From Bacteroidales bacterium (GTDB lineage: Bacteria > Bacteroidota > Bacteroidia > Bacteroidales > FEN-979): a stretch of DNA of 64,000 nucleotides. The stretch is taken from positions 4,644,979 to 4,708,978 of the forward strand of contig OY820914.1 of NCBI GenBank assembly GCA_963682005.1, read 5' to 3'. Below the pieces are notes generated by a model. That model was not told the origin of the DNA. It did not search any database and worked only from the letters and a program-made list of their open reading frames with translations. Positions 1 through 64,000 of the stretch are shown piece after piece. How positions within the stretch are numbered: position 1 is the first letter of the stretch; each line of letters opens with the position of its first letter. The translations under genes were made by a program, and so were the position numbers.

Positions 1-215
1 TCTGTTGTTCCTGTTGAAAGGATAGACCAGGTAGTACCGCCGTTGGTTGTCTTAATAACAGTCCCCCAGTAACCTGCCACATATCCTGTATTTTGGTCTG
101 CAAAGGAAATGGACATCAGTGTATTCCCTTGCGGCAGAGGGTTCTGCCAGGTCCATTGCGAAAAAGAAATTGCAGAAACAGAAGCAAACCATGCTAAGAG
201 GAATATTTTTTTCAT
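1..215 (-). CDS. Secreted BNR/Ycf48-like beta-propeller protein, N-terminal fragment (gene runs off the window start)
   Basis: Absent from the ORF track because it has no in-window stop. Reverse translation from the ATG at 215-213 gives MKKIFLLAWFASVSAISFSQWTWQNPLPQGNTLMSISFADQNTGYVAGYWGTVIKTTNGGTTWSIL. That is a signal peptide plus the same TTxGGxTW blade motif seen in 3016..4326 and 22316..24436. Confidence 0.6.
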   Translation of the reverse strand, partial: MKKIFLLAWFASVSAISFSQWTWQNPLPQGNTLMSISFADQNTGYVAGYWGTVIKTTNGGTTWSILSTGTT

Positions 216-259
216 AGGTTTATTTTTAACATTTGAACCTACCAGATTATTAATTCAGC

Positions 260-323
260 AAATCAACAAGTCAATAAGTCAACAAATCAATAAATCAATA
301 AATCAATAAATCAACAAGTCAAA
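260..323. repeat. Tandem 8-bp repeat, 8 units (AAATCAAT / AAGTCAAC variants)
   Basis: Read directly as aaatcaac aagtcaat aagtcaac aaatcaat x3 aaatcaac aagtcaaa. It fills the spacer between the start of gene 1..215 and the stop of 329..1120. Confidence 0.9.
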
Positions 324-328
324 GCTCA

Positions 329-1120
329 TTATCCTTTCCTCCCCGTAGTATGCGTGACGAAAAGGCCATCCTCCACCTCGTGGTTTTTCATTGCAATGTC
401 TGAATATCCGATGATCCTGTTCGTTATTTCTTCGGTAAATATTTGATCCTCCAGGTTGTGATACAGGATGGCATAAGTCTTTACCAGGTTGTAAAAAGCC
501 TCAAGGCCGATGATCGAGGGGGTGATATGACGAAAGAGGGACCTGATCTCTTTATAGCCTGAGCCTGTAAGAAGGAGTGGCAGTCCCGTGGAAATCCTCG
601 GGTGCGAACCATACCGCACGTAAAACTCAAATTCCTTTTGCCTGAATAGCTTCCATGTCTCATTCTCACTGTTCAGGTCGTCGATGTAGTATTCGGTGAT
701 CAGCAAAATGCCCTGCTCCTTCAACCTTTTATACGCTTCTGCAAGAAACCCTTTAACATCCGGCATATGTTCAACGGCAAACCGGGTATGGACCAAGTCA
801 TATTTCTCCATAGGGAAATGACCGTCGAAAAGGATATTCCGGAAGATAATGTTATCCCTGCCATGCTTTTCAGAGGCCCTTGCGATCAGTTTACTGTCCG
901 CATCAATCGCATCGAAGGATACATCCGGTAATTGCTTAGCCAGTCCATGGATAAAAGTACCATCTCCCGTTCCCACATCAAGGACGCGCCGGATGTCATT
1001 CCTGCCGGTCATTTCCTTGATAAATAAATATTCTCCGGGCGCAAATGCTTTTGTCTGCGCAACATAGCAATCCTCCACAAATTTGCTTCCGTCAAGGATC
1101 CGGGTGTTGATATTTTTCAT
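329..1120 (-). CDS. Class I SAM-dependent methyltransferase
   Basis: 263-aa ORF with ATG start. Motif I VLDVGTGDGTF and the downstream acidic/hydrophobic pattern are typical of the Rossmann-fold methyltransferase family. Confidence 0.8.
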   Translation of the reverse strand: MKNINTRILDGSKFVEDCYVAQTKAFAPGEYLFIKEMTGRNDIRRVLDVGTGDGTFIHGLAKQLPDVSFDAIDADSKLIARASEKHGRDNIIFRNILFDGHFPMEKYDLVHTRFAVEHMPDVKGFLAEAYKRLKEQGILLITEYYIDDLNSENETWKLFRQKEFEFYVRYGSHPRISTGLPLLLTGSGYKEIRSLFRHITPSIIGLEAFYNLVKTYAILYHNLEDQIFTEEITNRIIGYSDIAMKNHEVEDGLFVTHTTGRKG

Positions 1121-1180
1121 GCTGCTGAATTTTTTATTATCATCAGGTCATTGGTGGTCATGATCAACTTTATACTATTC

Positions 1181-2857
1181 TCAAACCTTTATCGGGATTC
1201 TGTTTAGAATATAAATATAGGACTTTCTATACGGGATGTACTGAACATAGGAAAACATTTTAACGGTCTTGTATCCGGGGATCGGACCAAAGGTTAAAAT
1301 ATAGTCATCTTTATCAACAAACCACCAGCTTTTGTTCTTATCATCCTGCACAAGACCTGTTTGATACCACCCGTTAAATTCAAAACCTCCATCAATAGCA
1401 TGAGGGGATTTCTTCAGGTCTTTCATCAGATAACTTATTCCCTGCCACCGTGCCCTGTTCCATGACAGGTAATCATGTGTCAGGCATACGCTGATCACTC
1501 CAAAAAAGATTGCCAATGAAATAACCACAGGTGAAATCCTGTTTTTCAGATTAAATTCAAATGCAGGCGGCAGGATTACTATGCATACCGGAAAGAATAA
1601 TTGAATCAAATACCGGTCAAAGAAAAAGTCCGGAATTACAAATGTCCCAAAGAATAGTAGGATCATCATAAAAGAAATCAGCTTAAATCTCTCAATTTGA
1701 AAATCCTGTTTATCATCAATCCAACCATTTATAAACGCAAATAAATTCCTGAATAAATAATAAAATAACAACACCCCCCCCGCAAAGCTGAATGTCCTCA
1801 GTACATTCAATGAAATATTGCCCAATTCGACATCATTGTTAATATGCAAAACATATACATCCTTTAACAATTTCGGACCCAGGCTGAAATTATTAAAAAC
1901 ATTTCCTAAAGGGATATTGGCCCATGCACGTGTTAAGGGAAGAATTAATGCAATGGTAAAAGCAATACTTAAAATATTTTCCTTTTTCCAAAATTCCTTC
2001 ATGTAATTTGGAAGCAATAATATCAGTAATGGAAACAGGAACAACCCTAACGTCATTCCACTTGATCCTGTTCTCATATATATATGCCAGAAAGTGTCTG
2101 TTCCGATGTTTGAAATAATAGTACCGACATAAAAATAACTTGTCTGGCCTGCAACAGATATTGAATGCCAATAGTTATAGCAGGATAAAATCAATAATGT
2201 CATAAAAAGAGAGAGCCAAACCAGTATATAAAACAACTTATTATGGTGATTTTCCCTGTGATAGTAGCTGGCGAAGACAACAGAAATCGGAATAATTATC
2301 CCTATTTGACGTATTAATGTTGCGATTAATATAAAGATGGTGGCAATAGCAATATCCGACACGTTATTTGAACGAAAATTGCGGTTATAAAACAAGATGG
2401 ATAATATTGAAAAAGTATAAAAATAAACATCCGTCATAAAAGTATTCGACAAATTAAAATACAAAGGATTTCCTGCCATGATCAGGCATACAAATAATGC
2501 GATCCTGTTTGAGAATTTCAGATCTTTCAAAATTTTATATGTTGTGAGGATACCGATCAGACCGATAACAGTTGTTAATAATCGTAATAGTGTAAAGGAA
2601 AATGTAAATATTTTACACCAGGCTGTACCAATAATGATTTGCGCGACCAATGTCATTGCGGACCAATCAATTAAATCAAGCCGGCCATTCGTTAAAAAGT
2701 TCAGGACATCCTTACTGTATGCCCAATCATCATTTAGTGGAAATTCACCCAGCGGATTAACCAAAGTAATTGCAAGCAACCAGAGAGATGCAATCAGGAG
2801 ATAATTCTTTTCCGGGATTAATTTTCGATTTGAAACTATTTTATTGAAAGTTTTCAT
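1181..2857 (-). CDS. Polytopic membrane glycosyltransferase, GT39/ArnT-like (GT-C fold)
   Basis: 558 aa with more than 10 predicted TM segments. The first-loop acidic motif PLNDDWAY resembles the DxD/ExD loop of PMT/ArnT-type enzymes, and a C-terminal soluble domain is present. Confidence 0.55.
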   Translation of the reverse strand: MKTFNKIVSNRKLIPEKNYLLIASLWLLAITLVNPLGEFPLNDDWAYSKDVLNFLTNGRLDLIDWSAMTLVAQIIIGTAWCKIFTFSFTLLRLLTTVIGLIGILTTYKILKDLKFSNRIALFVCLIMAGNPLYFNLSNTFMTDVYFYTFSILSILFYNRNFRSNNVSDIAIATIFILIATLIRQIGIIIPISVVFASYYHRENHHNKLFYILVWLSLFMTLLILSCYNYWHSISVAGQTSYFYVGTIISNIGTDTFWHIYMRTGSSGMTLGLFLFPLLILLLPNYMKEFWKKENILSIAFTIALILPLTRAWANIPLGNVFNNFSLGPKLLKDVYVLHINNDVELGNISLNVLRTFSFAGGVLLFYYLFRNLFAFINGWIDDKQDFQIERFKLISFMMILLFFGTFVIPDFFFDRYLIQLFFPVCIVILPPAFEFNLKNRISPVVISLAIFFGVISVCLTHDYLSWNRARWQGISYLMKDLKKSPHAIDGGFEFNGWYQTGLVQDDKNKSWWFVDKDDYILTFGPIPGYKTVKMFSYVQYIPYRKSYIYILNRIPIKV

Positions 2858-3015
2858 TATCTATAACAATTTTGTGAATTCCTATGAACTCACATTCTCC
2901 GATCATTCAATAGGTTTGCAAAATTTCCCGGAAAAAAAACAAGCCCGGAAGTGTTTACAAAAAATGAAGGTAAATATTTCCGGATTTTCAGAATAAAAAC
3001 AGACGACATTTTTTC

Positions 3016-4326
3016 CTATTCTATTATCAGTTTTTGTACAACGGAGGATTGATCCGTTTTTACTTTGACAAAGTAAAATGATTTGGGCAGATCCTGCAAA
3101 TCCAGGGAGATGACAGTGCCCGGATTTGCATACGACCCGGAAAAGACAAGGTGACCTTCCAATGTAAAGACTTCAATTTCAACCTTGTTCAGCTTATCCG
3201 AAAATAACCGGATAAAGAGTTTCCCATCAGAAGGGTTCGGTGAGATTGAGATGGGTTTGTCAATTTGGCTTTTTTCCTTAATGTCTGTAAGGACCCCCGT
3301 GAATTTGTGGATGTTATTAAGGGGATAGTAGCTTCCTCCCAGCCACCCTGTGGCAGCACTTTTAAAATTTATAAAAGATGCATTATGAATATCCGAATCG
3401 ATCTCCAGGATCGTGGTGAACGAATCGGGGGTAAAAAAGATATCAGTACTTGCAGTATCAGGAGAGGTAGCAATATATCCGAACGGGATTCCCGGCACCC
3501 TGCTCATGCTTCCGAATGTGAATCGCGTATCCAGGTTGATATGAGTCCAGGAGGCACCGCCGTCATTCGTCTGGTACATGCTGTTTTCCACACCGGCCAG
3601 GTAAGCAACACCGTTCATTTCATCCGTAAAGCACAGGTTGATATATTCAGGAACGACCTCCGATACAGCCCAGTGAAGCCCCCTGTCAGAAGACCGGAAA
3701 CACCTTCCTTTGGATGTGGGGAACCAGATGGAATTGCCTGCAGCGGTGTAATTTCCCGATGTGCCTGTCTCGCCGGTCAGTGCGGGCGGAATATTGGTGG
3801 CCGGAACCCGCGTCCAGGTGTTCCCGCCATCAAAGGTCAGCTGGATCTCAAAATAGCCATCGGGGGGATCACCCATCACCAGGCAGGTATCTGCACTGAA
3901 CAGATGAATGAAATTGGCCCATCCTCCGGAGAATTGACTGGTCGTCTTCTTTGACCAGGTAGTTCCCCCATCAGTCGTTTTCCAAACCTGCCCTCCGTAA
4001 ACCGCTCCGTCAGTGAACAGATAGTAGCAGATGCTGGTATCCCATGCTGCCAGATGCTGGATCCATGGTGTTCCTGGAACAGGGATCTGCCTGAATTGCC
4101 AGGTATTACCTCCATCGGTCGTTTTTACAGCTTTCGAATACGCTACATACCCGTGATTGCGCTGATGGACTGTCCCCACCCAAACCGAATGATCATCAAC
4201 AATGGAAGTCCACCAGGAGAAATAGGCGGAAGTGTCATATGGATAATTCAATGGCATACTGACGAACTGGGCTGTGCCGGTTCGTGCTAATCCAAGCAGC
4301 AACAGGAAAAGAGTAAGTTTTTTCAT
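3016..4326 (-). CDS. Secreted BNR/Ycf48-like beta-propeller protein with T9SS C-terminal sorting domain
   Basis: Signal peptide MKKLTLFLLLLGLARTGTAQ. Repeated TTDGGNTW / TFDGGNTW / SSDRGLHW / TNDGGASW blades. The C-terminus ISPNPSDGKLFIRL...FYFVKVKTDQSSVVQKLIIE matches the Por secretion tail pattern. Confidence 0.7.
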   Translation of the reverse strand: MKKLTLFLLLLGLARTGTAQFVSMPLNYPYDTSAYFSWWTSIVDDHSVWVGTVHQRNHGYVAYSKAVKTTDGGNTWQFRQIPVPGTPWIQHLAAWDTSICYYLFTDGAVYGGQVWKTTDGGTTWSKKTTSQFSGGWANFIHLFSADTCLVMGDPPDGYFEIQLTFDGGNTWTRVPATNIPPALTGETGTSGNYTAAGNSIWFPTSKGRCFRSSDRGLHWAVSEVVPEYINLCFTDEMNGVAYLAGVENSMYQTNDGGASWTHINLDTRFTFGSMSRVPGIPFGYIATSPDTASTDIFFTPDSFTTILEIDSDIHNASFINFKSAATGWLGGSYYPLNNIHKFTGVLTDIKEKSQIDKPISISPNPSDGKLFIRLFSDKLNKVEIEVFTLEGHLVFSGSYANPGTVISLDLQDLPKSFYFVKVKTDQSSVVQKLIIE

Positions 4327-4327
4327 A

Positions 4328-4846
4328 TTAGAACCAGGTTTTTTCCATATACTTCTGATAATCCGGGAAGGTCTTTATTAGTTGAATTTCTTCAAGCCTT
4401 TTCCAGATATAGATATTAATTGAATAAATTATTGTCATGATCATCGAGGTGGTGGATTGATGGTATAAAGAACTTCCCACCATCCAGAGGATGAACGCAA
4501 GGTACATCGGATGCCTGAAATATTTATAGATCCCATTTGTTACCAAATCACCGTGATAATTTTCAAACTTTTTGATCATCAAAAGAGACCAGAAAAAGAG
4601 GACCATTCCCAATAAAAACGTTAATATTCCAAGGTATTTAATAACATCCGGCAATTGTAACTTGAAAGGATCAACAAATCCCAGCATGAACCATGAAACC
4701 CAAAGAATAATCATATTGAGGAATATTACCGGAAATACAAATTTACCTTCCGGGTTGATCTTGTCATTGATCTTTAAGAATTCATAACCCGTTCTGACAA
4801 TGTGGGTGACAATACTCACAGATAGAATGATAATGAATAGTTTCAT
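4328..4846 (-). CDS. Isoprenylcysteine carboxyl methyltransferase (ICMT/PEMT) family membrane protein
   Basis: 172 aa with 4-5 TM segments. C-terminal signature YKYFRHPMYLAFILWMVG is present. Its stop is 1 nt from the start of the upstream gene, suggesting an operon. Confidence 0.75.
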   Translation of the reverse strand: MKLFIIILSVSIVTHIVRTGYEFLKINDKINPEGKFVFPVIFLNMIILWVSWFMLGFVDPFKLQLPDVIKYLGILTFLLGMVLFFWSLLMIKKFENYHGDLVTNGIYKYFRHPMYLAFILWMVGSSLYHQSTTSMIMTIIYSINIYIWKRLEEIQLIKTFPDYQKYMEKTWF

Positions 4847-4989
4847 GGTTGATCAGGTTTTGCGTTACTTCAATCCATTCTATGAATAATGAACTGAGTT
4901 TCAATTATTGGGATTCTTTTATTCGCGTTATGTGTAACGAATTGTACTCCCTTTGACCACTGCCGTCCTGATGTCAGCAACCCTTTCTA

Positions 4990-5736
4990 TCAACATTTTA
5001 ATTCCTTCCCTTTTAAATAAGCGATCTCGAGATATTTCTTCCTTGTTTCAGGACTTACAGCTAAAATGGAGTGGAAATAAATATGGTCAACATTTTCAAT
5101 GCCCGGATATTTTAGGCTCCAGTCATCTATTGTTTTTTCCATGGAAGCTTTAAATCCTTTTTCCCTGTAAACTTTTTCGTTAAAAAATGTAGGCTGGATG
5201 ATAATTGCTTTCTTAATCTTCAGCAATGGGATGCGCCCGTCAGGATCGCCTTTCCAGCCGTTTTCGTTTAATTTGTATGCGAATCCATAGGTTAAAACCC
5301 TTTCCATCCATCCTTTGACCAAAGCTGGAAAGTGCATCCAGAAAACCTGGGTTATAAAAACCAGTACATCCGCTTCTGCTACTTTCTTTTGCTGCAACAG
5401 CACATCTTTCGGCTTTTGAGAATTAATAAGCTTTATCAGTTCCTCATCGGTCTTGTTCTTTATATACAGTTTTGCCAACAGTCTCTTTACCGGACCTCCG
5501 GCAAGCCCGACGATCATCGCCCGCATGTCCATCTGCTGAAACAGGTCTTTAGGCATGTCTTCATCCACAAAAAATGCAGAATCCATATCCTGAAATATGG
5601 GATTGAACTTGATTTTGTACAAATCAACAACCTCATATTGATGGCCTGCTTCTTTCAGACCCCTGACAAAATTGTCAAGAATGGCTTTTGTAAACGACAT
5701 TGGATTCGGATGGGCGTAAATGATTAAGGTTTTCAT
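4990..5736 (-). CDS. NAD(P)H dehydrogenase (quinone), flavodoxin-like fold family
   Basis: The N-terminus MKTLIIYAHPNPMSFTKAI is typical of the Flavodoxin_2 / NQO-type FMN reductase family. Length is 248 aa. Confidence 0.75.
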   Translation of the reverse strand: MKTLIIYAHPNPMSFTKAILDNFVRGLKEAGHQYEVVDLYKIKFNPIFQDMDSAFFVDEDMPKDLFQQMDMRAMIVGLAGGPVKRLLAKLYIKNKTDEELIKLINSQKPKDVLLQQKKVAEADVLVFITQVFWMHFPALVKGWMERVLTYGFAYKLNENGWKGDPDGRIPLLKIKKAIIIQPTFFNEKVYREKGFKASMEKTIDDWSLKYPGIENVDHIYFHSILAVSPETRKKYLEIAYLKGKELKC

Positions 5737-5874
5737 GGTGTACTGTTTTTTATTACGAAATATCGTTTCAAATTTTCGGGTTTCTGTTATCCTTACCCGC
5801 CGCCGTTAGCGGGACTTTCTCAACACAAAAGTTGCCTGTAATGCCGGCTTTCCGTTTGCTTTCGACCTTACGCA

Positions 5875-7263
5875 TCAATTTTTTACAATCCTTTTCACTA
5901 CCGCATTTTCAAAATCACAAAGCTTTAACGCATATACTCCTTTTGCAAGCATAGAAATATCTAGTACTGTTTTTAATTCCCGGGTTGATTGCTGCATAAG
6001 CAAATACCCATTTATACTGTAAATTGATACTGTACCATCTTTAAATCGATCTGTTTTGGCTATCGTTACAAAATTGCCTGCAGGATTAGGATAGATACAA
6101 ACATTATTATTGTTTGGTCCCTCTATACTTAAAATGTCGCCGAGTGAAAACACAACTCCAAAATCATTTATGCCTCCCGTACATGCCGTTCCGTATAAAA
6201 AAATCCCATCAGAAATAAGTGTACCCCTGGGCCCGCTTCCGTTCGTAAAACCGGTAAAGTCCAATAATTTCATATAATCGTTCCCATCTGTTCTTATCTT
6301 AAAGATCACTCCGTAATCACTGATCCCTCCCTTCATCGTCATCCCATAAAGAAAATTGCCATCAAAAAAGAAGGAATCATAAGGTTTACTTCCGTTTGAT
6401 ATCCCTTCAAAGTCCAATAGTTTTTCATAGCCGCTGCCATCGGGTTTTATTCTGAAAATCGTTCCCATATCATATAAGCCCCCCGCATATGTCATCCCAT
6501 ACATAAATGTGCCATCTGAAATAAGTGAGCCATAAGGCCTGGCACCGTTTAAGACGCCCGTAAAGTCCAACATTTTTGAATACCCGGTTCCATCAGGTTT
6601 AATTTTAAAGACAACCCCCATATCATTAATACCGCCAATTATTGTCATTCCATAAAGGAAGTTTCCATCATAAATGAGCGAACCGGAAGGATTACTTCCG
6701 TTTATGTGCGTGAAGTCCAATAGTTTTGTATAGTCGCTGCCATCAGGCTTGATCTTAAAAACCGCTCCTTCATTATATGTTCCCCCACCACTTGTCATTC
6801 CATAAAGATAACTTCCAACTGAAATTAGGGAACCATATGGTAAACTTCCGTTGAGTCCGGAAAAGTCAAGTAGTTTTGAAAAACCACTGCCATCGGATTT
6901 TACCTTAAAGATAGTTCCCAGGTTAAATGTTCCTCCCTGTTCCGCCATTCCATATAAATAGATCCCATCGGAGATCAGGGAACCGCATGGAGTGCTTCCG
7001 CTTATGAAACCGTTAAAATCCATCAATTTGACATACTCACTTCCATCCGGATTTAGTTTAAATACCGTTCCCTGATCATTTGTCCCGCCATATGCTGTCA
7101 TTCCGTACAGAAAGTTGTTCTCATACACAAGCGAACACCCGGGCCACCTTCCGTTGGCAGCGCCAGCAAAATCAAGCAATTTGGTATATTGGGCAGAACA
7201 GTTGAAGGGGAAATGTGAAATGCTGAACGATGTAATTGCGAAAAACAAAATAAACTTTTTCAT
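5875..7263 (-). CDS. GloVer (Gloeo_Verruco) tandem-repeat protein with T9SS C-terminal sorting domain
   Basis: Signal peptide, then about 8 repeats of roughly 47 aa (GGxxxxGTVFKxxxDGSxYxKLxDF...GSxPxGSLIxDGxxLYGM). C-terminal tail IYPNPAGNFVTI...GVYALKL...VKRIVKN. Confidence 0.8.
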   Translation of the reverse strand: MKKFILFFAITSFSISHFPFNCSAQYTKLLDFAGAANGRWPGCSLVYENNFLYGMTAYGGTNDQGTVFKLNPDGSEYVKLMDFNGFISGSTPCGSLISDGIYLYGMAEQGGTFNLGTIFKVKSDGSGFSKLLDFSGLNGSLPYGSLISVGSYLYGMTSGGGTYNEGAVFKIKPDGSDYTKLLDFTHINGSNPSGSLIYDGNFLYGMTIIGGINDMGVVFKIKPDGTGYSKMLDFTGVLNGARPYGSLISDGTFMYGMTYAGGLYDMGTIFRIKPDGSGYEKLLDFEGISNGSKPYDSFFFDGNFLYGMTMKGGISDYGVIFKIRTDGNDYMKLLDFTGFTNGSGPRGTLISDGIFLYGTACTGGINDFGVVFSLGDILSIEGPNNNNVCIYPNPAGNFVTIAKTDRFKDGTVSIYSINGYLLMQQSTRELKTVLDISMLAKGVYALKLCDFENAVVKRIVKN

Positions 7264-7373
7264 GGCTTCAAATTATGTCACCAAAATGCCGGTCGGCAGT
7301 CGTTATACCGTCTTTTTCACGTCACGCGTCACGCGTTACTTTTTCTGAATTTTGCATGTATTCCAGGCCGAAG

Positions 7374-7420
7374 GTTCGATCATATAAATATAAGAACATT
7401 ATGAATATACCAATACCCAT
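7374..7420 (-). mobile_element. Short fragment homologous to the 3' region of the group II intron (end of the RT ORF / start of domain V)
   Basis: gttcgatcatataaatataagaacattatgaatataccaatacccat aligns by eye with 20381..20427 of the intact intron (gttcgatcacataaatataagaactttatggatataccaattcccag). Confidence 0.5.
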
Positions 7421-7604
7421 GACATATCCTGGCTTCCATCCATACCTCTACAGCATGGTCCCCGGGGATATTCCTTTGCGCCCCTTGGTGACGTCCTTCG
7501 GACGCCTTGGTGGTTTATTTCGGGCTAAAAAAATGATTGCTTTTAAGTCGGTCCCTTTTCAATACATCACGATAAAACTACTGGCGTGATTGTATTCAAT
7601 CAGG

Positions 7605-8231
7605 TTAATTTAACTTTTGCTGCAAATACTTGTCTGCATTTTCTTTGAAAGTTTTCAGATCGGTCACTTTACCGTATCCGCCCTCAGTTATGGTGGCAAG
7701 GACACTCGCCTGTACATCCGCGGCTTTTACGACGTAGTCGATATACTTTACATCCCGGGTAGCGCAGGCATCAGCAATGACGACACATTCAAAGTCAAAG
7801 TCATGCCCCGCCCGGACCGCTGCTTCCAGGCACATCTGGGTCTGCATGCCAATGATGACCAAACGGTTTATATTGTTGCTTTTCAGATATTCCAGCAAAT
7901 CCGTATTCTGAAAACAATTCACCTCTTCTTTCGTGATTACCTTTTCATTTGAGAGCGGTTCAACATTCTTATGTATCGCAAATCCCTTCCCTGTTTTATG
8001 GCGGACATGCACTACCAATAGATTCTTTTCCCTGAAGATCCCGAGAACTTCTTTGGCGTTCAGGCTTGCCTGGACGGCATTGACCAATCCCGGTCCATCC
8101 CCGGGAAAATAGAAATCCTGGATGTCGATGATCAATAAAGCTGTTTTAATGGCGCCATCCGCTTTTTGTTGTGAATATGCAGAAAACTGGAACATCAAAA
8201 GCACTAACACAAATCCTGCTATCTTTTTCAT
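7605..8231 (-). CDS. Isochorismatase-family cysteine hydrolase with N-terminal signal peptide
   Basis: Signal-like N-terminus MKKIAGFVLVLLMFQFSAYSQ. The core TALLIIDIQDFYF ... VIIGMQTQMCLEAAV (catalytic Cys region) is typical of the isochorismatase/nicotinamidase fold. Confidence 0.8.
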   Translation of the reverse strand: MKKIAGFVLVLLMFQFSAYSQQKADGAIKTALLIIDIQDFYFPGDGPGLVNAVQASLNAKEVLGIFREKNLLVVHVRHKTGKGFAIHKNVEPLSNEKVITKEEVNCFQNTDLLEYLKSNNINRLVIIGMQTQMCLEAAVRAGHDFDFECVVIADACATRDVKYIDYVVKAADVQASVLATITEGGYGKVTDLKTFKENADKYLQQKLN

Positions 8232-8420
8232 ATTTTTAATTTTAATGATCGGGGCATATAGACGGGGATTACAATTGAATCCATTATACTGATTAAACTA
8301 TTTTTATTCAAGAACTAACTGCAACATCGCACAAAGATCTTAATTTCCGGTGACATGCCGTTGAGCGCCTTGTTGGTGGTTCCATTCCCGGACTCACAAG
8401 ATCACAACGCCGCAAGGTCA

Positions 8421-8487
8421 CAAAGTAACAAAGTAACGGTTAAACAGCTAAACAACTAAGCAACTAAACAGCTAAACAGCTAAACAG
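8421..8487. repeat. Tandem 8-bp repeats (CAAAGTAA x2, then CTAAACAG-type x6)
   Basis: Read directly. The array ends 5 nt before the katG stop codon at 8492-8494. Confidence 0.9.
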
Positions 8488-8491
8488 TTTA

Positions 8492-10714
<2,223 letters not shown>

Positions 10715-10844
10715 TTACTTCCTGGTATTTTGTGCTATATACAAAATTAATACAAATCGCCGTCGTTACCAGCCGATAATCTTCGATCCCGGGAAATAAA
10801 CAATTCTAAAAACCTGAAAAAATAAAGATATGATTGTGGGACCT

Positions 10845-11408
10845 TCATATCCTTAGTGAACCGCGGAACCCCCTGGCGGCATAGTATGATTCTGCACCGT
10901 TGTGATACACGAAGACATGGTCGTAGCGACGATCACAATATAGTGCCCCTCCCAGTTTTCTGATCTCAGCAGGTGTCTTCACCCAGCTCGATGTTTTCGT
11001 ATCGAATTTACCAAGTTTCTGCAATTTGTAGTATTGTTCTTCGGATAAAATTTCAATGCCCATGTCAGCAGCCATTTCAATCGCGTTATTCCAGGGTTTA
11101 TGCTCTTTTCTTGAATCAAGTGCTTCACGGTCGTAACAAACACTTCTACGGCCTTTAGGACTTTCATCTGAACAATCATAAAAAATGGTTTCGCCTGTAT
11201 CGATGTCGGTACCAACAACATCCGGCTCACCGCCTGTTCTTTCCAATTCATTCAGTGACCACAGTTTTCCAGGATCAGCTTCCAGCTTTGCATGCAGTTT
11301 ATCCCATTCAAGACCTTTATGGCGGTCCATGTTTTGCTCAAAACGGGCTTTTAACACTCCGATCAACTCTTCCTGTTGCTCCGTTGACAACTCCTTTCCA
11401 TTTCCCAT
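10845..11408 (-). CDS. DUF4256-family protein
   Basis: 187 aa. The N-terminal LSTEQQEELIGVLKARFEQNMDRHKGLEWDKL and ERTGGEPDVVG match my recollection of the DUF4256 family. Confidence 0.65.
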   Translation of the reverse strand: MGNGKELSTEQQEELIGVLKARFEQNMDRHKGLEWDKLHAKLEADPGKLWSLNELERTGGEPDVVGTDIDTGETIFYDCSDESPKGRRSVCYDREALDSRKEHKPWNNAIEMAADMGIEILSEEQYYKLQKLGKFDTKTSSWVKTPAEIRKLGGALYCDRRYDHVFVYHNGAESYYAARGFRGSLRI

Positions 11409-11433
11409 TGTGATGTTGTTTTATTTTGACATG

Positions 11434-11790
11434 TCAATTGTTTTTCAGTTCATCCTCAATCAAAAAATCCCCATCTATGATCAGCACCTTCACCCCGTTT
11501 TCGGTGGTTGAACGATGCGAGCTTAAATTGTCGGACACGACGTATGTCTGGCCTTTTTGTAATGTGAACCGGTCTCCGTTCTCCATTTCGCTTACAAATT
11601 CGCCTTCCAGGCAATGAACGATATGTCCTTTCCTGCACCAATGGTCGGCCAGGTATCCTTTTGAATATTCAACGATCCGGATCCTTAACCCGGGGAACTG
11701 AACGGTCTGCCATGTTGCCATCCCGGTCTCCCCAGGATGTTCAACCCGGAAAATTGCTGACCAGTCAATGGTTTGAAAGGGAATTTGCAT
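11434..11790 (-). CDS. Cupin-fold protein (DHCW-motif type)
   Basis: 118 aa. The motif DHWCRKGHIVHCLEGEF and the small beta-barrel size fit this family. Confidence 0.7.
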   Translation of the reverse strand: MQIPFQTIDWSAIFRVEHPGETGMATWQTVQFPGLRIRIVEYSKGYLADHWCRKGHIVHCLEGEFVSEMENGDRFTLQKGQTYVVSDNLSSHRSTTENGVKVLIIDGDFLIEDELKNN

Positions 11791-11895
11791 ATGTTTTCTT
11801 TAGGGGGTTTCTAAAATCATCGAAGTAACTGCATGCGGGCTGGAGGATGGTGCAGGCTGAAATAGCCAAACACTGCCTGCCAGTCACATCAGGAC

Positions 11896-12345
11896 TTAAG
11901 CATCCGGAATTTCCGGTTCCACTAATTTTATCAGTTTTCCCAGCGATTCCTGCCACCCCAGATAGCACATTTCTACGGGTATGGCAGGAGGAATGCCTTC
12001 CTGAACGACGGTAAGATCAGTGCCCACGGAAACCTTTTTAAGCCAAACTGAAGTGATCATTTCTCCGGGTAAATTGGGGTCGTCAAATTTATCGCTGTAT
12101 TTTAAGAATTCACCCGGTTTGATCTCCAGGAACTTCCCCCCGAAAGATTGGGTATTGCCGGTGGAAAAATTGATGAACGACATTTTATAGCTGCCTCCAA
12201 CGCGTGCATCCATTTCATGAACAATTCCTAAAAATCCGTAAGGCGGGATCCAGGATGCAAGAGCATTGGCTTCGGTGAAGGCACGATATACTTTTTCGGG
12301 TGTTGCTTTAACAACCCTGTGCAATTTTACACTGTTGCCTGACAT
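11896..12345 (-). CDS. SRPBCC / AHSA1-like (Aha1 domain) protein
   Basis: 149 aa. The N-terminal VKLHRVVKATPEKVYRAFTEANALASW is typical of the family. Confidence 0.75.
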   Translation of the reverse strand: MSGNSVKLHRVVKATPEKVYRAFTEANALASWIPPYGFLGIVHEMDARVGGSYKMSFINFSTGNTQSFGGKFLEIKPGEFLKYSDKFDDPNLPGEMITSVWLKKVSVGTDLTVVQEGIPPAIPVEMCYLGWQESLGKLIKLVEPEIPDA

Positions 12346-12470
12346 ATGATCTCATTTTAACCGGACAAAGTTAAGCCTGACTAAATGCTTTTGCACAAAA
12401 CCGGCAGGGAATTTTTTCTGTGGTTCTGCATGATTGCCTGCAATCCTGCTGGCGCGCGTCGCCTTGCCTG

Positions 12471-13757
12471 TTATTGCTTTAATTCCTGTAAGACCATCTG
12501 TTCGTATTCAGGATTGAAATCAATTTTCAGCTTTTCCTCATAGAATGCAATCAACCATTCAATTTTTTCCTTTGAACCGGATTTCCGGTAAATATCTGCC
12601 AGGTTTAAAACAGCCATGGAATATCCTGACAGCACAATACCGGAGATCCGGGGAATATCATTCTCTTTAATGGTTTTATAATCGTTCACATTTCCGGTGC
12701 TGATGAATTCCTCAATTTTAGCTTCATCAAAAGAGTAACCGCTATCTGTTGTTTTAATGGGTGTTAGTTTTGATACCAATCCGCAATTTTGAAAATAATC
12801 GTTTAACCCACCATAAAGCGCCGGGGATGCAAAGTTTGAAAAGTATATAGGACGTCCTGCAAAGTTGTCTTCAATGATTTGTAAAAGTATGGCTCTTTGC
12901 GGGCTGAGATATGTCCTCTTTTTCGCCTTTTCCCCATTAATTTTCGTCTGCATATTTTCCGATGCCAGATCAGGATCGACTCTCCATTGCATTTTATGAT
13001 CATCCTGTAAATTGAATCTTCTCTTATCGCTGTGGGAAATGCTGATGTAAACATCGGTTGTATCCCATTTAAAAGGGTGAATGTCCATTACCTGTTGATT
13101 CGTAAGGTTGATTTCAACATTCCGTACCGCGTTTTTCATTCCTTTCTTCAGGAACTGAACATACCACGGCCGGTCGATATTTCCAAGGGGAATGACAGAT
13201 ATGTCAGTCCTGAATTTTTCACACAATTGCAGGTAGGAACAAATATCGAAATCGGCATTTCCCCCCGTGAAAAGGATGGCGTTTTGATCACAATTCATAA
13301 GAACATTTTTCCCAAACTCTTTCAGCCAATCCGGATACGCCCCTTTTTTATTTGCCAGTGCATAAAAGTATTTCAATTTACGGGCATCGTAGTTTTGCAT
13401 GGCAATAAATGCGTTTCCGCTGCATTCGGCACCATAAAAATATTTTGCATCACCATAATCCGGGTTTAATTCAAGCGCTTTGTCGAGATACCTGAATATC
13501 TGTCCGGAATAGGAATAGTCATAACCCCGAAGCGGCCGGCTGTCATATGCCCTGTAATGGTTGAACCATCCGAGATAATAATAGATCTCGGCGTCATCCG
13601 GCGATTCTTTCAACGCCTGTTCAAGCAGCTCAATCGCTTCGCTGTAATGCTCATCTTTAAACTCATCCAACGCTTTTTCTTTCAATGTCTTTTCCTGCGA
13701 GAAAGCAACCGGAATTGAAAGGATTAAAATACAAATTGTCAAAATTATCTTCTGCAT
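12471..13757 (-). CDS. Secreted TPR-repeat protein of unknown function
   Basis: Signal peptide, then TPR-like helices (YSEAIELLEQALKESPDDAEIYYYLGW). The central segment NAILFTGGNADFDICSY...VIPLGNIDRPWYVQFL resembles the soluble domain of DUF2723-type proteins. Confidence 0.55.
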   Translation of the reverse strand: MQKIILTICILILSIPVAFSQEKTLKEKALDEFKDEHYSEAIELLEQALKESPDDAEIYYYLGWFNHYRAYDSRPLRGYDYSYSGQIFRYLDKALELNPDYGDAKYFYGAECSGNAFIAMQNYDARKLKYFYALANKKGAYPDWLKEFGKNVLMNCDQNAILFTGGNADFDICSYLQLCEKFRTDISVIPLGNIDRPWYVQFLKKGMKNAVRNVEINLTNQQVMDIHPFKWDTTDVYISISHSDKRRFNLQDDHKMQWRVDPDLASENMQTKINGEKAKKRTYLSPQRAILLQIIEDNFAGRPIYFSNFASPALYGGLNDYFQNCGLVSKLTPIKTTDSGYSFDEAKIEEFISTGNVNDYKTIKENDIPRISGIVLSGYSMAVLNLADIYRKSGSKEKIEWLIAFYEEKLKIDFNPEYEQMVLQELKQ

Positions 13758-13942
13758 TCCTGTTTTCTTTTATGATTACTGGCAGCTGTTTTTATGTGTG
13801 CCTATGCACCCTTAATTCTTTATTCATCGAACTGAAAAACTGGCACTTTGCCTGTATTGCGACATGCCATTTAGTTGATGCAGGTTTCCCTGTATTTACA
13901 GTAAACCAATTATATTGTAAACCTTAAGTATTTGTATACATA

Positions 13943-15382
13943 TTATTGGCTCCTGATATAAAGATCATATTTTTGAGTAGGTAAGTTCATCAATTTATAC
14001 CCTTCCGGCACGAGTTTGCGGCTGAGCTCTTTTTCAATTAAAAAGTATTTATGCTGTGTTGATGAAGCATCAAGGCTAATGAAGAAATAACGGCTATAGT
14101 ACATAAGCAGCGACCACTCATTTCCCATTTCAGCAGGTATACCAATTATGTTTCTCTGTGTGATAACCGGACCGATGGTATATATGTCATGAAGCATTTC
14201 TTTGTCGCGCTTGGGCGGGCTGTAGATAATTGTCGCTAATGAAAAAACAACAGAGGCGACAAATAACAACCAGGTAGAATATCTGAATATTTTAAATTTG
14301 TTTGAATTCACATTGATTTGTCCTGTCAGCTTTGAAAGAAATGGAGCGAAAAGTACTGCAAAACCCATTGCATAGTAAGGCAATGCCGGGACAAAATAAA
14401 AACCTGATTGTTCCAACGTCAACATTAAGGGTAAGGTTCCCGATAATGCTATAAGGAAAAACCACATGGAAATCCGCAAATTGTTTTTATCCAGGGTAAA
14501 ATCCATTTTTTTTATCCTAAAGAAAATCGCTCCGCCCAACATAAGAATAAATGCAGGTATTAGTTCGGAGAATAAGCGATCAAGGATCCCAAATCTATCA
14601 TTGCCAGCAAAATTGGAATCAGTAAATGCCGCAGTAATACGACGGTTAAAATAAAATAAATAACTTGATCTGACAGTTTCGTTTAATAGTAGTATTCCGT
14701 ATAATATTACTACGATTGCCAGAATTAATGCACTTTGAGCAAACATACGCCCGAAGGATATATTTCTGAATGCAGCCCAATAAAAGAAAATAGCGGTCAA
14801 TGGAAACAATCCTTGAAAACCTTTGCATAAGCTTGCTGCAAAAATCATTAATCCCGCCATGAAGAGGTTAAACCAGGTATTGCTTTTTTGAACAAATAAT
14901 TTGGAAATAAAAAGTATTGAAGCAAGATCAAACATGCCCATGGTTGGCTCTTCTACATTGTTTGCAAAGGCCCAGCAGCAAACCGGGATGCTAATCCAAA
15001 ATAAAATGACAAGCCAAAAAACATCCTTTTCAGGCTTGTCATTAAAAAAACAATTCCATATCTTGTATATAAGGAAAACAGTGATGAATGCAATCAGTAA
15101 TTCATAGGTTCGTTCAACATACATGCTGCTGCCGAATATTTTAAAAAAAATGGATTCTATTCCGAAAAACAAAGGAGGATGTTCATGAAATACAGGCATA
15201 ACTGTCTGGCTGAAATGTGGATGCCAAAAAGTACCTAATCCATTTGCAAGATTATGCGCCACGGCAGCATAAAGCATACCATCCATAAACATTCCATCGC
15301 GGAATAAATCACGTATAATCAAGATGAAAAATGCAGAAAAAACAATTAACCAAAAAGGTAATTGGCGTTTAGTTGTATTCAA
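13943..15382 (-). CDS. Polytopic membrane glycosyltransferase, GT39/ArnT-like (GT-C fold)
   Basis: 479 aa, more than 10 TM segments, AT-rich. The ORF starts at a TTG, and the first in-frame ATG is at codon 31. Confidence 0.55.
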   Translation of the reverse strand: MNTTKRQLPFWLIVFSAFFILIIRDLFRDGMFMDGMLYAAVAHNLANGLGTFWHPHFSQTVMPVFHEHPPLFFGIESIFFKIFGSSMYVERTYELLIAFITVFLIYKIWNCFFNDKPEKDVFWLVILFWISIPVCCWAFANNVEEPTMGMFDLASILFISKLFVQKSNTWFNLFMAGLMIFAASLCKGFQGLFPLTAIFFYWAAFRNISFGRMFAQSALILAIVVILYGILLLNETVRSSYLFYFNRRITAAFTDSNFAGNDRFGILDRLFSELIPAFILMLGGAIFFRIKKMDFTLDKNNLRISMWFFLIALSGTLPLMLTLEQSGFYFVPALPYYAMGFAVLFAPFLSKLTGQINVNSNKFKIFRYSTWLLFVASVVFSLATIIYSPPKRDKEMLHDIYTIGPVITQRNIIGIPAEMGNEWSLLMYYSRYFFISLDASSTQHKYFLIEKELSRKLVPEGYKLMNLPTQKYDLYIRSQ

Positions 15383-15504
15383 CTTAGTTTAAATTATGGG
15401 GCTTCGTATTTTCTAATTTAACTGCACTTTAAGGAGCAGTTAAAGATTATCCTTCCTGTATTTTGTTTTAATGCCGATTGTGCTATTCATAATTATTATA
15501 CCAG

Positions 15505-15700
15505 TTCGTCACACAAGGGAGTTCCAACATACTTTTCGAAGAGCCAATCGTAACAACCTTCCTTGATAAGGCTTTTCCTGTTCGATCACAAAAATATTGG
15601 AAATATATGAATATACCAACCCCCGGCTGGAAAAAGGACGGGGCCAACTCCGAAACTTTTCTGAAGGCAGGCCAGAGTTACTTTGTGGCCTTCCCAACTG
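15505..15700 (-). pseudogene. Truncated group II intron 3' remnant (last ~25 codons of the RT/maturase ORF plus degenerate domains V and VI)
   Basis: The DNA aligns by eye with 20296..20470 of the intact intron (for example gcttttcctgttcgatcacaaaaatat...atgaatataccaacccccggctggaaaaaggacgggg). The translated piece KFRSWPRPFSSRGLVYS corresponds to the intact C-terminus KYRECPRLFPHWELVYP. Confidence 0.65.
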
Positions 15701-15804
15701 TTTGGATAGTTATCATTGGATTCAGGCTGCCGAACTCAAAATTCCCAGAAGGATTACGAATTGCGGATTAGGTCACCGCTTTCTCACGGAGGACGTTGTT
15801 GCTA

Positions 15805-15885
15805 TGTGACCCTTAACCTTGTGACCCTGTGACCTTTCATTGCTCATTACTCATTACTCATTACTCATTACTCATTGCTCATTAT
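15805..15885. repeat. GTGACC-type units followed by tandem 7-bp repeat CATTACT x7
   Basis: Read directly as gtgaccc..gtgaccctgtgacc, then cattgct cattact x4 cattgct cattatt. Confidence 0.9.
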
Positions 15886-16012
15886 TCGTTCCCTCCCGGG
15901 AGGGGGTAATCTTGACGTGTTCCACCTTTACTACAAAGATTTCACCCCTCCGGGGTGAGAGGCTTCGCACCTCGGGCGCCGGACTTCGGGCCTCGGGTTC
16001 TGTGCTTCAGGA

Positions 16013-16079
16013 TTCTGACCTCTGACCTCTGACCGTCAAAAACCTACTGCCTACTGCCTATTGCCTATTTGCCTATTAC
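16013..16079. repeat. Tandem 7-bp repeats: CTCTGAC x3, then CTACTGC/CTATTGC x5
   Basis: Read directly. The same unit families recur at 47851-47886 and 25712-25725. Confidence 0.9.
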
Positions 16080-16235
16080 CGTTTACGCGGGAATGACGCT
16101 ACAGTATCACATATAAAGAAGGAAGTATGGGATTTACTTGCAATATCTAAGTTTTATGCAGGCCATTTGCCGGTTTGGTGAATGCCAGCCTTCAGAACCA
16201 GTTCGCCCCGTGAGCTACCGCTTAGTCAGTGGCAT

Positions 16236-17036
16236 TTATTTTTTGATAATCATCTTACATTTGGAGAACGAATTTTGAGAGCGTGCATTTAAAAAATACA
16301 TTCCATCAGATAAACCAGGATTACTTATTTTGATTGGATTTTCATTTGATATAAACGAATTGATCAATTTTCCATCTTGTGAAAATAAATTGATAGTACT
16401 TATATTTCCCTGCTTAGAATGAAGATCGATCACAAAGGATCCTGCATTTGGATTTGGGTATAACGTTGGTTCATTCCCCAGGATATTTTCATTCTCAGAT
16501 ACAGCAGTTGGAATTACACCTGGAATGTTGAAAACTTTTATCTGATAATGGGTATATGGATTTACTGCATAAACATAACTAAGCCATAGTTTTGCACCTT
16601 CCTCAGTTGGAAATACATTTGCAAAGCGGGCAAACATCTCATCCAATAAAATTGTATTGTCTTCTCTGACTACCTTTGTTCTATAAGATGGAAGCCATGA
16701 AACAAGACTATCAACTCTATATGACATTATGTATTCAATATTTGTTGGGTCATTATCAAATAATGATTCAGAAACATTCCCAATGCTTTCCACATAAGCA
16801 GTTGTATCAGGATCAGCTGGCAATTGGATTGTTTTATACAAGGTTCCATCGATATTGTATAATGAAAATTGATGCTGAGAATTAATTTCTGTTATATTGG
16901 GAAACCAGTATACCGTTTTAAAGTCATTCAATTTGAAATAACTCCAGTCAGCATTGAATGTCTGGTAATCCAAGGTAATTTGTGCGTAACCCCCACTAGA
17001 AAATATTAACATGAGGATTATGGTTAGCTTTTTCAT
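16236..17036 (-). CDS. Secreted protein of unknown function with T9SS C-terminal sorting domain
   Basis: I prefer the internal ATG at 17036 (MKKLTIILMLIFSSGGYAQ signal peptide) over the ORF-track start at 17084. C-terminus LYPNPNAGSFVIDL...GMYFLNARSQNSFSKCKMIIKK. Confidence 0.6.
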   Translation of the reverse strand: MKKLTIILMLIFSSGGYAQITLDYQTFNADWSYFKLNDFKTVYWFPNITEINSQHQFSLYNIDGTLYKTIQLPADPDTTAYVESIGNVSESLFDNDPTNIEYIMSYRVDSLVSWLPSYRTKVVREDNTILLDEMFARFANVFPTEEGAKLWLSYVYAVNPYTHYQIKVFNIPGVIPTAVSENENILGNEPTLYPNPNAGSFVIDLHSKQGNISTINLFSQDGKLINSFISNENPIKISNPGLSDGMYFLNARSQNSFSKCKMIIKK

Positions 17037-17306
17037 TGCTTCATGATTTAGGGTCAATAAAATAATTGGCAATACGTTGCGCAAGATAATAAATGCGGTA
17101 GTTACTTGTTTTATCGTTGCTGTTTTTTATCGATTGTAGGTTTGGGAAATACCAACCGCCGGATACCGCCCGAAATTCAATACCGGTTCGCTTTGCGTAG
17201 TTTTAATTATCTTCAGTCTCCTCAGAAATAGTACCATCTTCTTTATACCATATAAACTTCCCTTTCTTCTTAACATATGCGGAAAAATTATTTTATATGA
17301 AGATAC

Positions 17307-17328
17307 GGGGAAAGTCACGACTTTCCCC
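17307..17328 (-). terminator. Candidate intrinsic terminator hairpin downstream of 17404..18306
   Basis: ggggaaagtc-ac-gactttcccc is a perfect inverted repeat. On the minus strand it is followed by an AT-rich tract ending in ttttt. Confidence 0.4.
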
Positions 17329-17363
17329 TACGGGTCACGTCGGATTATGGATTACGTCCCCGC

Positions 17364-17382
17364 CTGCCTGCCGGTCAGGCAG
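17364..17382 (-). terminator. Second hairpin just after the stop of 17404..18306
   Basis: ctgcctg-ccggt-caggcag forms a 7-bp stem about 22 nt downstream of the stop. There is no U-tract. Confidence 0.3.
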
Positions 17383-17403
17383 ACATGCACCACCTGGCGA
17401 ATA

Positions 17404-18306
17404 TTAATTCTTAATCAGCTTCTTCTTTATTATTGTTTTGGAATCAGAAATCTCAACAAGGTATATCCCTTTACTTATTGAAGAAACGTCAACTGAGTTT
17501 TCTGAATTTTCAATCCGAACCTGGAGAACGATATTGCCGGTTAGTTCATAAAGTCTCAGAATGGCATCCATGCCATGATTGGGGAGATCAATATTAAGGT
17601 TACCGTTCACCGGATTCGGGTAAATTTTTATTTCATTCAAATTATTTAGCCGGTTGAGCCCGGTGTTACTATTTTTCAGGCAACGTACTGAAAAGCCGGC
17701 TTTCTTAAAGAAGCTGTATCTTGTTACTGCGCTATCCCAGGTGCGAAGAAAACGACTCCAGGCATGGTCTGCACTGACCTCGTCTGTACTCCACCATGCT
17801 CCATTATTTCCCATTCCAAAATAAGCCGCATAACTGTCCCAGTCGCCGCCAGGCAATGCGGTAAACCCGGATTCATTGGTCGCTCCTGCATTGGGGCTGT
17901 ACCAGTGGGATGTTCCCGCTTCCTTAAGTTTTCCGCCTGCGATACTGTCTCCTCCCAGGAAAGTCATCAGGATGTTCCATTCCGAATCAGCTGGCACATG
18001 CCATCCTGAGGGGCATAGTTTGCCGGTTTTTCCCGCATACCAATCATACAACAGCCCATACGTGTTCTTATTGGCAAAATCGTCATTATATACACAATAA
18101 ACAGAATTTGTACCTGCCCCGGGGTCTTTATATGGTATTAAAGTGCCATCATTAAGCCTGGTAGTTTTAAGGTTTTCAGCCATCCATTTCTGTGCGCCGA
18201 TTGTTACCGTCTGATAAACGTTTCCTTCAATGTCGGTCACTGTTTGTGCAATGTTTTGAATGGAAAAATAAGTTATTAATGTAAAGAGTAAAATCGTTTT
18301 TCTCAT
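17404..18306 (-). CDS. FISUMP (Fibrobacter succinogenes major paralogous) domain protein with T9SS C-terminal sorting domain
   Basis: Start chosen at ATG 18306 (MRKTILLFTLITYFSIQNIAQ). Hallmarks DIEGNVYQTVTIGAQKWMAENL, YGLLYDWY, CPSGWHVPADSEW, GGKLKEAGTSHW, ESGFTALPGG and FSVRCLK. Por tail IYPNPVNGNLNIDL...GIYLVEI. Confidence 0.8.
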   Translation of the reverse strand: MRKTILLFTLITYFSIQNIAQTVTDIEGNVYQTVTIGAQKWMAENLKTTRLNDGTLIPYKDPGAGTNSVYCVYNDDFANKNTYGLLYDWYAGKTGKLCPSGWHVPADSEWNILMTFLGGDSIAGGKLKEAGTSHWYSPNAGATNESGFTALPGGDWDSYAAYFGMGNNGAWWSTDEVSADHAWSRFLRTWDSAVTRYSFFKKAGFSVRCLKNSNTGLNRLNNLNEIKIYPNPVNGNLNIDLPNHGMDAILRLYELTGNIVLQVRIENSENSVDVSSISKGIYLVEISDSKTIIKKKLIKN

Positions 18307-18376
18307 AGGATTAAAATTAGGTTTTAGCATGAATTTCCGTTCAACGCGGCCGGCATTCATTCATTCTTTCATAAAA

Positions 18377-18850
18377 TTATAATATTTTATTTAACTCTGT
18401 TTCATAATCAAACTGCAAATCCGGATGTAAAGATTTTATGGCTTTTTTGATCACTTCTATCTGATGTTTGTAGATATTATTAAGCACTATATTTTCTTTC
18501 ATGGATAGGATCAATTTTTTAAGTTCGGAACAAAAACAAAGCAATAATTCTACCTCTGTTTCCTTTTTCTTTGAATAACGGATATACTTCTTAACAGAAC
18601 GCAATATTTTACGTACACTCTTTTTGATAAAATAATAATTCCGTTTGTTTACCTGCTCAAATAGTTGCTCAATTTCACTTTGTACGCTTTTTACATAAGC
18701 TGGTTCATTGGATGCTTCATATAGGAGGTATGTCAATAATTCTTTGTTTTCTTTTTTGAACTTTGATAAATACAAACAAAGTTCCACCAGTTCACCTTGT
18801 GAGCGACTTTTTAATTCCAGTTTGAGTTCTTTTACAGAGGCTACTTTCAC
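18377..18850 (-). CDS. Hypothetical helical, lysine-rich cytoplasmic protein
   Basis: 157-aa ORF with GTG start and AT-rich composition. I recognise no catalytic motif. Confidence 0.45.
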   Translation of the reverse strand: MKVASVKELKLELKSRSQGELVELCLYLSKFKKENKELLTYLLYEASNEPAYVKSVQSEIEQLFEQVNKRNYYFIKKSVRKILRSVKKYIRYSKKKETEVELLLCFCSELKKLILSMKENIVLNNIYKHQIEVIKKAIKSLHPDLQFDYETELNKIL

Positions 18851-19327
18851 AGTGAAATCTTAGTGTTGTTTTGATCATTTCTTCCTTCTTGCTGCTTGTT
18901 GGATCATGCAAGGGAGTTTCAGCCCTGTGTGTACTGTTAACGAAATACCATCAAGCCCTGAAAGGGTGAAATCCCTAATCCCAAATGAATCGTTCATCGT
19001 ATTCAACCTTATACTTTTTTAAGAAAAGTTCTGATTACGCCCCTTCAGGGCTGTTAACCAGATTTTTGTCCCTCATCGATGGGCTGCACCCATCGTTAAT
19101 ATATTCCGCCCCGTTCGGGGCTGGGTTGAAAATTCACCCCTGCGTTCACATCTCTAACCCGCATTCATTACACATAGCACCAGGAATTTCCCCGGGTAAT
19201 TCAATTTGATATAAAGTGCATAGCCGGCAGTCCGCTTAGCCGGTGCGGAACGGGATTCCGTGCAACACGGTCTTCATGCTGGATGCTTAAGTGCGTACCA
19301 CACGAAGCCTTATTTATTAGGTGCCGT
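18851..19327 (-). ncRNA. Hairpin-dense non-coding region with two segments resembling intron domain VI. It is either an unknown structured RNA or decayed ORF-less intron remnants.
   Basis: No credible ORF. Several GC-rich hairpins are present (cgatggg-tgcag-cccatcg, gccccg-ttc-ggggc, ccgtg-caa-cacgg, gccggc...gccggc). Segment 18897-18935 resembles intron 20296-20334, and 19133-19150 (ttcacccctgcgttcac) resembles 20318-20334. Confidence 0.35.
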
Positions 19328-20266
19328 TTATTTAATTCCAAATTTTTTATTCTTATAATCAATTATAATGGTATTATTGAGGAAATAAGCATTGCCTGTA
19401 ATTCCCCAAATTTTTTCATCATTATAAAACTGATCAAATTTCTTAATCTTATCATAATAGACAGTAGCTATGTTAAGTTCTTTATTTCCTAATTTAATGT
19501 CTGATTTCACTTTTTTGCCGTAAACCATATAGTAGTCACCCCAGCTTGATATTTTTAAGGAGTCAGAATTAATTAGCTCGCCAATAGCATTTGCATTTTG
19601 CTCAGTTGTAAGTAATTCAAAAATACTGGAGCCTGTATCAAATAGTAAGTCTTGCTGTTGTCCATTAATCAGAAAAGGGACAAAGATTCTTCCATACCTT
19701 TCTTTATAACCAACGAAAGATGATTTTAGGTATTTTGATGGAAGTTTGTCAACAATACATAACTTTTTATGGGGATAGTCAATAATTAGAATTTTGTTCT
19801 TAAACAAGTCGGGTGCAATTGTGCCAATATGTTTTACAGTGGGTGTTTTAATAGAATCGGAAGTCAAACTGTCTCCATAATTCTTAAATAGGCCAACTTG
19901 AATTTTTTGGAATACCACATTGCCAAGTTTCAGGTCAACGTTTTTAAACATATAGTTCTTTTGACTTTGTATCCAAAAAACAAGGGTTGTGTCAAGTTTA
20001 GCCTGTAAAAATTGGTGTTTGTCAAGATAAGGCCTCATAGTATTCCCATAGACATTGGTAGTAACTGCTCCTAGGTCTAATTGCATTTCAAACTTGTAGG
20101 GAAGATTCTCAATACTTACTGGAACTGTCATTGCTAATTTGTCAAAATATTTACCAGCAACGCTGTCACCAACCCATTTAAACGGGATCCAATTTTGCTT
20201 TTGAGCAGACAGTGTGTTTGTTATTAAAAAAAGTGTTACAACTAAAGTTAATTTAATATTCTTCAT
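19328..20266 (-). CDS. Secreted protein, possibly a retropepsin-like (clan AA) pseudo-dimeric aspartic peptidase
   Basis: Start moved to ATG 20266 (MKNIKLTLVVTLFLITNTLSAQ), because the ORF-track extension to 20362 translates intron domains V and VI. There are two D(T/L)G-like sites, QLDLGAVTT and LLFDTGSSIFEL. Confidence 0.4.
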   Translation of the reverse strand: MKNIKLTLVVTLFLITNTLSAQKQNWIPFKWVGDSVAGKYFDKLAMTVPVSIENLPYKFEMQLDLGAVTTNVYGNTMRPYLDKHQFLQAKLDTTLVFWIQSQKNYMFKNVDLKLGNVVFQKIQVGLFKNYGDSLTSDSIKTPTVKHIGTIAPDLFKNKILIIDYPHKKLCIVDKLPSKYLKSSFVGYKERYGRIFVPFLINGQQQDLLFDTGSSIFELLTTEQNANAIGELINSDSLKISSWGDYYMVYGKKVKSDIKLGNKELNIATVYYDKIKKFDQFYNDEKIWGITGNAYFLNNTIIIDYKNKKFGIK

Positions 20267-20292
20267 ATTCTTTGAGGGTTTTGTAATGGCAC

Positions 20293-22224
20293 ATAGTCGG
20301 GTCACGCAAGGGAGTTTCACCCCTGCGTTCCCACGGAACCGTACGTGAAAGTCTCCCTTCATACGGCTCTTCCTGTTCGATCACATAAATATAAGAACTT
20401 TATGGATATACCAATTCCCAGTGGGGAAAAAGACGGGGACATTCCCGGTACTTATTCCGAAGCCACCTAAGGGCTGCTTTATTATCCAACCCTTTTTCCC
20501 ATTTAACCCATTTAAGCAGGCGCTTATTTAATTGAGACCATAGATAACGTGTATGTCCCGAATGGAACTTGCAGAAGTAGTTCATGATCCCCCGTATTAT
20601 TGGATTCAGTTTCTCCGCTAAAGCCTCAATCGGTTTTCTCCATTTGTGGATATTTAGCTTTCTGAATTTATCCAATGCACTGGTGACGGCCTTTTTACTT
20701 ATAAATGTGGTGATCATTACCCGGTAACCTTTACCGGTTTTACACCACCAGGGATGCAATGAGAATCCAAGAAAATCAAGACTTCGGGGATATGTGTTCC
20801 GGGTAATACCGGCCAGGTTAACTATTCTGGTCTTTTGAGGATTGACACTCAGTTTGCAATCAGAAAGACGTTTCTGTATTAAGGCTAATATATACCGCGT
20901 CTGTTTCTCCGTTTTGCAATGAATCACGATGTCGTCAGCATACCTGACGAATGGTTTTTCAGGATGATATTTCCCCATCCATTTGTCAAATACAACGTGC
21001 AGGAAGATATTTGCCAGTAAAGGGCTGATTACGCCACCTTGCGGTGTGCCGGTTACCCTGTCAACGCAATTCCCATCAGTTTGCATGGTTCCTGCTTTTA
21101 GCCAACGTTCGACGTACAACAGCACCCATTGGTCCTTGCAATAGTTCCTGACTGCCTTCATCAAAAGATCATGATCAATTTTGTCAAAGAAACTTTTGAT
21201 GTCCAGGTCGATTGCCCAATCATGTCCAAACGTGTTACGTTGCGCTTTTTCCACTGCCTGATGGCAATTTCTCCCCGGTCTGTAACCGTAGGAGTTATCG
21301 CTGAACAATGGTTCTACGATTCGCTCCAAATGCGTTTTTACAACTTGTTGTGCAATACGATCCAGAATGGTAGGAATACCAAGTTTTCGTACCCCTCCGT
21401 CTTTCTTGTCGATTTCAGTTTCTTTTACAGGGTTAGGAAAGTAGCTTCCCGATGTCAGCCTGTTCCATAGTTTGTCAAGATTTGGGGTCAGGTTGTTATC
21501 CAGTTCATCCCAATTCATGCCATCTATGCCCGGGCCTCCTTTGTTGGCTCTGACTTTCCTATATGCCTGTAAAACCATTACTCTGGTGATCGGCTGTGAT
21601 TTTGTTTCGTAATAATCAATCATCCCATTGCTGGTTGTCGTTTATTTTTGAAACTGAACAGGCTAAGCCCTTCGCTCCACCTCCATTACAGAGGCTTTAT
21701 CACTACTATGACTTAGTCCGCCGCTGTTACCTCGTGCTATCCATGCACGTCTGCCTCCTTCTTCAGTTAACAGAGCGATAACAACTTCCCTTGTTCCGTA
21801 TAAAAGCCTGTATTGCCTTCCTGCCAGCTTTACCCCGGATGCCGTGTAACCCGAAATCAGGGCACCTGTTACACTTTGTCCCGAATATCAACGTACTACC
21901 CGGTTTTGACATCGTTTCTTGCCGGTTACGAGGCTTCAGCCACTGGTTTAATCTATTCAGCTCGACAACACCCACCTGCAAGAGTCTTGGCTCTCGCTTT
22001 TCCTTATCGTTCACCACACTGAGAGTTTCCGCTCAATGCAGCATAAGGTGGTTTGTAAACTACTCCTGACAGTCGTTTACAGAAGTCCATTTCTCATTTT
22101 CTGTTGGTAATGCCGGCCAGTCGCTTCGCTTGACCTCCGCTCACTTACACAATTTTCAAAGAGCCTTCCATCTTTTATACAACATTCAATTCCGTTTTCA
22201 TAGGAATTGATTCAAGGCACACAC
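20293..22224 (-). mobile_element. Intact group II intron (about 1.9 kb) with endonuclease-less RT/maturase; bacterial class C-like by size and intergenic location
   Basis: Canonical domain V GAGCCGUAUGAAGGGAGACUUUCACGUACGGUUC lies at about 20336-20370. Domain VI has a bulged A (..CCCUUGCGUGACCCGAC) at about 20296-20334. A candidate 5' GUGUG lies at 22224/22222. There is about 600 nt of structured RNA upstream of the ORF. Both boundaries are approximate. Confidence 0.85.
20400..21623 (-). CDS. Group II intron-encoded reverse transcriptase/maturase (no En domain)
   Basis: 407 aa. RT blocks GIDGM, RKLGIPTILDRIAQ, YGYRPGRNCHQA, PQGGVISPLLANI and the YADD box (VRYADDIVIHC). Maturase X region LNPIIRGIMNYF. 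Confidence 0.93.
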   Translation of the reverse strand: MIDYYETKSQPITRVMVLQAYRKVRANKGGPGIDGMNWDELDNNLTPNLDKLWNRLTSGSYFPNPVKETEIDKKDGGVRKLGIPTILDRIAQQVVKTHLERIVEPLFSDNSYGYRPGRNCHQAVEKAQRNTFGHDWAIDLDIKSFFDKIDHDLLMKAVRNYCKDQWVLLYVERWLKAGTMQTDGNCVDRVTGTPQGGVISPLLANIFLHVVFDKWMGKYHPEKPFVRYADDIVIHCKTEKQTRYILALIQKRLSDCKLSVNPQKTRIVNLAGITRNTYPRSLDFLGFSLHPWWCKTGKGYRVMITTFISKKAVTSALDKFRKLNIHKWRKPIEALAEKLNPIIRGIMNYFCKFHSGHTRYLWSQLNKRLLKWVKWEKGLDNKAALRWLRNKYRECPRLFPHWELVYP

Positions 22225-22315
22225 GCCCTGCGCGCAACGCCAGTGCCGTTTCTAAACTATCTAAGAACCTGAATCCCTTTCAGCATTGGCATTGAGCGCT
22301 CATTGGGGCAGAGTA

Positions 22316-24436
22316 TCATTTTTTTATAATTTTACCTACTTCAACGGTATTTTCATTTTTGAATCTTAAAAAATAAATGCCAGTTGGCAGATCGCTGATA
22401 TCAATTTGTGTTCTGTGATCCGTAATCTGTCGATCTATTAATTCCTGACCATTAAGATTGAATACTGAAAGCCTGGGATTTCCTTCTATTGCTGATACTT
22501 CAAAGGTAAATTTACCAGTTACGGGGTTTGGATAACATCTTAGAAGGTTGGAAGCAAGGGAGCTTTCGGGTAATCCGACAGGGCCACCTCCATCTGTGGT
22601 TTTCAGGATTGTGCCATACTCACCGGCAACATACCCAGTATTAACACCGGTAAAGAATACAGACGACAGATCCATCCAGGTATAAGAGGATAGGATTTCC
22701 CAGCTTTCGCCACCATCCACGGTTTTAATAATTGCCCCAAATTGTCCAACTGCGTAACCAATATTCGGTTCAGGGAAAGTAATATCGTAAATGGTATATG
22801 GCGTTCCTGATGATTGACTGGTCCATGTAGCCCAACCATCAGTGGTTTTCAGGATCACCCCTTCGGAATTAAGCCCCTGGCCGACTGCGAAGCACGTGTT
22901 CTGATCAACACAATACAGTCCGAAGAGATTATTTGGGACATAGACCGGTGTCCAGGTCGTTCCTCCGTCATTTGTTTTTATGATAACCTGAGACCCTGCA
23001 ATGTATCCTGTATTCACATCCGTGAAAAAGACGGAATTAAACCCATAAGACCATAACGTATAATTTTCGGTCCAGGTCAGTCCTCCATCGGTTGTCTTAA
23101 GTACCAGGCCCCAGAAATTATCTTCATCAAATCCAACAGCATAACCGGTATTGGGTTCAGTAAAATGAAGAGCGTAAAGTTGTGCCCTGGGCCGGGTATA
23201 AAGTTTTTGCCAGTTGAGGCCTTCATCGATTGTTCTTAGAATGATACAGGTATCCTGAAAGGATACTGTTGATTCATTTCCCAAAACATATCCTGTTGAA
23301 GAGGTCACAAAGTCAAGAGAGCGTAATCCGTACGTTGACCCTGTTTCAATGATATTCCACGATTCGCCTGCGTCCGTTGTTTTCAGGATAGACCCGCCTG
23401 CAGCATAGCCGGTGGAATCATTGGTAAACCGGATCGAACTGATATACCCTCCGTAACCGGATGTCAGACTGTTCCAGGTAGTTCCCCCGTCAGTTGTTTT
23501 CATGACCAGTCCAGACCCGCCAGCAATAAATCCTATTGAAGCATTAATGAATGAAAGACTTTGAAATGATGCGGATGTACCAGAAGGAGTATAGATCCAG
23601 TTATTTCCGCCGTCAGTCGTGGAATAGACCTTTCCATAATTACCAGCGGCAAAACCTGTATCGGCATTGAGAAACTGAACTGAACAAAACCATGAAGAAG
23701 AGGTTCCGGATGACTGTGTATTCCAGGTTGCACCCCCGTCTGTTGATTTCAAAATGATATAATATCCAACCGCATACCCCGTATCTGCCACAGGGAAATA
23801 AACAGACAATAGACCAGGGAAGGCATCGAGAGATTGAATAATCCAGTTAGCACCGCCATTGACCGTTTTCAGAATGATTCCATTATTATTTGAGACATTA
23901 TAGCCTACAACCCACCCGATGCTGCTGTCTTTGAAGAAAACGGAAGTTAGTGTATAATTCGTCCCTGAAGATTGGCTCTGCCATGTGACTCCGCCATCAC
24001 TGGTTTTAATGAGTAATCCATTATCACCGGCAATATATCCTGTTTGCGGATCTGTAAAGAAAACGGAATTCAGGAAATGATTCATGCCATAAACCTGGGA
24101 ACTCCAGGTTGTACCTCCGTTTTCAGTTTTGAGGATAACTCCGGAATTTGAATTCCATACATCTGTACCTACAACATAGCCTGTATTCTGATCTAAAAAG
24201 CATGCTGATGACAGGTTGGCTTTTGTACCGGTATTCTGGCTGATCCAGGTACTACCTCCGTCTGTCGTTTTCATGATTGACCCGGCTGATCCTGTTAAAT
24301 AGCCTGTGTTTTCATTTACAAAACAAACGTAAGACAGGTCATTCGCATTTGGTTCTGGATTTAACCACTGCCAACCTTGCGAATAACAGACATTCAGCAT
24401 GAAAACTCCAATCAAAACGAAATACAGGTTTTTCAT
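22316..24436 (-). CDS. Large secreted BNR/Ycf48-like multi-blade beta-propeller protein with T9SS C-terminal sorting domain
   Basis: 706 aa. Signal peptide, then about 15 copies of the TTDGGxTW / TxNGGxxW blades (probably two propellers). Por tail CYPNPVTGKFTFEV...GIYFLRFKNENTVEVGKIIKK. Confidence 0.75.
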   Translation of the reverse strand: MKNLYFVLIGVFMLNVCYSQGWQWLNPEPNANDLSYVCFVNENTGYLTGSAGSIMKTTDGGSTWISQNTGTKANLSSACFLDQNTGYVVGTDVWNSNSGVILKTENGGTTWSSQVYGMNHFLNSVFFTDPQTGYIAGDNGLLIKTSDGGVTWQSQSSGTNYTLTSVFFKDSSIGWVVGYNVSNNNGIILKTVNGGANWIIQSLDAFPGLLSVYFPVADTGYAVGYYIILKSTDGGATWNTQSSGTSSSWFCSVQFLNADTGFAAGNYGKVYSTTDGGNNWIYTPSGTSASFQSLSFINASIGFIAGGSGLVMKTTDGGTTWNSLTSGYGGYISSIRFTNDSTGYAAGGSILKTTDAGESWNIIETGSTYGLRSLDFVTSSTGYVLGNESTVSFQDTCIILRTIDEGLNWQKLYTRPRAQLYALHFTEPNTGYAVGFDEDNFWGLVLKTTDGGLTWTENYTLWSYGFNSVFFTDVNTGYIAGSQVIIKTNDGGTTWTPVYVPNNLFGLYCVDQNTCFAVGQGLNSEGVILKTTDGWATWTSQSSGTPYTIYDITFPEPNIGYAVGQFGAIIKTVDGGESWEILSSYTWMDLSSVFFTGVNTGYVAGEYGTILKTTDGGGPVGLPESSLASNLLRCYPNPVTGKFTFEVSAIEGNPRLSVFNLNGQELIDRQITDHRTQIDISDLPTGIYFLRFKNENTVEVGKIIKK

Positions 24437-24503
24437 TTTGCCTCCTTTTTAAAAATGGTTTTATTTTTAATGCCTTGCTCCCACGTTTCGCCGCCAATAA
24501 TCT

Positions 24504-25019
24504 CTAGTTTTCAATTAATTCCAAATCATCAATCCAGGCTCCCCGTGTTGTTCCAATTAAAAATGCAATTTTCACAGAAGCAGAAGATTTAGATTCAAAT
24601 GAAAATGCTTTTTGTGTCCAGGAAGGATAATTACCAAAGGATTGAGAGATTACATTTTCATTTCCCTGGACTACCCAAACAATGAAATCACCAGCACAAA
24701 GCATGGGATCTCCATAGATTGATTCGTTTACTTTTCCTCTTAAATGCAATTCATAGGATTTTCCTGATTCTACAGGAATTAAATTCACAGTCTCAAAATG
24801 AAAGCAATTCGTAATATTTATGAATTTTACAGCTGAAGAATCGATTATTGCCTGTCCACCGGAAGATTGAGACCAGGCACTAAGTTCATTTTGCGTATTA
24901 AATTTTGAGCTAAAAATGATATTATCCGAGTTACTTGAATTGTCATTGGAATCCTTTTTACATGAGGATACGAAAGCAATAATGCCAAGCAGTGTGAATA
25001 AGAATTTTGAGGCTTTCAT
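24504..25019 (-). CDS. Small lipoprotein, possibly with a carbohydrate-binding-like beta-sandwich
   Basis: Lipobox-like FVSSC after the signal peptide. 171 aa. Function not recognised. Confidence 0.45.
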   Translation of the reverse strand: MKASKFLFTLLGIIAFVSSCKKDSNDNSSNSDNIIFSSKFNTQNELSAWSQSSGGQAIIDSSAVKFINITNCFHFETVNLIPVESGKSYELHLRGKVNESIYGDPMLCAGDFIVWVVQGNENVISQSFGNYPSWTQKAFSFESKSSASVKIAFLIGTTRGAWIDDLELIEN

Positions 25020-25434
25020 TTTGGAGTTTTAAATCATTAATGGCTTAACGATTATTAAACAGGTGCGATTACAATCTCAATAATACGATTTTGCATTATT
25101 ATGGAAAGTAGAACATCAAACGTATTGCAATTAGCATTACTCCCATAATTTTTTCCTAAGTAAAAATAATACAAATTAATACAAGTAATATATGTGGGGG
25201 TAATATTTTTGGCTGGTGAGGTGGTGAATAAAATGAAAAATTAAAAATTAAAAATTAATTTCTATCAGCCAGGATCCGTTGGCGTTGCAGATTCCTGCTT
25301 TCGCAGGAAAGACGGCCCGGTCTTAATAATTGAAGGGGATTGAACACCGGATATAACGAATTACAAAAAACTGTCAGGGTAAATCTTCACAGAAAAAGTA
25401 AGTTTTTCATGCGTTCCCGGTACTTTTTAACTGG

Positions 25435-25583
25435 TTGACGATATCTTCCCAAATAGTTGACGATATCTTCCCAAATAGTTGACGATATCTTCCCAAATAG
25501 TTGACGATATCTTCCCAAATAGTTGACGATATCTTTTCAAAAGTTGACTATATCTTTTACAAAGTTGACGATACTTTTCGGGG
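25435..25583. repeat. Iteron-like direct tandem repeat, 22-bp unit TTGACGATATCTTCCCAAATAG (4 perfect plus 3 degenerate 21-bp copies)
   Basis: Read directly. Copies lie at 25435, 25457, 25479, 25501, 25523, 25544 and 25565. There are no spacers between copies. Confidence 0.95.
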
Positions 25584-25590
25584 ATGGAAT

Positions 25591-25618
25591 CGGAGGTCGG
25601 AGGTCGGAGGTCGGATGA
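25591..25618. repeat. Tandem 7-bp repeat CGGAGGT x3-4 (complement of the CTCCGAC/CTCTGAC family)
   Basis: Read directly. Confidence 0.85.
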
Positions 25619-25711
25619 CCGATGATAGATGATAGAAGATGGATAATAGATATTTTAGATTTTAGGTTTTAGATTCTATATACTTACCGGCAGTCTAATG
25701 CCTTCATGTTT

Positions 25712-25774
25712 CCTATTGCCTATTGCCTGGTGCCTGGTGCCTGGTGCCTGGTGCCTGGTGCCTGGTGCCTGGTG
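25712..25774. repeat. Tandem 7-bp repeat: CCTATTG x2 then CCTGGTG x7
   Basis: Read directly. The last unit ends 1 nt before the pfkA stop codon (25776-25778). Confidence 0.95.
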
Positions 25775-25775
25775 C

Positions 25776-26756
25776 CTATAATGCCAGAATCCGCGACACC
25801 TCAATCATCTCCAGGTTCAGGTCTTTGACGTTCTTGATCGCTTTATCAAAGGGGGTATAGACAACAGATTTATCGACCAGGCCAATCATAATCCCCTTTT
25901 CTCCGGCAAGCAATGCTTCCACAGCTTTATAACCCAGCATACTTGCCAGAACACGGTCGATGACTGTCGGGGAACCTCCCCGCTGGATATGTCCGAGAAC
26001 TGTGACGCGTGTATCCAGGCCGGGAATCCTTTCCCTGACTTTCCGGGCGATCTCCTCGGCGCCACCTTCATCATCACCTTCGGCCACGATCACGATGCCG
26101 GAGGTTTTATTCTTTCGCAGATCATGGTTCAGAAGCCTCGACAGGTTATCAATGTACGTTTTCGTCTCCGGCACCAGGATGAACTCGGCCCCGCAGGCAA
26201 TACCGGCACGCTGCGCGATGAATCCCGCATCTCGTCCCATCACCTCCAGGAAGAACAGCCGGTCATGCGAGGTGGCCGTGTCGCGGATCTTGTCAGCCGC
26301 ATCAATGACCGTATTGACAGCCGTATCAAAACCAATTGTATAATCCGTCCCGTAGAGGTCGTTATCGATGGTTCCCGGCAATCCGACCACAGGAATATTG
26401 AATTCCTTTATAAATATGTCGGCCCCCGTAAAGGTGCCGTTCCCGCCGATGGCCACCAGTGCATCGATGTTGAACTTTTTCAGGTTCTCATACGCCTTAA
26501 GCCTCCCTTCATACGACATGAAGTCCTTGCTCCGTGCAGTCTTCAGGATCGTTCCTCCGCGCTGGATGATATTCGATACCGAATGACTGTACATCCGCTC
26601 GAACTGTCCTTCGATCATCCCCTGGTATCCCCGACAGATCCCGAATACTTCAAGGTTTTCATAGATCGCTGTCCGAACCACCGCCCTGATCGCTGCATTC
26701 ATTCCGGGAGAATCCCCGCCCGAGGTCAGCACCCCGATCTTGTTTAATTTTGGCAT
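25776..26756 (-). CDS. pfkA: ATP-dependent 6-phosphofructokinase
   Basis: Start set at ATG 26756 (MPKLNKIGVLTSGGDSPGMNAAIRAVVR). Motifs GGDGS-like IGGNGTF, PGTIDND and MGR. The ORF-track extension to 26909 only translates tandem repeats. Confidence 0.93.
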   Translation of the reverse strand: MPKLNKIGVLTSGGDSPGMNAAIRAVVRTAIYENLEVFGICRGYQGMIEGQFERMYSHSVSNIIQRGGTILKTARSKDFMSYEGRLKAYENLKKFNIDALVAIGGNGTFTGADIFIKEFNIPVVGLPGTIDNDLYGTDYTIGFDTAVNTVIDAADKIRDTATSHDRLFFLEVMGRDAGFIAQRAGIACGAEFILVPETKTYIDNLSRLLNHDLRKNKTSGIVIVAEGDDEGGAEEIARKVRERIPGLDTRVTVLGHIQRGGSPTVIDRVLASMLGYKAVEALLAGEKGIMIGLVDKSVVYTPFDKAIKNVKDLNLEMIEVSRILAL

Positions 26757-26798
26757 AGTATTGTAGTTAAATCCGGAGGTAAAAATAGTAAAAAGTGA

Positions 26799-26882
26799 AG
26801 AGTGAAAAACGTAGAGTGAAAAATGTAGAGTGAAAAGTGTAGAGTGTAAAACGTATAGTGTAAAATGTAGAGTGTAAAGCGA
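26799..26882. repeat. Tandem 14-bp repeat AGAGTGAAAAAYGT, 6 units
   Basis: Read directly. It lies in the leader/promoter region upstream of pfkA. Confidence 0.9.
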
Positions 26883-26894
26883 ATAGTTATGTGA

Positions 26895-26925
26895 CTTTTC
26901 ACTTTTCACTCTTCACTTTTCACTT
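26895..26925. repeat. Tandem 7-bp repeat CTTTTCA x4, the inverse complement of the TGAAAAG core of the neighbouring 14-mer array
   Basis: Read directly. 26903-26919 is the perfect reverse complement of 26792-26808 (17 bp). Confidence 0.9.
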
Positions 26926-28066
26926 AATACAGGGAAAACCTCACCATCCTGCACTCCAGCGGCCCGTTGAAAAGCGTGATCTTCTTCGATGGGTGCAACC
27001 CGATAAACTTCAGCGCCCTCAGGTCGGAGGAGATGACCCATGCATCATAACCGGTATACTTTTTCTTCAGGACGTCCCCGATCATTTTATAAAAATCAAT
27101 GATGTTATCAAGCTGCATCCGCTCATCATACGGCGGGTTGGTGATGATGATCCCCTTTTCGCTGAGAGGTACCGAGGTTTCAAAAGAGCAAACTTCCAGC
27201 CTGATCATATCCTGCAGTTTTACATGCCTTATGTTTTCCTCTGCAGCACGGATCACTCTCGGCGCAATGTCAGATCCTTTGATCTCGGCCATTTCACCGG
27301 TTATTTTCGCGTTTTCCTTTTCCTTCAATGAATTCCAAAGTCCGAGGTCGGCATCTTTCCATTTCGTAAAGCCAAATTCATCTCTGAAATACCCGGCAGG
27401 AATGTTTCGTGCCAGCATTGCGGCTTCGATGAGGATGGTCCCTGAACCGCACATCGGGTCGATGAAGGGTGATTTATGATCCCACCCACTCAGCAGGATC
27501 ATGCCGGCCGCCAGGACTTCATTCAGGGGAGCCATGCCTGTTGCTTTCCTGTATCCCCGTTTATGAAGGGAGGATCCGGAACTATCCAGTGAAACGGAAC
27601 AGGTTTCCTTGTTGATATGAATATTAATCCTGAGGTCCGGGTGATCGAGATCAATGGAAGGCCTCGCTCCCCATAACTTCCGGAGCCGGTCAACAATGGC
27701 ATCCTTGGTTTTCAGCGATACAAACTGGGAATTGGTAAAGACCGAATCATGGATCATTGAATCCACGGCAAAGGTACTTGCCTGTTCAAGGTATTCCTCC
27801 CATGGGATCCGGCTTATATTCTTATACAGATCCTCCTGTTCCCGCAACTCAAAAACCTCCAGGGGCTTCAGTATCCTGAGTGCCGTCCGGCAGCAATAAT
27901 TGGCGAGGTACATGACCTCCGTATCCCCTTCAAAGCTGACAGCCCGTTTCAGAACTTTCACGTTTCCGGCACCAAGTGATACCAGTTCCCCGGCAAGTAT
28001 TTCTTCCAATCCGGAAACTGTCTTCGCAACAAGCGGAAACACAGATGATTTCTTTTTCAATGGCAT
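26924..28066 (-). CDS. THUMP-domain class I SAM-dependent RNA methyltransferase (RlmL/UPF0020-like)
   Basis: 380 aa. N-terminal THUMP-like region, then FIDPMCGSGTILIEAA (motif I) and the IITNPPYDERM catalytic NPPY motif. Confidence 0.85.
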   Translation of the reverse strand: MPLKKKSSVFPLVAKTVSGLEEILAGELVSLGAGNVKVLKRAVSFEGDTEVMYLANYCCRTALRILKPLEVFELREQEDLYKNISRIPWEEYLEQASTFAVDSMIHDSVFTNSQFVSLKTKDAIVDRLRKLWGARPSIDLDHPDLRINIHINKETCSVSLDSSGSSLHKRGYRKATGMAPLNEVLAAGMILLSGWDHKSPFIDPMCGSGTILIEAAMLARNIPAGYFRDEFGFTKWKDADLGLWNSLKEKENAKITGEMAEIKGSDIAPRVIRAAEENIRHVKLQDMIRLEVCSFETSVPLSEKGIIITNPPYDERMQLDNIIDFYKMIGDVLKKKYTGYDAWVISSDLRALKFIGLHPSKKITLFNGPLECRMVRFSLY

Positions 28067-28131
28067 CCTGATTTGTGAATCGGGAAGTTACAAATATTTT
28101 CAGTGTGTGAATAGGAGATAAAAATGATTAT

Positions 28132-28139
28132 TATCTTTG
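28132..28139 (+). promoter_or_regulatory. Candidate Bacteroidota -7 promoter box (TAnnTTTG)
   Basis: TATCTTTG lies 51 nt upstream of the ATG at 28190. This is a motif match only. Confidence 0.3.
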
Positions 28140-28189
28140 AAGCCTGTAATTGATCTTCTCCATAAAAAAATAATAACTTTCCGGATCCG

Positions 28190-30712
28190 ATGGTATTTTT
28201 CATACGACGGTTTGCATTGTTCATTTTCCTTTTACCTGTGCTCCATTCCTATGGACAGGAATCTTTCTCCATCAGCGGCCGGGTGATTGATTACAAGACC
28301 AGGGAGCCCCTTGCTTTTGTAAACATCATCATCAACGGGAACAACAGGGCGGGTGGAACGACTGATATCGACGGGAAATTCCGGCTTGAATCCATCCAAA
28401 AGATAAGGACCCTCAATTTATCATACGTCGGGTATCAGCCGCTGGAATACAAGATCGTTTCAAAGACCCTGAACCTGGTTATCCCGATGACCCCCACAGA
28501 AGTGGAGCTTAAAGAGGTAGAGATCCTGCCGGGAAGAAATCCCGCCCACAGGATCATTCAAAATGCAATCGACAACAGGGATGTCAATGACCCGGAAAAG
28601 CTCAATTCGTTCTCATACACTTCCTATGATAAGACAATTTTTACCATCGACGCAGATACATTGCTGGATAAGGAGTTCATAAAAGACAGCCTGGGTCAGA
28701 AAGGAGAACCTGCCGTGGAAGTCACGTTCTCATCGGGTGCTTCAAAATCGGATTCGACGATGCAGGATACGACGAAAAAAGACTCGACGGACTTTTTCAT
28801 CCAGAAACTGATCAATGAACAATATCTTTTCCTGATGGAAAATGTGACCAAAAGGAAGTTCCTTGCGCCCGACAGGAATTACAACCAGGTGATTGCAACA
28901 AAAATGTCAGGATTTAAAGATCCGATCTTTGTATTCCTCACAACCCAGATCCAGTCATTTTCCTTCTATAAACCGTTCATCACCATATTCCAGAAGACCT
29001 ATGTGAATCCGATCAGCGGGGGCAGCCTGAACAAATACTTCTTCAAACTGGAGGATACGACCTATTCCGGGAAAGATACGATTTTCATCATCCAATTCCG
29101 GCCACGGAAAGGAACCAACTTCGATGGAATGAAGGGTGTAATCTCGATCAACAGCAACAAATGGGGGATCCAGAATGTCATTGCTGAACCTTTTGAGAAT
29201 CCCGGCGGATTCACCATCCGGATCCAGCAGATGTACAAACTGATCGACAGCAGCTATTGGTTCCCGGTTCAGTTGAATACGGATGTCCAGTTCAATAACC
29301 TCAGGATCGGGAAATACAGGGCTGTCGGGAGCGGCCGGAGCTACATCCGCGATATTGTGCTCAATCCCGACCTTGTTCGCCGGGAGTTCAACCATCTCGA
29401 TATTGAAGTGGATAAGGATGCTACGGCAAGGAAAGATGAATTCTGGAACCAGTACCGGGTCGATACATTATCGTCCAAGGACCGGAAAACGTATGAGGTG
29501 CTCGACAGCATTGGAAAGGCCAATAATTTCGACAAAATGGCCAAAACCTTTCAAACACTCCTGACAGGAAAGATCCCCTGGAAGATATTTGACATCGATC
29601 TTAACCGGATCGTCAATTACAATACGTATGAAGGGTTTGTCCTTGGAGCAGGATTACATACGAATGACCGGCTTCTTTCATGGTTCAGGATCGGGGGATT
29701 TTACCAGTATGCATTTGCCGTTTCAACATCCAAATATGGCGGTGATGTGAGCTTCCTGCTCAACCGGCGGAACGATGTCTCCTTCCAGGGAGGGTACTCG
29801 TATGATCTTACGGAATCAGGAGGAACAAAGTTCTTTGACGGTAAAGAATCGATTCTTTCCGGGAACTGGCGCGAGCTGATGATCAGGAAACTTGATCGCA
29901 CCGAAAATGCCAATGCTTCCTTGACATTCAGGCTGCGGAAATACCTCCTGCTGAATTTCGGATTGTCGCGTTCTGATAAAAAGTCGACCACCAATGACCT
30001 GACAATTTTCGAACCCGACACATCAACGACGAACTTCTTTCGGTTCACCGAACTCACAGCAGGATTCAAATGGGCTTACAATGAGAAGTTCATACAGACC
30101 GTCGACAACAAGATCTCGCTGGGTACCGATTTCCCCGTTGTCTGGGTACAGTATTCCAGGGGCATGAAAGGATTCATCAACGGAGAGTACGAATACAACA
30201 AGATCGACCTGAAGATCCGGAAGACGTTCATGATCAAATACCTTGGGAAGCTCACTTTCCAGGTGAATGCCGGGTATGTTGATCAGCCAATCCCAGCCAG
30301 TAACCTCTATTATGGTCCGGCAAGCTACAGGATATTCACGTTCTTTGCGCCCAACAGTTTTGCAACCATGAGGATGAATGAATTCCTGTCGAGCAAATAT
30401 GCCTCCATCTTCATCTACCATGATTTTGAAAAGCTGCTTTACAAAGGAAAGAAATGGTTCCATCCTGAATTTGCCTTGTCGCAGAATATCGGCTTCGGAT
30501 GGCTGGACCACCCCGAACAATACCGGGATATTTCGATTCAGCCAAGGGAGATGAACCTCGGGTATTATGAATCGGGGTTGCTGATAAATAATCTCGTGAA
30601 TCTGAAGATCTATTCGGTAGGACTCGGCTGCTTTTACCGCTGGGGCCCCTATACCTATACCTATGCCGGTGACAATTTTGCGGCCAAATTATCTGTGATA
30701 TTTCCCTTCTGA
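28190..30712 (+). CDS. Carboxypeptidase-regulatory-like domain plus DUF5686-family outer-membrane-associated protein
   Basis: 840 aa. Signal peptide, then ISGRVIDYKTREPLAFVNIIINGNNRAGGTTDIDGKFRL (CarbopepD_reg-like). The long C-terminal region ends in an aromatic residue (SVIFPF), which suggests a beta-barrel. Confidence 0.7.
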   Translation: MVFFIRRFALFIFLLPVLHSYGQESFSISGRVIDYKTREPLAFVNIIINGNNRAGGTTDIDGKFRLESIQKIRTLNLSYVGYQPLEYKIVSKTLNLVIPMTPTEVELKEVEILPGRNPAHRIIQNAIDNRDVNDPEKLNSFSYTSYDKTIFTIDADTLLDKEFIKDSLGQKGEPAVEVTFSSGASKSDSTMQDTTKKDSTDFFIQKLINEQYLFLMENVTKRKFLAPDRNYNQVIATKMSGFKDPIFVFLTTQIQSFSFYKPFITIFQKTYVNPISGGSLNKYFFKLEDTTYSGKDTIFIIQFRPRKGTNFDGMKGVISINSNKWGIQNVIAEPFENPGGFTIRIQQMYKLIDSSYWFPVQLNTDVQFNNLRIGKYRAVGSGRSYIRDIVLNPDLVRREFNHLDIEVDKDATARKDEFWNQYRVDTLSSKDRKTYEVLDSIGKANNFDKMAKTFQTLLTGKIPWKIFDIDLNRIVNYNTYEGFVLGAGLHTNDRLLSWFRIGGFYQYAFAVSTSKYGGDVSFLLNRRNDVSFQGGYSYDLTESGGTKFFDGKESILSGNWRELMIRKLDRTENANASLTFRLRKYLLLNFGLSRSDKKSTTNDLTIFEPDTSTTNFFRFTELTAGFKWAYNEKFIQTVDNKISLGTDFPVVWVQYSRGMKGFINGEYEYNKIDLKIRKTFMIKYLGKLTFQVNAGYVDQPIPASNLYYGPASYRIFTFFAPNSFATMRMNEFLSSKYASIFIYHDFEKLLYKGKKWFHPEFALSQNIGFGWLDHPEQYRDISIQPREMNLGYYESGLLINNLVNLKIYSVGLGCFYRWGPYTYTYAGDNFAAKLSVIFPF

Positions 30713-30747
30713 TCCTGGTGTTGAACTTACCTGCCCTGAATATTTAG

Positions 30748-30755
30748 TATATTTG
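30748..30755 (+). promoter_or_regulatory. Candidate Bacteroidota -7 promoter box (TAnnTTTG)
   Basis: TATATTTG lies about 100 nt upstream of the ATG at 30855. This is a motif match only. Confidence 0.3.
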
Positions 30756-30854
30756 TAAAAGGAAAAGAATCAAACTACCTCACCTCTCAGCCCCTTATCC
30801 GATTCGGGTGGGGAATGGGGTCAGGTAATTTAAGTGTTTGCCAACAAACCATGC

Positions 30855-31958
30855 ATGACCACATTTTACAATAAACACAGGCTTTTCTTTATTATCGTTA
30901 CAATCCTTGTGATCGGGTTCCTGGCATGGTATTTCTCGAATATTGTTGTATTCATCCTGATCGCTGTGGTCATTTCAATCCTCGGCCAACCCCTGGTCAA
31001 CCTGATGGAAAAGGCCAGGTTCCGGAATCTGAAACTCCCCAGGGCATTCACAGCCTTTACAGCTTTGCTGATCATTGTCAGCATCGTCGCCGGGTTCATC
31101 AGTTTCTTTATTCCACTGGCTGTCAAGGAAGCCACGCTGATTTCAAACCTCGACATGGCGTCCCTCCTTGATCATTACAAGGATTCGATCAACGAGCTGC
31201 AGGAGCAATTGATGAAGTTTGGTGTTCTGCCGGAAAATACAACACTGGGAACCTTTCTTTCACGGGAAATTAAATCCTTCCTAAGTGTTGTGACCTTTTC
31301 GAATATGCTGGGAAATATACTGGCAATAACAGGAACCTTCTTTTTTGATGTTTTTTCTGTTTTGTTCCTGGCCTATTTTTTCCTTTATGATGAGAATCTT
31401 TTCATGAATATTTTACTGGCCATCGTTCCTGAAAAATACAATGACCAGACCCGTAATGTCACGGCCAAAAGCAAGCTGTTGCTGACACGGTATTTCATGG
31501 GACTTGTGGCGGATGTGATCATGATGATCATTTCCTATATCATTGGACTCACCATTGTAGGGGTGAAAGGAGCAGTAGTAATAGGCATTTTCGGGGGCAT
31601 TGTAAACATCATACCTTACATCGGGCCCATTATTGCGACTGTAACAGGTGTGCTGCTTGGTGCAACAAGTGTGATCGCAGCGGGTGATTATGTTGCGTTC
31701 TGGCCGCTTGTCATCAAGATCCTGATCGTATTTTCAACCGTTATATTGCTGGATAATATCCTCTATATCCCATTCATTTACGGGAAAAGCGTTAAAGCGC
31801 ACCCCGTGGAGATCTTCATCGTGATCATTGCCGCTGCAAGCATTGGCGGCATCATCGGGATGATCATCGCCGTGCCGGTTTACACTTTGTTGAGGATCAT
31901 TGCAAAGGAGTTCCTGAGCCAGTTCAGGCTGGTGCAGAAGATGACGGACAGATTGTAA
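30855..31958 (+). CDS. AI-2E family transporter (PerM/UPF0118)
   Basis: Polytopic membrane protein of about 367 aa with the typical architecture of this family. I prefer the ATG at 30855 over the GTG at 30834. Confidence 0.8.
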   Translation: MTTFYNKHRLFFIIVTILVIGFLAWYFSNIVVFILIAVVISILGQPLVNLMEKARFRNLKLPRAFTAFTALLIIVSIVAGFISFFIPLAVKEATLISNLDMASLLDHYKDSINELQEQLMKFGVLPENTTLGTFLSREIKSFLSVVTFSNMLGNILAITGTFFFDVFSVLFLAYFFLYDENLFMNILLAIVPEKYNDQTRNVTAKSKLLLTRYFMGLVADVIMMIISYIIGLTIVGVKGAVVIGIFGGIVNIIPYIGPIIATVTGVLLGATSVIAAGDYVAFWPLVIKILIVFSTVILLDNILYIPFIYGKSVKAHPVEIFIVIIAAASIGGIIGMIIAVPVYTLLRIIAKEFLSQFRLVQKMTDRL

Positions 31959-32098
31959 TGAGGTAATGAGATAATGAGATAATGAGATAATGAGATAATG
32001 AGATAGTGAGATAGTATGACTGCGACTTGGTGACTTGATGACTTGATGACCTTATGACCTTGTGACCTGGTGACCTGGTGACCTGGTGACTTGGTGAC
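31955..32098. repeat. Tandem 8-bp repeat, 18 units, drifting from GTAATGAG/ATAATGAG to CTGGTGAC
   Basis: Read directly in a perfect 8-bp register. The array starts inside the stop codon of 30855..31958. Confidence 0.95.
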
Positions 32099-32137
32099 GG
32101 TATGAAGGAAAAGTATTAATTTTAAAAATGACGAATT

Positions 32138-32383
32138 ATGGCTAAGTCTGGAACAAAATTGATTGCCGCCGGGATTTTCGGACTGGCAGTCGGGGTTGCG
32201 GTGGGGGTAATGTTCGCGCCGTGCAAAGGATCTAAAACCCGGAAAAAGATCAAAAAATCGATCAGGACACTTACCGATGAAATGGGGGGCAGCCTGTCAG
32301 ATAAATTCGAAACGATCAAGTCTATTTTCAGTGGGACCGGGGACAAGGTGGAGGAAACCCCGGCCGGCGATGACAGGACCTGA
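32138..32383 (+). CDS. YtxH-domain protein
   Basis: 81 aa. The N-terminal TM GIFGLAVGVAVGVMFAP followed by KGSKTRKKIKK is the typical YtxH pattern. Confidence 0.7.
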   Translation: MAKSGTKLIAAGIFGLAVGVAVGVMFAPCKGSKTRKKIKKSIRTLTDEMGGSLSDKFETIKSIFSGTGDKVEETPAGDDRT

Positions 32384-32456
32384 GATGACCCGAATGGAAG
32401 GTTCATTATTTCATAGTTAAATTACCGTATTTTTAAATCCTAATATCAAAACAGAC

Positions 32457-32819
32457 ATGGAATCAGGAAAATTTTCTGAAAATATTTCGGACCTAAACGA
32501 AAATGTCCGGGAGTACATCAGGCTCAGGACAGACTTATTAAAACTGACGATAACGGAGAAAATGTCGTTCCTTGGGTCATTCTTCATCGTCTCCATCATT
32601 TTTTTCATCCTTTTCCTTTTTATTCTCACCTTCTTTTCCCTGGCATTCATACTTTGGTTTGGCCATTATATCGGGGCAGCCTTTGTCGGGGCACTTATTG
32701 TAGCAGGAGTTTATATTCTGATCGCAATTCTTGCATATTTCATGCGGAACAAATTATTCATTAACCCGCTGGTAACCCAGATATCAAAAATTCTGATGGA
32801 GGACGAAGATGAAAAGTAA
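32457..32819 (+). CDS. Small two-TM membrane protein (Holin-X / phage-holin-family-like annotation class)
   Basis: 120 aa with two long hydrophobic segments. It follows YtxH, as is common in Bacteroidota. Confidence 0.45.
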   Translation: MESGKFSENISDLNENVREYIRLRTDLLKLTITEKMSFLGSFFIVSIIFFILFLFILTFFSLAFILWFGHYIGAAFVGALIVAGVYILIAILAYFMRNKLFINPLVTQISKILMEDEDEK

Positions 32820-33153
32820 GACGAAAAGGACCTATAAGGTGGGAAAAATCCAGTCGCTCGACGATCTGAAACTGGAAAAAGCAAAGCTTGAACTGGAGAT
32901 CGTCAGAAAAGAGGATGAGATAAAAATCAATTACCGCCACATTGTCGATGCGTTCACACTCAGGAATTTGTTCCAGACTGTTTCACAGGATATTGCGGCC
33001 TCCTCAACCATCATCACGAAAGTCGTTGAAGCCGGAAGGAACATCTTCAAACGGAAGAAAAAAAAGAAAAAGGAGCGCCAGGATGCGATGACCCAGGCAA
33101 CTGTTCAACCCATTGAAAAACCTGCCGGAACAGATGAAATTGCCGGGGAATAA
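32809..33153 (+). CDS. Hypothetical coiled-coil protein with a lysine-rich tract
   Basis: 114-aa ORF that overlaps the upstream stop by 11 nt. No motif recognised. Confidence 0.4.
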   Translation: MKSKTKRTYKVGKIQSLDDLKLEKAKLELEIVRKEDEIKINYRHIVDAFTLRNLFQTVSQDIAASSTIITKVVEAGRNIFKRKKKKKKERQDAMTQATVQPIEKPAGTDEIAGE

Positions 33154-34186
33154 TTCATCAACGGTCAAGGCACCTTCCGGAGCATTGCGTTTCAAGAGAA
33201 TCGTCAACCTTATAAAGGTAGTGGCCGGTTATTTATTTTCCAGGTTCATCCTTGAGGTTAAGCACTGGGGTAAGCCAGTCAGCGTTTCCATAGAACCAAC
33301 GAATCATTGCAACTTACGTTGTCCTGAATGCCCCACCGGGATGAGAACTCTCAAAAGGCCCTCCGGATCGATGAACCTGGAGCAGTTTAAAATGATCATT
33401 GATCAGTTGTCCCCGGAACTGCATTACCTGACCTTCTATTTCCAGGGAGAACCTTACATGAATCCGCAATTCCACGACATGATAAGGTATGCAAAGGAAA
33501 AGCAGATTTATGTTGCTACTTCAACAAATGGTCATTTTCTTACCACTGAATCTGCACTGCAAACCATTTCTTCAGGTCTTGACAAACTCATTATTTCCCT
33601 TGACGGAACTGATGAGGAGAGTTATGCTGCATACCGTGTCGGCGGATCATTTAAAAAGGTCATGGACGGGATCGGTGAGATCGTGAGGCTGAAAGACAGG
33701 GACTGGGTAAAGCACCCGCTCATAGAACTTCAATTCATTGTCCTGAAAACAAACCAGCACCAGGTTGAAGATTTCCTTAAACTTAAGGAAGAACTTGGCG
33801 TTGATAAAGTCACTGTGAAAACCGCCCAGCATTATGATCTTTCACTCAGCAATCCGCGGATCACTGATCTTCCCAAATATTCCCGCTATCATAAGACAGT
33901 AAAAGGAAGGGCAAAGATCCCCCAGTACGGCATAAAGAACAAAATGCCCGATCATTGCTTCCGGATGTGGAGTTCCTGTGTGATCACATGGGATGGCACA
34001 GTTGTTCCCTGCTGCTATGACAAGGATGCAGAACATCCCCTTGGCAACCTTAATGAAACACCTTTCATGGAGATATGGAAGGGTGCGGCAGCCCGGGCCT
34101 TTCGCCGTGAAATCATGGTGGAAAGAAAGGGTACAGAAATCTGTACGAATTGTCCGGAAGGAATGGGATTCACTTATTATTTCTGA
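33134..34186 (+). CDS. Radical SAM / SPASM-domain enzyme with N-terminal membrane anchor
   Basis: CNLRCPECPTG is the CxxxCxxC cluster. The C-terminal Cys-rich CVITWDGTVVPCCYD...CTNCPEG is SPASM/twitch-like. I prefer the ATG at 33134 over the TTG at 33113. Confidence 0.85.
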   Translation: MKLPGNNSSTVKAPSGALRFKRIVNLIKVVAGYLFSRFILEVKHWGKPVSVSIEPTNHCNLRCPECPTGMRTLKRPSGSMNLEQFKMIIDQLSPELHYLTFYFQGEPYMNPQFHDMIRYAKEKQIYVATSTNGHFLTTESALQTISSGLDKLIISLDGTDEESYAAYRVGGSFKKVMDGIGEIVRLKDRDWVKHPLIELQFIVLKTNQHQVEDFLKLKEELGVDKVTVKTAQHYDLSLSNPRITDLPKYSRYHKTVKGRAKIPQYGIKNKMPDHCFRMWSSCVITWDGTVVPCCYDKDAEHPLGNLNETPFMEIWKGAAARAFRREIMVERKGTEICTNCPEGMGFTYYF

Positions 34187-34207
34187 TTTTATTGAACCTG
34201 TCTGTTT

Positions 34208-37042
34208 ATGCGAAAAGGAATTTTACGTTTGCACTTTTTATTGATCCTTGTCATAGTTGCATTCGGATCGATGAATGTTCATGGATCAACTCCTGAACCT
34301 GCTACTGGCGGGCTTTCCGAGGCTGAACCGGGCCAATTCCGGCTGAAGAATGAGAAAGTAACCCTTACAGTGGTGATGAAGGAGAACCGACTTTCCGGTG
34401 ATACGATCCAGGGGAATCCTGCCTGGTTCAGGAAATACAATTGTCCCGTTTTCAGCATATCCTCCGATGCCGATTTCGGTCTTGACTTCACCTGGACGGA
34501 CTGGCAGGCTCCCAATAAAATCGAGAATGCCGACAACCCGGTTACCTTCAGTAATAACGACCTTGTCATTACAACCAGCGAAGTAAGAAACTTTCCAGGT
34601 GGCGGGGGAGAGATCAGCCTTAGCGGGCGTATCTCCGGGACACCGCTTCTGGTCACCCTCACCTATCATCTCAACCCGGATGCATTTTACTATAAAAGGA
34701 AGATCGCCGTAAAGGATACAATTTTCGGACATCATTTTCTTAACCGGATCATTGCCAGAAGGTCTATCTGCATGGCCACATCCAATTCGGTTGAAGGAAA
34801 AACCACAACGCTCAATCCAGTCGTGGCGCATGCCGGGTTATTCGGCCAGCCTGTTGCCATCCAGTTCCAGCCTTCGGGAAGTTCATTTTACGGAATCGAA
34901 TATCCTGCGGGGGTAAACACGATAGAAGTCGCCCCTTCCGGTGCATTTTATGCACAATGTTCGCAGGACTTTGGAATGAAGGTAGGCAGGGTTCCTGTCG
35001 AAAGCGAATGGGTCGTAGTCTCGGTTATTCCTGCATCTGCGGCCAGAAACTGGTTTTTCAGCTACCTTGATGATATCCGGGTAGCGCCCGCCAAACCCTA
35101 TACCTTGTACAATAGCTGGTATGACCTTCGCTCGCCTGAATATCCTGGCGTTCAACCCGATCACGTGATGAATGAAAAGAACAGCTTTGAGATCATCCGT
35201 CTTTTCAGGAAGAACATGATCGAAAAACATAAGATCCAACTGGATGCATTTGTGTTGGATGACGGATGGGATTATTATGACAGCGACTGGGTTTTGCGTA
35301 AGGAAACGTTCCCGAATGGATTAAAGCCCATTGCAGACACACTGAAAAAGATGGGAACAAACCTTGGCATCTGGTTCGGCCCCACCGGAGGCTACTCTTT
35401 CAGGATGAAAAGGGTCAGCTGGATGAAACAGCACGGATACGAAGTTGTCGGCGAGACGCGTGATAACGCGATGCTTTGCCTGGCAGGGAAGAATTATTCA
35501 CAGCTGTTTGAGAAGCGGGTGACAGATATGGTAAGGAATGACGGGATGGCCTATTTCAAATGGGACGGGATCCAGTTTTCCTGCAGTGAGCCTGACCATG
35601 GGCATTCCACGGGTATCTATTCACGAAGAGCAGTACTGGAATCCGTAATTGACAAATGCAAAGCCGTACGTACCGTTAACCCGGATGTTTACCTCAATAT
35701 TACATCGGGTACATGGCTCAGCCCCTGGTGGGTGAAATACGCCAACCAGATCTGGATGCAGGGTGAGGATTACGGGTATGCAAATGTGCCTTCCATAACA
35801 CAACGCGATGCAGCGATCACCTACAAAGATTTTGTGCTTTATGATAATTTCGTCAGCAACGACCGGTGGTTCCCGATATCCAACCTGATGACGCACGGGA
35901 TCATCAAAGGAAAGCTGGAGCGTCTTGGCGGGGAAGATGATCCGCTCGACAAGTTCACCAATGATGTGGTATTCTACCTTGCACGGGGGATTTCGATGTA
36001 TGAACTGTACATCTCGCCTGACCTGCTGAATGAAGGGGAATGGAATGCCATCGGATCTGCCATAAACTGGGCGAAAGACCGCTATGGTCTGTTATCAAGA
36101 ACCTGCATGACCGGAGGAAATCCGATGAACAGGGAGCCATACGGATACATTCATTCAACAGGGAAGCATGCCATCATTGCACTGAGGAACCCAACTATAA
36201 CCCAGGGTGCTTTGTCTGTTGCTCTTTCGGAGGAAAACGGTTTCGACACTGCAAACGATACACTGGTCCTTGAAAAGATCTATCCCTACCATTTCGTATC
36301 ACCTATCCTTTATCACCCGCTTGAAAACATGGAGATCTCTCTTGAAGGATTTGAAACAGCCATTTACGAGGTTTATCCGCTCAGAGAAGCAAAAGTGCCA
36401 CTGCTGGCCGGGGCAAAATTCAATGTCACCAACAGCACCGGTAATTCGTTTGATTTTACAATGTACGGATCACAGGATGAGATCAAGATCCTTAACCCCG
36501 AAGTCCTTAAAGATGACAGCCCTGATGCAATTGTAAGCCTGATGGGATCCGTTAACGACCGGGGAACACAGGTACTGATAAAATCCGTTGAAAAGCCGGT
36601 CATTAAAACCAATGGGAAGGAAGCAATTCTTAAAACGAGGTTCTCCTTTGATCCATCATTAAAAGATGCAACATTCGCTGTTCTTCTTCAGCCTGACAAG
36701 GGTTACGAAGAAACGGAATTCCCCGATTTCAACTTTTTTCTTGAAGGAAAGGAGGTCAACGCTTCCGTAGAAAAGGAAAAAGGACTCTGGGCCTGGGAAA
36801 AGACAATACTCAGCCATTCCTCCAAAGAACTCACGGCGAAAATCACGAATGGAGGAAAAGCGGCATCCTGGAAAGGGAAAGCCATGGTTTACCTGGTTTG
36901 CAGGCAGGTGGAGAATGGCAAAGACCTCCAGGTAAAAATAAAGGGAAATTTAGTCCCACATCCCATACTCCCGCTTCCGTTTGAGAAAGGAATTTTTGAG
37001 AAGACGATCTTATTGGGAGAGGTTGAGGTGGTCGTTAAGTGA
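34208..37042 (+). CDS. Large secreted glycoside hydrolase, clan GH-D-like (alpha-galactosidase / alpha-N-acetylgalactosaminidase-type TIM barrel)
   Basis: 944 aa with a signal peptide. FVLDDGWDYYD and the YFKWDG nucleophile-type motif are characteristic of the GH27/36 superfamily. Family assignment is uncertain. Confidence 0.5.
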   Translation: MRKGILRLHFLLILVIVAFGSMNVHGSTPEPATGGLSEAEPGQFRLKNEKVTLTVVMKENRLSGDTIQGNPAWFRKYNCPVFSISSDADFGLDFTWTDWQAPNKIENADNPVTFSNNDLVITTSEVRNFPGGGGEISLSGRISGTPLLVTLTYHLNPDAFYYKRKIAVKDTIFGHHFLNRIIARRSICMATSNSVEGKTTTLNPVVAHAGLFGQPVAIQFQPSGSSFYGIEYPAGVNTIEVAPSGAFYAQCSQDFGMKVGRVPVESEWVVVSVIPASAARNWFFSYLDDIRVAPAKPYTLYNSWYDLRSPEYPGVQPDHVMNEKNSFEIIRLFRKNMIEKHKIQLDAFVLDDGWDYYDSDWVLRKETFPNGLKPIADTLKKMGTNLGIWFGPTGGYSFRMKRVSWMKQHGYEVVGETRDNAMLCLAGKNYSQLFEKRVTDMVRNDGMAYFKWDGIQFSCSEPDHGHSTGIYSRRAVLESVIDKCKAVRTVNPDVYLNITSGTWLSPWWVKYANQIWMQGEDYGYANVPSITQRDAAITYKDFVLYDNFVSNDRWFPISNLMTHGIIKGKLERLGGEDDPLDKFTNDVVFYLARGISMYELYISPDLLNEGEWNAIGSAINWAKDRYGLLSRTCMTGGNPMNREPYGYIHSTGKHAIIALRNPTITQGALSVALSEENGFDTANDTLVLEKIYPYHFVSPILYHPLENMEISLEGFETAIYEVYPLREAKVPLLAGAKFNVTNSTGNSFDFTMYGSQDEIKILNPEVLKDDSPDAIVSLMGSVNDRGTQVLIKSVEKPVIKTNGKEAILKTRFSFDPSLKDATFAVLLQPDKGYEETEFPDFNFFLEGKEVNASVEKEKGLWAWEKTILSHSSKELTAKITNGGKAASWKGKAMVYLVCRQVENGKDLQVKIKGNLVPHPILPLPFEKGIFEKTILLGEVEVVVK

Positions 37043-37059
37043 TCAGGTTACAGGGTCAT

Positions 37060-37091
37060 AAGGTTTGAAGGTATGAAGGTTTGAAGGCTTG
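37060..37091. repeat. Tandem 8-bp repeat AAGGTTTG x4
   Basis: Read directly. Confidence 0.85.
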
Positions 37092-37125
37092 AATATCCTG
37101 GGTGAAGCAATGTCAAAGGATGAAT

Positions 37126-37153
37126 CGTAATTCGTAATCCGTAATTCGTAATT
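37126..37153. repeat. Tandem 7-bp repeat CGTAATT x4, ending exactly at the cutC ATG
   Basis: Read directly. The same unit recurs at 54255-54294. Confidence 0.9.
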
Positions 37154-37903
37154 ATGTTAATCGAGGTTTGTGTCAATTCAGCAATATCAGCAATTGAAGC
37201 ACAGAAAGGCGGAGCCGGTCGTGTAGAACTCTGTGAGAATATGCATGAAGGAGGCACCACGCCCAGTGCAGGTATGATCGGATTTGCCAGGAACCACCTT
37301 ACCATTTCCCTTTTCGTAATGATCCGTCCGCGGGGTGGAGATTTTCTTTACTCAGATGCTGAATTCGCGATCATGAAAGAGGATATTCATGCTGCAAGGG
37401 AACTTGGTGCTGATGGTGTGGTTTTCGGGATCCTGAAACCGGATGGGATGATCGATGTGGAACGGATGGGACAGTTGGTTCAAATCGCCCGGCCTATGGG
37501 AATCACTTGCCATCGCGCCTTTGACATGACTTCTGATCCGTTCAATGCCATGGAAGACCTGATCAGCCTTGGGATAGACCGTATACTGACCTCGGGCCAG
37601 CAGAAAACCGCTTCCGAAGGTGCCACGTTGATCAGGGAACTGATAAACCGGGCTCAAAACCGGATCATCATCATGCCCGGCAGCGGTGTAAAAGAGCATA
37701 ACATCATCGAGGTGATCCGCAACACAGGCGCAAAGGAGGTCCATATCCATCTTGACAGGAAGAAATCAAGCGGGATGATCTGTAAACAACCTTCCGTTTA
37801 TATGGGTAAACCCGGCTCCTCTGAATATGAGCACGATGTTACGGATTGGGAAAGGATCAAACGGGCAAAAGAACTTTTATTTAATTATGAATTAGGAGTT
37901 TGA
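37154..37903 (+). CDS. cutC: CutC-family protein (copper homeostasis protein CutC annotation class)
   Basis: 249 aa. LIEVCVNSAISAIEAQKGGAGRVELC and the TIM-barrel pattern are typical of CutC. Confidence 0.85.
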   Translation: MLIEVCVNSAISAIEAQKGGAGRVELCENMHEGGTTPSAGMIGFARNHLTISLFVMIRPRGGDFLYSDAEFAIMKEDIHAARELGADGVVFGILKPDGMIDVERMGQLVQIARPMGITCHRAFDMTSDPFNAMEDLISLGIDRILTSGQQKTASEGATLIRELINRAQNRIIIMPGSGVKEHNIIEVIRNTGAKEVHIHLDRKKSSGMICKQPSVYMGKPGSSEYEHDVTDWERIKRAKELLFNYELGV

Positions 37904-37926
37904 ATTATGAATTATGACTTTAATAA

Positions 37927-41198
<3,272 letters not shown>

Positions 41199-41199
<1 letters not shown>

Positions 41200-42338
41200 T
41201 GTTGAGCATGAAGAACCCGGTCCCTTCTGATATTTCTCGTATTTTTTCCTGTTTTGACACGGGTCATACCTTCAGTACGGCGAGTGTAATCGGGACAGGT
41301 CATATCAATGATTCATACCTGATCACAACGGAAAATCCTGCAGCCAGCTTTGTCCTGCAACGGATAAATGATTCCATCTTCAGGGATATTCCGGGGCTGA
41401 TGAATAATATTCTTATTGTAACGAGGCATATTGCACAGAAAACAGAGACAGGGCATGGGACTCTGTCAGGGTCCGGGACTCTGACAGGGTCCCAACAATT
41501 CCTCAGAGTTATTCCTGCCCGGGAAGGCTCTTCTTACCACACCGATATCAATGGCAGCTTCTGGCGGCTCTATAACCATATCAGTAACAGCCATTGTTAC
41601 GACCGGATCACAAACCCCGGCCTTGCCCGTGAAGCAGGCCGGATGCTCGGGAAATTCCTCTGTCTTACCAATGATATCCCCGTCAACAAACTGGTTGAGA
41701 CCATTCCCCGTTTTCACGACGTGAAGAAACGACTGAACTCATTTAGAAATACTGTGGAAAAGGATCCTGCGGGGCGAGTCAGTAGCGCCTCCGTTGAAAT
41801 TTCGTTCGTTGAAAAACGGTCTTCTGAAATGTCTGGTTTCTTCGATCTGTGCAATTCGGACAGCATTCCGCTAAGGATTGTACACAATGACACCAAAATC
41901 AATAATATCCTGTTCAACGATAAAAATCAGGCCATTTGCCTGGTTGACCTGGATACCGTGATGCCAGGAATCGCCCTCTTCGATTTTGGTGACGCGATCA
42001 GGACAGGTGCCAACAAGGGTGATGAGGATGATGAAAGCCTTGAGAAAGTTGGCATCAACCTCAGCCTTTTTGAACAATATGCTGCGGGATACCTTGAAAC
42101 CGCTGGTCCTGTTCTCACCGGCACAGAAAAGGAACACCTGGCCTTCCCGGCCATGTATATGACTTACATCATCGGGCTCCGCTTCCTGACTGACTACCTT
42201 GACGGAGATATTTATTACAGGATCCATTACCCGGGCCACAATCTTCAACGGGCAAAAGCCCAGTTCAGGCTGCTTTCGACTATGGAGGAGCAATTTCCAG
42301 AGATGAAGAAGATTGCCGATGAATTGATCCTCCAGTGA
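41199..42338 (+). CDS. nahK: N-acetylhexosamine 1-kinase-like APH-family kinase (NahK homologue)
   Basis: IPLRIVHNDTKINNILF, VDLDTVMPGIALFDFGDAIR and RFLTDYLDGDIYY..YPGHNL closely match my recollection of Bifidobacterium NahK. The ATG overlaps the lacZ stop (TAATG). Confidence 0.75.
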
Positions 42339-42520
42339 TCCGGCCTGCTCCTGAGTAACGGCATTAACTAAAGAGAGCACAAGCAAGACACAATTGGCAC
42401 AAAGTGAATGACCGGTTTTCATTTCCTTCGTGTAACTTCGTGATGATCTTCGTGAGCTTCGCGAAATTGCTTTTATAAGTTAATATTGATGAAGGCCAAC
42501 ATTGATGATGTTCTATTGAT

Positions 42521-42528
42521 TAATTTTG
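42521..42528 (+). promoter_or_regulatory. Candidate Bacteroidota -7 promoter box (TAnnTTTG)
   Basis: TAATTTTG lies 16 nt upstream of the ATG at 42544, implying a very short leader. This is a motif match only. Confidence 0.25.
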
Positions 42529-42543
42529 GAAAAAATATTTGTT

Positions 42544-44907
42544 ATGCGGAATAAAATTATCATCCTTCTATTTTCTATCCTCTATACACTATCCACATCC
42601 GGAGCGACAAAAGAGCCAACCAAACCTGCACTCAACATCATCCCCAAACCTGAATCCGTCAGGATTCTTCCGGGGAACTTTACCCTGGGCGAAGGCACGA
42701 TCCTGCTGATCACCGGTGTCGATACTGATTTGGTGAAGAATGCCATATCTCTTTCGAGGATCATACGGTTCGCGAGGGGACCGGTCATCATGAACGAAGA
42801 GATAAAGGAATCAAAAGCGATCACCTCCTTTGTTGAACTATCGATCACGCCGAAAACCGATCCGCTGGCGAGGGAAGGATATAAGATAAAAGTGACGAAA
42901 AACAAAGTTACCATCACCAGCGGAGGCGGGCCCGGGTTGTTTTACGGTATCCAGACCTTCCTGCAGATGCTTCCTTCAGAAGTCTGCGACCCTGTAACAC
43001 GAAGCACTTTCAATAACTGGAAGATACCGTGCTGTGAGATCAAAGATAAGCCTCGTTATCCTTACCGCGGAATGCATCTCGATGTTTCCCGGCATTTTTT
43101 CCCAAAAGAGTTCATTAAAAAGTACATCGACCTGATCTCCATGTATAAGATGAATACCTTTCACTGGCACCTGACAGATGACCATGGCTGGCGGATTGAG
43201 ATCAAAAAATACCCGAAGCTTACGGAAATCGGAGCATGGCGCGTTGACAGGGAAAACCTGCCATGGATGGAACGGCCTGTACCAGGTCCCGGAGAGAAAG
43301 CTACATACGGAGGTTTCTATACCCAGGATGATATCCGCGAGATCGTTGCCTATGCAAACAGCAAATACGTCACCATCATCCCTGAGATCGAAATGCCGGC
43401 TCATTGCCTTGCGGCACTGGCAGCCTACCCTGAACTTTCCTGCACCGGCGGCCCCTTTTATGTGGCTCCCGGAAGTTATTGGCCTAATGTGGATATCTTC
43501 TGTGCCGGGAATGATTCAACATTTGCTTTTCTTGAGGGAGTGCTCGCCGAGATCATCCCGTTGTTCCCGTCCCGATACATTCATATCGGGGGCGATGAAG
43601 CGGAAAAGTCCCGCTGGAAAACCTGTCCGAAATGCCAGTCCAGGATGAAATCCGAAGGTTTGAAGAACGAAAAAGAGCTTCAAAGCTATTTTATCAAGCG
43701 GATAGAGAAATTCCTCATTTCGAAGAACAAAAAACTGATCGGATGGGACGAGATCCTTGAAGGGGGACTTGCACCTGAAGCAACAGTGATGTCATGGCGT
43801 GGCATTGAAGGTGGTATTTCAGCTGCAAGACAAGGGCACAATGTGATCATGACACCTTCCCCCTATTGTTATTTCGACTTTTACCAGTCTGATCCCTCAT
43901 TTGAGCCCAAAGCGATCGGCGGAATGACAACATTGAAAAAAGTCTATTCCTTTGAACCTACCCCGCATGAATTAAATCCAACCCAGGCCAGATTCATCCT
44001 GGGTGCACAGGGGAACCTCTGGACGGAGTACATCTCCACACCTGAACATGCCGAATACATGGCCGTGCCTAGGATGATTGCCCTTTCAGAGGTTGTCTGG
44101 TCACCGAAAAAAGCAAGGAACTGGGATGATTTCAGGGAGCGGCTGGATGTTCAGTTTGCACGGCTTGGCTACCTGAATGTAAATTATTCAAAGGGTTCTT
44201 TTCGTGTGGATGTAAAAACATACCTTGATAAAGCAACCGGAACAATGAAAGCCCGGTTGACCTCCGAGCAGCCAGGCTGCCAGATAAGATACACACTCGA
44301 CGGGAATGATCCCACAGGAGATTCTCGGGTTTATGAGAAGCCTGTCGATATCCTGAAGAACTCGTACCTGAAAGCAGGGATCTTTGTAGATGGCAAGCTT
44401 CGTGGAAAACTTACCGAACGGAATATCCTCATCCATAAAGCTTCCGGGAAAAAGGTTAGCTACCTGCAGCCTTACTCTTACAGGTATGCTGCAAACGGCG
44501 ATGTCACCCTGGTTGACGGGATCCGGGGTACGACCGATCACCGGCAGGACTGGCTTGGGTTCCTTGGTAATGACATGGATGTTGTGATCGATCTGAAGAC
44601 CCCAACCCCGATAAAAACCGTCTTCGTTACATTTCTTCACGATCCTGACAAATGGATATTCTTTCCTGATTCTGTTACCTTTTCATTATCCTCCAACGGG
44701 AAACAATACCATTCGGTCAATGAACAACGGAATGATGTTTCCCAGAAGGAAAAAGGACCTGTTATCAAATTATTCTCGCAAACTTATCCCGACACACCTG
44801 CACGATATATCCGGGTACATGCCAAAAATGTCGGGACCTGTCCTTCGTGGCATGAAGGAAATGGAGAACCCTGCTGGCTTTTTGCGGATGAAATCGTGGT
44901 ATACTAA
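42544..44907 (+). CDS. GH20 beta-N-acetylhexosaminidase with C-terminal discoidin/F5-8 type C-like domain
   Basis: RGMHLDVSRHF, the HWHLTDDHGWR and HIGGDE catalytic pair region, and GAQGNLWTEY. I prefer the ATG at 42544 (MRNKIIILLFSILY signal) over the TTG at 42526. Confidence 0.9.
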   Translation: MRNKIIILLFSILYTLSTSGATKEPTKPALNIIPKPESVRILPGNFTLGEGTILLITGVDTDLVKNAISLSRIIRFARGPVIMNEEIKESKAITSFVELSITPKTDPLAREGYKIKVTKNKVTITSGGGPGLFYGIQTFLQMLPSEVCDPVTRSTFNNWKIPCCEIKDKPRYPYRGMHLDVSRHFFPKEFIKKYIDLISMYKMNTFHWHLTDDHGWRIEIKKYPKLTEIGAWRVDRENLPWMERPVPGPGEKATYGGFYTQDDIREIVAYANSKYVTIIPEIEMPAHCLAALAAYPELSCTGGPFYVAPGSYWPNVDIFCAGNDSTFAFLEGVLAEIIPLFPSRYIHIGGDEAEKSRWKTCPKCQSRMKSEGLKNEKELQSYFIKRIEKFLISKNKKLIGWDEILEGGLAPEATVMSWRGIEGGISAARQGHNVIMTPSPYCYFDFYQSDPSFEPKAIGGMTTLKKVYSFEPTPHELNPTQARFILGAQGNLWTEYISTPEHAEYMAVPRMIALSEVVWSPKKARNWDDFRERLDVQFARLGYLNVNYSKGSFRVDVKTYLDKATGTMKARLTSEQPGCQIRYTLDGNDPTGDSRVYEKPVDILKNSYLKAGIFVDGKLRGKLTERNILIHKASGKKVSYLQPYSYRYAANGDVTLVDGIRGTTDHRQDWLGFLGNDMDVVIDLKTPTPIKTVFVTFLHDPDKWIFFPDSVTFSLSSNGKQYHSVNEQRNDVSQKEKGPVIKLFSQTYPDTPARYIRVHAKNVGTCPSWHEGNGEPCWLFADEIVVY

Positions 44908-45042
44908 TGTTCCGCGCTTCGGGCAACCGGCTTCTCTTTTAATTATGAATGTTGAGTTTTAATCAGGAATTATGAGACATGTAAATATACCATTTTCAGT
45001 CCTCTGTGATCTCATCTTCAGACCTAAGACCTCAAAAAAACC

Positions 45043-46347
45043 ATGACTGCAATAAAACTATTCATCTTCTGGATGCTCATCTTCTGGATACCAACCCTGG
45101 TGTATTCCCAGGATTATTCGACCGGATTTTCAGACTATGGATTCATTAATCAGAAACTATCCAGGGAGGAATATCGTGAAATCATAACCAACCAGACAAT
45201 TTCTATTGAAAAGGATTCAGGAAATGTTAATGCCCTCGTAAAACGTGGTAATTCTTATATGATGTTGTCTCTGTTCGACAGTGCAATTTCGGATTTACAA
45301 AGAGCCATTTTACTTAATCCCAGGAAAATGTCAGCCTATTTTTCACTTGCAGGTATTTATGGTATTTTGAAAACTCCATCCAAGGTTTCAGAATTTCTCA
45401 CCAAAGCAAAGCTGATCGGGCCGAAAGATGCTTTTAATTATTTTCTTTGCGGTAATTTTTATGAAATGCTGCAAGAATATGACAGTGCCATCATAAATTA
45501 TTCAAAATCGATTGATCTTAATAAAAGGTTTTCTGATTCGTACCGTCAGCGCGGCTGGAGCTATTATAAGCTAAAGGATTTTAACAAAGCATTGGAAGAT
45601 CTTGATATCGCTATCATGCTCCACGATGATGATACAACGGCTTATTACAAACGTGCGCTTGTTTATGTTTCGTTAAAACAAGAGGCGAAAGCCATTGGAG
45701 ATGCTGACAAGCTTGTACCGCCAAACTCGGTAAATCCAAATGACTACTTTTCCCGTGGATATATAAATGAAAAACTGAGCAGAAATGACTTTGCGATCTC
45801 AGATTATACGAGGGCAATCGAATTAGCACCCCGGAATCCGGAAGGATTCTATTACCGGGGAAGGCTTTACAGGAAAAAAGGTCAATACAGGAATGCACAA
45901 AGAGACCTGGCAAAAGCAATTGAGCTGGATTCCAAAAACCCCAGGTACTACCTTGGTCTTGGAAGTGTATATTCACGGATGGCGAGGTTCGATTCTGCGA
46001 TCTATATAATGAAAAAAGGATTGGAACTAGACACAGCGAATTATAGGTTTTATGATAATATCGGATACTCGTACCTTGGGACCGGGAATAATCAGAAAGC
46101 CCTGATAAGTTTCAAAAAATGTTTGCAAATCAATGAAAAATCATTTGATGCAATGCTTGGATCATGTATTGCCTGCTACTACATGAATGACAAACCCTCT
46201 TCAAAAAGATACCTCGAAAGGGCAAAACTTTCTGAACCAAAAATAAAAAAGGGCATGGCAGGGTTAGAGGAACTTGAACAGGAAGGTTTCTCCTGGACTC
46301 ATAAAAACAAAGAAACCCTTAGGAAAATTTTTCTTGAATTCAAGTAA
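45043..46347 (+). CDS. Secreted TPR-repeat protein
   Basis: Signal peptide, then about 9 TPR units (for example AISDYTRAIELAPRNPEGFYYRGRLYRKKGQY). Confidence 0.7.
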   Translation: MTAIKLFIFWMLIFWIPTLVYSQDYSTGFSDYGFINQKLSREEYREIITNQTISIEKDSGNVNALVKRGNSYMMLSLFDSAISDLQRAILLNPRKMSAYFSLAGIYGILKTPSKVSEFLTKAKLIGPKDAFNYFLCGNFYEMLQEYDSAIINYSKSIDLNKRFSDSYRQRGWSYYKLKDFNKALEDLDIAIMLHDDDTTAYYKRALVYVSLKQEAKAIGDADKLVPPNSVNPNDYFSRGYINEKLSRNDFAISDYTRAIELAPRNPEGFYYRGRLYRKKGQYRNAQRDLAKAIELDSKNPRYYLGLGSVYSRMARFDSAIYIMKKGLELDTANYRFYDNIGYSYLGTGNNQKALISFKKCLQINEKSFDAMLGSCIACYYMNDKPSSKRYLERAKLSEPKIKKGMAGLEELEQEGFSWTHKNKETLRKIFLEFK

Positions 46348-46665
46348 AAGAACCGATCCCGGTTTCAACTGTAATCCGGAGCAGGCAATACCTTTCACTT
46401 CCCGTTCTTCGAGTTCTGTCAATTTATCGCATAAAAATATTCCTGAAAAAAAAATTTCAGGATGCTTCATTTAATATTGTTATGGTCATATTTACCCTGG
46501 CTCTCACTCCTAGATGTCAGTTTTTTCGCTACAATATTAAGGGTCTTAAGCTGCAAGAATTCTATTTCAAGCCACCAGCATAGTAATCAGACATCATGAA
46601 ATCGGGTTGAGGGTTTCTTTGTAAAGAAAAGAGACAATAAATAATCTCCGCTCTGCAAATATTAG

Positions 46666-46673
46666 TACCTTTG
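46666..46673 (+). promoter_or_regulatory. Candidate Bacteroidota -7 promoter box (TAnnTTTG)
   Basis: TACCTTTG lies 41 nt upstream of the ATG at 46714. This is a motif match only. Confidence 0.3.
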
Positions 46674-46713
46674 TGCCACCTAACTTTTTGACCTTGGGTT
46701 ATCTCCCCGTACT

Positions 46714-47742
46714 ATGAAAACGTCCTCTTCAAAAGGCAATTCAAGACTAAAAATCCTGATTCCCGTTACACTCTCGACGATAATCGTCATTGTTGCAGCA
46801 AGTTTGCATGTCTATTTTTTTGAAAAGAGACTGGCTAAAGAAGCAAAAGCAAATGCGGAGCTGCAGGCAGATTGCCCATCATCCCTGAACCTTGTCAGGG
46901 AAATGGACAAGGAATTGACGCATAGGCTGTATCTTGCGGATGTTTCAACTGAATCCCAGAAATACTTTTCATTGAAAGAGCAGCTCGCGCAGATCATACA
47001 AAACCGGAAGCATACCGGGAGAATCGGGTCCGTTTCGGTTTACTTCAGGAATATGAATGACGCCAGCTGGATGAGTATTGACTGTGACAAGAATTATTAC
47101 CCCGGATCTCTGATGAAAGTTCCAATTATGATCTATTACCTGAAGAAAGAAGAACAACATCCGGGATACCTGAACAGGGAGCTTCTTTATACAAATAAGG
47201 CTAACGGAAAAATAGCCCAATCTTTCCAGGGCGATTCGATCCATCCAAATAAAAAATACAAGATATCGGAACTGTTGTATTACATGATCGCTGAATCCGA
47301 TAATAATGCAACATCGATACTGGGTGATAACCTTGAACCGAAAGAATTCCAGAAAATTTTTTCAGATCTGGAACTGCCGGCGTGCAACCTTGACAACTTC
47401 GATTATTCTATCAGCCCACGGGAATTTGCCAAATTTTTCCGTGTCCTTTACAATACATCCTATCTTGGAGAACGGCTGAGTGAATATGCCCTGGAACTCC
47501 TGTCAAAATCAAAATTCAATGAAGGGATTTCAAGAAAACTACCTTCAAATCTAACCATTGCCAGGAAATTTGGTGAGCGGACCACAAGGAACAGCAATGA
47601 TTTCTCTGAATCTGCAATAGTTTATCTTAACGATGAACCTTATCTGCTTACGATCATGACGGAGGGAAATAATGTGGTAGATCAGACGGAGCTTATCAGC
47701 GAGATTTCATTCCAGGTATTTCAGTCAGTTGCTCATAATTGA
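46714..47742 (+). CDS. Membrane-anchored class A beta-lactamase-fold serine hydrolase (function unknown)
   Basis: N-terminal TM. SxxK as SLMK within GSLMKVPIM, and SDN as ESDNNA. The KTG box is not clear (RKFGE). Confidence 0.6.
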   Translation: MKTSSSKGNSRLKILIPVTLSTIIVIVAASLHVYFFEKRLAKEAKANAELQADCPSSLNLVREMDKELTHRLYLADVSTESQKYFSLKEQLAQIIQNRKHTGRIGSVSVYFRNMNDASWMSIDCDKNYYPGSLMKVPIMIYYLKKEEQHPGYLNRELLYTNKANGKIAQSFQGDSIHPNKKYKISELLYYMIAESDNNATSILGDNLEPKEFQKIFSDLELPACNLDNFDYSISPREFAKFFRVLYNTSYLGERLSEYALELLSKSKFNEGISRKLPSNLTIARKFGERTTRNSNDFSESAIVYLNDEPYLLTIMTEGNNVVDQTELISEISFQVFQSVAHN

Positions 47743-47743
47743 T

Positions 47744-47886
47744 CAGGCTGCAGGCTGCAGGCTGCAAGCTCCAGGCTTCAAGCTTCAGGCAGAAAGCTAT
47801 TTTCTCTATTCTCTATTCTCTATTCTCTGTTTTCCTTCCTCTGACCTCTGACCTCCGACCTCTGACCTCTGACTCCCGACTTCAGA
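47744..47886. repeat. Composite tandem 7-bp array: CAGGCTG-type x7, CTATTCT x4, CTCTGAC-type x7
   Basis: Read directly. It occupies essentially the whole convergent spacer between the stops at 47742 and 47898. Confidence 0.95.
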
Positions 47887-47897
47887 CAAACAATCAA

Positions 47898-48461
47898 CTA
47901 GACCGTCATAATATCCTTCTCCTTAACTTCGAATACCTTATCAACTTTGATGATGAATTCGTCGGTCAGTTTCTGGATCAGTGCTTCCAGCTTTTCCGTT
48001 TCATCTTCAGGGACGCCATCCTTTTCAAGTTTCTTTGAAGTATCCATTGCAATACGACGGATGTTCCGGATGCTGATCCTTGCATTTTCGGCTTCTGCTT
48101 TGGCCCTTTTTACAAGGTCTTTACGTCTTTCTTCCGTCAGGGCGGGTACAATGATCCGAAGGATTTCACCTTCATTTTTCGGGTTAAATCCAAGATTTGC
48201 TGCCATGATGGCTTTCTCGATCAGGCCCATCACACTCTTATCCCACGGCTGGACAATGATCTGTCGCGGATCCGGGGTATTGATGTTGGCTGTCTGATCA
48301 ATGGGAGTCAACGTCCCGTAGTAGTCGATTTTCACTCCTTCCAGCATCTGCGGGCTTGCCTTCCCTGCCCGGATTTTCTGAAACTCATGTTCAAGGTGCA
48401 CCAGGGCATTCTCCATCCCTTCCTTTGCTTCAGCTAAACAGAATTCGACTTCTTCATGCAT
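47898..48461 (-). CDS. frr: Ribosome recycling factor
   Basis: 187 aa, with typical RRF sequence (RAGKASPQMLEGVKIDYYG...NLGFNP...IRIIVPALTEERRKDLVK). Confidence 0.95.
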   Translation of the reverse strand: MHEEVEFCLAEAKEGMENALVHLEHEFQKIRAGKASPQMLEGVKIDYYGTLTPIDQTANINTPDPRQIIVQPWDKSVMGLIEKAIMAANLGFNPKNEGEILRIIVPALTEERRKDLVKRAKAEAENARISIRNIRRIAMDTSKKLEKDGVPEDETEKLEALIQKLTDEFIIKVDKVFEVKEKDIMTV

Positions 48462-48549
48462 GGTATTTCAGGTTTTCAATGTTGTTACAAAAATAAAACA
48501 ATATTCGGAATTATTACAGGCTCCGGGCCTCGGGCGCCGGGTTTCAAAT

Positions 48550-48605
48550 TTCTATTTTCCATCCTCTATTATCTGTCATCTATCTTCTATTCTCAGTCTT
48601 CAGTT
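48550..48605. repeat. Degenerate tandem 7-bp repeat (TTCTATT / ATCTATC / CTCAGTC), about 8 units
   Basis: Read directly. It lies in the spacer between the frr start and the pyrH stop. Confidence 0.75.
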
Positions 48606-48651
48606 CTCCATGACAACCGACCGCACGCAACTCGCAGCCCGAAGCTCGCAG

Positions 48652-49356
48652 CTATCGAACCAGCGTCCCAACCTTCTCCCCGCGAATAACCTTGAGAAGG
48701 TTGCCAGATACATTCATGTCGAAAACAACGATCGGGAGTTTATTTTCCCTGCAAAGTGTGAATGCCGTAAGATCCATGATCTTCAGGTTTTTCTCATAAG
48801 CTTGGTCGAAGGAAAGTGAATCAAATTTCGTTGCGGTCTTATCCTTTTCAGGATCCGCTGTATATACACCATCCACACGGGTTCCTTTTAAAAGCGCATC
48901 TGCACCAATTTCAACAGCCCTTAATGCAGAAGCTGAATCCGTGGTAAAGAAGGGATTTCCCGTACCACCGCTGATGATCACCACATATCCCTGGTCAAGG
49001 TAATCGATGGCTTTGCGCCTGCTCATTGATTCACACAAAGGATCAATAGCAATGCCACCCAATACTTTTGCGCGTATCCCTGTCTTTTCCAGTGCTGATT
49101 GTAAGGCAAGACTATTAATGACGGTGGCCAGCATTCCCATGTAATCGCCCTGTACCCGGTCCATTCCCGAATTTGTCCCCTGTAATCCCCTGAAAATATT
49201 ACCACCGCCGATCACTATAGCCACCTGGACTTTTTCATCAACGATCGATTTTACATCAGCTGCATAATCGGACAACCTTTCCGGGTCAATGCCATATTGC
49301 TGATTGCCCATCAATGATTCACCGCTTAATTTGAGTAATATCCGGTTGTATTTCAT
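48652..49356 (-). CDS. pyrH: UMP kinase
   Basis: YNRILLKLSGESL, IVIGGGNIFRG and GGTGNPFFTTDSASALRA. I prefer the ATG at 49356 over the TTG at 49374. Confidence 0.95.
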   Translation of the reverse strand: MKYNRILLKLSGESLMGNQQYGIDPERLSDYAADVKSIVDEKVQVAIVIGGGNIFRGLQGTNSGMDRVQGDYMGMLATVINSLALQSALEKTGIRAKVLGGIAIDPLCESMSRRKAIDYLDQGYVVIISGGTGNPFFTTDSASALRAVEIGADALLKGTRVDGVYTADPEKDKTATKFDSLSFDQAYEKNLKIMDLTAFTLCRENKLPIVVFDMNVSGNLLKVIRGEKVGTLVR

Positions 49357-49400
49357 GTTGTAATTATTTTTCAAAATCAGGTACGGGTTTACAGTTCTCA

Positions 49401-49464
49401 GTCGGCAGTCGGCAGTCGGCAGTCAATACGTCAATATTCACTATTTCGCTATTTCGCTATTTCG
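49401..49464. repeat. Tandem 7-bp GTCGGCA x3 and tandem 8-bp CTATTTCG x3
   Basis: Read directly. The units are the same as at 7291-7302 and 37972-38043. Confidence 0.9.
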
Positions 49465-49471
49465 CTTTCTG

Positions 49472-52400
49472 TCATGCCGGTGCTCCGACTCCATGACAAT
49501 TTTTGTACTTCTTCCCGCTACCGCATGGACACAGGTCATTACGGCCTACTTTCTTTTCAACATGCACAGGTTGCGGCTTCTGTGGTGCCTGGGTATTGGA
49601 ATTCGCCTGCGACAGGAGGTCTGAACGTTCTTCCTTGTACTTTCCCCTGTCCGTACGCCGTGGCAGGTGTGCTTCCTTTACATTCTGGGGAGCATCGATG
49701 GGCACATCCGAGCGGATCAGGAAGGAGGTGATCTCCTTATTCGTCCGCTGAACCATCCCTTTAAACAGTTCAAAAGATTCGAACTTGTAAATCAGCAAAG
49801 GATCTTTCTGCTCATAGGCCGCATTCTGAACGGACTGCTTCAGGTCGTCCATCTCCCTCAGGTGCTCTTTCCATGCATTATCGATCAGCCCGAGTACGAT
49901 CCCTTTTTCAATGGCCAGCACAACTTCTTTTCCGCCATCTTCATATGATTTCTTCAGGTTCGCGACCACCTGCATGGTTTTTATCCCATCGGTGACCGGA
50001 ACTGCGATATTCTCAAACTTTGTTTCATTTTCAAAGACATGCTTGATAACCGGAAAAGTCTTGCCTGCAATGGATTCACCCTTGGCCTTGTAACGTTTAT
50101 AAACAAAATCATAAAGCTGATCGGCTGCATCACTGCTGTTCAGGGTATAGAATGTCTTTTCATCGAACGGTGAATCGCAGGCAAATTCCTTCAGCATTTC
50201 CAGTTTGAACCCGGCATAATCACGCCTGTCCTGGTGATCCAGTACGACCGTTTCGCAAACATCATAGATCATGTTTGAGATATCGACTGCAAGACGTTCT
50301 CCGAAAAGGGCATGACGGCGTTTTTTATAGATCGCTTCACGCTGGATGTTCATGACATCATCATATTCCAGCAACCTTTTACGTATGCCGAAATTATTTT
50401 CTTCAACCTTTTTCTGAGCTCTTTCGATGGATTTTGTGATCATGGAGTGCTGGATCACCTCTCCTTCCTCGATCCCGAGCCGGTCCATGATCTTGGCGAT
50501 CCGCTCGGAACCGAACATCCGCATCAGATCATCCTCCAGTGATACAAAGAATTGCGAACTGCCGGGGTCACCCTGCCTTCCGGAACGGCCTCTCAACTGG
50601 CGGTCGACACGACGTGAATCATGTCTTTCCGTACCAAAGATCGCGAGTCCTCCGGCTTCCTTGACTCCCTTACCCAGTTTGATGTCCGTACCACGACCTG
50701 CCATGTTCGTTGCAATTGTGACGGTGCCGGCGATACCGGCTTCAGCCACAATATCAGCTTCCTTCTGATGAAGCTTTGCATTCAGGACATTGTGCTTGAT
50801 ATTCTTTCGTTTCAGCATCCTGCTTAGCAACTCTGAAGTTTCGACAGAAGTCGTTCCAACAAGAATGGGTCTTCCCAGGGCAACAAGCTTTTCAATTTCT
50901 TCAATAACGGCGTTGAACTTTTCCCGCTTTGTTTTATAAACGAGATCCTGCCTGTCATCACGCACAACGGGCCGGTTGGTCGGAATGACGATCACATCCA
51001 GTTTATAGATGTTCCAGAATTCTCCTGCTTCCGTTTCTGCAGTACCGGTCATACCAGCAAGTTTCTTGTACATCCTGAAGTAATTCTGCAGGGTGATGGT
51101 GGCATAGGTCTGTGTTGCAGCCTCAACCTTCACACTTTCCTTGGCTTCGATGGCCTGGTGAAGCCCGTCTGAATATCTCCGACCTTCAAGGATACGGCCG
51201 GTTTGTTCATCAACGATCTTTACTTTGTTATCGAGAACAACATACTCCACATCCTTTTCAAAAAGGGCATAGGCTTTCAGCAATTGGTTCACCGTATGAA
51301 CGCGCTCAGACTTGACCGAGTAATCGATCATCAGCTGGTTCTTCTTTTCCAGCTTGTCTTCTTCGGGAAGATTTGTTTGCTCAAGATCTGCCAGTTCATG
51401 GCCAATATCGGGAAGGATGAACAGACTGGGATCCGAATAAGCCTCGGCCAGAAGATCGATCCCTTTATCTGTAAGTTCTATGGTATTGTTTTTTTCATCG
51501 ATCACAAAGTAGAGCTCATCATCGATCACATGCATATTCTTGGCTTGCTCCTGGAGGTAGAAATTCTCCGTTTTCTGCATCAGGGCCCTGATCCCCGGTT
51601 CGCTTAGGAACTTGATCAGGGGTTTGCTCTTCGGAAGTCCGCGAAAGCTCCTGAACGTCTGCTCCCCCGCCTTCTTCATGTTGTCAGGGTTATTCGGATC
51701 CTCACTGAGCGCTTTGGCTTCAGCCAGCAGTTTCGTCACAAGTGTCCGCTGGGCATTGTAAATCTTCACCACATTCGGCTTAAGCTCTTCGAATGCCTGG
51801 TTATCCCCTTTTGGCGTTGGTCCGGAAATAATGAGCGGAGTACGTGCATCGTCGATAAGAACAGAGTCAACCTCATCCACGATGGCGTAGTTATGTGGAC
51901 GTTGAACCATTTCTTCCGGGTTGCCTGTCATATTATCGCGGAGGTAATCGAAGCCGAATTCGTTATTGGTCCCATAGGTAATGTCGGCCAGGTATGCGTT
52001 CCGGCGGGCTTCAGTGTTCGGTTCATGCTTGTCGATGCAGTCAACTTTCAATCCCTGGAACTCAAACAGCATCCCCATCCATTCGGAGTCACGTTTGGCA
52101 AGGTAATCGTTCACCGTCACAATATGAACTCCTTTCCCGGGTAATGCATTCAGGTAGACGGGCAAGGTAGCGACCAGCGTTTTTCCTTCACCGGTAGCCA
52201 TTTCCGCGATCTTTCCCTGGTGAAGTACAATCCCTCCGATGAGCTGAACATCATAATGAACCATATCCCACCGGATCATATTGCCTCCTGCCATCCAGCT
52301 GGAAGAATACCTGGCTTTGTCGCCAATGATCTCAACGTTGTCCTTGCGGGCAGCAAGATCTCTGTCCATCTGTGTCGCCGTGACTTCCACATACTCACTT

Positions 52401-52768
52401 TCAAAAAACCTGCGGGCCGTGTCTTTCATCACTGAAAACGCCTCGGGGAGGATCTCATCCAGGATCTGCTGGGTCATTTCATACGATTCCTTTTCCAGGC
52501 GGTCAAGATCAGTATATAGGTGCTCCTTTTCTTCAATATCCACCTCGTCTGAATTCAACCTGATCTTCAGATCTTCTATCTCCTGTTCTTTAGCTGAAAT
52601 AAAATCCCTGATCCGTTGTCTGAACTCTACCGTTTTTGCTCTCAGCTCATCGTTACTGAGCTTTTTGATCACCTCGTAATGTTCAAGCGCTTTCGCGAGA
52701 ACGGGATTTATGGTTTTGATGTCTCTCTGGGATTTATTGCCCAGGAATTGTTTTAAAATGCCAATCAT
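49472..52768 (-). CDS. secA: Preprotein translocase ATPase SecA
   Basis: 1098 aa. Walker [31 protein letters not shown], and the C-terminal zinc finger [14 protein letters not shown]. Confidence 0.97.
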
Positions 52769-52806
52769 ATCTTTATATCTTTCGAAGCTCGTTCTTCTTT
52801 TAATAA

Positions 52807-52814
52807 CAAAATTA
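52807..52814 (-). promoter_or_regulatory. Candidate Bacteroidota -7 promoter box (TAnnTTTG) for secA
   Basis: The minus strand reads TAATTTTG, 39 nt upstream of the secA ATG. This is a motif match only. Confidence 0.3.
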
Positions 52815-52846
52815 ACAAATTACAGGCAGTATCTCCACCTGAATTC

Positions 52847-54253
52847 TCAGGGGGAAATAACCATTTCCAGTAAGGATTCCAGGCCATTGCCGGGAAGACT
52901 GGCCGGGTATTTAAAAATATTTCCCCTGGAATCGACCAGAACATAAAGGGGGTAAGACTGTACATCATAATCTTTCAGCAGCTGAAGCTGATCGCCAATA
53001 TGCAGGAATGTCCAGGAATATTCCTTTTTCATCATGATAAAATAGAGCATTTTCTGGTACTGGTGATCAGCAGAGATGCTGATAAATGAGATCTTATCCT
53101 TGTATTTATCATAAACTGGTTTAAGCAGGTCCATTTCCGTCAGGCAGTTCTGACAATAAGTAGTCCAAAAACTTATTAGGACTGGTTTTCCCTTGAAATC
53201 TTTCAGGGAAACTGCCTTTTTGTCACGATCGTAAAGGGTAAACGGGGGTGCGGGTGTTCCTTTCCTCAATCTGGTCAGGAACGTGTTCATATCCTCAGCA
53301 ACAACCCTGTTGTCAGGAAACTTGCTTTCTTTCGATATCGTTTCCAGCAAGGAGAGTATGCTTTCCTGGTTGTATCCCGGCATGTTGAACATTTCCATGA
53401 GCCCTTTGAGCAGGACAAGCTCCCTCAGCTGGGGTTTCCGCAGAATGGTGTCCTGTTCCAGGATCCGCATCATAGCCGGATAACTGTTGATGGTAGTGAT
53501 GATCTTCGGATAATCCGTGAACTTGATCGCTTTCGAGGTTACGGTAAGGTATTTTGAGAAGAACTGGTTGAAGAAATCCATGTACTCTGTGTTTTCGTAG
53601 AGGATCGGTGAATCCATGAAATACTTTTTGGCGATCTGTGGTCCGGAAAAGACCTGGGCAAGCTGTTCAAGTGAAGCGAGTTTGTACCTGATGTAGGTTG
53701 CAAAGTAAAAATTCCTGGTTTCAAGGAATGACGTGACGATCTCAACCCTGAATGAATCGAGCTTTGCTTTCTGGCGGTCGCGGTACAATGCATTGAAGTT
53801 GTCAAGGATAAATTTATTGTACATGACATTAAACTGGGCCGTAAGAAAATTCAGATCATCGTTGTCAGAGTTAATGAATTCCACCTGTATGCTTTGTGAA
53901 TGGATCAGCGGATTCATGTCTGTGATCTCCTTGTAATTCATCGGGGCACATTTGATGAAATAGGATTTACCGGGTTCCAGATAAAGTTCCACCCGGTGAA
54001 AATCGATATTAAGGCTGGCGAGAACAGGGGTTTTCATGGGTGCTGAAAAGGTAAACTGTCCTGTCGCATCAACCGTATCCCGGGTAAGTTCTTTCTCAAC
54101 AAAAGTGATCAGGTCCATGGGAGCGACCAGCCGGATGATCTTTCCTTCCGCTCCAGCCGCCGAACCTGTGATGGTTGTGACCTGCGAAAATCCTGAAAAA
54201 GAGAGCAACAGTATGAAGATTGAAAAAAATATTTTGCAGGAATTATCTTTCAT
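52847..54253 (-). CDS. TlpA/ResA-like thiol-disulfide oxidoreductase (thioredoxin fold) with N-terminal accessory domain
   Basis: C-terminal thioredoxin domain with FWTTYCQNC (CxxC). The signal peptide starts at ATG 54253 (MKDNSCKIFFSIFILLLSFSGFSQ). The alternative ATG at 54274 lies inside a heptamer array. Confidence 0.75.
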   Translation of the reverse strand: MKDNSCKIFFSIFILLLSFSGFSQVTTITGSAAGAEGKIIRLVAPMDLITFVEKELTRDTVDATGQFTFSAPMKTPVLASLNIDFHRVELYLEPGKSYFIKCAPMNYKEITDMNPLIHSQSIQVEFINSDNDDLNFLTAQFNVMYNKFILDNFNALYRDRQKAKLDSFRVEIVTSFLETRNFYFATYIRYKLASLEQLAQVFSGPQIAKKYFMDSPILYENTEYMDFFNQFFSKYLTVTSKAIKFTDYPKIITTINSYPAMMRILEQDTILRKPQLRELVLLKGLMEMFNMPGYNQESILSLLETISKESKFPDNRVVAEDMNTFLTRLRKGTPAPPFTLYDRDKKAVSLKDFKGKPVLISFWTTYCQNCLTEMDLLKPVYDKYKDKISFISISADHQYQKMLYFIMMKKEYSWTFLHIGDQLQLLKDYDVQSYPLYVLVDSRGNIFKYPASLPGNGLESLLEMVISP

Positions 54254-54254
54254 T

Positions 54255-54294
54255 TTCGTAATTCGTAATTGCATTCGTAATCCGTAATTCGTAC
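54255..54294. repeat. Tandem 7-bp repeat TTCGTAA (same family as CGTAATT), about 5 units
   Basis: Read directly. It fills the spacer between the coaD stop and the start of 52847..54253. Confidence 0.85.
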
Positions 54295-54298
54295 TTTT

Positions 54299-54757
54299 CT
54301 AAAGTTTCATTTTCTCCGGGATGAACTTACTGACATCCCCCTTATTCTTGATGATCTCCCTTACAACGGATGAACTCAGTGAGGCATATTCAGGGGATGC
54401 CAGGAAAAACACTGTTTCAACTGACGGATCCATGGCTTTGTTCATTTGCCCGATGGTACGCTCAAACTCGAAATCAGCCGAGGTCCTCAATCCCCTCAGG
54501 ATGAAATTGGCATTTACCGTCCTGCAAAAATCCACTGTGAGACCCGAATAGGTTTGGATCTCCACCGTCGGCTCATTCATGAAAATTTCCCTCAGCCACA
54601 GGAGTCGCTGATCCAATGCAAAGTAGCTTTTCTTTTCCGAATTCTCGCCGAGTGCAATGATGATCTTGTCGAACAACGGGATCGCCCGGTGGATGATCGA
54701 TTCATGACCCCGGGTGATCGGGTCGAATGAACCTGGGAAAACAGCAATATTCTTCAT
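54299..54757 (-). CDS. coaD: Pantetheine-phosphate adenylyltransferase
   Basis: 152 aa. The N-terminal AVFPGSFDPITRGHESII (T/HxGH nucleotidyltransferase motif) is typical of CoaD. Confidence 0.93.
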   Translation of the reverse strand: MKNIAVFPGSFDPITRGHESIIHRAIPLFDKIIIALGENSEKKSYFALDQRLLWLREIFMNEPTVEIQTYSGLTVDFCRTVNANFILRGLRTSADFEFERTIGQMNKAMDPSVETVFFLASPEYASLSSSVVREIIKNKGDVSKFIPEKMKL

Positions 54758-54807
54758 GAATTCTGTCTTGGATGGGACAAAGTTAAGAAAAGACAGGAAC
54801 TGATTGC

Positions 54808-55617
54808 TTATTCGAACGTGAATGAAACCTGGAATATTTTAGACTTCAGTGAGCTTATCCCATCCGTATAGATGTTGTGCTCCCTTTTCAGCACATCGGT
54901 CAATCCATACATCATTTTCAGCTCCAGGCAGAACTTGAACCATTCATTATAGAAGTCAAATCCGACACCGGCTTCAACGTAGAAATCGCTTGCATTGAAT
55001 TTTACGATCTTCTCCGCACCTGAACGCTGTTCCCGCTTCTTCGCCTGCGAGGCAAGGTCAAGTGTATATTGAGCTCCGCCCATGATATACGGACGAAAAT
55101 TATTGTACCTGTTCGCTCTGAACTTTATTTCAAGCGGGAAGCTCACATATGTTGAGGGAACCTTTTTTGACTTATTAACGATGGTGCTGTCTCCGTTGGA
55201 AAAGGTCACGATTTTATAGTAGAGATCCCTGTCGCCAAACGATAGTGATGGAATGAACCGCAGGTTGAGATTATTTGTAAGCCGCATATCGCTGACAATA
55301 CTGATCACAAATCCGGGGGTTGCAGATGATTCAATTGTGAGGATCTTAGCTGAATCAGGCATGGGAAGGAGATCCGGAAGGTATGTGGAATCGAAAGCAA
55401 GGCTGCCCAGTTCCGAAACGGGTCTCAGTGTAACCATGCTCTGGTTGACACCGAGCACAAAGCCAAAATGAAAGAGATCCTCGTCATAGCGGGCATTATT
55501 CAGGATCCACCTGTTCTGGCCATAGCCTGTCTTCAAAAATGAACAGGAAAAAACAGAAATAAATACAATAACTAAGCAGGTATATCTCAATACGCAGGTA
55601 AAGTTGATGTTATTCAA
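54808..55617 (-). CDS. porT: PorT/SprT-family outer-membrane beta-barrel protein (T9SS-associated)
   Basis: About 269 aa, with a signal-anchor and an alternating beta-strand pattern ending in FQVSFTFE. It lies immediately downstream of ubiE, a synteny I recall for porT in Bacteroidota. The ORF has a TTG start and no nearby ATG. Confidence 0.55.
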   Translation of the reverse strand: MNNINFTCVLRYTCLVIVFISVFSCSFLKTGYGQNRWILNNARYDEDLFHFGFVLGVNQSMVTLRPVSELGSLAFDSTYLPDLLPMPDSAKILTIESSATPGFVISIVSDMRLTNNLNLRFIPSLSFGDRDLYYKIVTFSNGDSTIVNKSKKVPSTYVSFPLEIKFRANRYNNFRPYIMGGAQYTLDLASQAKKREQRSGAEKIVKFNASDFYVEAGVGFDFYNEWFKFCLELKMMYGLTDVLKREHNIYTDGISSLKSKIFQVSFTFE

Positions 55618-55674
55618 TAAACGTCCGGATTGTCATTTTATTTTAAGCAGTAAGAATGCGATTGAGCTGGCAAC

Positions 55675-56370
55675 CTATTTTGTTCCTGTGTAGATTGTGG
55701 CAATACCAAATGTCATCGGGTATTTTTCCAGGTCTTTTAATCCTGCTTTATGCATGATCTCAAGGAAATCACCTCCTGACGGAAAAGTTGCAACCGATTC
55801 AGGAAGGTATGTGTAGGCGGAATTGCTTCCTGACACCAGCTTTCCGGTCACCGGGATAATGCTCTTTGAATAAAACCGGTATAACCCCTTCACGAAGGAG
55901 GAAGCCGGTTGTGAAAATTCAAGAATGAACATACTCCCACCCTTTCGCATAACGCGTCTCATCTCAGACAGACCCTTTTCAAGATCCTCATAATTTCTCA
56001 CGCCAAAGGCTACGGTAACTGCATCGAAAGAATTATCGGAGAAGGGTATCTTTTCAGCATCCCCGACAGCAAAACTGATCATGTTGTCCAAACCTTTCTG
56101 CCTGATCTTCTCCGTGGCGATGCCGATCATCTTCTCAGCGATGTCGATCCCTGTAATTTTTTCAGGATTCAACCCGGAAAGTGCAACAGCAAGGTCTCCT
56201 GTGCCGGTAGCGACATCCAGGATTCGTAAGGGATGTTTCTTCCCCAGCAGCCGGATCAGATTCCTTCTCCACCAATGATCGATCCCGAAAGAAAGGAAAT
56301 GATTCAGAAAATCATACCTTGGAGATATTTCATTGAACATTTGGCGAATGGTTTCTTTCCGTGGGGCCAT
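55675..56370 (-). CDS. ubiE: Demethylmenaquinone/ubiquinone methyltransferase
   Basis: FNEISPRYDFLNHFLSFGIDHWWRR and ILDVATGTGDLA are hallmark UbiE/MenG motifs. Confidence 0.92.
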   Translation of the reverse strand: MAPRKETIRQMFNEISPRYDFLNHFLSFGIDHWWRRNLIRLLGKKHPLRILDVATGTGDLAVALSGLNPEKITGIDIAEKMIGIATEKIRQKGLDNMISFAVGDAEKIPFSDNSFDAVTVAFGVRNYEDLEKGLSEMRRVMRKGGSMFILEFSQPASSFVKGLYRFYSKSIIPVTGKLVSGSNSAYTYLPESVATFPSGGDFLEIMHKAGLKDLEKYPMTFGIATIYTGTK

Positions 56371-56383
56371 GTGGAGAAATTAT

Positions 56384-56419
56384 TCTAATTGATCTAATTG
56401 ATCTAATTGACCTAATTGA
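56384..56419. repeat. Tandem 9-bp repeat TCTAATTGA x4
   Basis: Read directly. An inverted copy lies at 56468-56484. Confidence 0.9.
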
Positions 56420-56577
56420 ACTAAAATCTCCTGATAATTGGGATTTGGGTTTTCATTAGCGTTTAGAAATTAGATCAATTAGAAATTTTTTACTAGAATT
56501 CTTATTACAAATAATGCAGGCAAAAAAAAAGGATTACCCTGTTTCCAGGTAATCCCTTTTCCAATCAAAATATCTTG

Positions 56578-57414
56578 TTATGCTCCCAGCATGAATCGTT
56601 TGAAAGCAGTCACCTTAAGATCTTTGTCATTTTCCAGGAGATATTGCCGTACGGTTTTCTTTGTATCCCTTACAAAATCCTGGTTCAGCAGTGTGCTGTC
56701 CTTGAAGAATTTTGTCAGTTTTCCGGTTGCGATCTTTTCGAGCATTTCTTCCGGTTTTCCTTCCTGGCGTGCCTGTTCTTTACCGACTTCGATTTCCCTG
56801 TCGATCACTTCCTGGCTAACATCGTCCTTATCAATGGCGACCGGGCTCATAGCTGCAACCTGCATGGCCAGCTCATGTCCGATCTCCTTTACATTCTTCG
56901 CATCGCTTTTATTCAGCCCTACGAGCGTTGAAAGCCTGTTGCCATGATGATTGTATGCAAGAACGACGGGGGCTTCGATGGTTTCAAAATGAGCGATCTG
57001 TATCTTTTCCCCTGTTTTGCCAAGCATTTCATTCAATTTCTCATCAATGGTCATTGCGTTCAGCTTGAAGGTTACCAGTTCTGCTACTGAAGCCGGTTTA
57101 TTTTTGATTCCAAGGTCAAGGATATCTTTGGCAAACTGTTTGAATTCTTCCGTTTTCCCGACGAAGTCGGTTTCACAGTTCACCATAACGACTGCACCAA
57201 ATGTGCCATCGTCTGTTGTCTTTGCCAGTACGATCCCTTCATTGGCGTCACGGTCGGCTCTTTTTGCGGCGACTTTCTGACCTTTTTTCCGAAGATTATC
57301 AATTGCTTTTTCAAAATCTCCTTCAGATTCCTGTAATGCCTTTTTACAATCCATCATACCGGCACCTGTCATCTGGCGAAGCTTGTTTACATCTGCTGCT
57401 GTTATATTGATCAT
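56578..57414 (-). CDS. tsf: Translation elongation factor Ts
   Basis: ITAADVNKLRQMTGAGMMDCKKALQESEGDFEKAIDNLRKKG is the canonical UBA-like N-terminus. Length is 278 aa. Confidence 0.95.
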   Translation of the reverse strand: MINITAADVNKLRQMTGAGMMDCKKALQESEGDFEKAIDNLRKKGQKVAAKRADRDANEGIVLAKTTDDGTFGAVVMVNCETDFVGKTEEFKQFAKDILDLGIKNKPASVAELVTFKLNAMTIDEKLNEMLGKTGEKIQIAHFETIEAPVVLAYNHHGNRLSTLVGLNKSDAKNVKEIGHELAMQVAAMSPVAIDKDDVSQEVIDREIEVGKEQARQEGKPEEMLEKIATGKLTKFFKDSTLLNQDFVRDTKKTVRQYLLENDKDLKVTAFKRFMLGA

Positions 57415-57417
57415 GGA

Positions 57418-57438
57418 AATTTCTAATTTCTAATTTCT
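57418..57438. repeat. Tandem 7-bp repeat AATTTCT x3
   Basis: Read directly. It starts 4 nt upstream of the tsf ATG. Confidence 0.85.
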
Positions 57439-57486
57439 AAAACTAAATAATAAATTTATCCTGAATTCGGAAATCCGGGTCCAGAC

Positions 57487-58419
57487 TTATTTCTTTGAAC
57501 GTCCGGCGGGTTTGCTGATACGTTTCCTGGGGGCTTTTGCTTTCTCAGCTTCTTCTTCGGCAAGGGTTTTCAGTTTACCTACTTTGCTGTCGACAAAATC
57601 CTTTTTTACGATCTTGATCCCTTCAACATCTTCTTCATCAAGCTCGTCGAGATCGCCTTCGCCATGTGCATCGGATTCTTCATCCCTTGGTTCTCCGCGT
57701 TCGTCTTCAACAGCTTTTTTATCGCGATCGAGTTTGCGTTCGATCAATCCTTCTTCGATCGCTTTCACCATGGTTTCAACGATCAGCTGAATCGATTTTG
57801 AGGCATCGTCGTTTGCCGGGATCGGAAAATCGACCTGGCGGGGGTCTGAATTTGTATCGACAATTGCGAATGTCGGGATATTGAGTTTCTTGGCTTCTGC
57901 AACTGCGATGTGTTCTTTCAGAATGTCAACGATGAAAATTGCGGCCGGCAACCTGTTAAGATCGGCGATACTTCCCAGGTTCTTTTCAAGCTTGGCTCTT
58001 TCACGGGTGAGCGTAAGTTTTTCTTTTTTCGAAAGGTTGGTATATGAAGGGCTGCTCATCAGTTTATCGATGGAAGCCATCTTTCTTACTGCTTTCCGGA
58101 TTGTTGCAAAGTTGGTGAGCATACCGCCGGGCCAGCGTTCTGTAACGAAAGGCATATTCACTTTCTTAACCTGTTCGGCGACAATTTCCTTTGCCTGTTT
58201 TTTTGTTGCAACAAAAAGGATCCGTTTCCCGGATTTTGCAATTTGTTTCAGTGCTGATGCAGCTTCATCAACTTTCGCCATTGTCTTATAAAGATCAATG
58301 ATATGGATCCCGTTCCGTTCCATAAAAATATAGGGAGCCATATTGGGATTCCACTTCCTTCTTAAATGTCCGAAATGAACACCGGCATCAAGTAATGCAT
58401 CAAAATTGGTTCTTGACAT
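57487..58419 (-). CDS. rpsB: 30S ribosomal protein S2 with extended acidic then basic C-terminal tail
   Basis: LLDAGVHFGHLRRKWNPNMAPYIF is canonical. The 310-aa length includes about 70 extra residues (DDERGEPRDEESD...KAPRKRISKPAGRSKK). Confidence 0.95.
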   Translation of the reverse strand: MSRTNFDALLDAGVHFGHLRRKWNPNMAPYIFMERNGIHIIDLYKTMAKVDEAASALKQIAKSGKRILFVATKKQAKEIVAEQVKKVNMPFVTERWPGGMLTNFATIRKAVRKMASIDKLMSSPSYTNLSKKEKLTLTRERAKLEKNLGSIADLNRLPAAIFIVDILKEHIAVAEAKKLNIPTFAIVDTNSDPRQVDFPIPANDDASKSIQLIVETMVKAIEEGLIERKLDRDKKAVEDERGEPRDEESDAHGEGDLDELDEEDVEGIKIVKKDFVDSKVGKLKTLAEEEAEKAKAPRKRISKPAGRSKK

Positions 58420-58442
58420 AATTAATTATTATCTGTATAAGA

Positions 58443-58829
58443 TTAACGTTTACTAAATTGAAATCTTTTACGGGCTTTCTTCTGTCCGAATTTTTTCCTT
58501 TCAACCATTCTCGGGTCTCTTCTCATGAGTCCTTTGGCTTTCAATGCGGGACGAAATTCCTCATTGATCTTGCAGAGGGCACGTGAAATGGCAAGGCTCA
58601 GCGCTTCTGCCTGGCCGGTAATCCCGCCGCCGTCGAGGTTGACCTTAACATCGTATTTCCCGAGGTTATTTGTTATTTCAAAAGGTTCTAATACCTGGAA
58701 TTGCAGGATCTTGGTAGGAAAATAGACTGTAAAATCGCGGTCATTGACAGTAATGGTTCCCTGTCCCTCCTTAACATAAATCCGTGCGATGGCGGTTTTT
58801 CTCCGGCCAAGGGCGTTTATTACTTCCAT
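58443..58829 (-). CDS. rpsI: 30S ribosomal protein S9
   Basis: 128 aa. GRRKTAIARIYV ... GGGITGQAEA ... the C-terminal KKARKRFQFSKR is canonical. Confidence 0.95.
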   Translation of the reverse strand: MEVINALGRRKTAIARIYVKEGQGTITVNDRDFTVYFPTKILQFQVLEPFEITNNLGKYDVKVNLDGGGITGQAEALSLAISRALCKINEEFRPALKAKGLMRRDPRMVERKKFGQKKARKRFQFSKR

Positions 58830-58830
58830 A

Positions 58831-59286
58831 TTACTTTATTGAATTTAGGTTGATTGCTTTGGGTTGTTGTGCCTGGTGAGGATGCTCAGTTCCTGCATAT
58901 ACATACAGATTCCGGAACAATTCCCGTCCCAGCCTGTTTTTGGGAAGCATACCCTTTACTGCTTTTTCGATGACCGCTGTGGGTTTTTTTGCCAGTAACT
59001 GTTTTGGTGTAACGCTTTTCTGTCCGCCCGGATAACCGCTATGACTCAGGTATTCCTTATCCGTGAGTTTGTTGCCTGTCAGCAATATCTTCTCGGCATT
59101 GATGATGATCACATTGTCACCACAATCGACGTGGGGTGTAAAATTGGTTTTCATCTTCCCGCGCAGGAACATGGCTGTTCTTGTTGCAAGCCGACCAAGG
59201 ATCTGGCCTTCTGCATCTATCAGCACCCATTCCTTGTTTACCGTTTCCTTGTTGGCGCTAACCGTCTTATAACTTAGTGTGTTCAT
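58831..59286 (-). CDS. rplM: 50S ribosomal protein L13
   Basis: 151 aa. [25 protein letters not shown] and [10 protein letters not shown] are canonical. Confidence 0.95.
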
Positions 59287-59339
59287 GAATTACGAATGAT
59301 TTCTTTATCAATAATATCCTTTCCTTACAAAAAGGGGTG

Positions 59340-59347
59340 CAAAGTTA
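59340..59347 (-). promoter_or_regulatory. Candidate Bacteroidota -7 promoter box (TAnnTTTG) for the rplM-rpsI operon
   Basis: The minus strand reads TAACTTTG, 54 nt upstream of the rplM ATG. This is a motif match only. Confidence 0.35.
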
Positions 59348-59518
59348 GAAACTAATTTTTGATTAACCAAATTATCCCAAGAACTTTTTAAACAGAACCC
59401 ATTTTACCTGAAAGACTGTTTTATTTCCTATAAACTGAACAAGATGAAAAATCTAAAATAGCAAAATGGTAAAAACATGATCTCCATTTTGCATTTTAAT
59501 AAGACCCGGGCATTCAGG

Positions 59519-61372
59519 TCAGGAAGCAGATAAATGTTGTTTATGCATGGGTAAAGGGATCGTAATATCGATCAGGGTGCCTTTTTTCGGGTTTCCTTTT
59601 ATAAAAATGATGCCGTTACAGGATGAGATCCGTTCTTTCATGCCGGCCAAACCGTAGGATTCCGCATTTTCCAATGCTTTCCTTGTGATGCCTGTCCCGT
59701 TGTCACGGATGCATATCCATAATTTATTGTTTACGGTTTTAATGCTAAGATTCACCATGGTAGCTCCGGAATGTCTGATTATATTCGTCAGGGCTTCCTG
59801 GATCACCCTGAAGATGGAAAGTTCAATATTCGCAGGGAGTTGAAAGGGTTCACAGTCAATATCGGTCTGGATGTTCAATCCTGTCCGCGTCAGGATCTCC
59901 CTGGTCTGCCATTCGATGGAATCAAGGAATCCAAGCTCATCCAGTTCGGGAGGATGCAATTCTTTCATGATACGATGAATGGACTCGATCGTCTCCTTCA
60001 CCATTTCATTCATCTCCTGAAGTTTCTTTTCCGTGGTTTTTGTAGGTCTCAATTTTGATGCAAGCCAGGAAAAATCCCATTTAAGCACGGCAAGCTTCTG
60101 GCCAATATCATCGTGAATATCCCGCGCAATGGCCTTTTTCTCCTCTTCCCTTACCATAATGATATGATCCGTGAGTTTTCTCAATTCCTCTCTTGATTTC
60201 TGAAGCTCCTCCTCATACCTTTTCCGTGCGGTTACATCCCGGAAACTCCAAACCCTTCCGACAGGCTTTCCGTCAAGTAACTGGGGCTGCGAGAACCGTT
60301 CAAATATCCGGCCATCGATAAAGTCCAGCATATCGAAGCTGATCTCCTCAGGTTTTGAATATAATTCTTCCACTTTTCTTACAAACTGTGCCGGTTCTTT
60401 AAGCTGTGAATAAACATACTCCAAAGCTTCATGATCGTCCTGCCGGTTCAATACTGACCCAGGAATTTTCCACATTTTTTCAAACTGGCGGTTAAATCCC
60501 GATATTTTTCCCGATTTGTCAACAACCAGGATTCCGTCAGCTGTAGATTCAAGCGTTGCCTGCAGGAGCGACACAGTTTGCCTGAGCCGGTCTTCTGCCA
60601 GTTTACGGTCAGTAATGTCGGTTACCATTCCAAAGGACCCAGAAAACCCGCCATCTGCATCCATGATGGGTGATGCGGAAACCAGTGCCCAAAGAGGAGT
60701 TCCATCCTTTCGTTGAAGCTTGCGTTCGTAGCGCCCATGGATTCCTTTCCTGCGATTGTCAATCTGTGATTCATGATCTGAAAGTTCTTCCGGAGCAATG
60801 ATGGCCGATGCGGGATGATCCAGTATTTCATCCGGCGAACATTTAATAAGGTCAAGGATCTGCTGGTTAACATATATGAACCGCTGTTCCTTATCGATAA
60901 TAAAAATCCCTTCGTTTGCCGTCTCAACGATCCTTCGGTATTGCGAATCTTTTTCGTGTAAGGCTTCCTGTGCTTTTTTCCGGTCAATGATATAGTTCCA
61001 TTCCCTTAGCACACGATCAACAATGAAACGCATATTCCTGAATGTTTCAGGCGATTTTGCAAGGTACTCGAGGGCTCCTGATTTGATTGAGTCAACCGCC
61101 ACCTTTTCATCCCCGTAGCTGGTCAGAACCATAATGGGATATGGAATGGATTCAGGGGGACTGACAAGGATCTCCATTGCTTTTCCATCAGCCAGGTTCA
61201 TATCTGCGATCACAATATCAGGAACCTGGGCAACAATTTTTTCATGGTATTCCCTGATCGTTGAGACCGTTGTCAGCCTGTACTCCGGCAGCATTGAAAA
61301 GCAACGCATCAATGCTTCAGCATGCGCCTGCTCATCTTCTATCAATAGTATGGAAATTACCTTTTCTGCCAT
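59519..61372 (-). CDS. Hybrid sensor: N-terminal receiver + PAS domains + HisKA_3 (NarX/DesK-type) histidine kinase
   Basis: REC: ILLIEDEQAHAEAL...DIVIADMNLADGKAME. Two PAS-like blocks follow. H-box ARDIHDDIGQKL (HisKA_3), then HATPase (RVIQEALTNIIRHS...DNGTGI). Confidence 0.85.
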   Translation of the reverse strand: MAEKVISILLIEDEQAHAEALMRCFSMLPEYRLTTVSTIREYHEKIVAQVPDIVIADMNLADGKAMEILVSPPESIPYPIMVLTSYGDEKVAVDSIKSGALEYLAKSPETFRNMRFIVDRVLREWNYIIDRKKAQEALHEKDSQYRRIVETANEGIFIIDKEQRFIYVNQQILDLIKCSPDEILDHPASAIIAPEELSDHESQIDNRRKGIHGRYERKLQRKDGTPLWALVSASPIMDADGGFSGSFGMVTDITDRKLAEDRLRQTVSLLQATLESTADGILVVDKSGKISGFNRQFEKMWKIPGSVLNRQDDHEALEYVYSQLKEPAQFVRKVEELYSKPEEISFDMLDFIDGRIFERFSQPQLLDGKPVGRVWSFRDVTARKRYEEELQKSREELRKLTDHIIMVREEEKKAIARDIHDDIGQKLAVLKWDFSWLASKLRPTKTTEKKLQEMNEMVKETIESIHRIMKELHPPELDELGFLDSIEWQTREILTRTGLNIQTDIDCEPFQLPANIELSIFRVIQEALTNIIRHSGATMVNLSIKTVNNKLWICIRDNGTGITRKALENAESYGLAGMKERISSCNGIIFIKGNPKKGTLIDITIPLPMHKQHLSAS

Positions 61373-61376
61373 ACAT

Positions 61377-61826
61377 TCATCCTCTTTTCGGAAATTGATT
61401 CCAGATCAGCCAGTAATAACCAAATGACTCCATCAGCTCCGTGTATTTGGAAAAATCAACCGGTTTTACGAGATAACTGTTTGCATGATATTTATAGGCT
61501 CTTGCGATATCGATCTCCATGGTGGAGGTTGTAAGAATCACAACTGGAATATGGCTGGTTTCTTCTTTCATTCGCAGTTGCTGGAGCACATCCATCCCAT
61601 CTACCTTAGGCAGGCGAAGATCAAGCAGGATCAGGTGGGGCCATCCGGTCTCAATAACACCTTTTTCGGAAGCCGGATCAAAAAAATAATCGAGAGCCGC
61701 CTGCCCGTCGTGGATATGGATCAGGTTATTGGCAACCCGGCTGGTTTCCAGGTTCCTCCTGACGATCTCTGCATGTGCAGGGTCATCTTCAATGAGCAAT
61801 ATTGTGATCGGTTCTCCCTGAATCAT
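61377..61826 (-). CDS. Single-domain response regulator (CheY-like receiver, no output domain)
   Basis: 149 aa. ILLIEDDPAHAEIV, LILLDLRLPKVDGMDVL, PVVILTTS and ANSYLVKP. Confidence 0.9.
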   Translation of the reverse strand: MIQGEPITILLIEDDPAHAEIVRRNLETSRVANNLIHIHDGQAALDYFFDPASEKGVIETGWPHLILLDLRLPKVDGMDVLQQLRMKEETSHIPVVILTTSTMEIDIARAYKYHANSYLVKPVDFSKYTELMESFGYYWLIWNQFPKRG

Positions 61827-61897
61827 TCGATGTGGAATTGGATCTTCCCAAAAAACTATAAAAATAAGTCTAATTTTTCGATTTTGCTTTTTTCATT

Positions 61898-64000
61898 TCA
61901 GGTTTTTATTCGGCGGACCGGCAGGGTAAGGAAAACAATAGTACCTTGATCTTTTCCATCTGATTCTATCCAGACTCTCCCCTTATGGATCTCAATAATC
62001 CGCTGAACAATGGCAAGGCCAACGCCCGTACCCTCACTATTGGGATCGAGCTTCTCGAAAATGTGAAAAATTCTTTTCTGGTAAGCTGGTTCGATCCCGA
62101 TACCATTGTCTTTTACCGAAATCACAAATTCTTTTTCCGTTTTGCGGATATTAATTTCCAGAACCGGCTTTTCCTTTGTATTTCTGAATTTAACCGCATT
62201 GTCAAAAAGATTTTGAAAAACATCGACAAGCCGCTGATGATCACAGCACAAAATAAAATTCTCTTCAGGAAGCCTCACTTCCATTCCTGATCCAGAAATT
62301 CGTCCGGCGACAAGCTTCAAAGCATCACTCACGATGGTGAGAAAGGACACCTCCTCAAAGGAATATGTCCTTCTGCCGATCCGGGAAAGGGCCAGGATCT
62401 CATCCAGCCTCCTGTCCATCTTTTCTGCTGCATTCTTGACATACTCCATGTCCCTGTTCATGCGCTCCTCATCATCCTTCACAAAATCCTCTTCCAGGTA
62501 TCCGAGAAAGGTTTTGATGGTCACAAGCGGGCTTTTCAGATCATGAGATACAGTATAAATAAACTGAGACATCTCCTCATTCTGGTGCTTCAATGTTTCT
62601 TCGATATTCTTGTAGGATGTAATATCCTGGATGGTACCGAACATCTTAATCACTTTCCCGTCCTCATCAATGTTCAGCTCTCCCAGCCCATGCACCCAGC
62701 GGGGAACCTCATCATTCAGCCGGATGATCCTGTACTCCATGTCAAAGGGCATCTTCTTACCGGCAACATAATCAAAAAAATAGGACTGCATCCTGTCGCG
62801 GTCTTCAGGATGGATAAAAGAAAGCCAGCTGGATATTGTTTTGGTGAAGGTCTCAGGGATACCGAAAATCTCATCAAGAGCAGAAGAACTGGTCCATGAC
62901 TGCGTTGACACATCCAGTTCATAATGTCCTACAGATGCAACGCGTTGTGACTGGCGAAGCAGTTTTTCACTTTGCCGGACCATTTCCTCGGCGATTTTAC
63001 GTTCAGTAATGACGTCAAAGACTGAAATAAAATAGCCCTGTCCGGGACTATAAACCGAAATGGAGAACCATATTGCAAGGGAGTGAACATAGATTTCGGT
63101 TTTTTCCGGCACACCTGAAAGAGCCACCCTGCCACAAATTCTGAACAGCTGATCATCCAGGACCCTGATCCCTTCTATGACCTCCGTGACTTTTTTGCCG
63201 GTTACATCCCTGATACCAATGAGATGTTCAAAGATCTTATTTACTTCAAGGAAGATAAAATCGAGTGGCTGATCGTCCTCAAAGATCATTTTGCAATAGG
63301 CAAATCCCTCCTGCATGCTGTTAAAAAGTGAATGATACCGGTTTTCACTCTCCAGCAATGCATTTTCCGCCCGCTTCCTGTCTGTGATATCACGTATGAT
63401 AAAGATCACCTGTTTTAGTCCTTCATAGTTGATGGAATGAGCACTGACTTCAACCTGAATGCAGGTACCGTCTTTCTTCATTAATCCAGATTCAAATACA
63501 ACGCCGGATGAAAAGAAGCTTATCTGATCAGCAATGCTCTTTTCTGCCGAAGGATCACTGATCTCAAGATCCGTGATCCTGAATTGAGTAATCTCATTTC
63601 CGGTATATCCGAACATACCGGAAGCCTTAACATTTGCATCTATGATCCTGAGTTCAGGATCACAGATAAGGATCGCATCGTTTGCATGCCGTGCCAGTTG
63701 CTCATACTGCAGTGCAAGGATATTTTTCTCTTTTTCCAGGGCAAGCTGCCGGCTCATGAACTTCAACTGCTGCTGCCGGGAAAAATGCGAAATTGTAAAG
63801 TAGGCAAGGATCAGGAGCAGGATTCCTGCAAAGAAATAATTCCGCCAGAGAGCGCGGTGAACGGATGCATATTCATGCTTATCGATTTTCGAAACCAGGT
63901 ACCATGGTGATTCCGGTATTTTACTGATATAGGCGAGGACTTCTGCCCCTCTGTAATCAATAGCACTGACAATGCCGGTTTTCCCTGAATATGCCATCGA
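61898..64000 (-). CDS. Multi-PAS sensor histidine kinase (HisKA + HATPase_c), probably truncated at the window edge
   Basis: One TM (FFAGILLLILAYFTISHF), 3-4 PAS blocks (RDITDRK spacers), H-box VSHDLKSPL, and the N/G boxes NLFDNAVKF and DNGIGI...GTGVGLAIV. The reading frame is still open at 64000. Confidence 0.85.
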   Translation of the reverse strand, partial: SMAYSGKTGIVSAIDYRGAEVLAYISKIPESPWYLVSKIDKHEYASVHRALWRNYFFAGILLLILAYFTISHFSRQQQLKFMSRQLALEKEKNILALQYEQLARHANDAILICDPELRIIDANVKASGMFGYTGNEITQFRITDLEISDPSAEKSIADQISFFSSGVVFESGLMKKDGTCIQVEVSAHSINYEGLKQVIFIIRDITDRKRAENALLESENRYHSLFNSMQEGFAYCKMIFEDDQPLDFIFLEVNKIFEHLIGIRDVTGKKVTEVIEGIRVLDDQLFRICGRVALSGVPEKTEIYVHSLAIWFSISVYSPGQGYFISVFDVITERKIAEEMVRQSEKLLRQSQRVASVGHYELDVSTQSWTSSSALDEIFGIPETFTKTISSWLSFIHPEDRDRMQSYFFDYVAGKKMPFDMEYRIIRLNDEVPRWVHGLGELNIDEDGKVIKMFGTIQDITSYKNIEETLKHQNEEMSQFIYTVSHDLKSPLVTIKTFLGYLEEDFVKDDEERMNRDMEYVKNAAEKMDRRLDEILALSRIGRRTYSFEEVSFLTIVSDALKLVAGRISGSGMEVRLPEENFILCCDHQRLVDVFQNLFDNAVKFRNTKEKPVLEINIRKTEKEFVISVKDNGIGIEPAYQKRIFHIFEKLDPNSEGTGVGLAIVQRIIEIHKGRVWIESDGKDQGTIVFLTLPVRRIKT

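What the first reader, a model, noticed from the sequence alone, without database searches (positions are those of the whole stretch)
1..64000. Intergenic spacers are systematically filled with 7-9 bp tandem-repeat arrays drawn from a small recurring vocabulary (STRR-like, in a Bacteroidota context)
At least 18 spacers in 64 kb carry short tandem arrays: 260, 7291, 8421, 15805, 16013, 25237, 25591, 25712, 26799/26895, 31955, 37060/37126, 37972, 47744, 48550, 49401, 54255, 56384 and 57418.

The units are not random low complexity. The same families recur at distant loci and on both strands:
- CTCTGAC at 16013 and 47851, with its complement CGGAGGT at 25591.
- CTATTTCG at 37972 and 49441.
- CGTAATT at 37126 and 54255.
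- GTCGGCA at 7291 and 49401.
- CCTATTG/CTACTGC at 16044 and 25712.
- GTGACC/CTGGTGAC at 15805 and 32070.
- CATTACT at 15837, against its complement-like ATAATGAG at 31963.

The arrays very often begin 0-5 nt from a stop codon (25774/25776, 31955/31958, 47744/47742, 8487/8492) or run up to a start codon (37153/37154, 57438/57414). Coding sequence is almost free of them.

Heptameric STRR repeats are an established feature of heterocystous cyanobacteria. I do not know of an equivalent described system in Bacteroidota. Their function, whether transcript-end processing, protein binding, recombination or spacing, is open.
Basis: partly seen in the sequence, partly recalled or inferred. Interest (0 to 1): 0.8.

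Follow-up and report, generated by a model that had tools for sequence, protein, structure and literature searches.

The report
Short tandem repeats fill gene spacers
About a third of the gaps between genes in this Bacteroidota genome segment hold runs of 7-8-base tandem repeats. This kind of repeat is already known from cyanobacteria, Xanthomonas and a few Bacteroidetes, and here it most likely grew in place by DNA copying slippage, although two of the repeat words are unexpectedly common in unrelated phage genomes.

Summary
TRF finds 26 non-overlapping arrays (period 6-9, at least 3 copies) in 64 kb, against 0.03 in shuffles. All lie in the 12.4% of the window that is non-coding. Three independent assemblies reproduce them.

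The organism is a Bacteroidia relative of Prolixibacteraceae. Array density is about 20 times that of 80 other Bacteroidota loci. Relatives with 80-87% SecA identity share the trait.

Arrays abut stop codons and stop short of start regions. They are gained and lost between species. At coaD>tlpA a single AATTACGA next to the start codon in relatives corresponds to an array here.

The best reading is heptamer-dominated long simple-sequence repeats (STRR-like). They arise in place by slippage and strand switching in unconstrained DNA. Some form long hairpins.

This is a new member of a known kind. MacGregor 2015 already noted heptamer repeats in five Bacteroidetes.

One point is unexplained. The two tested heptamers that recur within the window, TCGTAAT and CCTCTGA, occur as arrays in 65 and 38 IMG/VR stretches, against 4-5 for scrambles.

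The parts
251..322 (.). (AAATCAAT/C)n array, about 8-9 copies. It lies 6 nt from the stop of gene 329-1120 (-) and 34 nt from the next start.
8420..8487 (.). (ACAAAGTA)2 followed by (TAAACAGC)6. The block ends 4 nt from the katG stop.
15805..15884 (.). (TGTGACCC)about 4 followed by (TCATTAC)7, inside an 853-nt spacer.
15963..16077 (.). Decayed CYTCGGG heptamers, then (TCTGACC)3, then (CCTACTG/CCTATTG)5.
   Evidence: D14, D17
25163..25258 (.). AT-rich 10-mer and (AAAATTA)4 arrays.
25590..25675 (.). (TCGGAGG)3.7, (GATGATA)4.4 and (ATTTTAG)3.4, abutting one another.
25712..25777 (.). (CCTATTG)2 followed by (CCTGGTG)7.7, a perfect array that overlaps the pfkA stop by 2 nt.
26787..26925 (.). (AGTGAAAAATGTAG)6.6 and its inverted partner (ACTTTTC)4.6. 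Together they form a long-range hairpin (z = -6.7) and fill the spacer between the 26924 stop and the pfkA start.
31956..32098 (.). (TAATGAGA)7 followed by (GACYTGRT)9. The gene's TAA stop is part of the first unit.
37060..37093 (.). (AAGGTTTG)4, 17 nt after a stop codon.
37125..37153 (.). (TCGTAAT)4, running directly into the cutC ATG. This is the AATTACG family that is also common in phage contigs.
37883..37917 (.). (AATTATG)5, overlapping the last codons and the stop of cutC. A 56-nt module is shared with 44920-44975.
   Evidence: (D16)
37972..38045 (+). (ATTTCGCT)9, 72 nt and in frame. It lies between the only ATG (37933) and the mature GH2 domain.
47744..47887 (.). (CAGGCTG)about 7, (TTCTCTA)4 and (CCTCTGA)about 7. 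Together they fill the convergent spacer. The region is less structured than shuffles (z = +1.9 and +2.7).
48521..48653 (.). Decayed CCTCGGG heptamers, then (TTTCTAT)about 6, then (CGCAGCT)4, which overlaps the pyrH stop.
   Evidence: (D14)
49399..49466 (.). (CAGTCGG)3.7 followed by (TTCGCTAT)3.8, ending 5 nt from the secA stop. The AGCGAA core is shared with the same spacer in L085, L087 and L090.
54254..54298 (.). (TTCGTAA)about 6, filling the coaD>tlpA spacer. Relatives L398 and L087 have a single AATTACGA or AATTATGA at the start codon instead.
56383..56487 (.). (TCTAATTGA)4.6 with an inverted partial copy and (TTAGAAA)3. Forms a hairpin (z = -6.5). It is a roughly 140-nt insertion after the conserved tsf terminator at 56515-56560.
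57418..57440 (.). (AATTTCT)3.3, 3 nt upstream of the tsf start.
7290..7336 (.). Weak arrays of 2 to 2.4 copies (GTCGGCA, CGTCACG).

Best explanation
These are heptamer- and octamer-unit long simple-sequence repeats, of the same kind as cyanobacterial STRR and the 5-11-nt LSSR of Mrazek. They have proliferated in one Bacteroidia lineage.

**Shown.**
- Arrays occupy only DNA that is free of coding constraint.
- They run up to stop codons and sometimes include them.
- In four spacers they leave 34-42 nt free before the next start. The four arrays that come within 15 nt of a start are AT-rich (13-33% GC).
- They are add-ons to spacers that are short and array-free in relatives.
- They differ in presence, unit and length between related species.

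**Inferred mechanism.**
- A 7-8-nt stretch is duplicated by replication slippage.
- The array then expands and contracts, because loops of this size are thought to escape mismatch repair.
- Units mutate, and variant units spread locally. This gives abutting sister arrays such as CCTATTG then CCTGGTG.
- Strand switching at palindromic cores (AATT, AAATTT) creates an inverted copy next to an array, which makes long hairpins.
- Selection only trims what intrudes into genes, promoters and translation-start regions.

Most arrays are therefore dispensable filler. They nevertheless change UTR length and structure. A few, notably the hairpin arrays 3' of secA in relatives, may have been co-opted as 3' stem-loops.
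For: **Enrichment and confinement to non-coding DNA.** There are 26 arrays against 0.03 in shuffles, and 1,007 of 1,035 array bases are non-coding.

**Period spectrum.** Period 7 is commonest, then 8, then 9, both here and in 160 other Bacteroidota loci. This matches the general prokaryotic LSSR pattern reported in PMC4679880 and PMC4692102.

**Lineage-specific density.**
- Window: 4.06 arrays per 10 kb.
- 80 Bacteroidota Tsf loci: 0.21 per 10 kb.
- 80 SecA metagenome loci: 0.48 per 10 kb.
- Relatives at 80-87% SecA identity: 0.8-3.4 per 10 kb.
- Relatives at 74% identity: none.

**Arrays are add-ons to existing spacers.** The canonical terminator after tsf is conserved in the window, L086, L087 and L398. 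Only the window has an extra roughly 140 nt of arrays behind it.

**In-place origin.** Relatives L398 and L087 have a single AATTACGA or AATTATGA at the tlpA start codon. The window has about 6 units there, and the array created a second in-frame ATG.

**Turnover between species.** The 89%-identical relative P0003 has 36-37-nt secA>pyrH and pyrH>frr spacers, too short for more than about five units; its DNA could not be fetched. The window has 118 and 193 nt there. L398 has arrays in the radical-SAM/melibiase spacer, where the window has 21 nt.

**No consistent orientation.** Shared units occur in both orientations relative to transcription.

**Gradual unit drift inside composite arrays** is visible directly in the sequence.

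**Residual periodicity.** Lag-7 and lag-8 self-matches persist outside the called arrays, as expected for decayed arrays.

**Plain arrays are not structured.** They fold less well than shuffles, so they are not terminator hairpins.
Against: - **The unit vocabulary is not random.** Identical units recur within the window more than expected (P about 0.01-0.03).
- **ATTTCGCT recurs across species.** It appears in six arrays across the window and L087.
- **Two window heptamers are unexpectedly common elsewhere.** (TCGTAAT)3 and (CCTCTGA)3 occur in 65 and 38 IMG/VR stretches, which fall into 55 and 34 unrelated clusters with GC 0.24-0.70. Composition-matched scrambles give 4-5 stretches.
- **Orientation bias in phage contigs.** AATTACG arrays there face genes in the forward sense 69 times against 34 in reverse.
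- **Position is retained while SecA diverges.** The secA>pyrH spacer carries arrays in 6 of 7 relatives at 80-89% SecA identity, four of them with an AGCGAA core.
- **Hairpin pairing is maintained.** The L087 and L090 hairpins keep pairing through 2 compensatory changes and one symmetric indel. That suggests selection, or templated correction of the palindrome.
- **The preference for 7 nt is not explained by slippage alone.**
- **No copy-number polymorphism was seen.** However, all three assemblies appear to come from one sample or project.
Confidence: 0.58

Rival explanations
1. The arrays are functional cis-elements. Each unit would be a binding site, read in register by a protein. Candidates are an OB-fold, Csp- or S1-like RNA binder, or a DNA-binding or nucleoid protein that recognises AATT-containing units. 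The arrays would tune translation start, mRNA 3'-end stability or local chromosome structure.
For: - The cosmopolitan heptamers TCGTAAT and CCTCTGA are 8-16 times commoner than scrambles across unrelated phage contigs.
- AATTACG arrays in those contigs show an orientation bias of 69:34 relative to genes.
- Many phage arrays sit 10-30 nt upstream of starts. This resembles TAACTGA in Beggiatoaceae (PMC4679880).
- The secA 3' hairpin is conserved with compensatory changes.
- AATT is enriched in the units: 7 of 31 against a null mean of 2.6 (P=0.015).
- Deleting the heptamer repeats in Nostoc altered recO promoter activity (bioRxiv 10.1101/2022.06.06.494920).
Against: - In the window the same unit occurs in both orientations relative to genes.
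- Orthologous spacers in close relatives lack arrays or carry different units.
- The genes involved are housekeeping genes with no common theme.
- No candidate binding protein was identified.
- Only two scramble controls were run.
Confidence: 0.2
2. The arrays are parts of small mosaic mobile or recombining elements, comparable to REP/BIME. These would be copied between spacers as modules, which would explain the shared vocabulary.
For: - L086 carries the same ordered composite in two adjacent spacers, with one of its units also in a third: GAATGAA, then AAATTAAAAATTACGA, then ATAAAGTTY, then AGCTCATC, then AGCTAAG.
- The window has 20-56-nt modules shared between spacers (D3, D12, D14, D16 and D17).
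- CAGTCGG is in the secA>pyrH spacer here, but downstream of frr and inverted in L398.
- Phage contigs carry many copies.
Against: - No transposase or RAYT-like gene is present among the window proteins scanned or annotated.
- There are no conserved termini and no target duplications.
- The flanks of shared arrays are unrelated.
- The tlpA array has a single-copy seed in place in relatives.
Confidence: 0.12
3. The arrays are contingency (phase-variation) loci. Copy-number changes would switch the adjacent genes on and off.
For: - (ATTTCGCT)9 is in frame between the ATG and the mature GH2 domain. Gain or loss of one 8-nt unit would shift the frame.
- The tlpA array creates an alternative in-frame ATG.
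Against: - Most arrays are 3' of genes or between housekeeping genes such as tsf, secA, pyrH, frr and pfkA.
- The units are 7-8 nt long and mostly non-coding.
- Three assemblies show identical copy numbers.
Confidence: 0.06
4. The arrays are an assembly or sequencing artefact.
For: None was found. One Logan contig ends inside the array at 47844, as is usual for short-read assemblers at repeats.
Against: - Three assemblies agree on the arrays base for base: the window itself, a short-read assembly and a long-read assembly.
- Related species from other projects carry similar arrays at the same spacers.
Confidence: 0.01

Closest known systems
STRR (short tandemly repeated repetitive sequences) of heterocystous cyanobacteria (Mazel et al. 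1990, cited from my own knowledge; mentioned in PMC4692102)
   Same: - Heptamer units in tandem arrays of a few to about 10 copies.
- Intergenic location.
- Several unit families dispersed on both strands.
- Function unknown.
   Different: - The phylum is Bacteroidota, not cyanobacteria.
- None of the STRR1-3 units (CCCCAGT, TTGGTCA, CAACAGT) is present.
- Octamers are also frequent here.
- Many arrays here are composite, or are paired with an inverted copy.
Long simple-sequence repeats with 5-11-nt units (Mrazek, Guo & Shah 2007, as summarised in PMC4679880 and PMC4692102)
   Same: - Heptamers are the dominant class.
- Mostly non-coding.
- Sporadic phylogenetic distribution.
- Polymerase slippage is the proposed origin.
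   Different: - That survey's ten genomes richest in 5-11-nt repeats, as summarised in PMC4679880, included no Bacteroidetes.
- The density here is high: 12.7% of non-coding bases and 4 arrays per 10 kb.
TAACTGA and other heptamer direct repeats in Beggiatoaceae, cyanobacteria and five Bacteroidetes (MacGregor 2015, PMC4679880)
   Same: - Intergenic heptamer arrays close to start and stop codons.
- Mixed with other heptamers.
- Absent from the same spacer in close relatives.
- The same unit is found in unrelated phyla.
   Different: - TAACTGA itself is absent here.
- There is no consistent forward orientation upstream of starts in the window.
- Many different units occur here, rather than one dominant unit.
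GGGAATC repeats of Xanthomonas and GGGGA(T/C)T repeats of Nostoc (Rehm et al. 2015, PMC4692102)
   Same: [quoted passage not shown]
- Some occur as inverted pairs able to form stem-loops.
- They lie close to ORF ends.
   Different: - Those units are G-rich and form G-quadruplexes. The units here are diverse and mostly not G-rich.
- A few phage arrays drift from AATTACG to AATTAGG to AATTGGG.
REP/BIME mosaic intergenic elements of enterobacteria (from my own knowledge)
   Same: - Located in intergenic DNA, often 3' of genes.
- Mosaic combinations of a small motif set in both orientations.
- Hairpin-forming.
   Different: - The REP unit is a roughly 35-nt imperfect palindrome, not a tandem 7-8-mer.
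- REPs are mobilised by RAYT transposases, and none was seen here.
Pervasive tandem repeats of Borg elements (PMC9879509, abstract)
   Same: - Many near-perfect tandem repeat regions.
- Rapidly evolving, recently formed and arising independently.
   Different: - Borgs are archaeal extrachromosomal elements.
- Many of their repeats are inside genes and create disordered protein regions.

Membership tests
LSSR with 5-11-nt units (Mrazek 2007 sense) | Tandem repeats of a 5-11-nt unit that are longer than expected by chance for the genome's composition. | tested here: met
   26 arrays against 0.03 in dinucleotide-preserving shuffles.
LSSR with 5-11-nt units (Mrazek 2007 sense) | Heptanucleotide units are the commonest class, and the arrays are mainly non-coding. 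| tested here: met
   Period counts are 7:18, 8:9 and 9:1. 1,007 of 1,035 array bases are non-coding.
Cyanobacterial STRR | Tandem heptamers in intergenic DNA, in several dispersed families. | tested here: met
Cyanobacterial STRR | The specific STRR1-3 unit sequences, and occurrence in heterocystous cyanobacteria. | tested here: not met
   No two-unit (or longer) arrays of CCCCAGT, TTGGTCA or CAACAGT are present. The organism is Bacteroidota.
TAACTGA repeat network (MacGregor 2015) | Direct repeats of TAACTGA, mostly forward and a few nt upstream of start codons. | tested here: not met
   No TAACTGA tandem is present in the window. Only 5 of about 30 arrays lie within 15 nt of a start.
REP/BIME-type mobile mosaic elements | A conserved palindromic unit of about 20-40 nt, with a cognate RAYT or transposase. 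| tested here: not met
   The units are 7-9 nt direct repeats. No transposase was found among the proteins scanned or annotated. The rest of the genome was not available.
Phase-variation contingency SSR | A repeat within a coding region or promoter whose copy number varies between cells or strains and switches expression. | tested here: inconclusive
   Only the arrays at 37974 and 54255 lie within a reading frame. There were no copy-number differences among the three assemblies. Read-level data were not available.
Intrinsic terminators | A GC-rich hairpin followed by a U-run at the 3' end of a gene. | tested here: not met
   Plain arrays fold less well than shuffles (z = +1.8 to +2.7). The real tsf terminator is separate from the arrays. 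The terminator scan was not enriched. The palindromic arrays in L087 and L090 could act as terminators, but this was not tested.
Known RNA families (Rfam 15) | A match to a curated covariance model. | tested here: not met
   Only group II intron models match, at 20296-22094.

The most novel reading that the evidence does not exclude
There may be a cosmopolitan 'heptamer vocabulary'. A small set of specific 7-mers (AATTACG, CCTCTGA, TAACTGA and AATT-containing relatives) would be preferentially amplified or retained as arrays. This would hold in unrelated bacteria and their phages whatever their GC content (0.24-0.70). The cause would be a conserved sequence-specific factor that recognises or generates them, either a protein that binds in register or a property of the replisome. 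On this reading the arrays in this window would be one lineage's heavy use of that shared system.
Probability: 0.17. Interest if true: 0.75.

Novelty: new member of a known kind. Interest (0 to 1): 0.4.

Why it matters
**What this adds.** It gives a well-documented, unusually dense Bacteroidia example of a repeat class whose origin and function have stayed unresolved since 1990. Several related species are available here, so gain, loss, unit drift and inversion of arrays can be followed at orthologous spacers.

**Practical consequences.**
- Such arrays break short-read contigs.
- They mislead start-codon calling. Three ORFs in this window are extended into arrays.
- They can create in-frame leader peptides.

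**If the cross-taxon preference holds.** A full census confirming the preference for particular heptamers would point to an unknown sequence-specific mechanism shared by bacteria and phages.

Tried and rejected
- **Sigma-70 promoter and terminator scans**. Counts were no different from shuffles. The consensus is also wrong for Bacteroidota promoters, so the scans were uninformative.
- **Rfam searches** at gathering and E-value thresholds. Nothing matched at the arrays.
- **Strain polymorphism.** The exact-protein look-ups returned only contigs from the same ERR12015701/ERZ21878447 data. These were identical apart from three 1-nt indels outside the arrays.
- **The two closest relatives** (89% SecA identity; P0002 and P0003) returned no DNA. 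Only gene maps were available.
- **Shared units as one duplicated flanking segment.** Rejected, because the flanks are unrelated.
- **Consistent orientation relative to transcription or to the plus strand.** About 3:4 and 5:2 by my manual tally of the shared or similar families. Neither is significant.
- **Cross-species near-matches of units** (one mismatch or fewer). The null rate is about 3% per pair, so these are not evidence on their own.
- **Single-strand self-complementarity as the reason some units are popular.** It holds for AATT units but not for CCTCTGA or TAACTGA.
- **Literature search for the exact array sequences.** No prokaryotic paper was found.
- **The Mrazek 2007 paper itself** was not held in the library.
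- **Host of phage contig L195.** Its portal protein is Mu-like. Matches are below 55% identity, so the host remains unknown.

Full report

Yes. With a uniform cut-off (period 6-9, at least 3 copies, score >=40) there are 26 non-overlapping arrays covering 1,035 bases.

One hundred dinucleotide-preserving shuffles of the window give a mean of 0.03 such arrays. Shuffles of the non-coding DNA alone give none.

I built a gene map from the ORF list, corrected for three ORFs that a mechanical caller extends into arrays. On that map:
- non-coding DNA is 12.4% of the window;
- it holds 1,007 of the 1,035 array bases;
- arrays make up 12.7% of it.

After the called arrays are removed, the rest of the non-coding DNA still shows an excess of self-matches at lags 7 and 8 (0.292 and 0.287, against about 0.27 at neighbouring lags). 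Coding DNA shows only the codon period. Part of the remaining spacer DNA is therefore made of decayed arrays.

The 18 listed sites fall in about 15 of about 40 spacers. 'Systematically filled' overstates it, but a third of spacers is still extraordinary.

**2. Is it an artefact?**

No. Three assemblies agree on every array.
- A Logan short-read contig from run ERR12015701 is 100% identical to window 47844-58471.
- Two ENA long-read contigs from ERZ21878447 match 39662-58459 and 27154-39685. One has only three 1-nt indels, all outside arrays. The other has no differences.

These probably come from one sample, so they say nothing about polymorphism.

**3. Whose genome is it?**

- Five proteins carry the T9SS C-terminal sorting domain.
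- The nearest Tsf in one-genome-per-species GTDB is 74% identical, from a Prolixibacteraceae MAG. Next come Bacteroidales MAGs at about 60%.
- The nearest SecA proteins are 89%, 89% and 87% identical. The 87% protein is from GCA_026391355.1, a 'Bacteroidetes bacterium' MAG whose 23-kb neighbourhood is syntenic with the window.

**4. How unusual is the density?**

With the same cut-off:

| Sequence set | Arrays per 10 kb |
|---|---|
| Window | 4.06 |
| 80 Bacteroidota loci around tsf (1.31 Mb) | 0.21 |
| 80 metagenome loci around secA (1.11 Mb) | 0.48 |

In the tsf set, 61 of the 80 loci have no array at all.

The trait follows the clade. Relatives at 80-87% SecA identity (L085, L086, L087, L090 and L398) have 0.8-3.4 per 10 kb. 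Those at 74% (L088, L089) and the 74%-Tsf Prolixibacteraceae MAG have none. A few unrelated Bacteroidota loci (L131, L138, L105 and L107) are also rich, so the distribution is sporadic.

The period spectrum is 7, then 8, then 9, both here and in the other loci.

**5. Anatomy**

- **Abutting arrays.** Arrays with different but related units often abut. Examples are CCTATTG then CCTGGTG at 25712-25777, CAGGCTG then TTCTCTA then CCTCTGA at 47744-47887, and a gradual drift across 8400-8487 and 32024-32098.
- **Contact with stop codons.** Eleven arrays touch or overlap a stop codon (-21 to 10 nt). In three the stop overlaps the array end by 2-3 nt, and in one the last seven codons lie inside the array.
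- **Contact with start codons.** Five arrays lie within 15 nt of a start. The four that abut only a start are AT-rich (13-33% GC). In four other spacers the array stops 34-42 nt before the next start.
- **Spacer type.** The single convergent spacer is full of arrays. The single divergent spacer (28067-28189) has none.
- **Structure.** Plain arrays fold less well than shuffles (z = +1.8 to +2.7). Two spacers hold an array plus its inverted copy and fold into long hairpins: 26787-26925 (z = -6.7) and 56383-56484 (z = -6.5).
- **Known RNA families.** No Rfam family matches any array.

**6. Comparison of orthologous spacers**

The block rpsB-tsf-ubiE-omp-coaD-tlpA-secA-pyrH-frr is syntenic in the close relatives.

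- **tsf>ubiE.** A textbook terminator after tsf is conserved in the window, L086, L087 and L398. Only the window has a further roughly 140 nt of arrays behind it. Arrays are additions, not the terminator.
- **coaD>tlpA.** L398 reads ...CAAATTACGAATG and L087 reads ...CCAATTATGAAG, with the ATG as the start codon. The window has about six AATTACG-type units there and a second in-frame ATG. With two sequenced relatives (L398, L087) showing a single unit, and P0002's spacer being only 27 nt, the array most parsimoniously expanded in place from a single-copy seed. L086 and L087 also carry unrelated arrays at the coaD end of this spacer.
- **secA>pyrH.** Arrays are present in the window and in L085, L086, L087, L090 and L398. 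Four of these share an AGCGAA core: AGCGAAAT in the window and L087, a degenerate variant (AGGTAGCG … AGCGAAAT) in L090, and ACAGCGA in L085. The 89% relative P0003 has only a 36-nt spacer there.
- **Other spacers.** pyrH>frr, omp>coaD, rpsB>tsf and the spacer after frr are patchy. ubiE>omp and tlpA>secA never carry arrays. L398 has arrays between the radical-SAM and melibiase genes, where the window has 21 nt.
- **Palindromic arrays in L087 and L090.** Their secA 3' arrays are near-perfect palindromes of octamer units (dG -56 and -47 kcal/mol; z = -13 and -11). Between the two species the stem is kept through two A-U to G-C double changes and one symmetric deletion.
- **Repeated composite in L086.** The same ordered composite of five motifs occurs in two adjacent spacers, with one of its units and an inverted part of the composite in a third.

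**7. The vocabulary**

Within the window, identical units (allowing rotation and strand) recur more than expected. There are 3 heptamer pairs against 0.38 (P=0.013) and 1 octamer pair against 0.028 (P=0.027). Near-matches are barely above chance. ATTTCGCT is found in six arrays across the window and L087.

The unexpected result came from exact three-unit searches of IMG/VR:

| Three-unit array searched | Stretches found | Independent similarity clusters | GC range |
|---|---|---|---|
| (TAACTGA)3, a known widespread unit | 107 | 27 | 0.28-0.63 |
| (TCGTAAT)3 | 65 | 55 | 0.24-0.67 |
| (CCTCTGA)3 | 38 | 34 | 0.42-0.70 |
| (TGCCTGG)3, a non-recurrent window unit | 10 | not clustered | not measured |
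| (ATCGTTA)3, scramble | 5 | not clustered | not measured |
| (TTCGATA)3, scramble | 4 | not clustered | not measured |
| STRR1 (CCCCAGT)3 | 5 | not clustered | not measured |
| (ATTTCGCT)3 | 1 | not clustered | not measured |

- One Mu-like phage contig (L195, GC 0.55) has 12 AATTACG arrays in 10 kb, several as inverted pairs between genes.
- In these contigs AATTACG faces genes in the forward sense 69 times against 34.
- The arrays often sit just upstream of ribosome-binding sites.
- Units containing AATT are enriched in the window: 7 of 31 against 2.6 (P=0.015).
- I found no paper that mentions these arrays.
- With only two scrambles as controls, this is a lead rather than a result.

**8. 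What it most likely is**

The weight of evidence favours arrays that are born and grow in place by replication slippage in DNA that selection leaves alone. The evidence for this is:
- confinement to unconstrained DNA;
- expansion up to gene ends;
- the add-on nature of arrays in conserved spacers;
- a single-copy seed at an orthologous site;
- patchy gain and loss among species;
- unit drift within arrays;
- both orientations being used;
- the heptamer-then-octamer spectrum shared with other bacteria.

Inverted partners would arise by strand switching at palindromic unit cores, and selection would trim the edges.

This is the LSSR or STRR kind of repeat. The literature for this kind already reports that:
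- heptamers are the dominant class;
- polymerase slippage is the proposed origin;
- the same spacers are occupied in sister species, with different lengths and sequences;
- occasional inverted pairs occur.

These points come from PMC4679880 and PMC4692102. MacGregor 2015 noted TAACTGA and 'other heptamer direct repeats' in five Bacteroidetes, so the phylum is not new either.

What slippage alone does not explain is the preference for 7 nt, the retention of array position and core at secA>pyrH, the maintained hairpins, and the cross-taxon popularity of certain units. For that reason I give the functional-site and mosaic-element readings a combined one-third.

**9. Verdict**

Novelty is 'new member of a known kind'. 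Interest is moderate, raised by the clean comparative series and by the unexplained cosmopolitan heptamers.

Noticed in passing
window 20296-22094 (-): A complete group II intron. Rfam matches D1-D4 at 21974-22094 and D5/D6 at 20296-20371. The RT/maturase ORF is at 20400-21623 (RVT_1 plus GIIM). The intron sits directly upstream of the likely start (about 20269) of gene 19328-20269.
   Followed up: partly
window 7374-7419 and 15549-15658: Two intergenic fragments are 75-91% identical to the 3' part of the group II intron (20344-20453). They are probably intron remnants. Both lie in spacers that also carry arrays.
   Followed up: no
window 25434-25556: There are 5.6 near-perfect copies of a 22-bp unit, GTTGACGATATCTTCCCAAATA (two helical turns). 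They lie 415-540 nt upstream of gene 24504-25019. The arrangement looks iteron-like or like an operator array, and differs from the 7-8-mers.
   Followed up: no
window 37933-38060 (+): (ATTTCGCT)9 is 72 nt, in frame and free of stops. It lies between the only ATG and the mature GH2 beta-galactosidase domain (NDWENPG...). It encodes part of a hydrophobic leader (…[17 protein letters not shown]|QQ). Gain or loss of one unit would shift the frame.
   Followed up: partly
window 54254-54274 (-): The AATTACG array upstream of the tlpA-like gene contains a second in-frame ATG. The two possible N-termini are MQLRITKMKDN... and MKDN... Gene callers disagree: 475 aa against 468 aa.
   Followed up: partly
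window about 39685; L084 12533-18026: Long-read contig ctg42233l of the same project is identical up to window 39685, inside the GH2 gene. It then continues into an element that encodes an AEP-type primase and a phage integrase. This is either a strain-level insertion variant or a chimeric join.
   Followed up: no
window 6257-7143 (-): Six roughly 150-nt (50-aa) coding repeats, 62-73% identical, inside T9SS-sorted protein 5875-7263. BNR/Ycf48-like repeat motifs recur in 22316-24436 and 3016-4326.
   Followed up: no
L195 (IMGVR_UViG_3300020045_012626), 3649-9100: This is a Mu-like phage contig (portal, terminase, endolysin; GC 0.55). It has 12 (AATTACG)n arrays in 10 kb, several as array-loop-inverted-array hairpins between genes. 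L253 (GC 0.58) likewise has 9 matches to (CCTCTGA)3 within 13 kb, lying just before starts.
   Followed up: partly
L086 13289-13438, 14144-14247, 2784-2870: The same ordered composite of five short motifs or arrays occurs in two adjacent spacers of one relative, and one of its units (with an inverted part of the composite) in a third. This suggests whole-spacer copying or conversion between neighbouring spacers.
   Followed up: partly
L087 13289-13360; L090 2985-3050: The secA 3' spacers are near-perfect palindromes built from octamer repeats. Between the two species there are two compensatory base-pair changes and one symmetric deletion.
   Followed up: yes

Follow-up and report, generated by a model that had tools for sequence, protein, structure and literature searches.

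An octamer array between the AI-2E transporter and ytxH-like genes of a Bacteroidales bacterium shares its two blocks and their order with dispersed intergenic repeats

Results

A two-block octamer array in the AI-2E-ytxH spacer

The window analyzed here is a stretch of 64,000 nucleotides from a Bacteroidales genome that is represented by a single 5.27-Mb contig. It contains a gene for an AI-2E family transporter, a ytxH-like gene directly 3' of it, which according to the alignment is conserved in this place across the family, and a Holin-X-like gene as the next member of a conserved, syntenic gene string (Table 1). A search for related loci of the AI-2E protein on the contigs of the genome found none. 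The gap between the transporter gene and ytxH is filled by a tandem array. Parsing of the window in Python gave 144 bases at 31955-32098, i.e. exactly 18 octamers, and the unit list in a preliminary description of this DNA turned out to be correct letter for letter. The same description had placed the start of the array inside the stop codon of the transporter, and the TAA at 31956-31958 does lie within repeat unit 1; the repeat is located outside both ORFs. The transporter ends with ...QFRLVQKMTDRL*, at the same position as in the congener G002. Elsewhere in the window, a 22-nt tandem repeat (GTTGACGATATCTTCCCAAATA x5.6, 96% identity) is found at 25434-25556, which is of another kind than the 7/8-mers.

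Table 1 Features of the locus and of the surrounding window (window coordinates)
Feature	Position	Strand	Composition or support
AI-2E family transporter gene, 374 aa	30834-31958	+	PF01594, E=3e-39
Block A	31955-32010	+	7 octamers: GTAATGAG x2, ATAATGAG x4, ATAGTGAG
Junction	32011-32026	+	two decayed units, ATAGTATG and ACTGCGAC (Hamming series)
Block B, AC-type	32027-32098	+	9 octamers: TTGGTGAC, TTGATGAC x2, CTTATGAC, CTTGTGAC, CTGGTGAC x3, TTGGTGAC
Leader, unique, A/T-rich, 39 nt, from array to ytxH start codon	32099-32137	+	
ytxH-like gene, 81 aa	32138-32383	+	PF12732, E=8e-13
Holin-X-like membrane protein gene	32457-32819	+	PF07332, E=2e-10
Group II intron	20296-22094	-	Rfam RF00029 (20296-20371), RF01999 domains D1-D4 (21974-22094)

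Units 1-8 form a ATAATGAG-type block and units 10-18 a YTKRTGAC-type block, both of which are homogenised, with decayed units between them. TRF accordingly splits the stretch into two period-8 arrays, 31956-32013 (TAATGAGA x7.2, 96% matches, score 102) and 32024-32098 (GACCTGGT x9.4, 91%, score 87). The Hamming distances from unit to unit are 0,1,0,0,0,1,2,6,4,1,0,2,1,1,0,0,1, so that change within the blocks is stepwise and an abrupt break falls at units 8/9/10; the series therefore describes two uniform blocks with two decayed boundary units and no smooth gradient. Between themselves the junction units have 6/8 mismatched positions; from unit 9 to unit 10 there are 4 mismatches. The earlier proposal of a gradual drift between two motif families is contradicted by these steps of 6 and 4 mismatches, and its mechanism of duplication plus point mutation holds within the blocks, where variants are separated by 1-2 substitutions, and most likely does not account for the transition from A to B. 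The order of the units is nevertheless far from random, with neighbour distances that sum to 20; shuffling the units gave 49.4 +/- 5.5, and never less than 26 in 100,000 trials.

Both blocks share a single 8-bp register, as had been claimed. Columns 2, 5, 6 and 7 are T, T, G and A, constant in 16-17 of the 18 units, and blocks A and B are on average 3.8 apart in register, less than at the other seven shifts (4.9-7.5). Since the two junction units add up to 16 nt, the register is kept across the break. The 18 units follow a common skeleton, NTNNTGAN (N-T-N-N-T-G-A-N, equivalently A-N-N-T-N-N-T-G). In this frame block A reads AGGTAATG / AGATAATG / AGATAGTG and block B ACTTGGTG / ACTTGATG / ACCTTATG / ACCTTGTG / ACCTGGTG. 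A 2-Mb mononucleotide shuffle of the genome yielded no comparable chains. Every A unit contains TAA/TGA and every B unit TGA, and the period of 8 shares no factor with 3; in the sense direction, no frame stays open beyond 24 nt. Block A holds both TAA and TGA and therefore by itself closes all three sense frames. No ORF of >=40 aa runs across the array on either strand according to the ORF list of the window.

Orthologous spacers in related genomes

The synteny from AI-2E to ytxH is kept across the family, which allowed us to compare the spacer between relatives. In four genera (G013, G014, G009 and G004) it is 11-36 nt long and repeat-free. The spacer of G003 carries a GTAATTC-type heptamer array over the stop codon, and in G016 a mixture of octamer and heptamer arrays takes up about 190 nt; in neither genome are they related to the array described here. 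The congener G002 contains three A-family octamers (AATGAATT AATGAAAT AATGAAAT) 33 nt past the stop. In the congener G001 there is no ytxH between the AI-2E transporter and Holin-X-like genes, and the 26-nt spacer (G001:C54 1468-1500) has no array; the C-terminus of the transporter and the position of its stop are the same in G002 and G001. The number of units at the locus is thus 18 here, 3 in G002 and 0 in several other relatives. Because the relatives lack the array or carry unrelated ones, it is young, lineage-specific and dispensable, and different arrays have colonised this spacer independently. Given an ancestral spacing of just 11-12 nt, the two genes are probably co-transcribed. The preliminary description had suggested such a comparison as a check on its duplication-drift reading, which the A-family array of three units in G002 supports.

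A dispersed family of arrays with a common skeleton

Across the genome, TRF detected about 1095 period-7 and 656 period-8 arrays with >200 motif classes per period. Based on a greedy longest-ORF approximation of the gene set, which underlies the genome-wide statistics, the genome is ~91% ORF-covered, and still 73% of the 7-/8-mer arrays are intergenic, in comparison to 8-21% of the 6-/9-mer arrays, which are mostly inside ORFs. Arrays occupy 33% of the convergent, 19-21% of the co-directional and 17% of the divergent spacers. Where the flanking genes are co-directional, the median distance of the nearest array is 7 nt to the upstream stop (47% <=5 nt away or overlapping) and 42 nt to the downstream start. 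The distances at the AI-2E-ytxH locus (-2 nt to the stop and 39 nt to the start) are typical of the genome.

The template A..T..TG is fitted by 224/463 octamer arrays vs 33 +/- 5 for letter-shuffled units, and the top enriched cyclic trinucleotide in the units is TGA (255/463 arrays vs 123 expected). This template was defined post hoc on the present genome and afterwards confirmed in others: five consecutive skeleton units are found in 44/61 genomes of the family, representing 10 of the 13 genera sampled, with 1917 skeleton windows vs 320 for a reversed-pattern control. Outside the family, a match was obtained in just 14 of the 150 other genomes sampled from the phylum, mostly with 1-4 windows. 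The variable positions of the skeleton are species-specific (AAATGGTG, ATGTGCTG, AAGTAATG, ACCTAATG and others). Both blocks belong to dispersed families, and the earlier statement that the two end states occur elsewhere is thereby upheld.

Two further elements were observed at other sites. At C1:160580-161050, an in-register array of about 60 units (ATTTGTTG / AGTTGTTG / ACTTGTTG / ACTTGGTG) ends in ACCTTGTG ACCCTGTG and has the same polarity. The genome also has ~91 copies of CCCGCTTTCGCGGG or its complement, a REP-like hairpin that is often flanked by repeat arrays on both sides (e.g. C1:3772466, 2853090, 3240472 and 3052456).

Register, block order and shared composites

Adjacent arrays, defined by a gap of <=24 nt, have the same period in 166/193 pairs vs 109 +/- 6 expected. 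This is in agreement with the earlier suggestion that the period is conserved more strictly than the sequence, although the period is not inviolable, as G001 contains switches from 8 to 7 (TAATGACC to AATGACC). In that congener (L027 1490-1590, L029 1360-1560), single arrays change between the octamer TAATGACC and the heptamers AATGACC / AATGACT, and the heptamer and octamer families are therefore linked via one-base unit changes. The genome-wide check of register that had been proposed was positive: adjacent same-orientation skeleton arrays are in register in 13/19 cases vs about 2.4 expected (p=2e-8), including 12/18 pairs with units differing at >=2 positions. Neighbouring arrays across the genome also show elevated similarity when compared in register.

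The order of the blocks is equally regular. In all 14 pairs holding one AC-type block, this block lies downstream of its partner in skeleton orientation, and along in-register chains 32/35 comparisons place AG/AA/AT-type units ahead of AC-type units. Runs of A-type and C-type (AAGTAGCG) units touch the upstream stop codon or overlap it; B-type runs always lie >=39 nt from the stop and 13-70 nt ahead of the next start. At 5 loci a B run follows an A run (<=200 nt, same strand), in 4 of them in the same register; the reverse order, in which A follows B under the same limits, does not occur genome-wide. Sister composites of the present array are located at genome positions 4631095-4631240, 4262092-4262310, 2134732-2134798 and 4267059.

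Many of the B runs, all of which were listed, are part of in-register series that begin with a stop codon and AGATAATG, AAGTAGCG, AGGTGGTG, AGATGGTG or AGTTGTTG and continue with ACTTGATG, then ACTTTGTG or ACCTTGTG, and then ACCCTGTG; the B-type order ACTTGATG -> ACCTTGTG -> ACCCTGTG is present at >10 loci. Furthermore, the derived unit ACTAGATG stands right after a run of ACTTGATG, itself 3' of a C-type block, at three genome positions (4267083, 4631207 and 4447839). This series was found by direct search; a strict 5-gram search over skeleton chains missed it because ACTAGATG does not fit the skeleton. Since three loci share a derived unit, the composites are likely to have been copied between loci and not to have evolved locally; such sharing suggests either that composite modules were copied or that a common constraint acts on these loci. 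Between the AI-2E-ytxH array and other loci there are no long near-identical non-trivial matches, and what they share is the order of units without long identity. The array is a copy of a recurrent polar module, with AG/AA-type units at the stop and AC-type units toward the next start, which is present at many loci of the genome.

Composite modules of a larger format are located outside the window at C1:143700-146000 and 148700-151100, where they recur every ~395 nt in the order octamer block AGCTGGTG/AGGTGGTG, heptamer block CGAATTA, hairpin GTCCCCGCTTTCGCGGGGA and heptamer GACTGCC. No ORF of >=80 aa was called at 143.7-146 kb, and the cluster at 143.7-151.1 kb, an obvious copy-and-paste of composite modules, adjoins IS66-/IS3-like genes and a group II intron reverse transcriptase.

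RNA structure, orientation and association with PF05635

The spacer shows no unusual RNA structure (fold z=-0.17 in sense and -1.08 in antisense direction). Together with the absence of a terminator pattern, these values led us to reject a hairpin, terminator or attenuator; likewise, a REP/BIME-type palindrome or intrinsic terminator was rejected, as there is neither a stable hairpin nor a terminator-like site. Rfam 15 gives no match in the spacer, the sole matches of the window being the two to the group II intron (Table 1). No sigma-70-type promoter was found in the spacer by a scan whose model does not cover Bacteroidota promoters.

In co-directional spacers, skeleton arrays are preferentially in sense orientation (111:56), and in 43/60 convergent spacers the array is nearer the gene with matching sense orientation. 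With GC skew as the sole guide to origin and terminus, 78% of the arrays at lagging-strand genes are in sense orientation, and 52% of those at leading-strand genes. The orientation of arrays is therefore subject to a gene-related and a replication-related bias of similar size, the latter of which fits an origin by slippage. Rho avoidance via a C-poor sense strand is a weak candidate for the cause of the bias; the sense-strand GC skew of the arrays reaches significance in 1/4 strata.

Inverted arrays of the same period and with complementary motifs bracket at least 14 of the 20 genes for PF05635 (23S rRNA IVS protein), e.g. at C1 3579865-3580179, 5047624-5047932 and 1363162-1363476, and one such pair is built from the A family. 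If paired, such arrays would form a long hairpin whose loop contains the PF05635 gene. Over 61 genomes, the PF05635 copy number correlates with the number of skeleton arrays (rho=0.45, phylogeny uncorrected); as a control, the profile has a match in Bacteroides. PF05635 as the driver of the arrays was rejected, as the correlation is moderate and some genomes rich in arrays carry few of these genes, G038 for example having 431 skeleton windows and 4 PF05635 genes. The AI-2E-ytxH locus has no inverted partner and no PF05635 gene.

Discussion

Relation to known repeat systems

Tandem repeats of 7-8 nt have been known from intergenic regions of cyanobacteria, Beggiatoaceae and scattered other bacteria since 1990, without an accepted function or dispersal mechanism. 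LSSRs comprise units of 5-11 nt with heptamers dominant, for which polymerase slippage has been proposed (Mrazek, Guo and Shah 2007, via PMC4679880). As far as they are described in that secondary account, the present arrays resemble LSSRs in their tandem 7-8-nt units, a length well beyond chance (18 head-to-tail units of 8 nt at this locus), an overwhelmingly intergenic position, a proposed slippage origin and a sporadic distribution among lineages. The expectation that units which are not multiples of three are mainly non-coding is also borne out, as the array lies between a stop and a start codon. The arrays differ from LSSRs in the conserved four-position skeleton (TGA..T), the in-register motif blocks, the fixed polarity and a vocabulary at the level of the family. 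To our knowledge, a skeleton, in-register polar blocks and a family-level vocabulary have not been described for LSSRs before.

The TAACTGA repeats of Beggiatoaceae, cyanobacteria and a few Bacteroidetes, the function of which is unsettled (MacGregor 2015, PMC4679880), close all three frames in forward orientation and often overlap upstream stop codons (PMC4679880). The arrays described here share with them TAA and TGA in the unit, closure of all three frames, an intergenic position, overlap with the upstream stop, a forward orientation to the downstream gene and an occurrence inside operons. They differ in their variable 8-nt unit (ATAATGAG, CTGGTGAC and other octamers) in place of a fixed heptamer, in hugging the stop codon where TAACTGA hugs the start codon, and in their two-block composites. 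The function of short intergenic repeats in general is regarded as speculative in the literature (10.1101/2022.06.06.494920).

Our search of the literature found no description of a conserved skeleton, in-register block transitions or fixed block polarity. Mazel et al. reportedly described STRR heptanucleotide repeats of heterocystous cyanobacteria in 1990, and for these we know of no register or polarity grammar. Dispersed short intergenic tandem arrays with a small, species-specific vocabulary are common to both systems, but STRR repeats have a period of 7, other sequences and another phylum as host, and the octamers at this locus are not of the STRR1-3 type. Eukaryotic satellite DNA offers a further comparison: in the satellite 'library', related species share unit variants that are amplified differently, and concerted evolution takes place. 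The homogenised interiors and decayed edges of the present arrays are similar, whereas their small size (20-200 bp), their number in the thousands and their location in bacterial intergenic spacers are different.

Origin of the array and alternative explanations

Taken together, we think it probable, though by no means certain, that the array evolves by slippage and belongs to a dispersed, TGA-anchored family of repeats of the LSSR/STRR kind. The composite, microsatellite-like array of 18 octamers that fills the intercistronic spacer of the conserved AI-2E transporter-ytxH pair would grow and shrink in whole units via replication slippage or unequal exchange, and because its size changes in whole-unit steps, the 8-nt register would be kept. 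Substitutions would collect at the four free positions of the unit. Each block would be homogenised on its own, and the boundary units, which are in neither block, would decay. The juxtaposition of the two blocks may have been inherited or copied, with ectopic template switching, gene conversion or hitch-hiking with repeat cassettes as candidate mechanisms. Since the same composite and the shared series occur at other loci, a local origin of block B from block A is disfavoured, and most likely block B was not derived on the spot. At the AI-2E-ytxH locus, the array appears to be without essential function. It may be tolerated because UAA/UGA close all frames at the end of the gene, no stable RNA structure is formed and the 39 nt before ytxH are untouched.

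A purely local drift, by which one ancestral array changed stepwise from the AATGAG family to the GGTGAC family and left a private frozen record, would account for the single register throughout and the single-step variants inside the blocks; the A-type seed at the orthologous place in G002 and the genome-wide rise of in-register similarity between neighbouring arrays also agree with it. However, unit 9 is no closer to unit 8 than expected at random and the two junction steps amount to 6 and 4 mismatches. Moreover, the order A to B recurs in register at 4 other, unrelated loci, B-type variants and their order are common to >10 loci, the AC-type block is last in 14/14 pairs, and the derived unit ACTAGATG is common to three loci. 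We therefore consider this explanation unlikely, and the idea of a record specific to this locus, as put forward in the preliminary description, had to be given up. Even less credit is due to chance neighbouring of two unrelated arrays or an assembly artefact, which we regard as extremely improbable. TRF does report two arrays, and the 4/8 positions shared in register are weakly significant for this locus alone, but 13/19 comparable pairs are in register (p=2e-8), the composite is found again at other loci, and the 144 bp, shorter than typical reads, lie in a single 5.27-Mb contig.

Functional explanations have to be weighed against the same data. By analogy to TRAP/HutP-like proteins, an oligomeric protein could read the TGA-anchored 8-/7-nt units ((TGANNTNN)n, (UGANNUNN)n) on RNA or ssDNA as a periodic binding platform, a possibility that we rate as rather unlikely; with the same low expectation, such a platform might regulate the flanking cistrons (translation, coupling or stability) or be of use to a dedicated enzyme that makes or moves the repeats. 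Conservation of the skeleton across genera while the other positions vary, the sense-orientation bias of 111:56 and the polar, position-specific block types would fit a binding platform, as would the PF05635 data (rho=0.45 for the copy number and inverted arrays around >=14/20 genes), and binding of a regulator has been proposed for TAACTGA repeats (MacGregor 2015, PMC4679880). On the other hand, the array is missing from the same spacer in most relatives, no candidate protein was found, the PF05635 correlation is phylogeny-uncorrected, the orientation bias is gone for leading-strand genes (52%), and motif diversity is very high with >200 classes per period. A phase-variable (contingency) switch, in which gain or loss of 8-bp units shifts the spacing of a promoter or leader and alters ytxH expression, is a known mechanism for SSRs, and the unit length, which is not a multiple of three, and the position of the array 39 nt 5' of the ytxH start are compatible with it. 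We nevertheless judge it highly improbable, considering that no promoter-like site was found in the spacer by the sigma-70 scan, that the genes are 11-12 nt apart in relatives and probably co-transcribed, and that >1700 such arrays stand beside housekeeping genes, unlike contingency loci; as the array is past the stop codon and ahead of the start codon, it would have no frame effect on ytxH.

The preferred reading of a slippage-evolving array makes the AI-2E-ytxH array an ordinary repeat of a known kind that is probably neutral. Neutral slippage alone, however, predicts conservation of neither skeleton nor polarity, so that the presence of the skeleton in 10/13 genera and the fixed polarity are a hint of a sequence-specific factor or of selection. 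It is conceivable, if unlikely, with a probability that we place slightly below that of the binding platform and slightly above that of local drift, that the TGA-anchored 7/8-nt arrays constitute a sequence-specific system in which a dedicated factor, possibly linked to the four-helix-bundle proteins of PF05635, reads or writes TGA-NN-T-NN and polar composites are copied between spacers.

Significance

For the AI-2E-ytxH spacer itself, the practical message is modest, namely that its array is young, dispensable and probably neutral. The kind of repeat is already known, and its grammar, consisting of the TGA anchor, the 8-base step and the block order, is unexpectedly strict and modestly new. 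The regularities that emerge in one Bacteroidales family are the four-position skeleton, the register across a change of motif, the order of blocks relative to the genes and the probable copying of composites. These regularities can be tested on repeats such as (UGANNUNN)n, (UGAGAUAA)n and (UGACCUUG)n and could separate 'selfish slippage DNA' from a 'recognised element'. If a system with a dedicated factor were true, it would provide a recognition code and a mobile unit for the 35-year-old STRR/LSSR puzzle.
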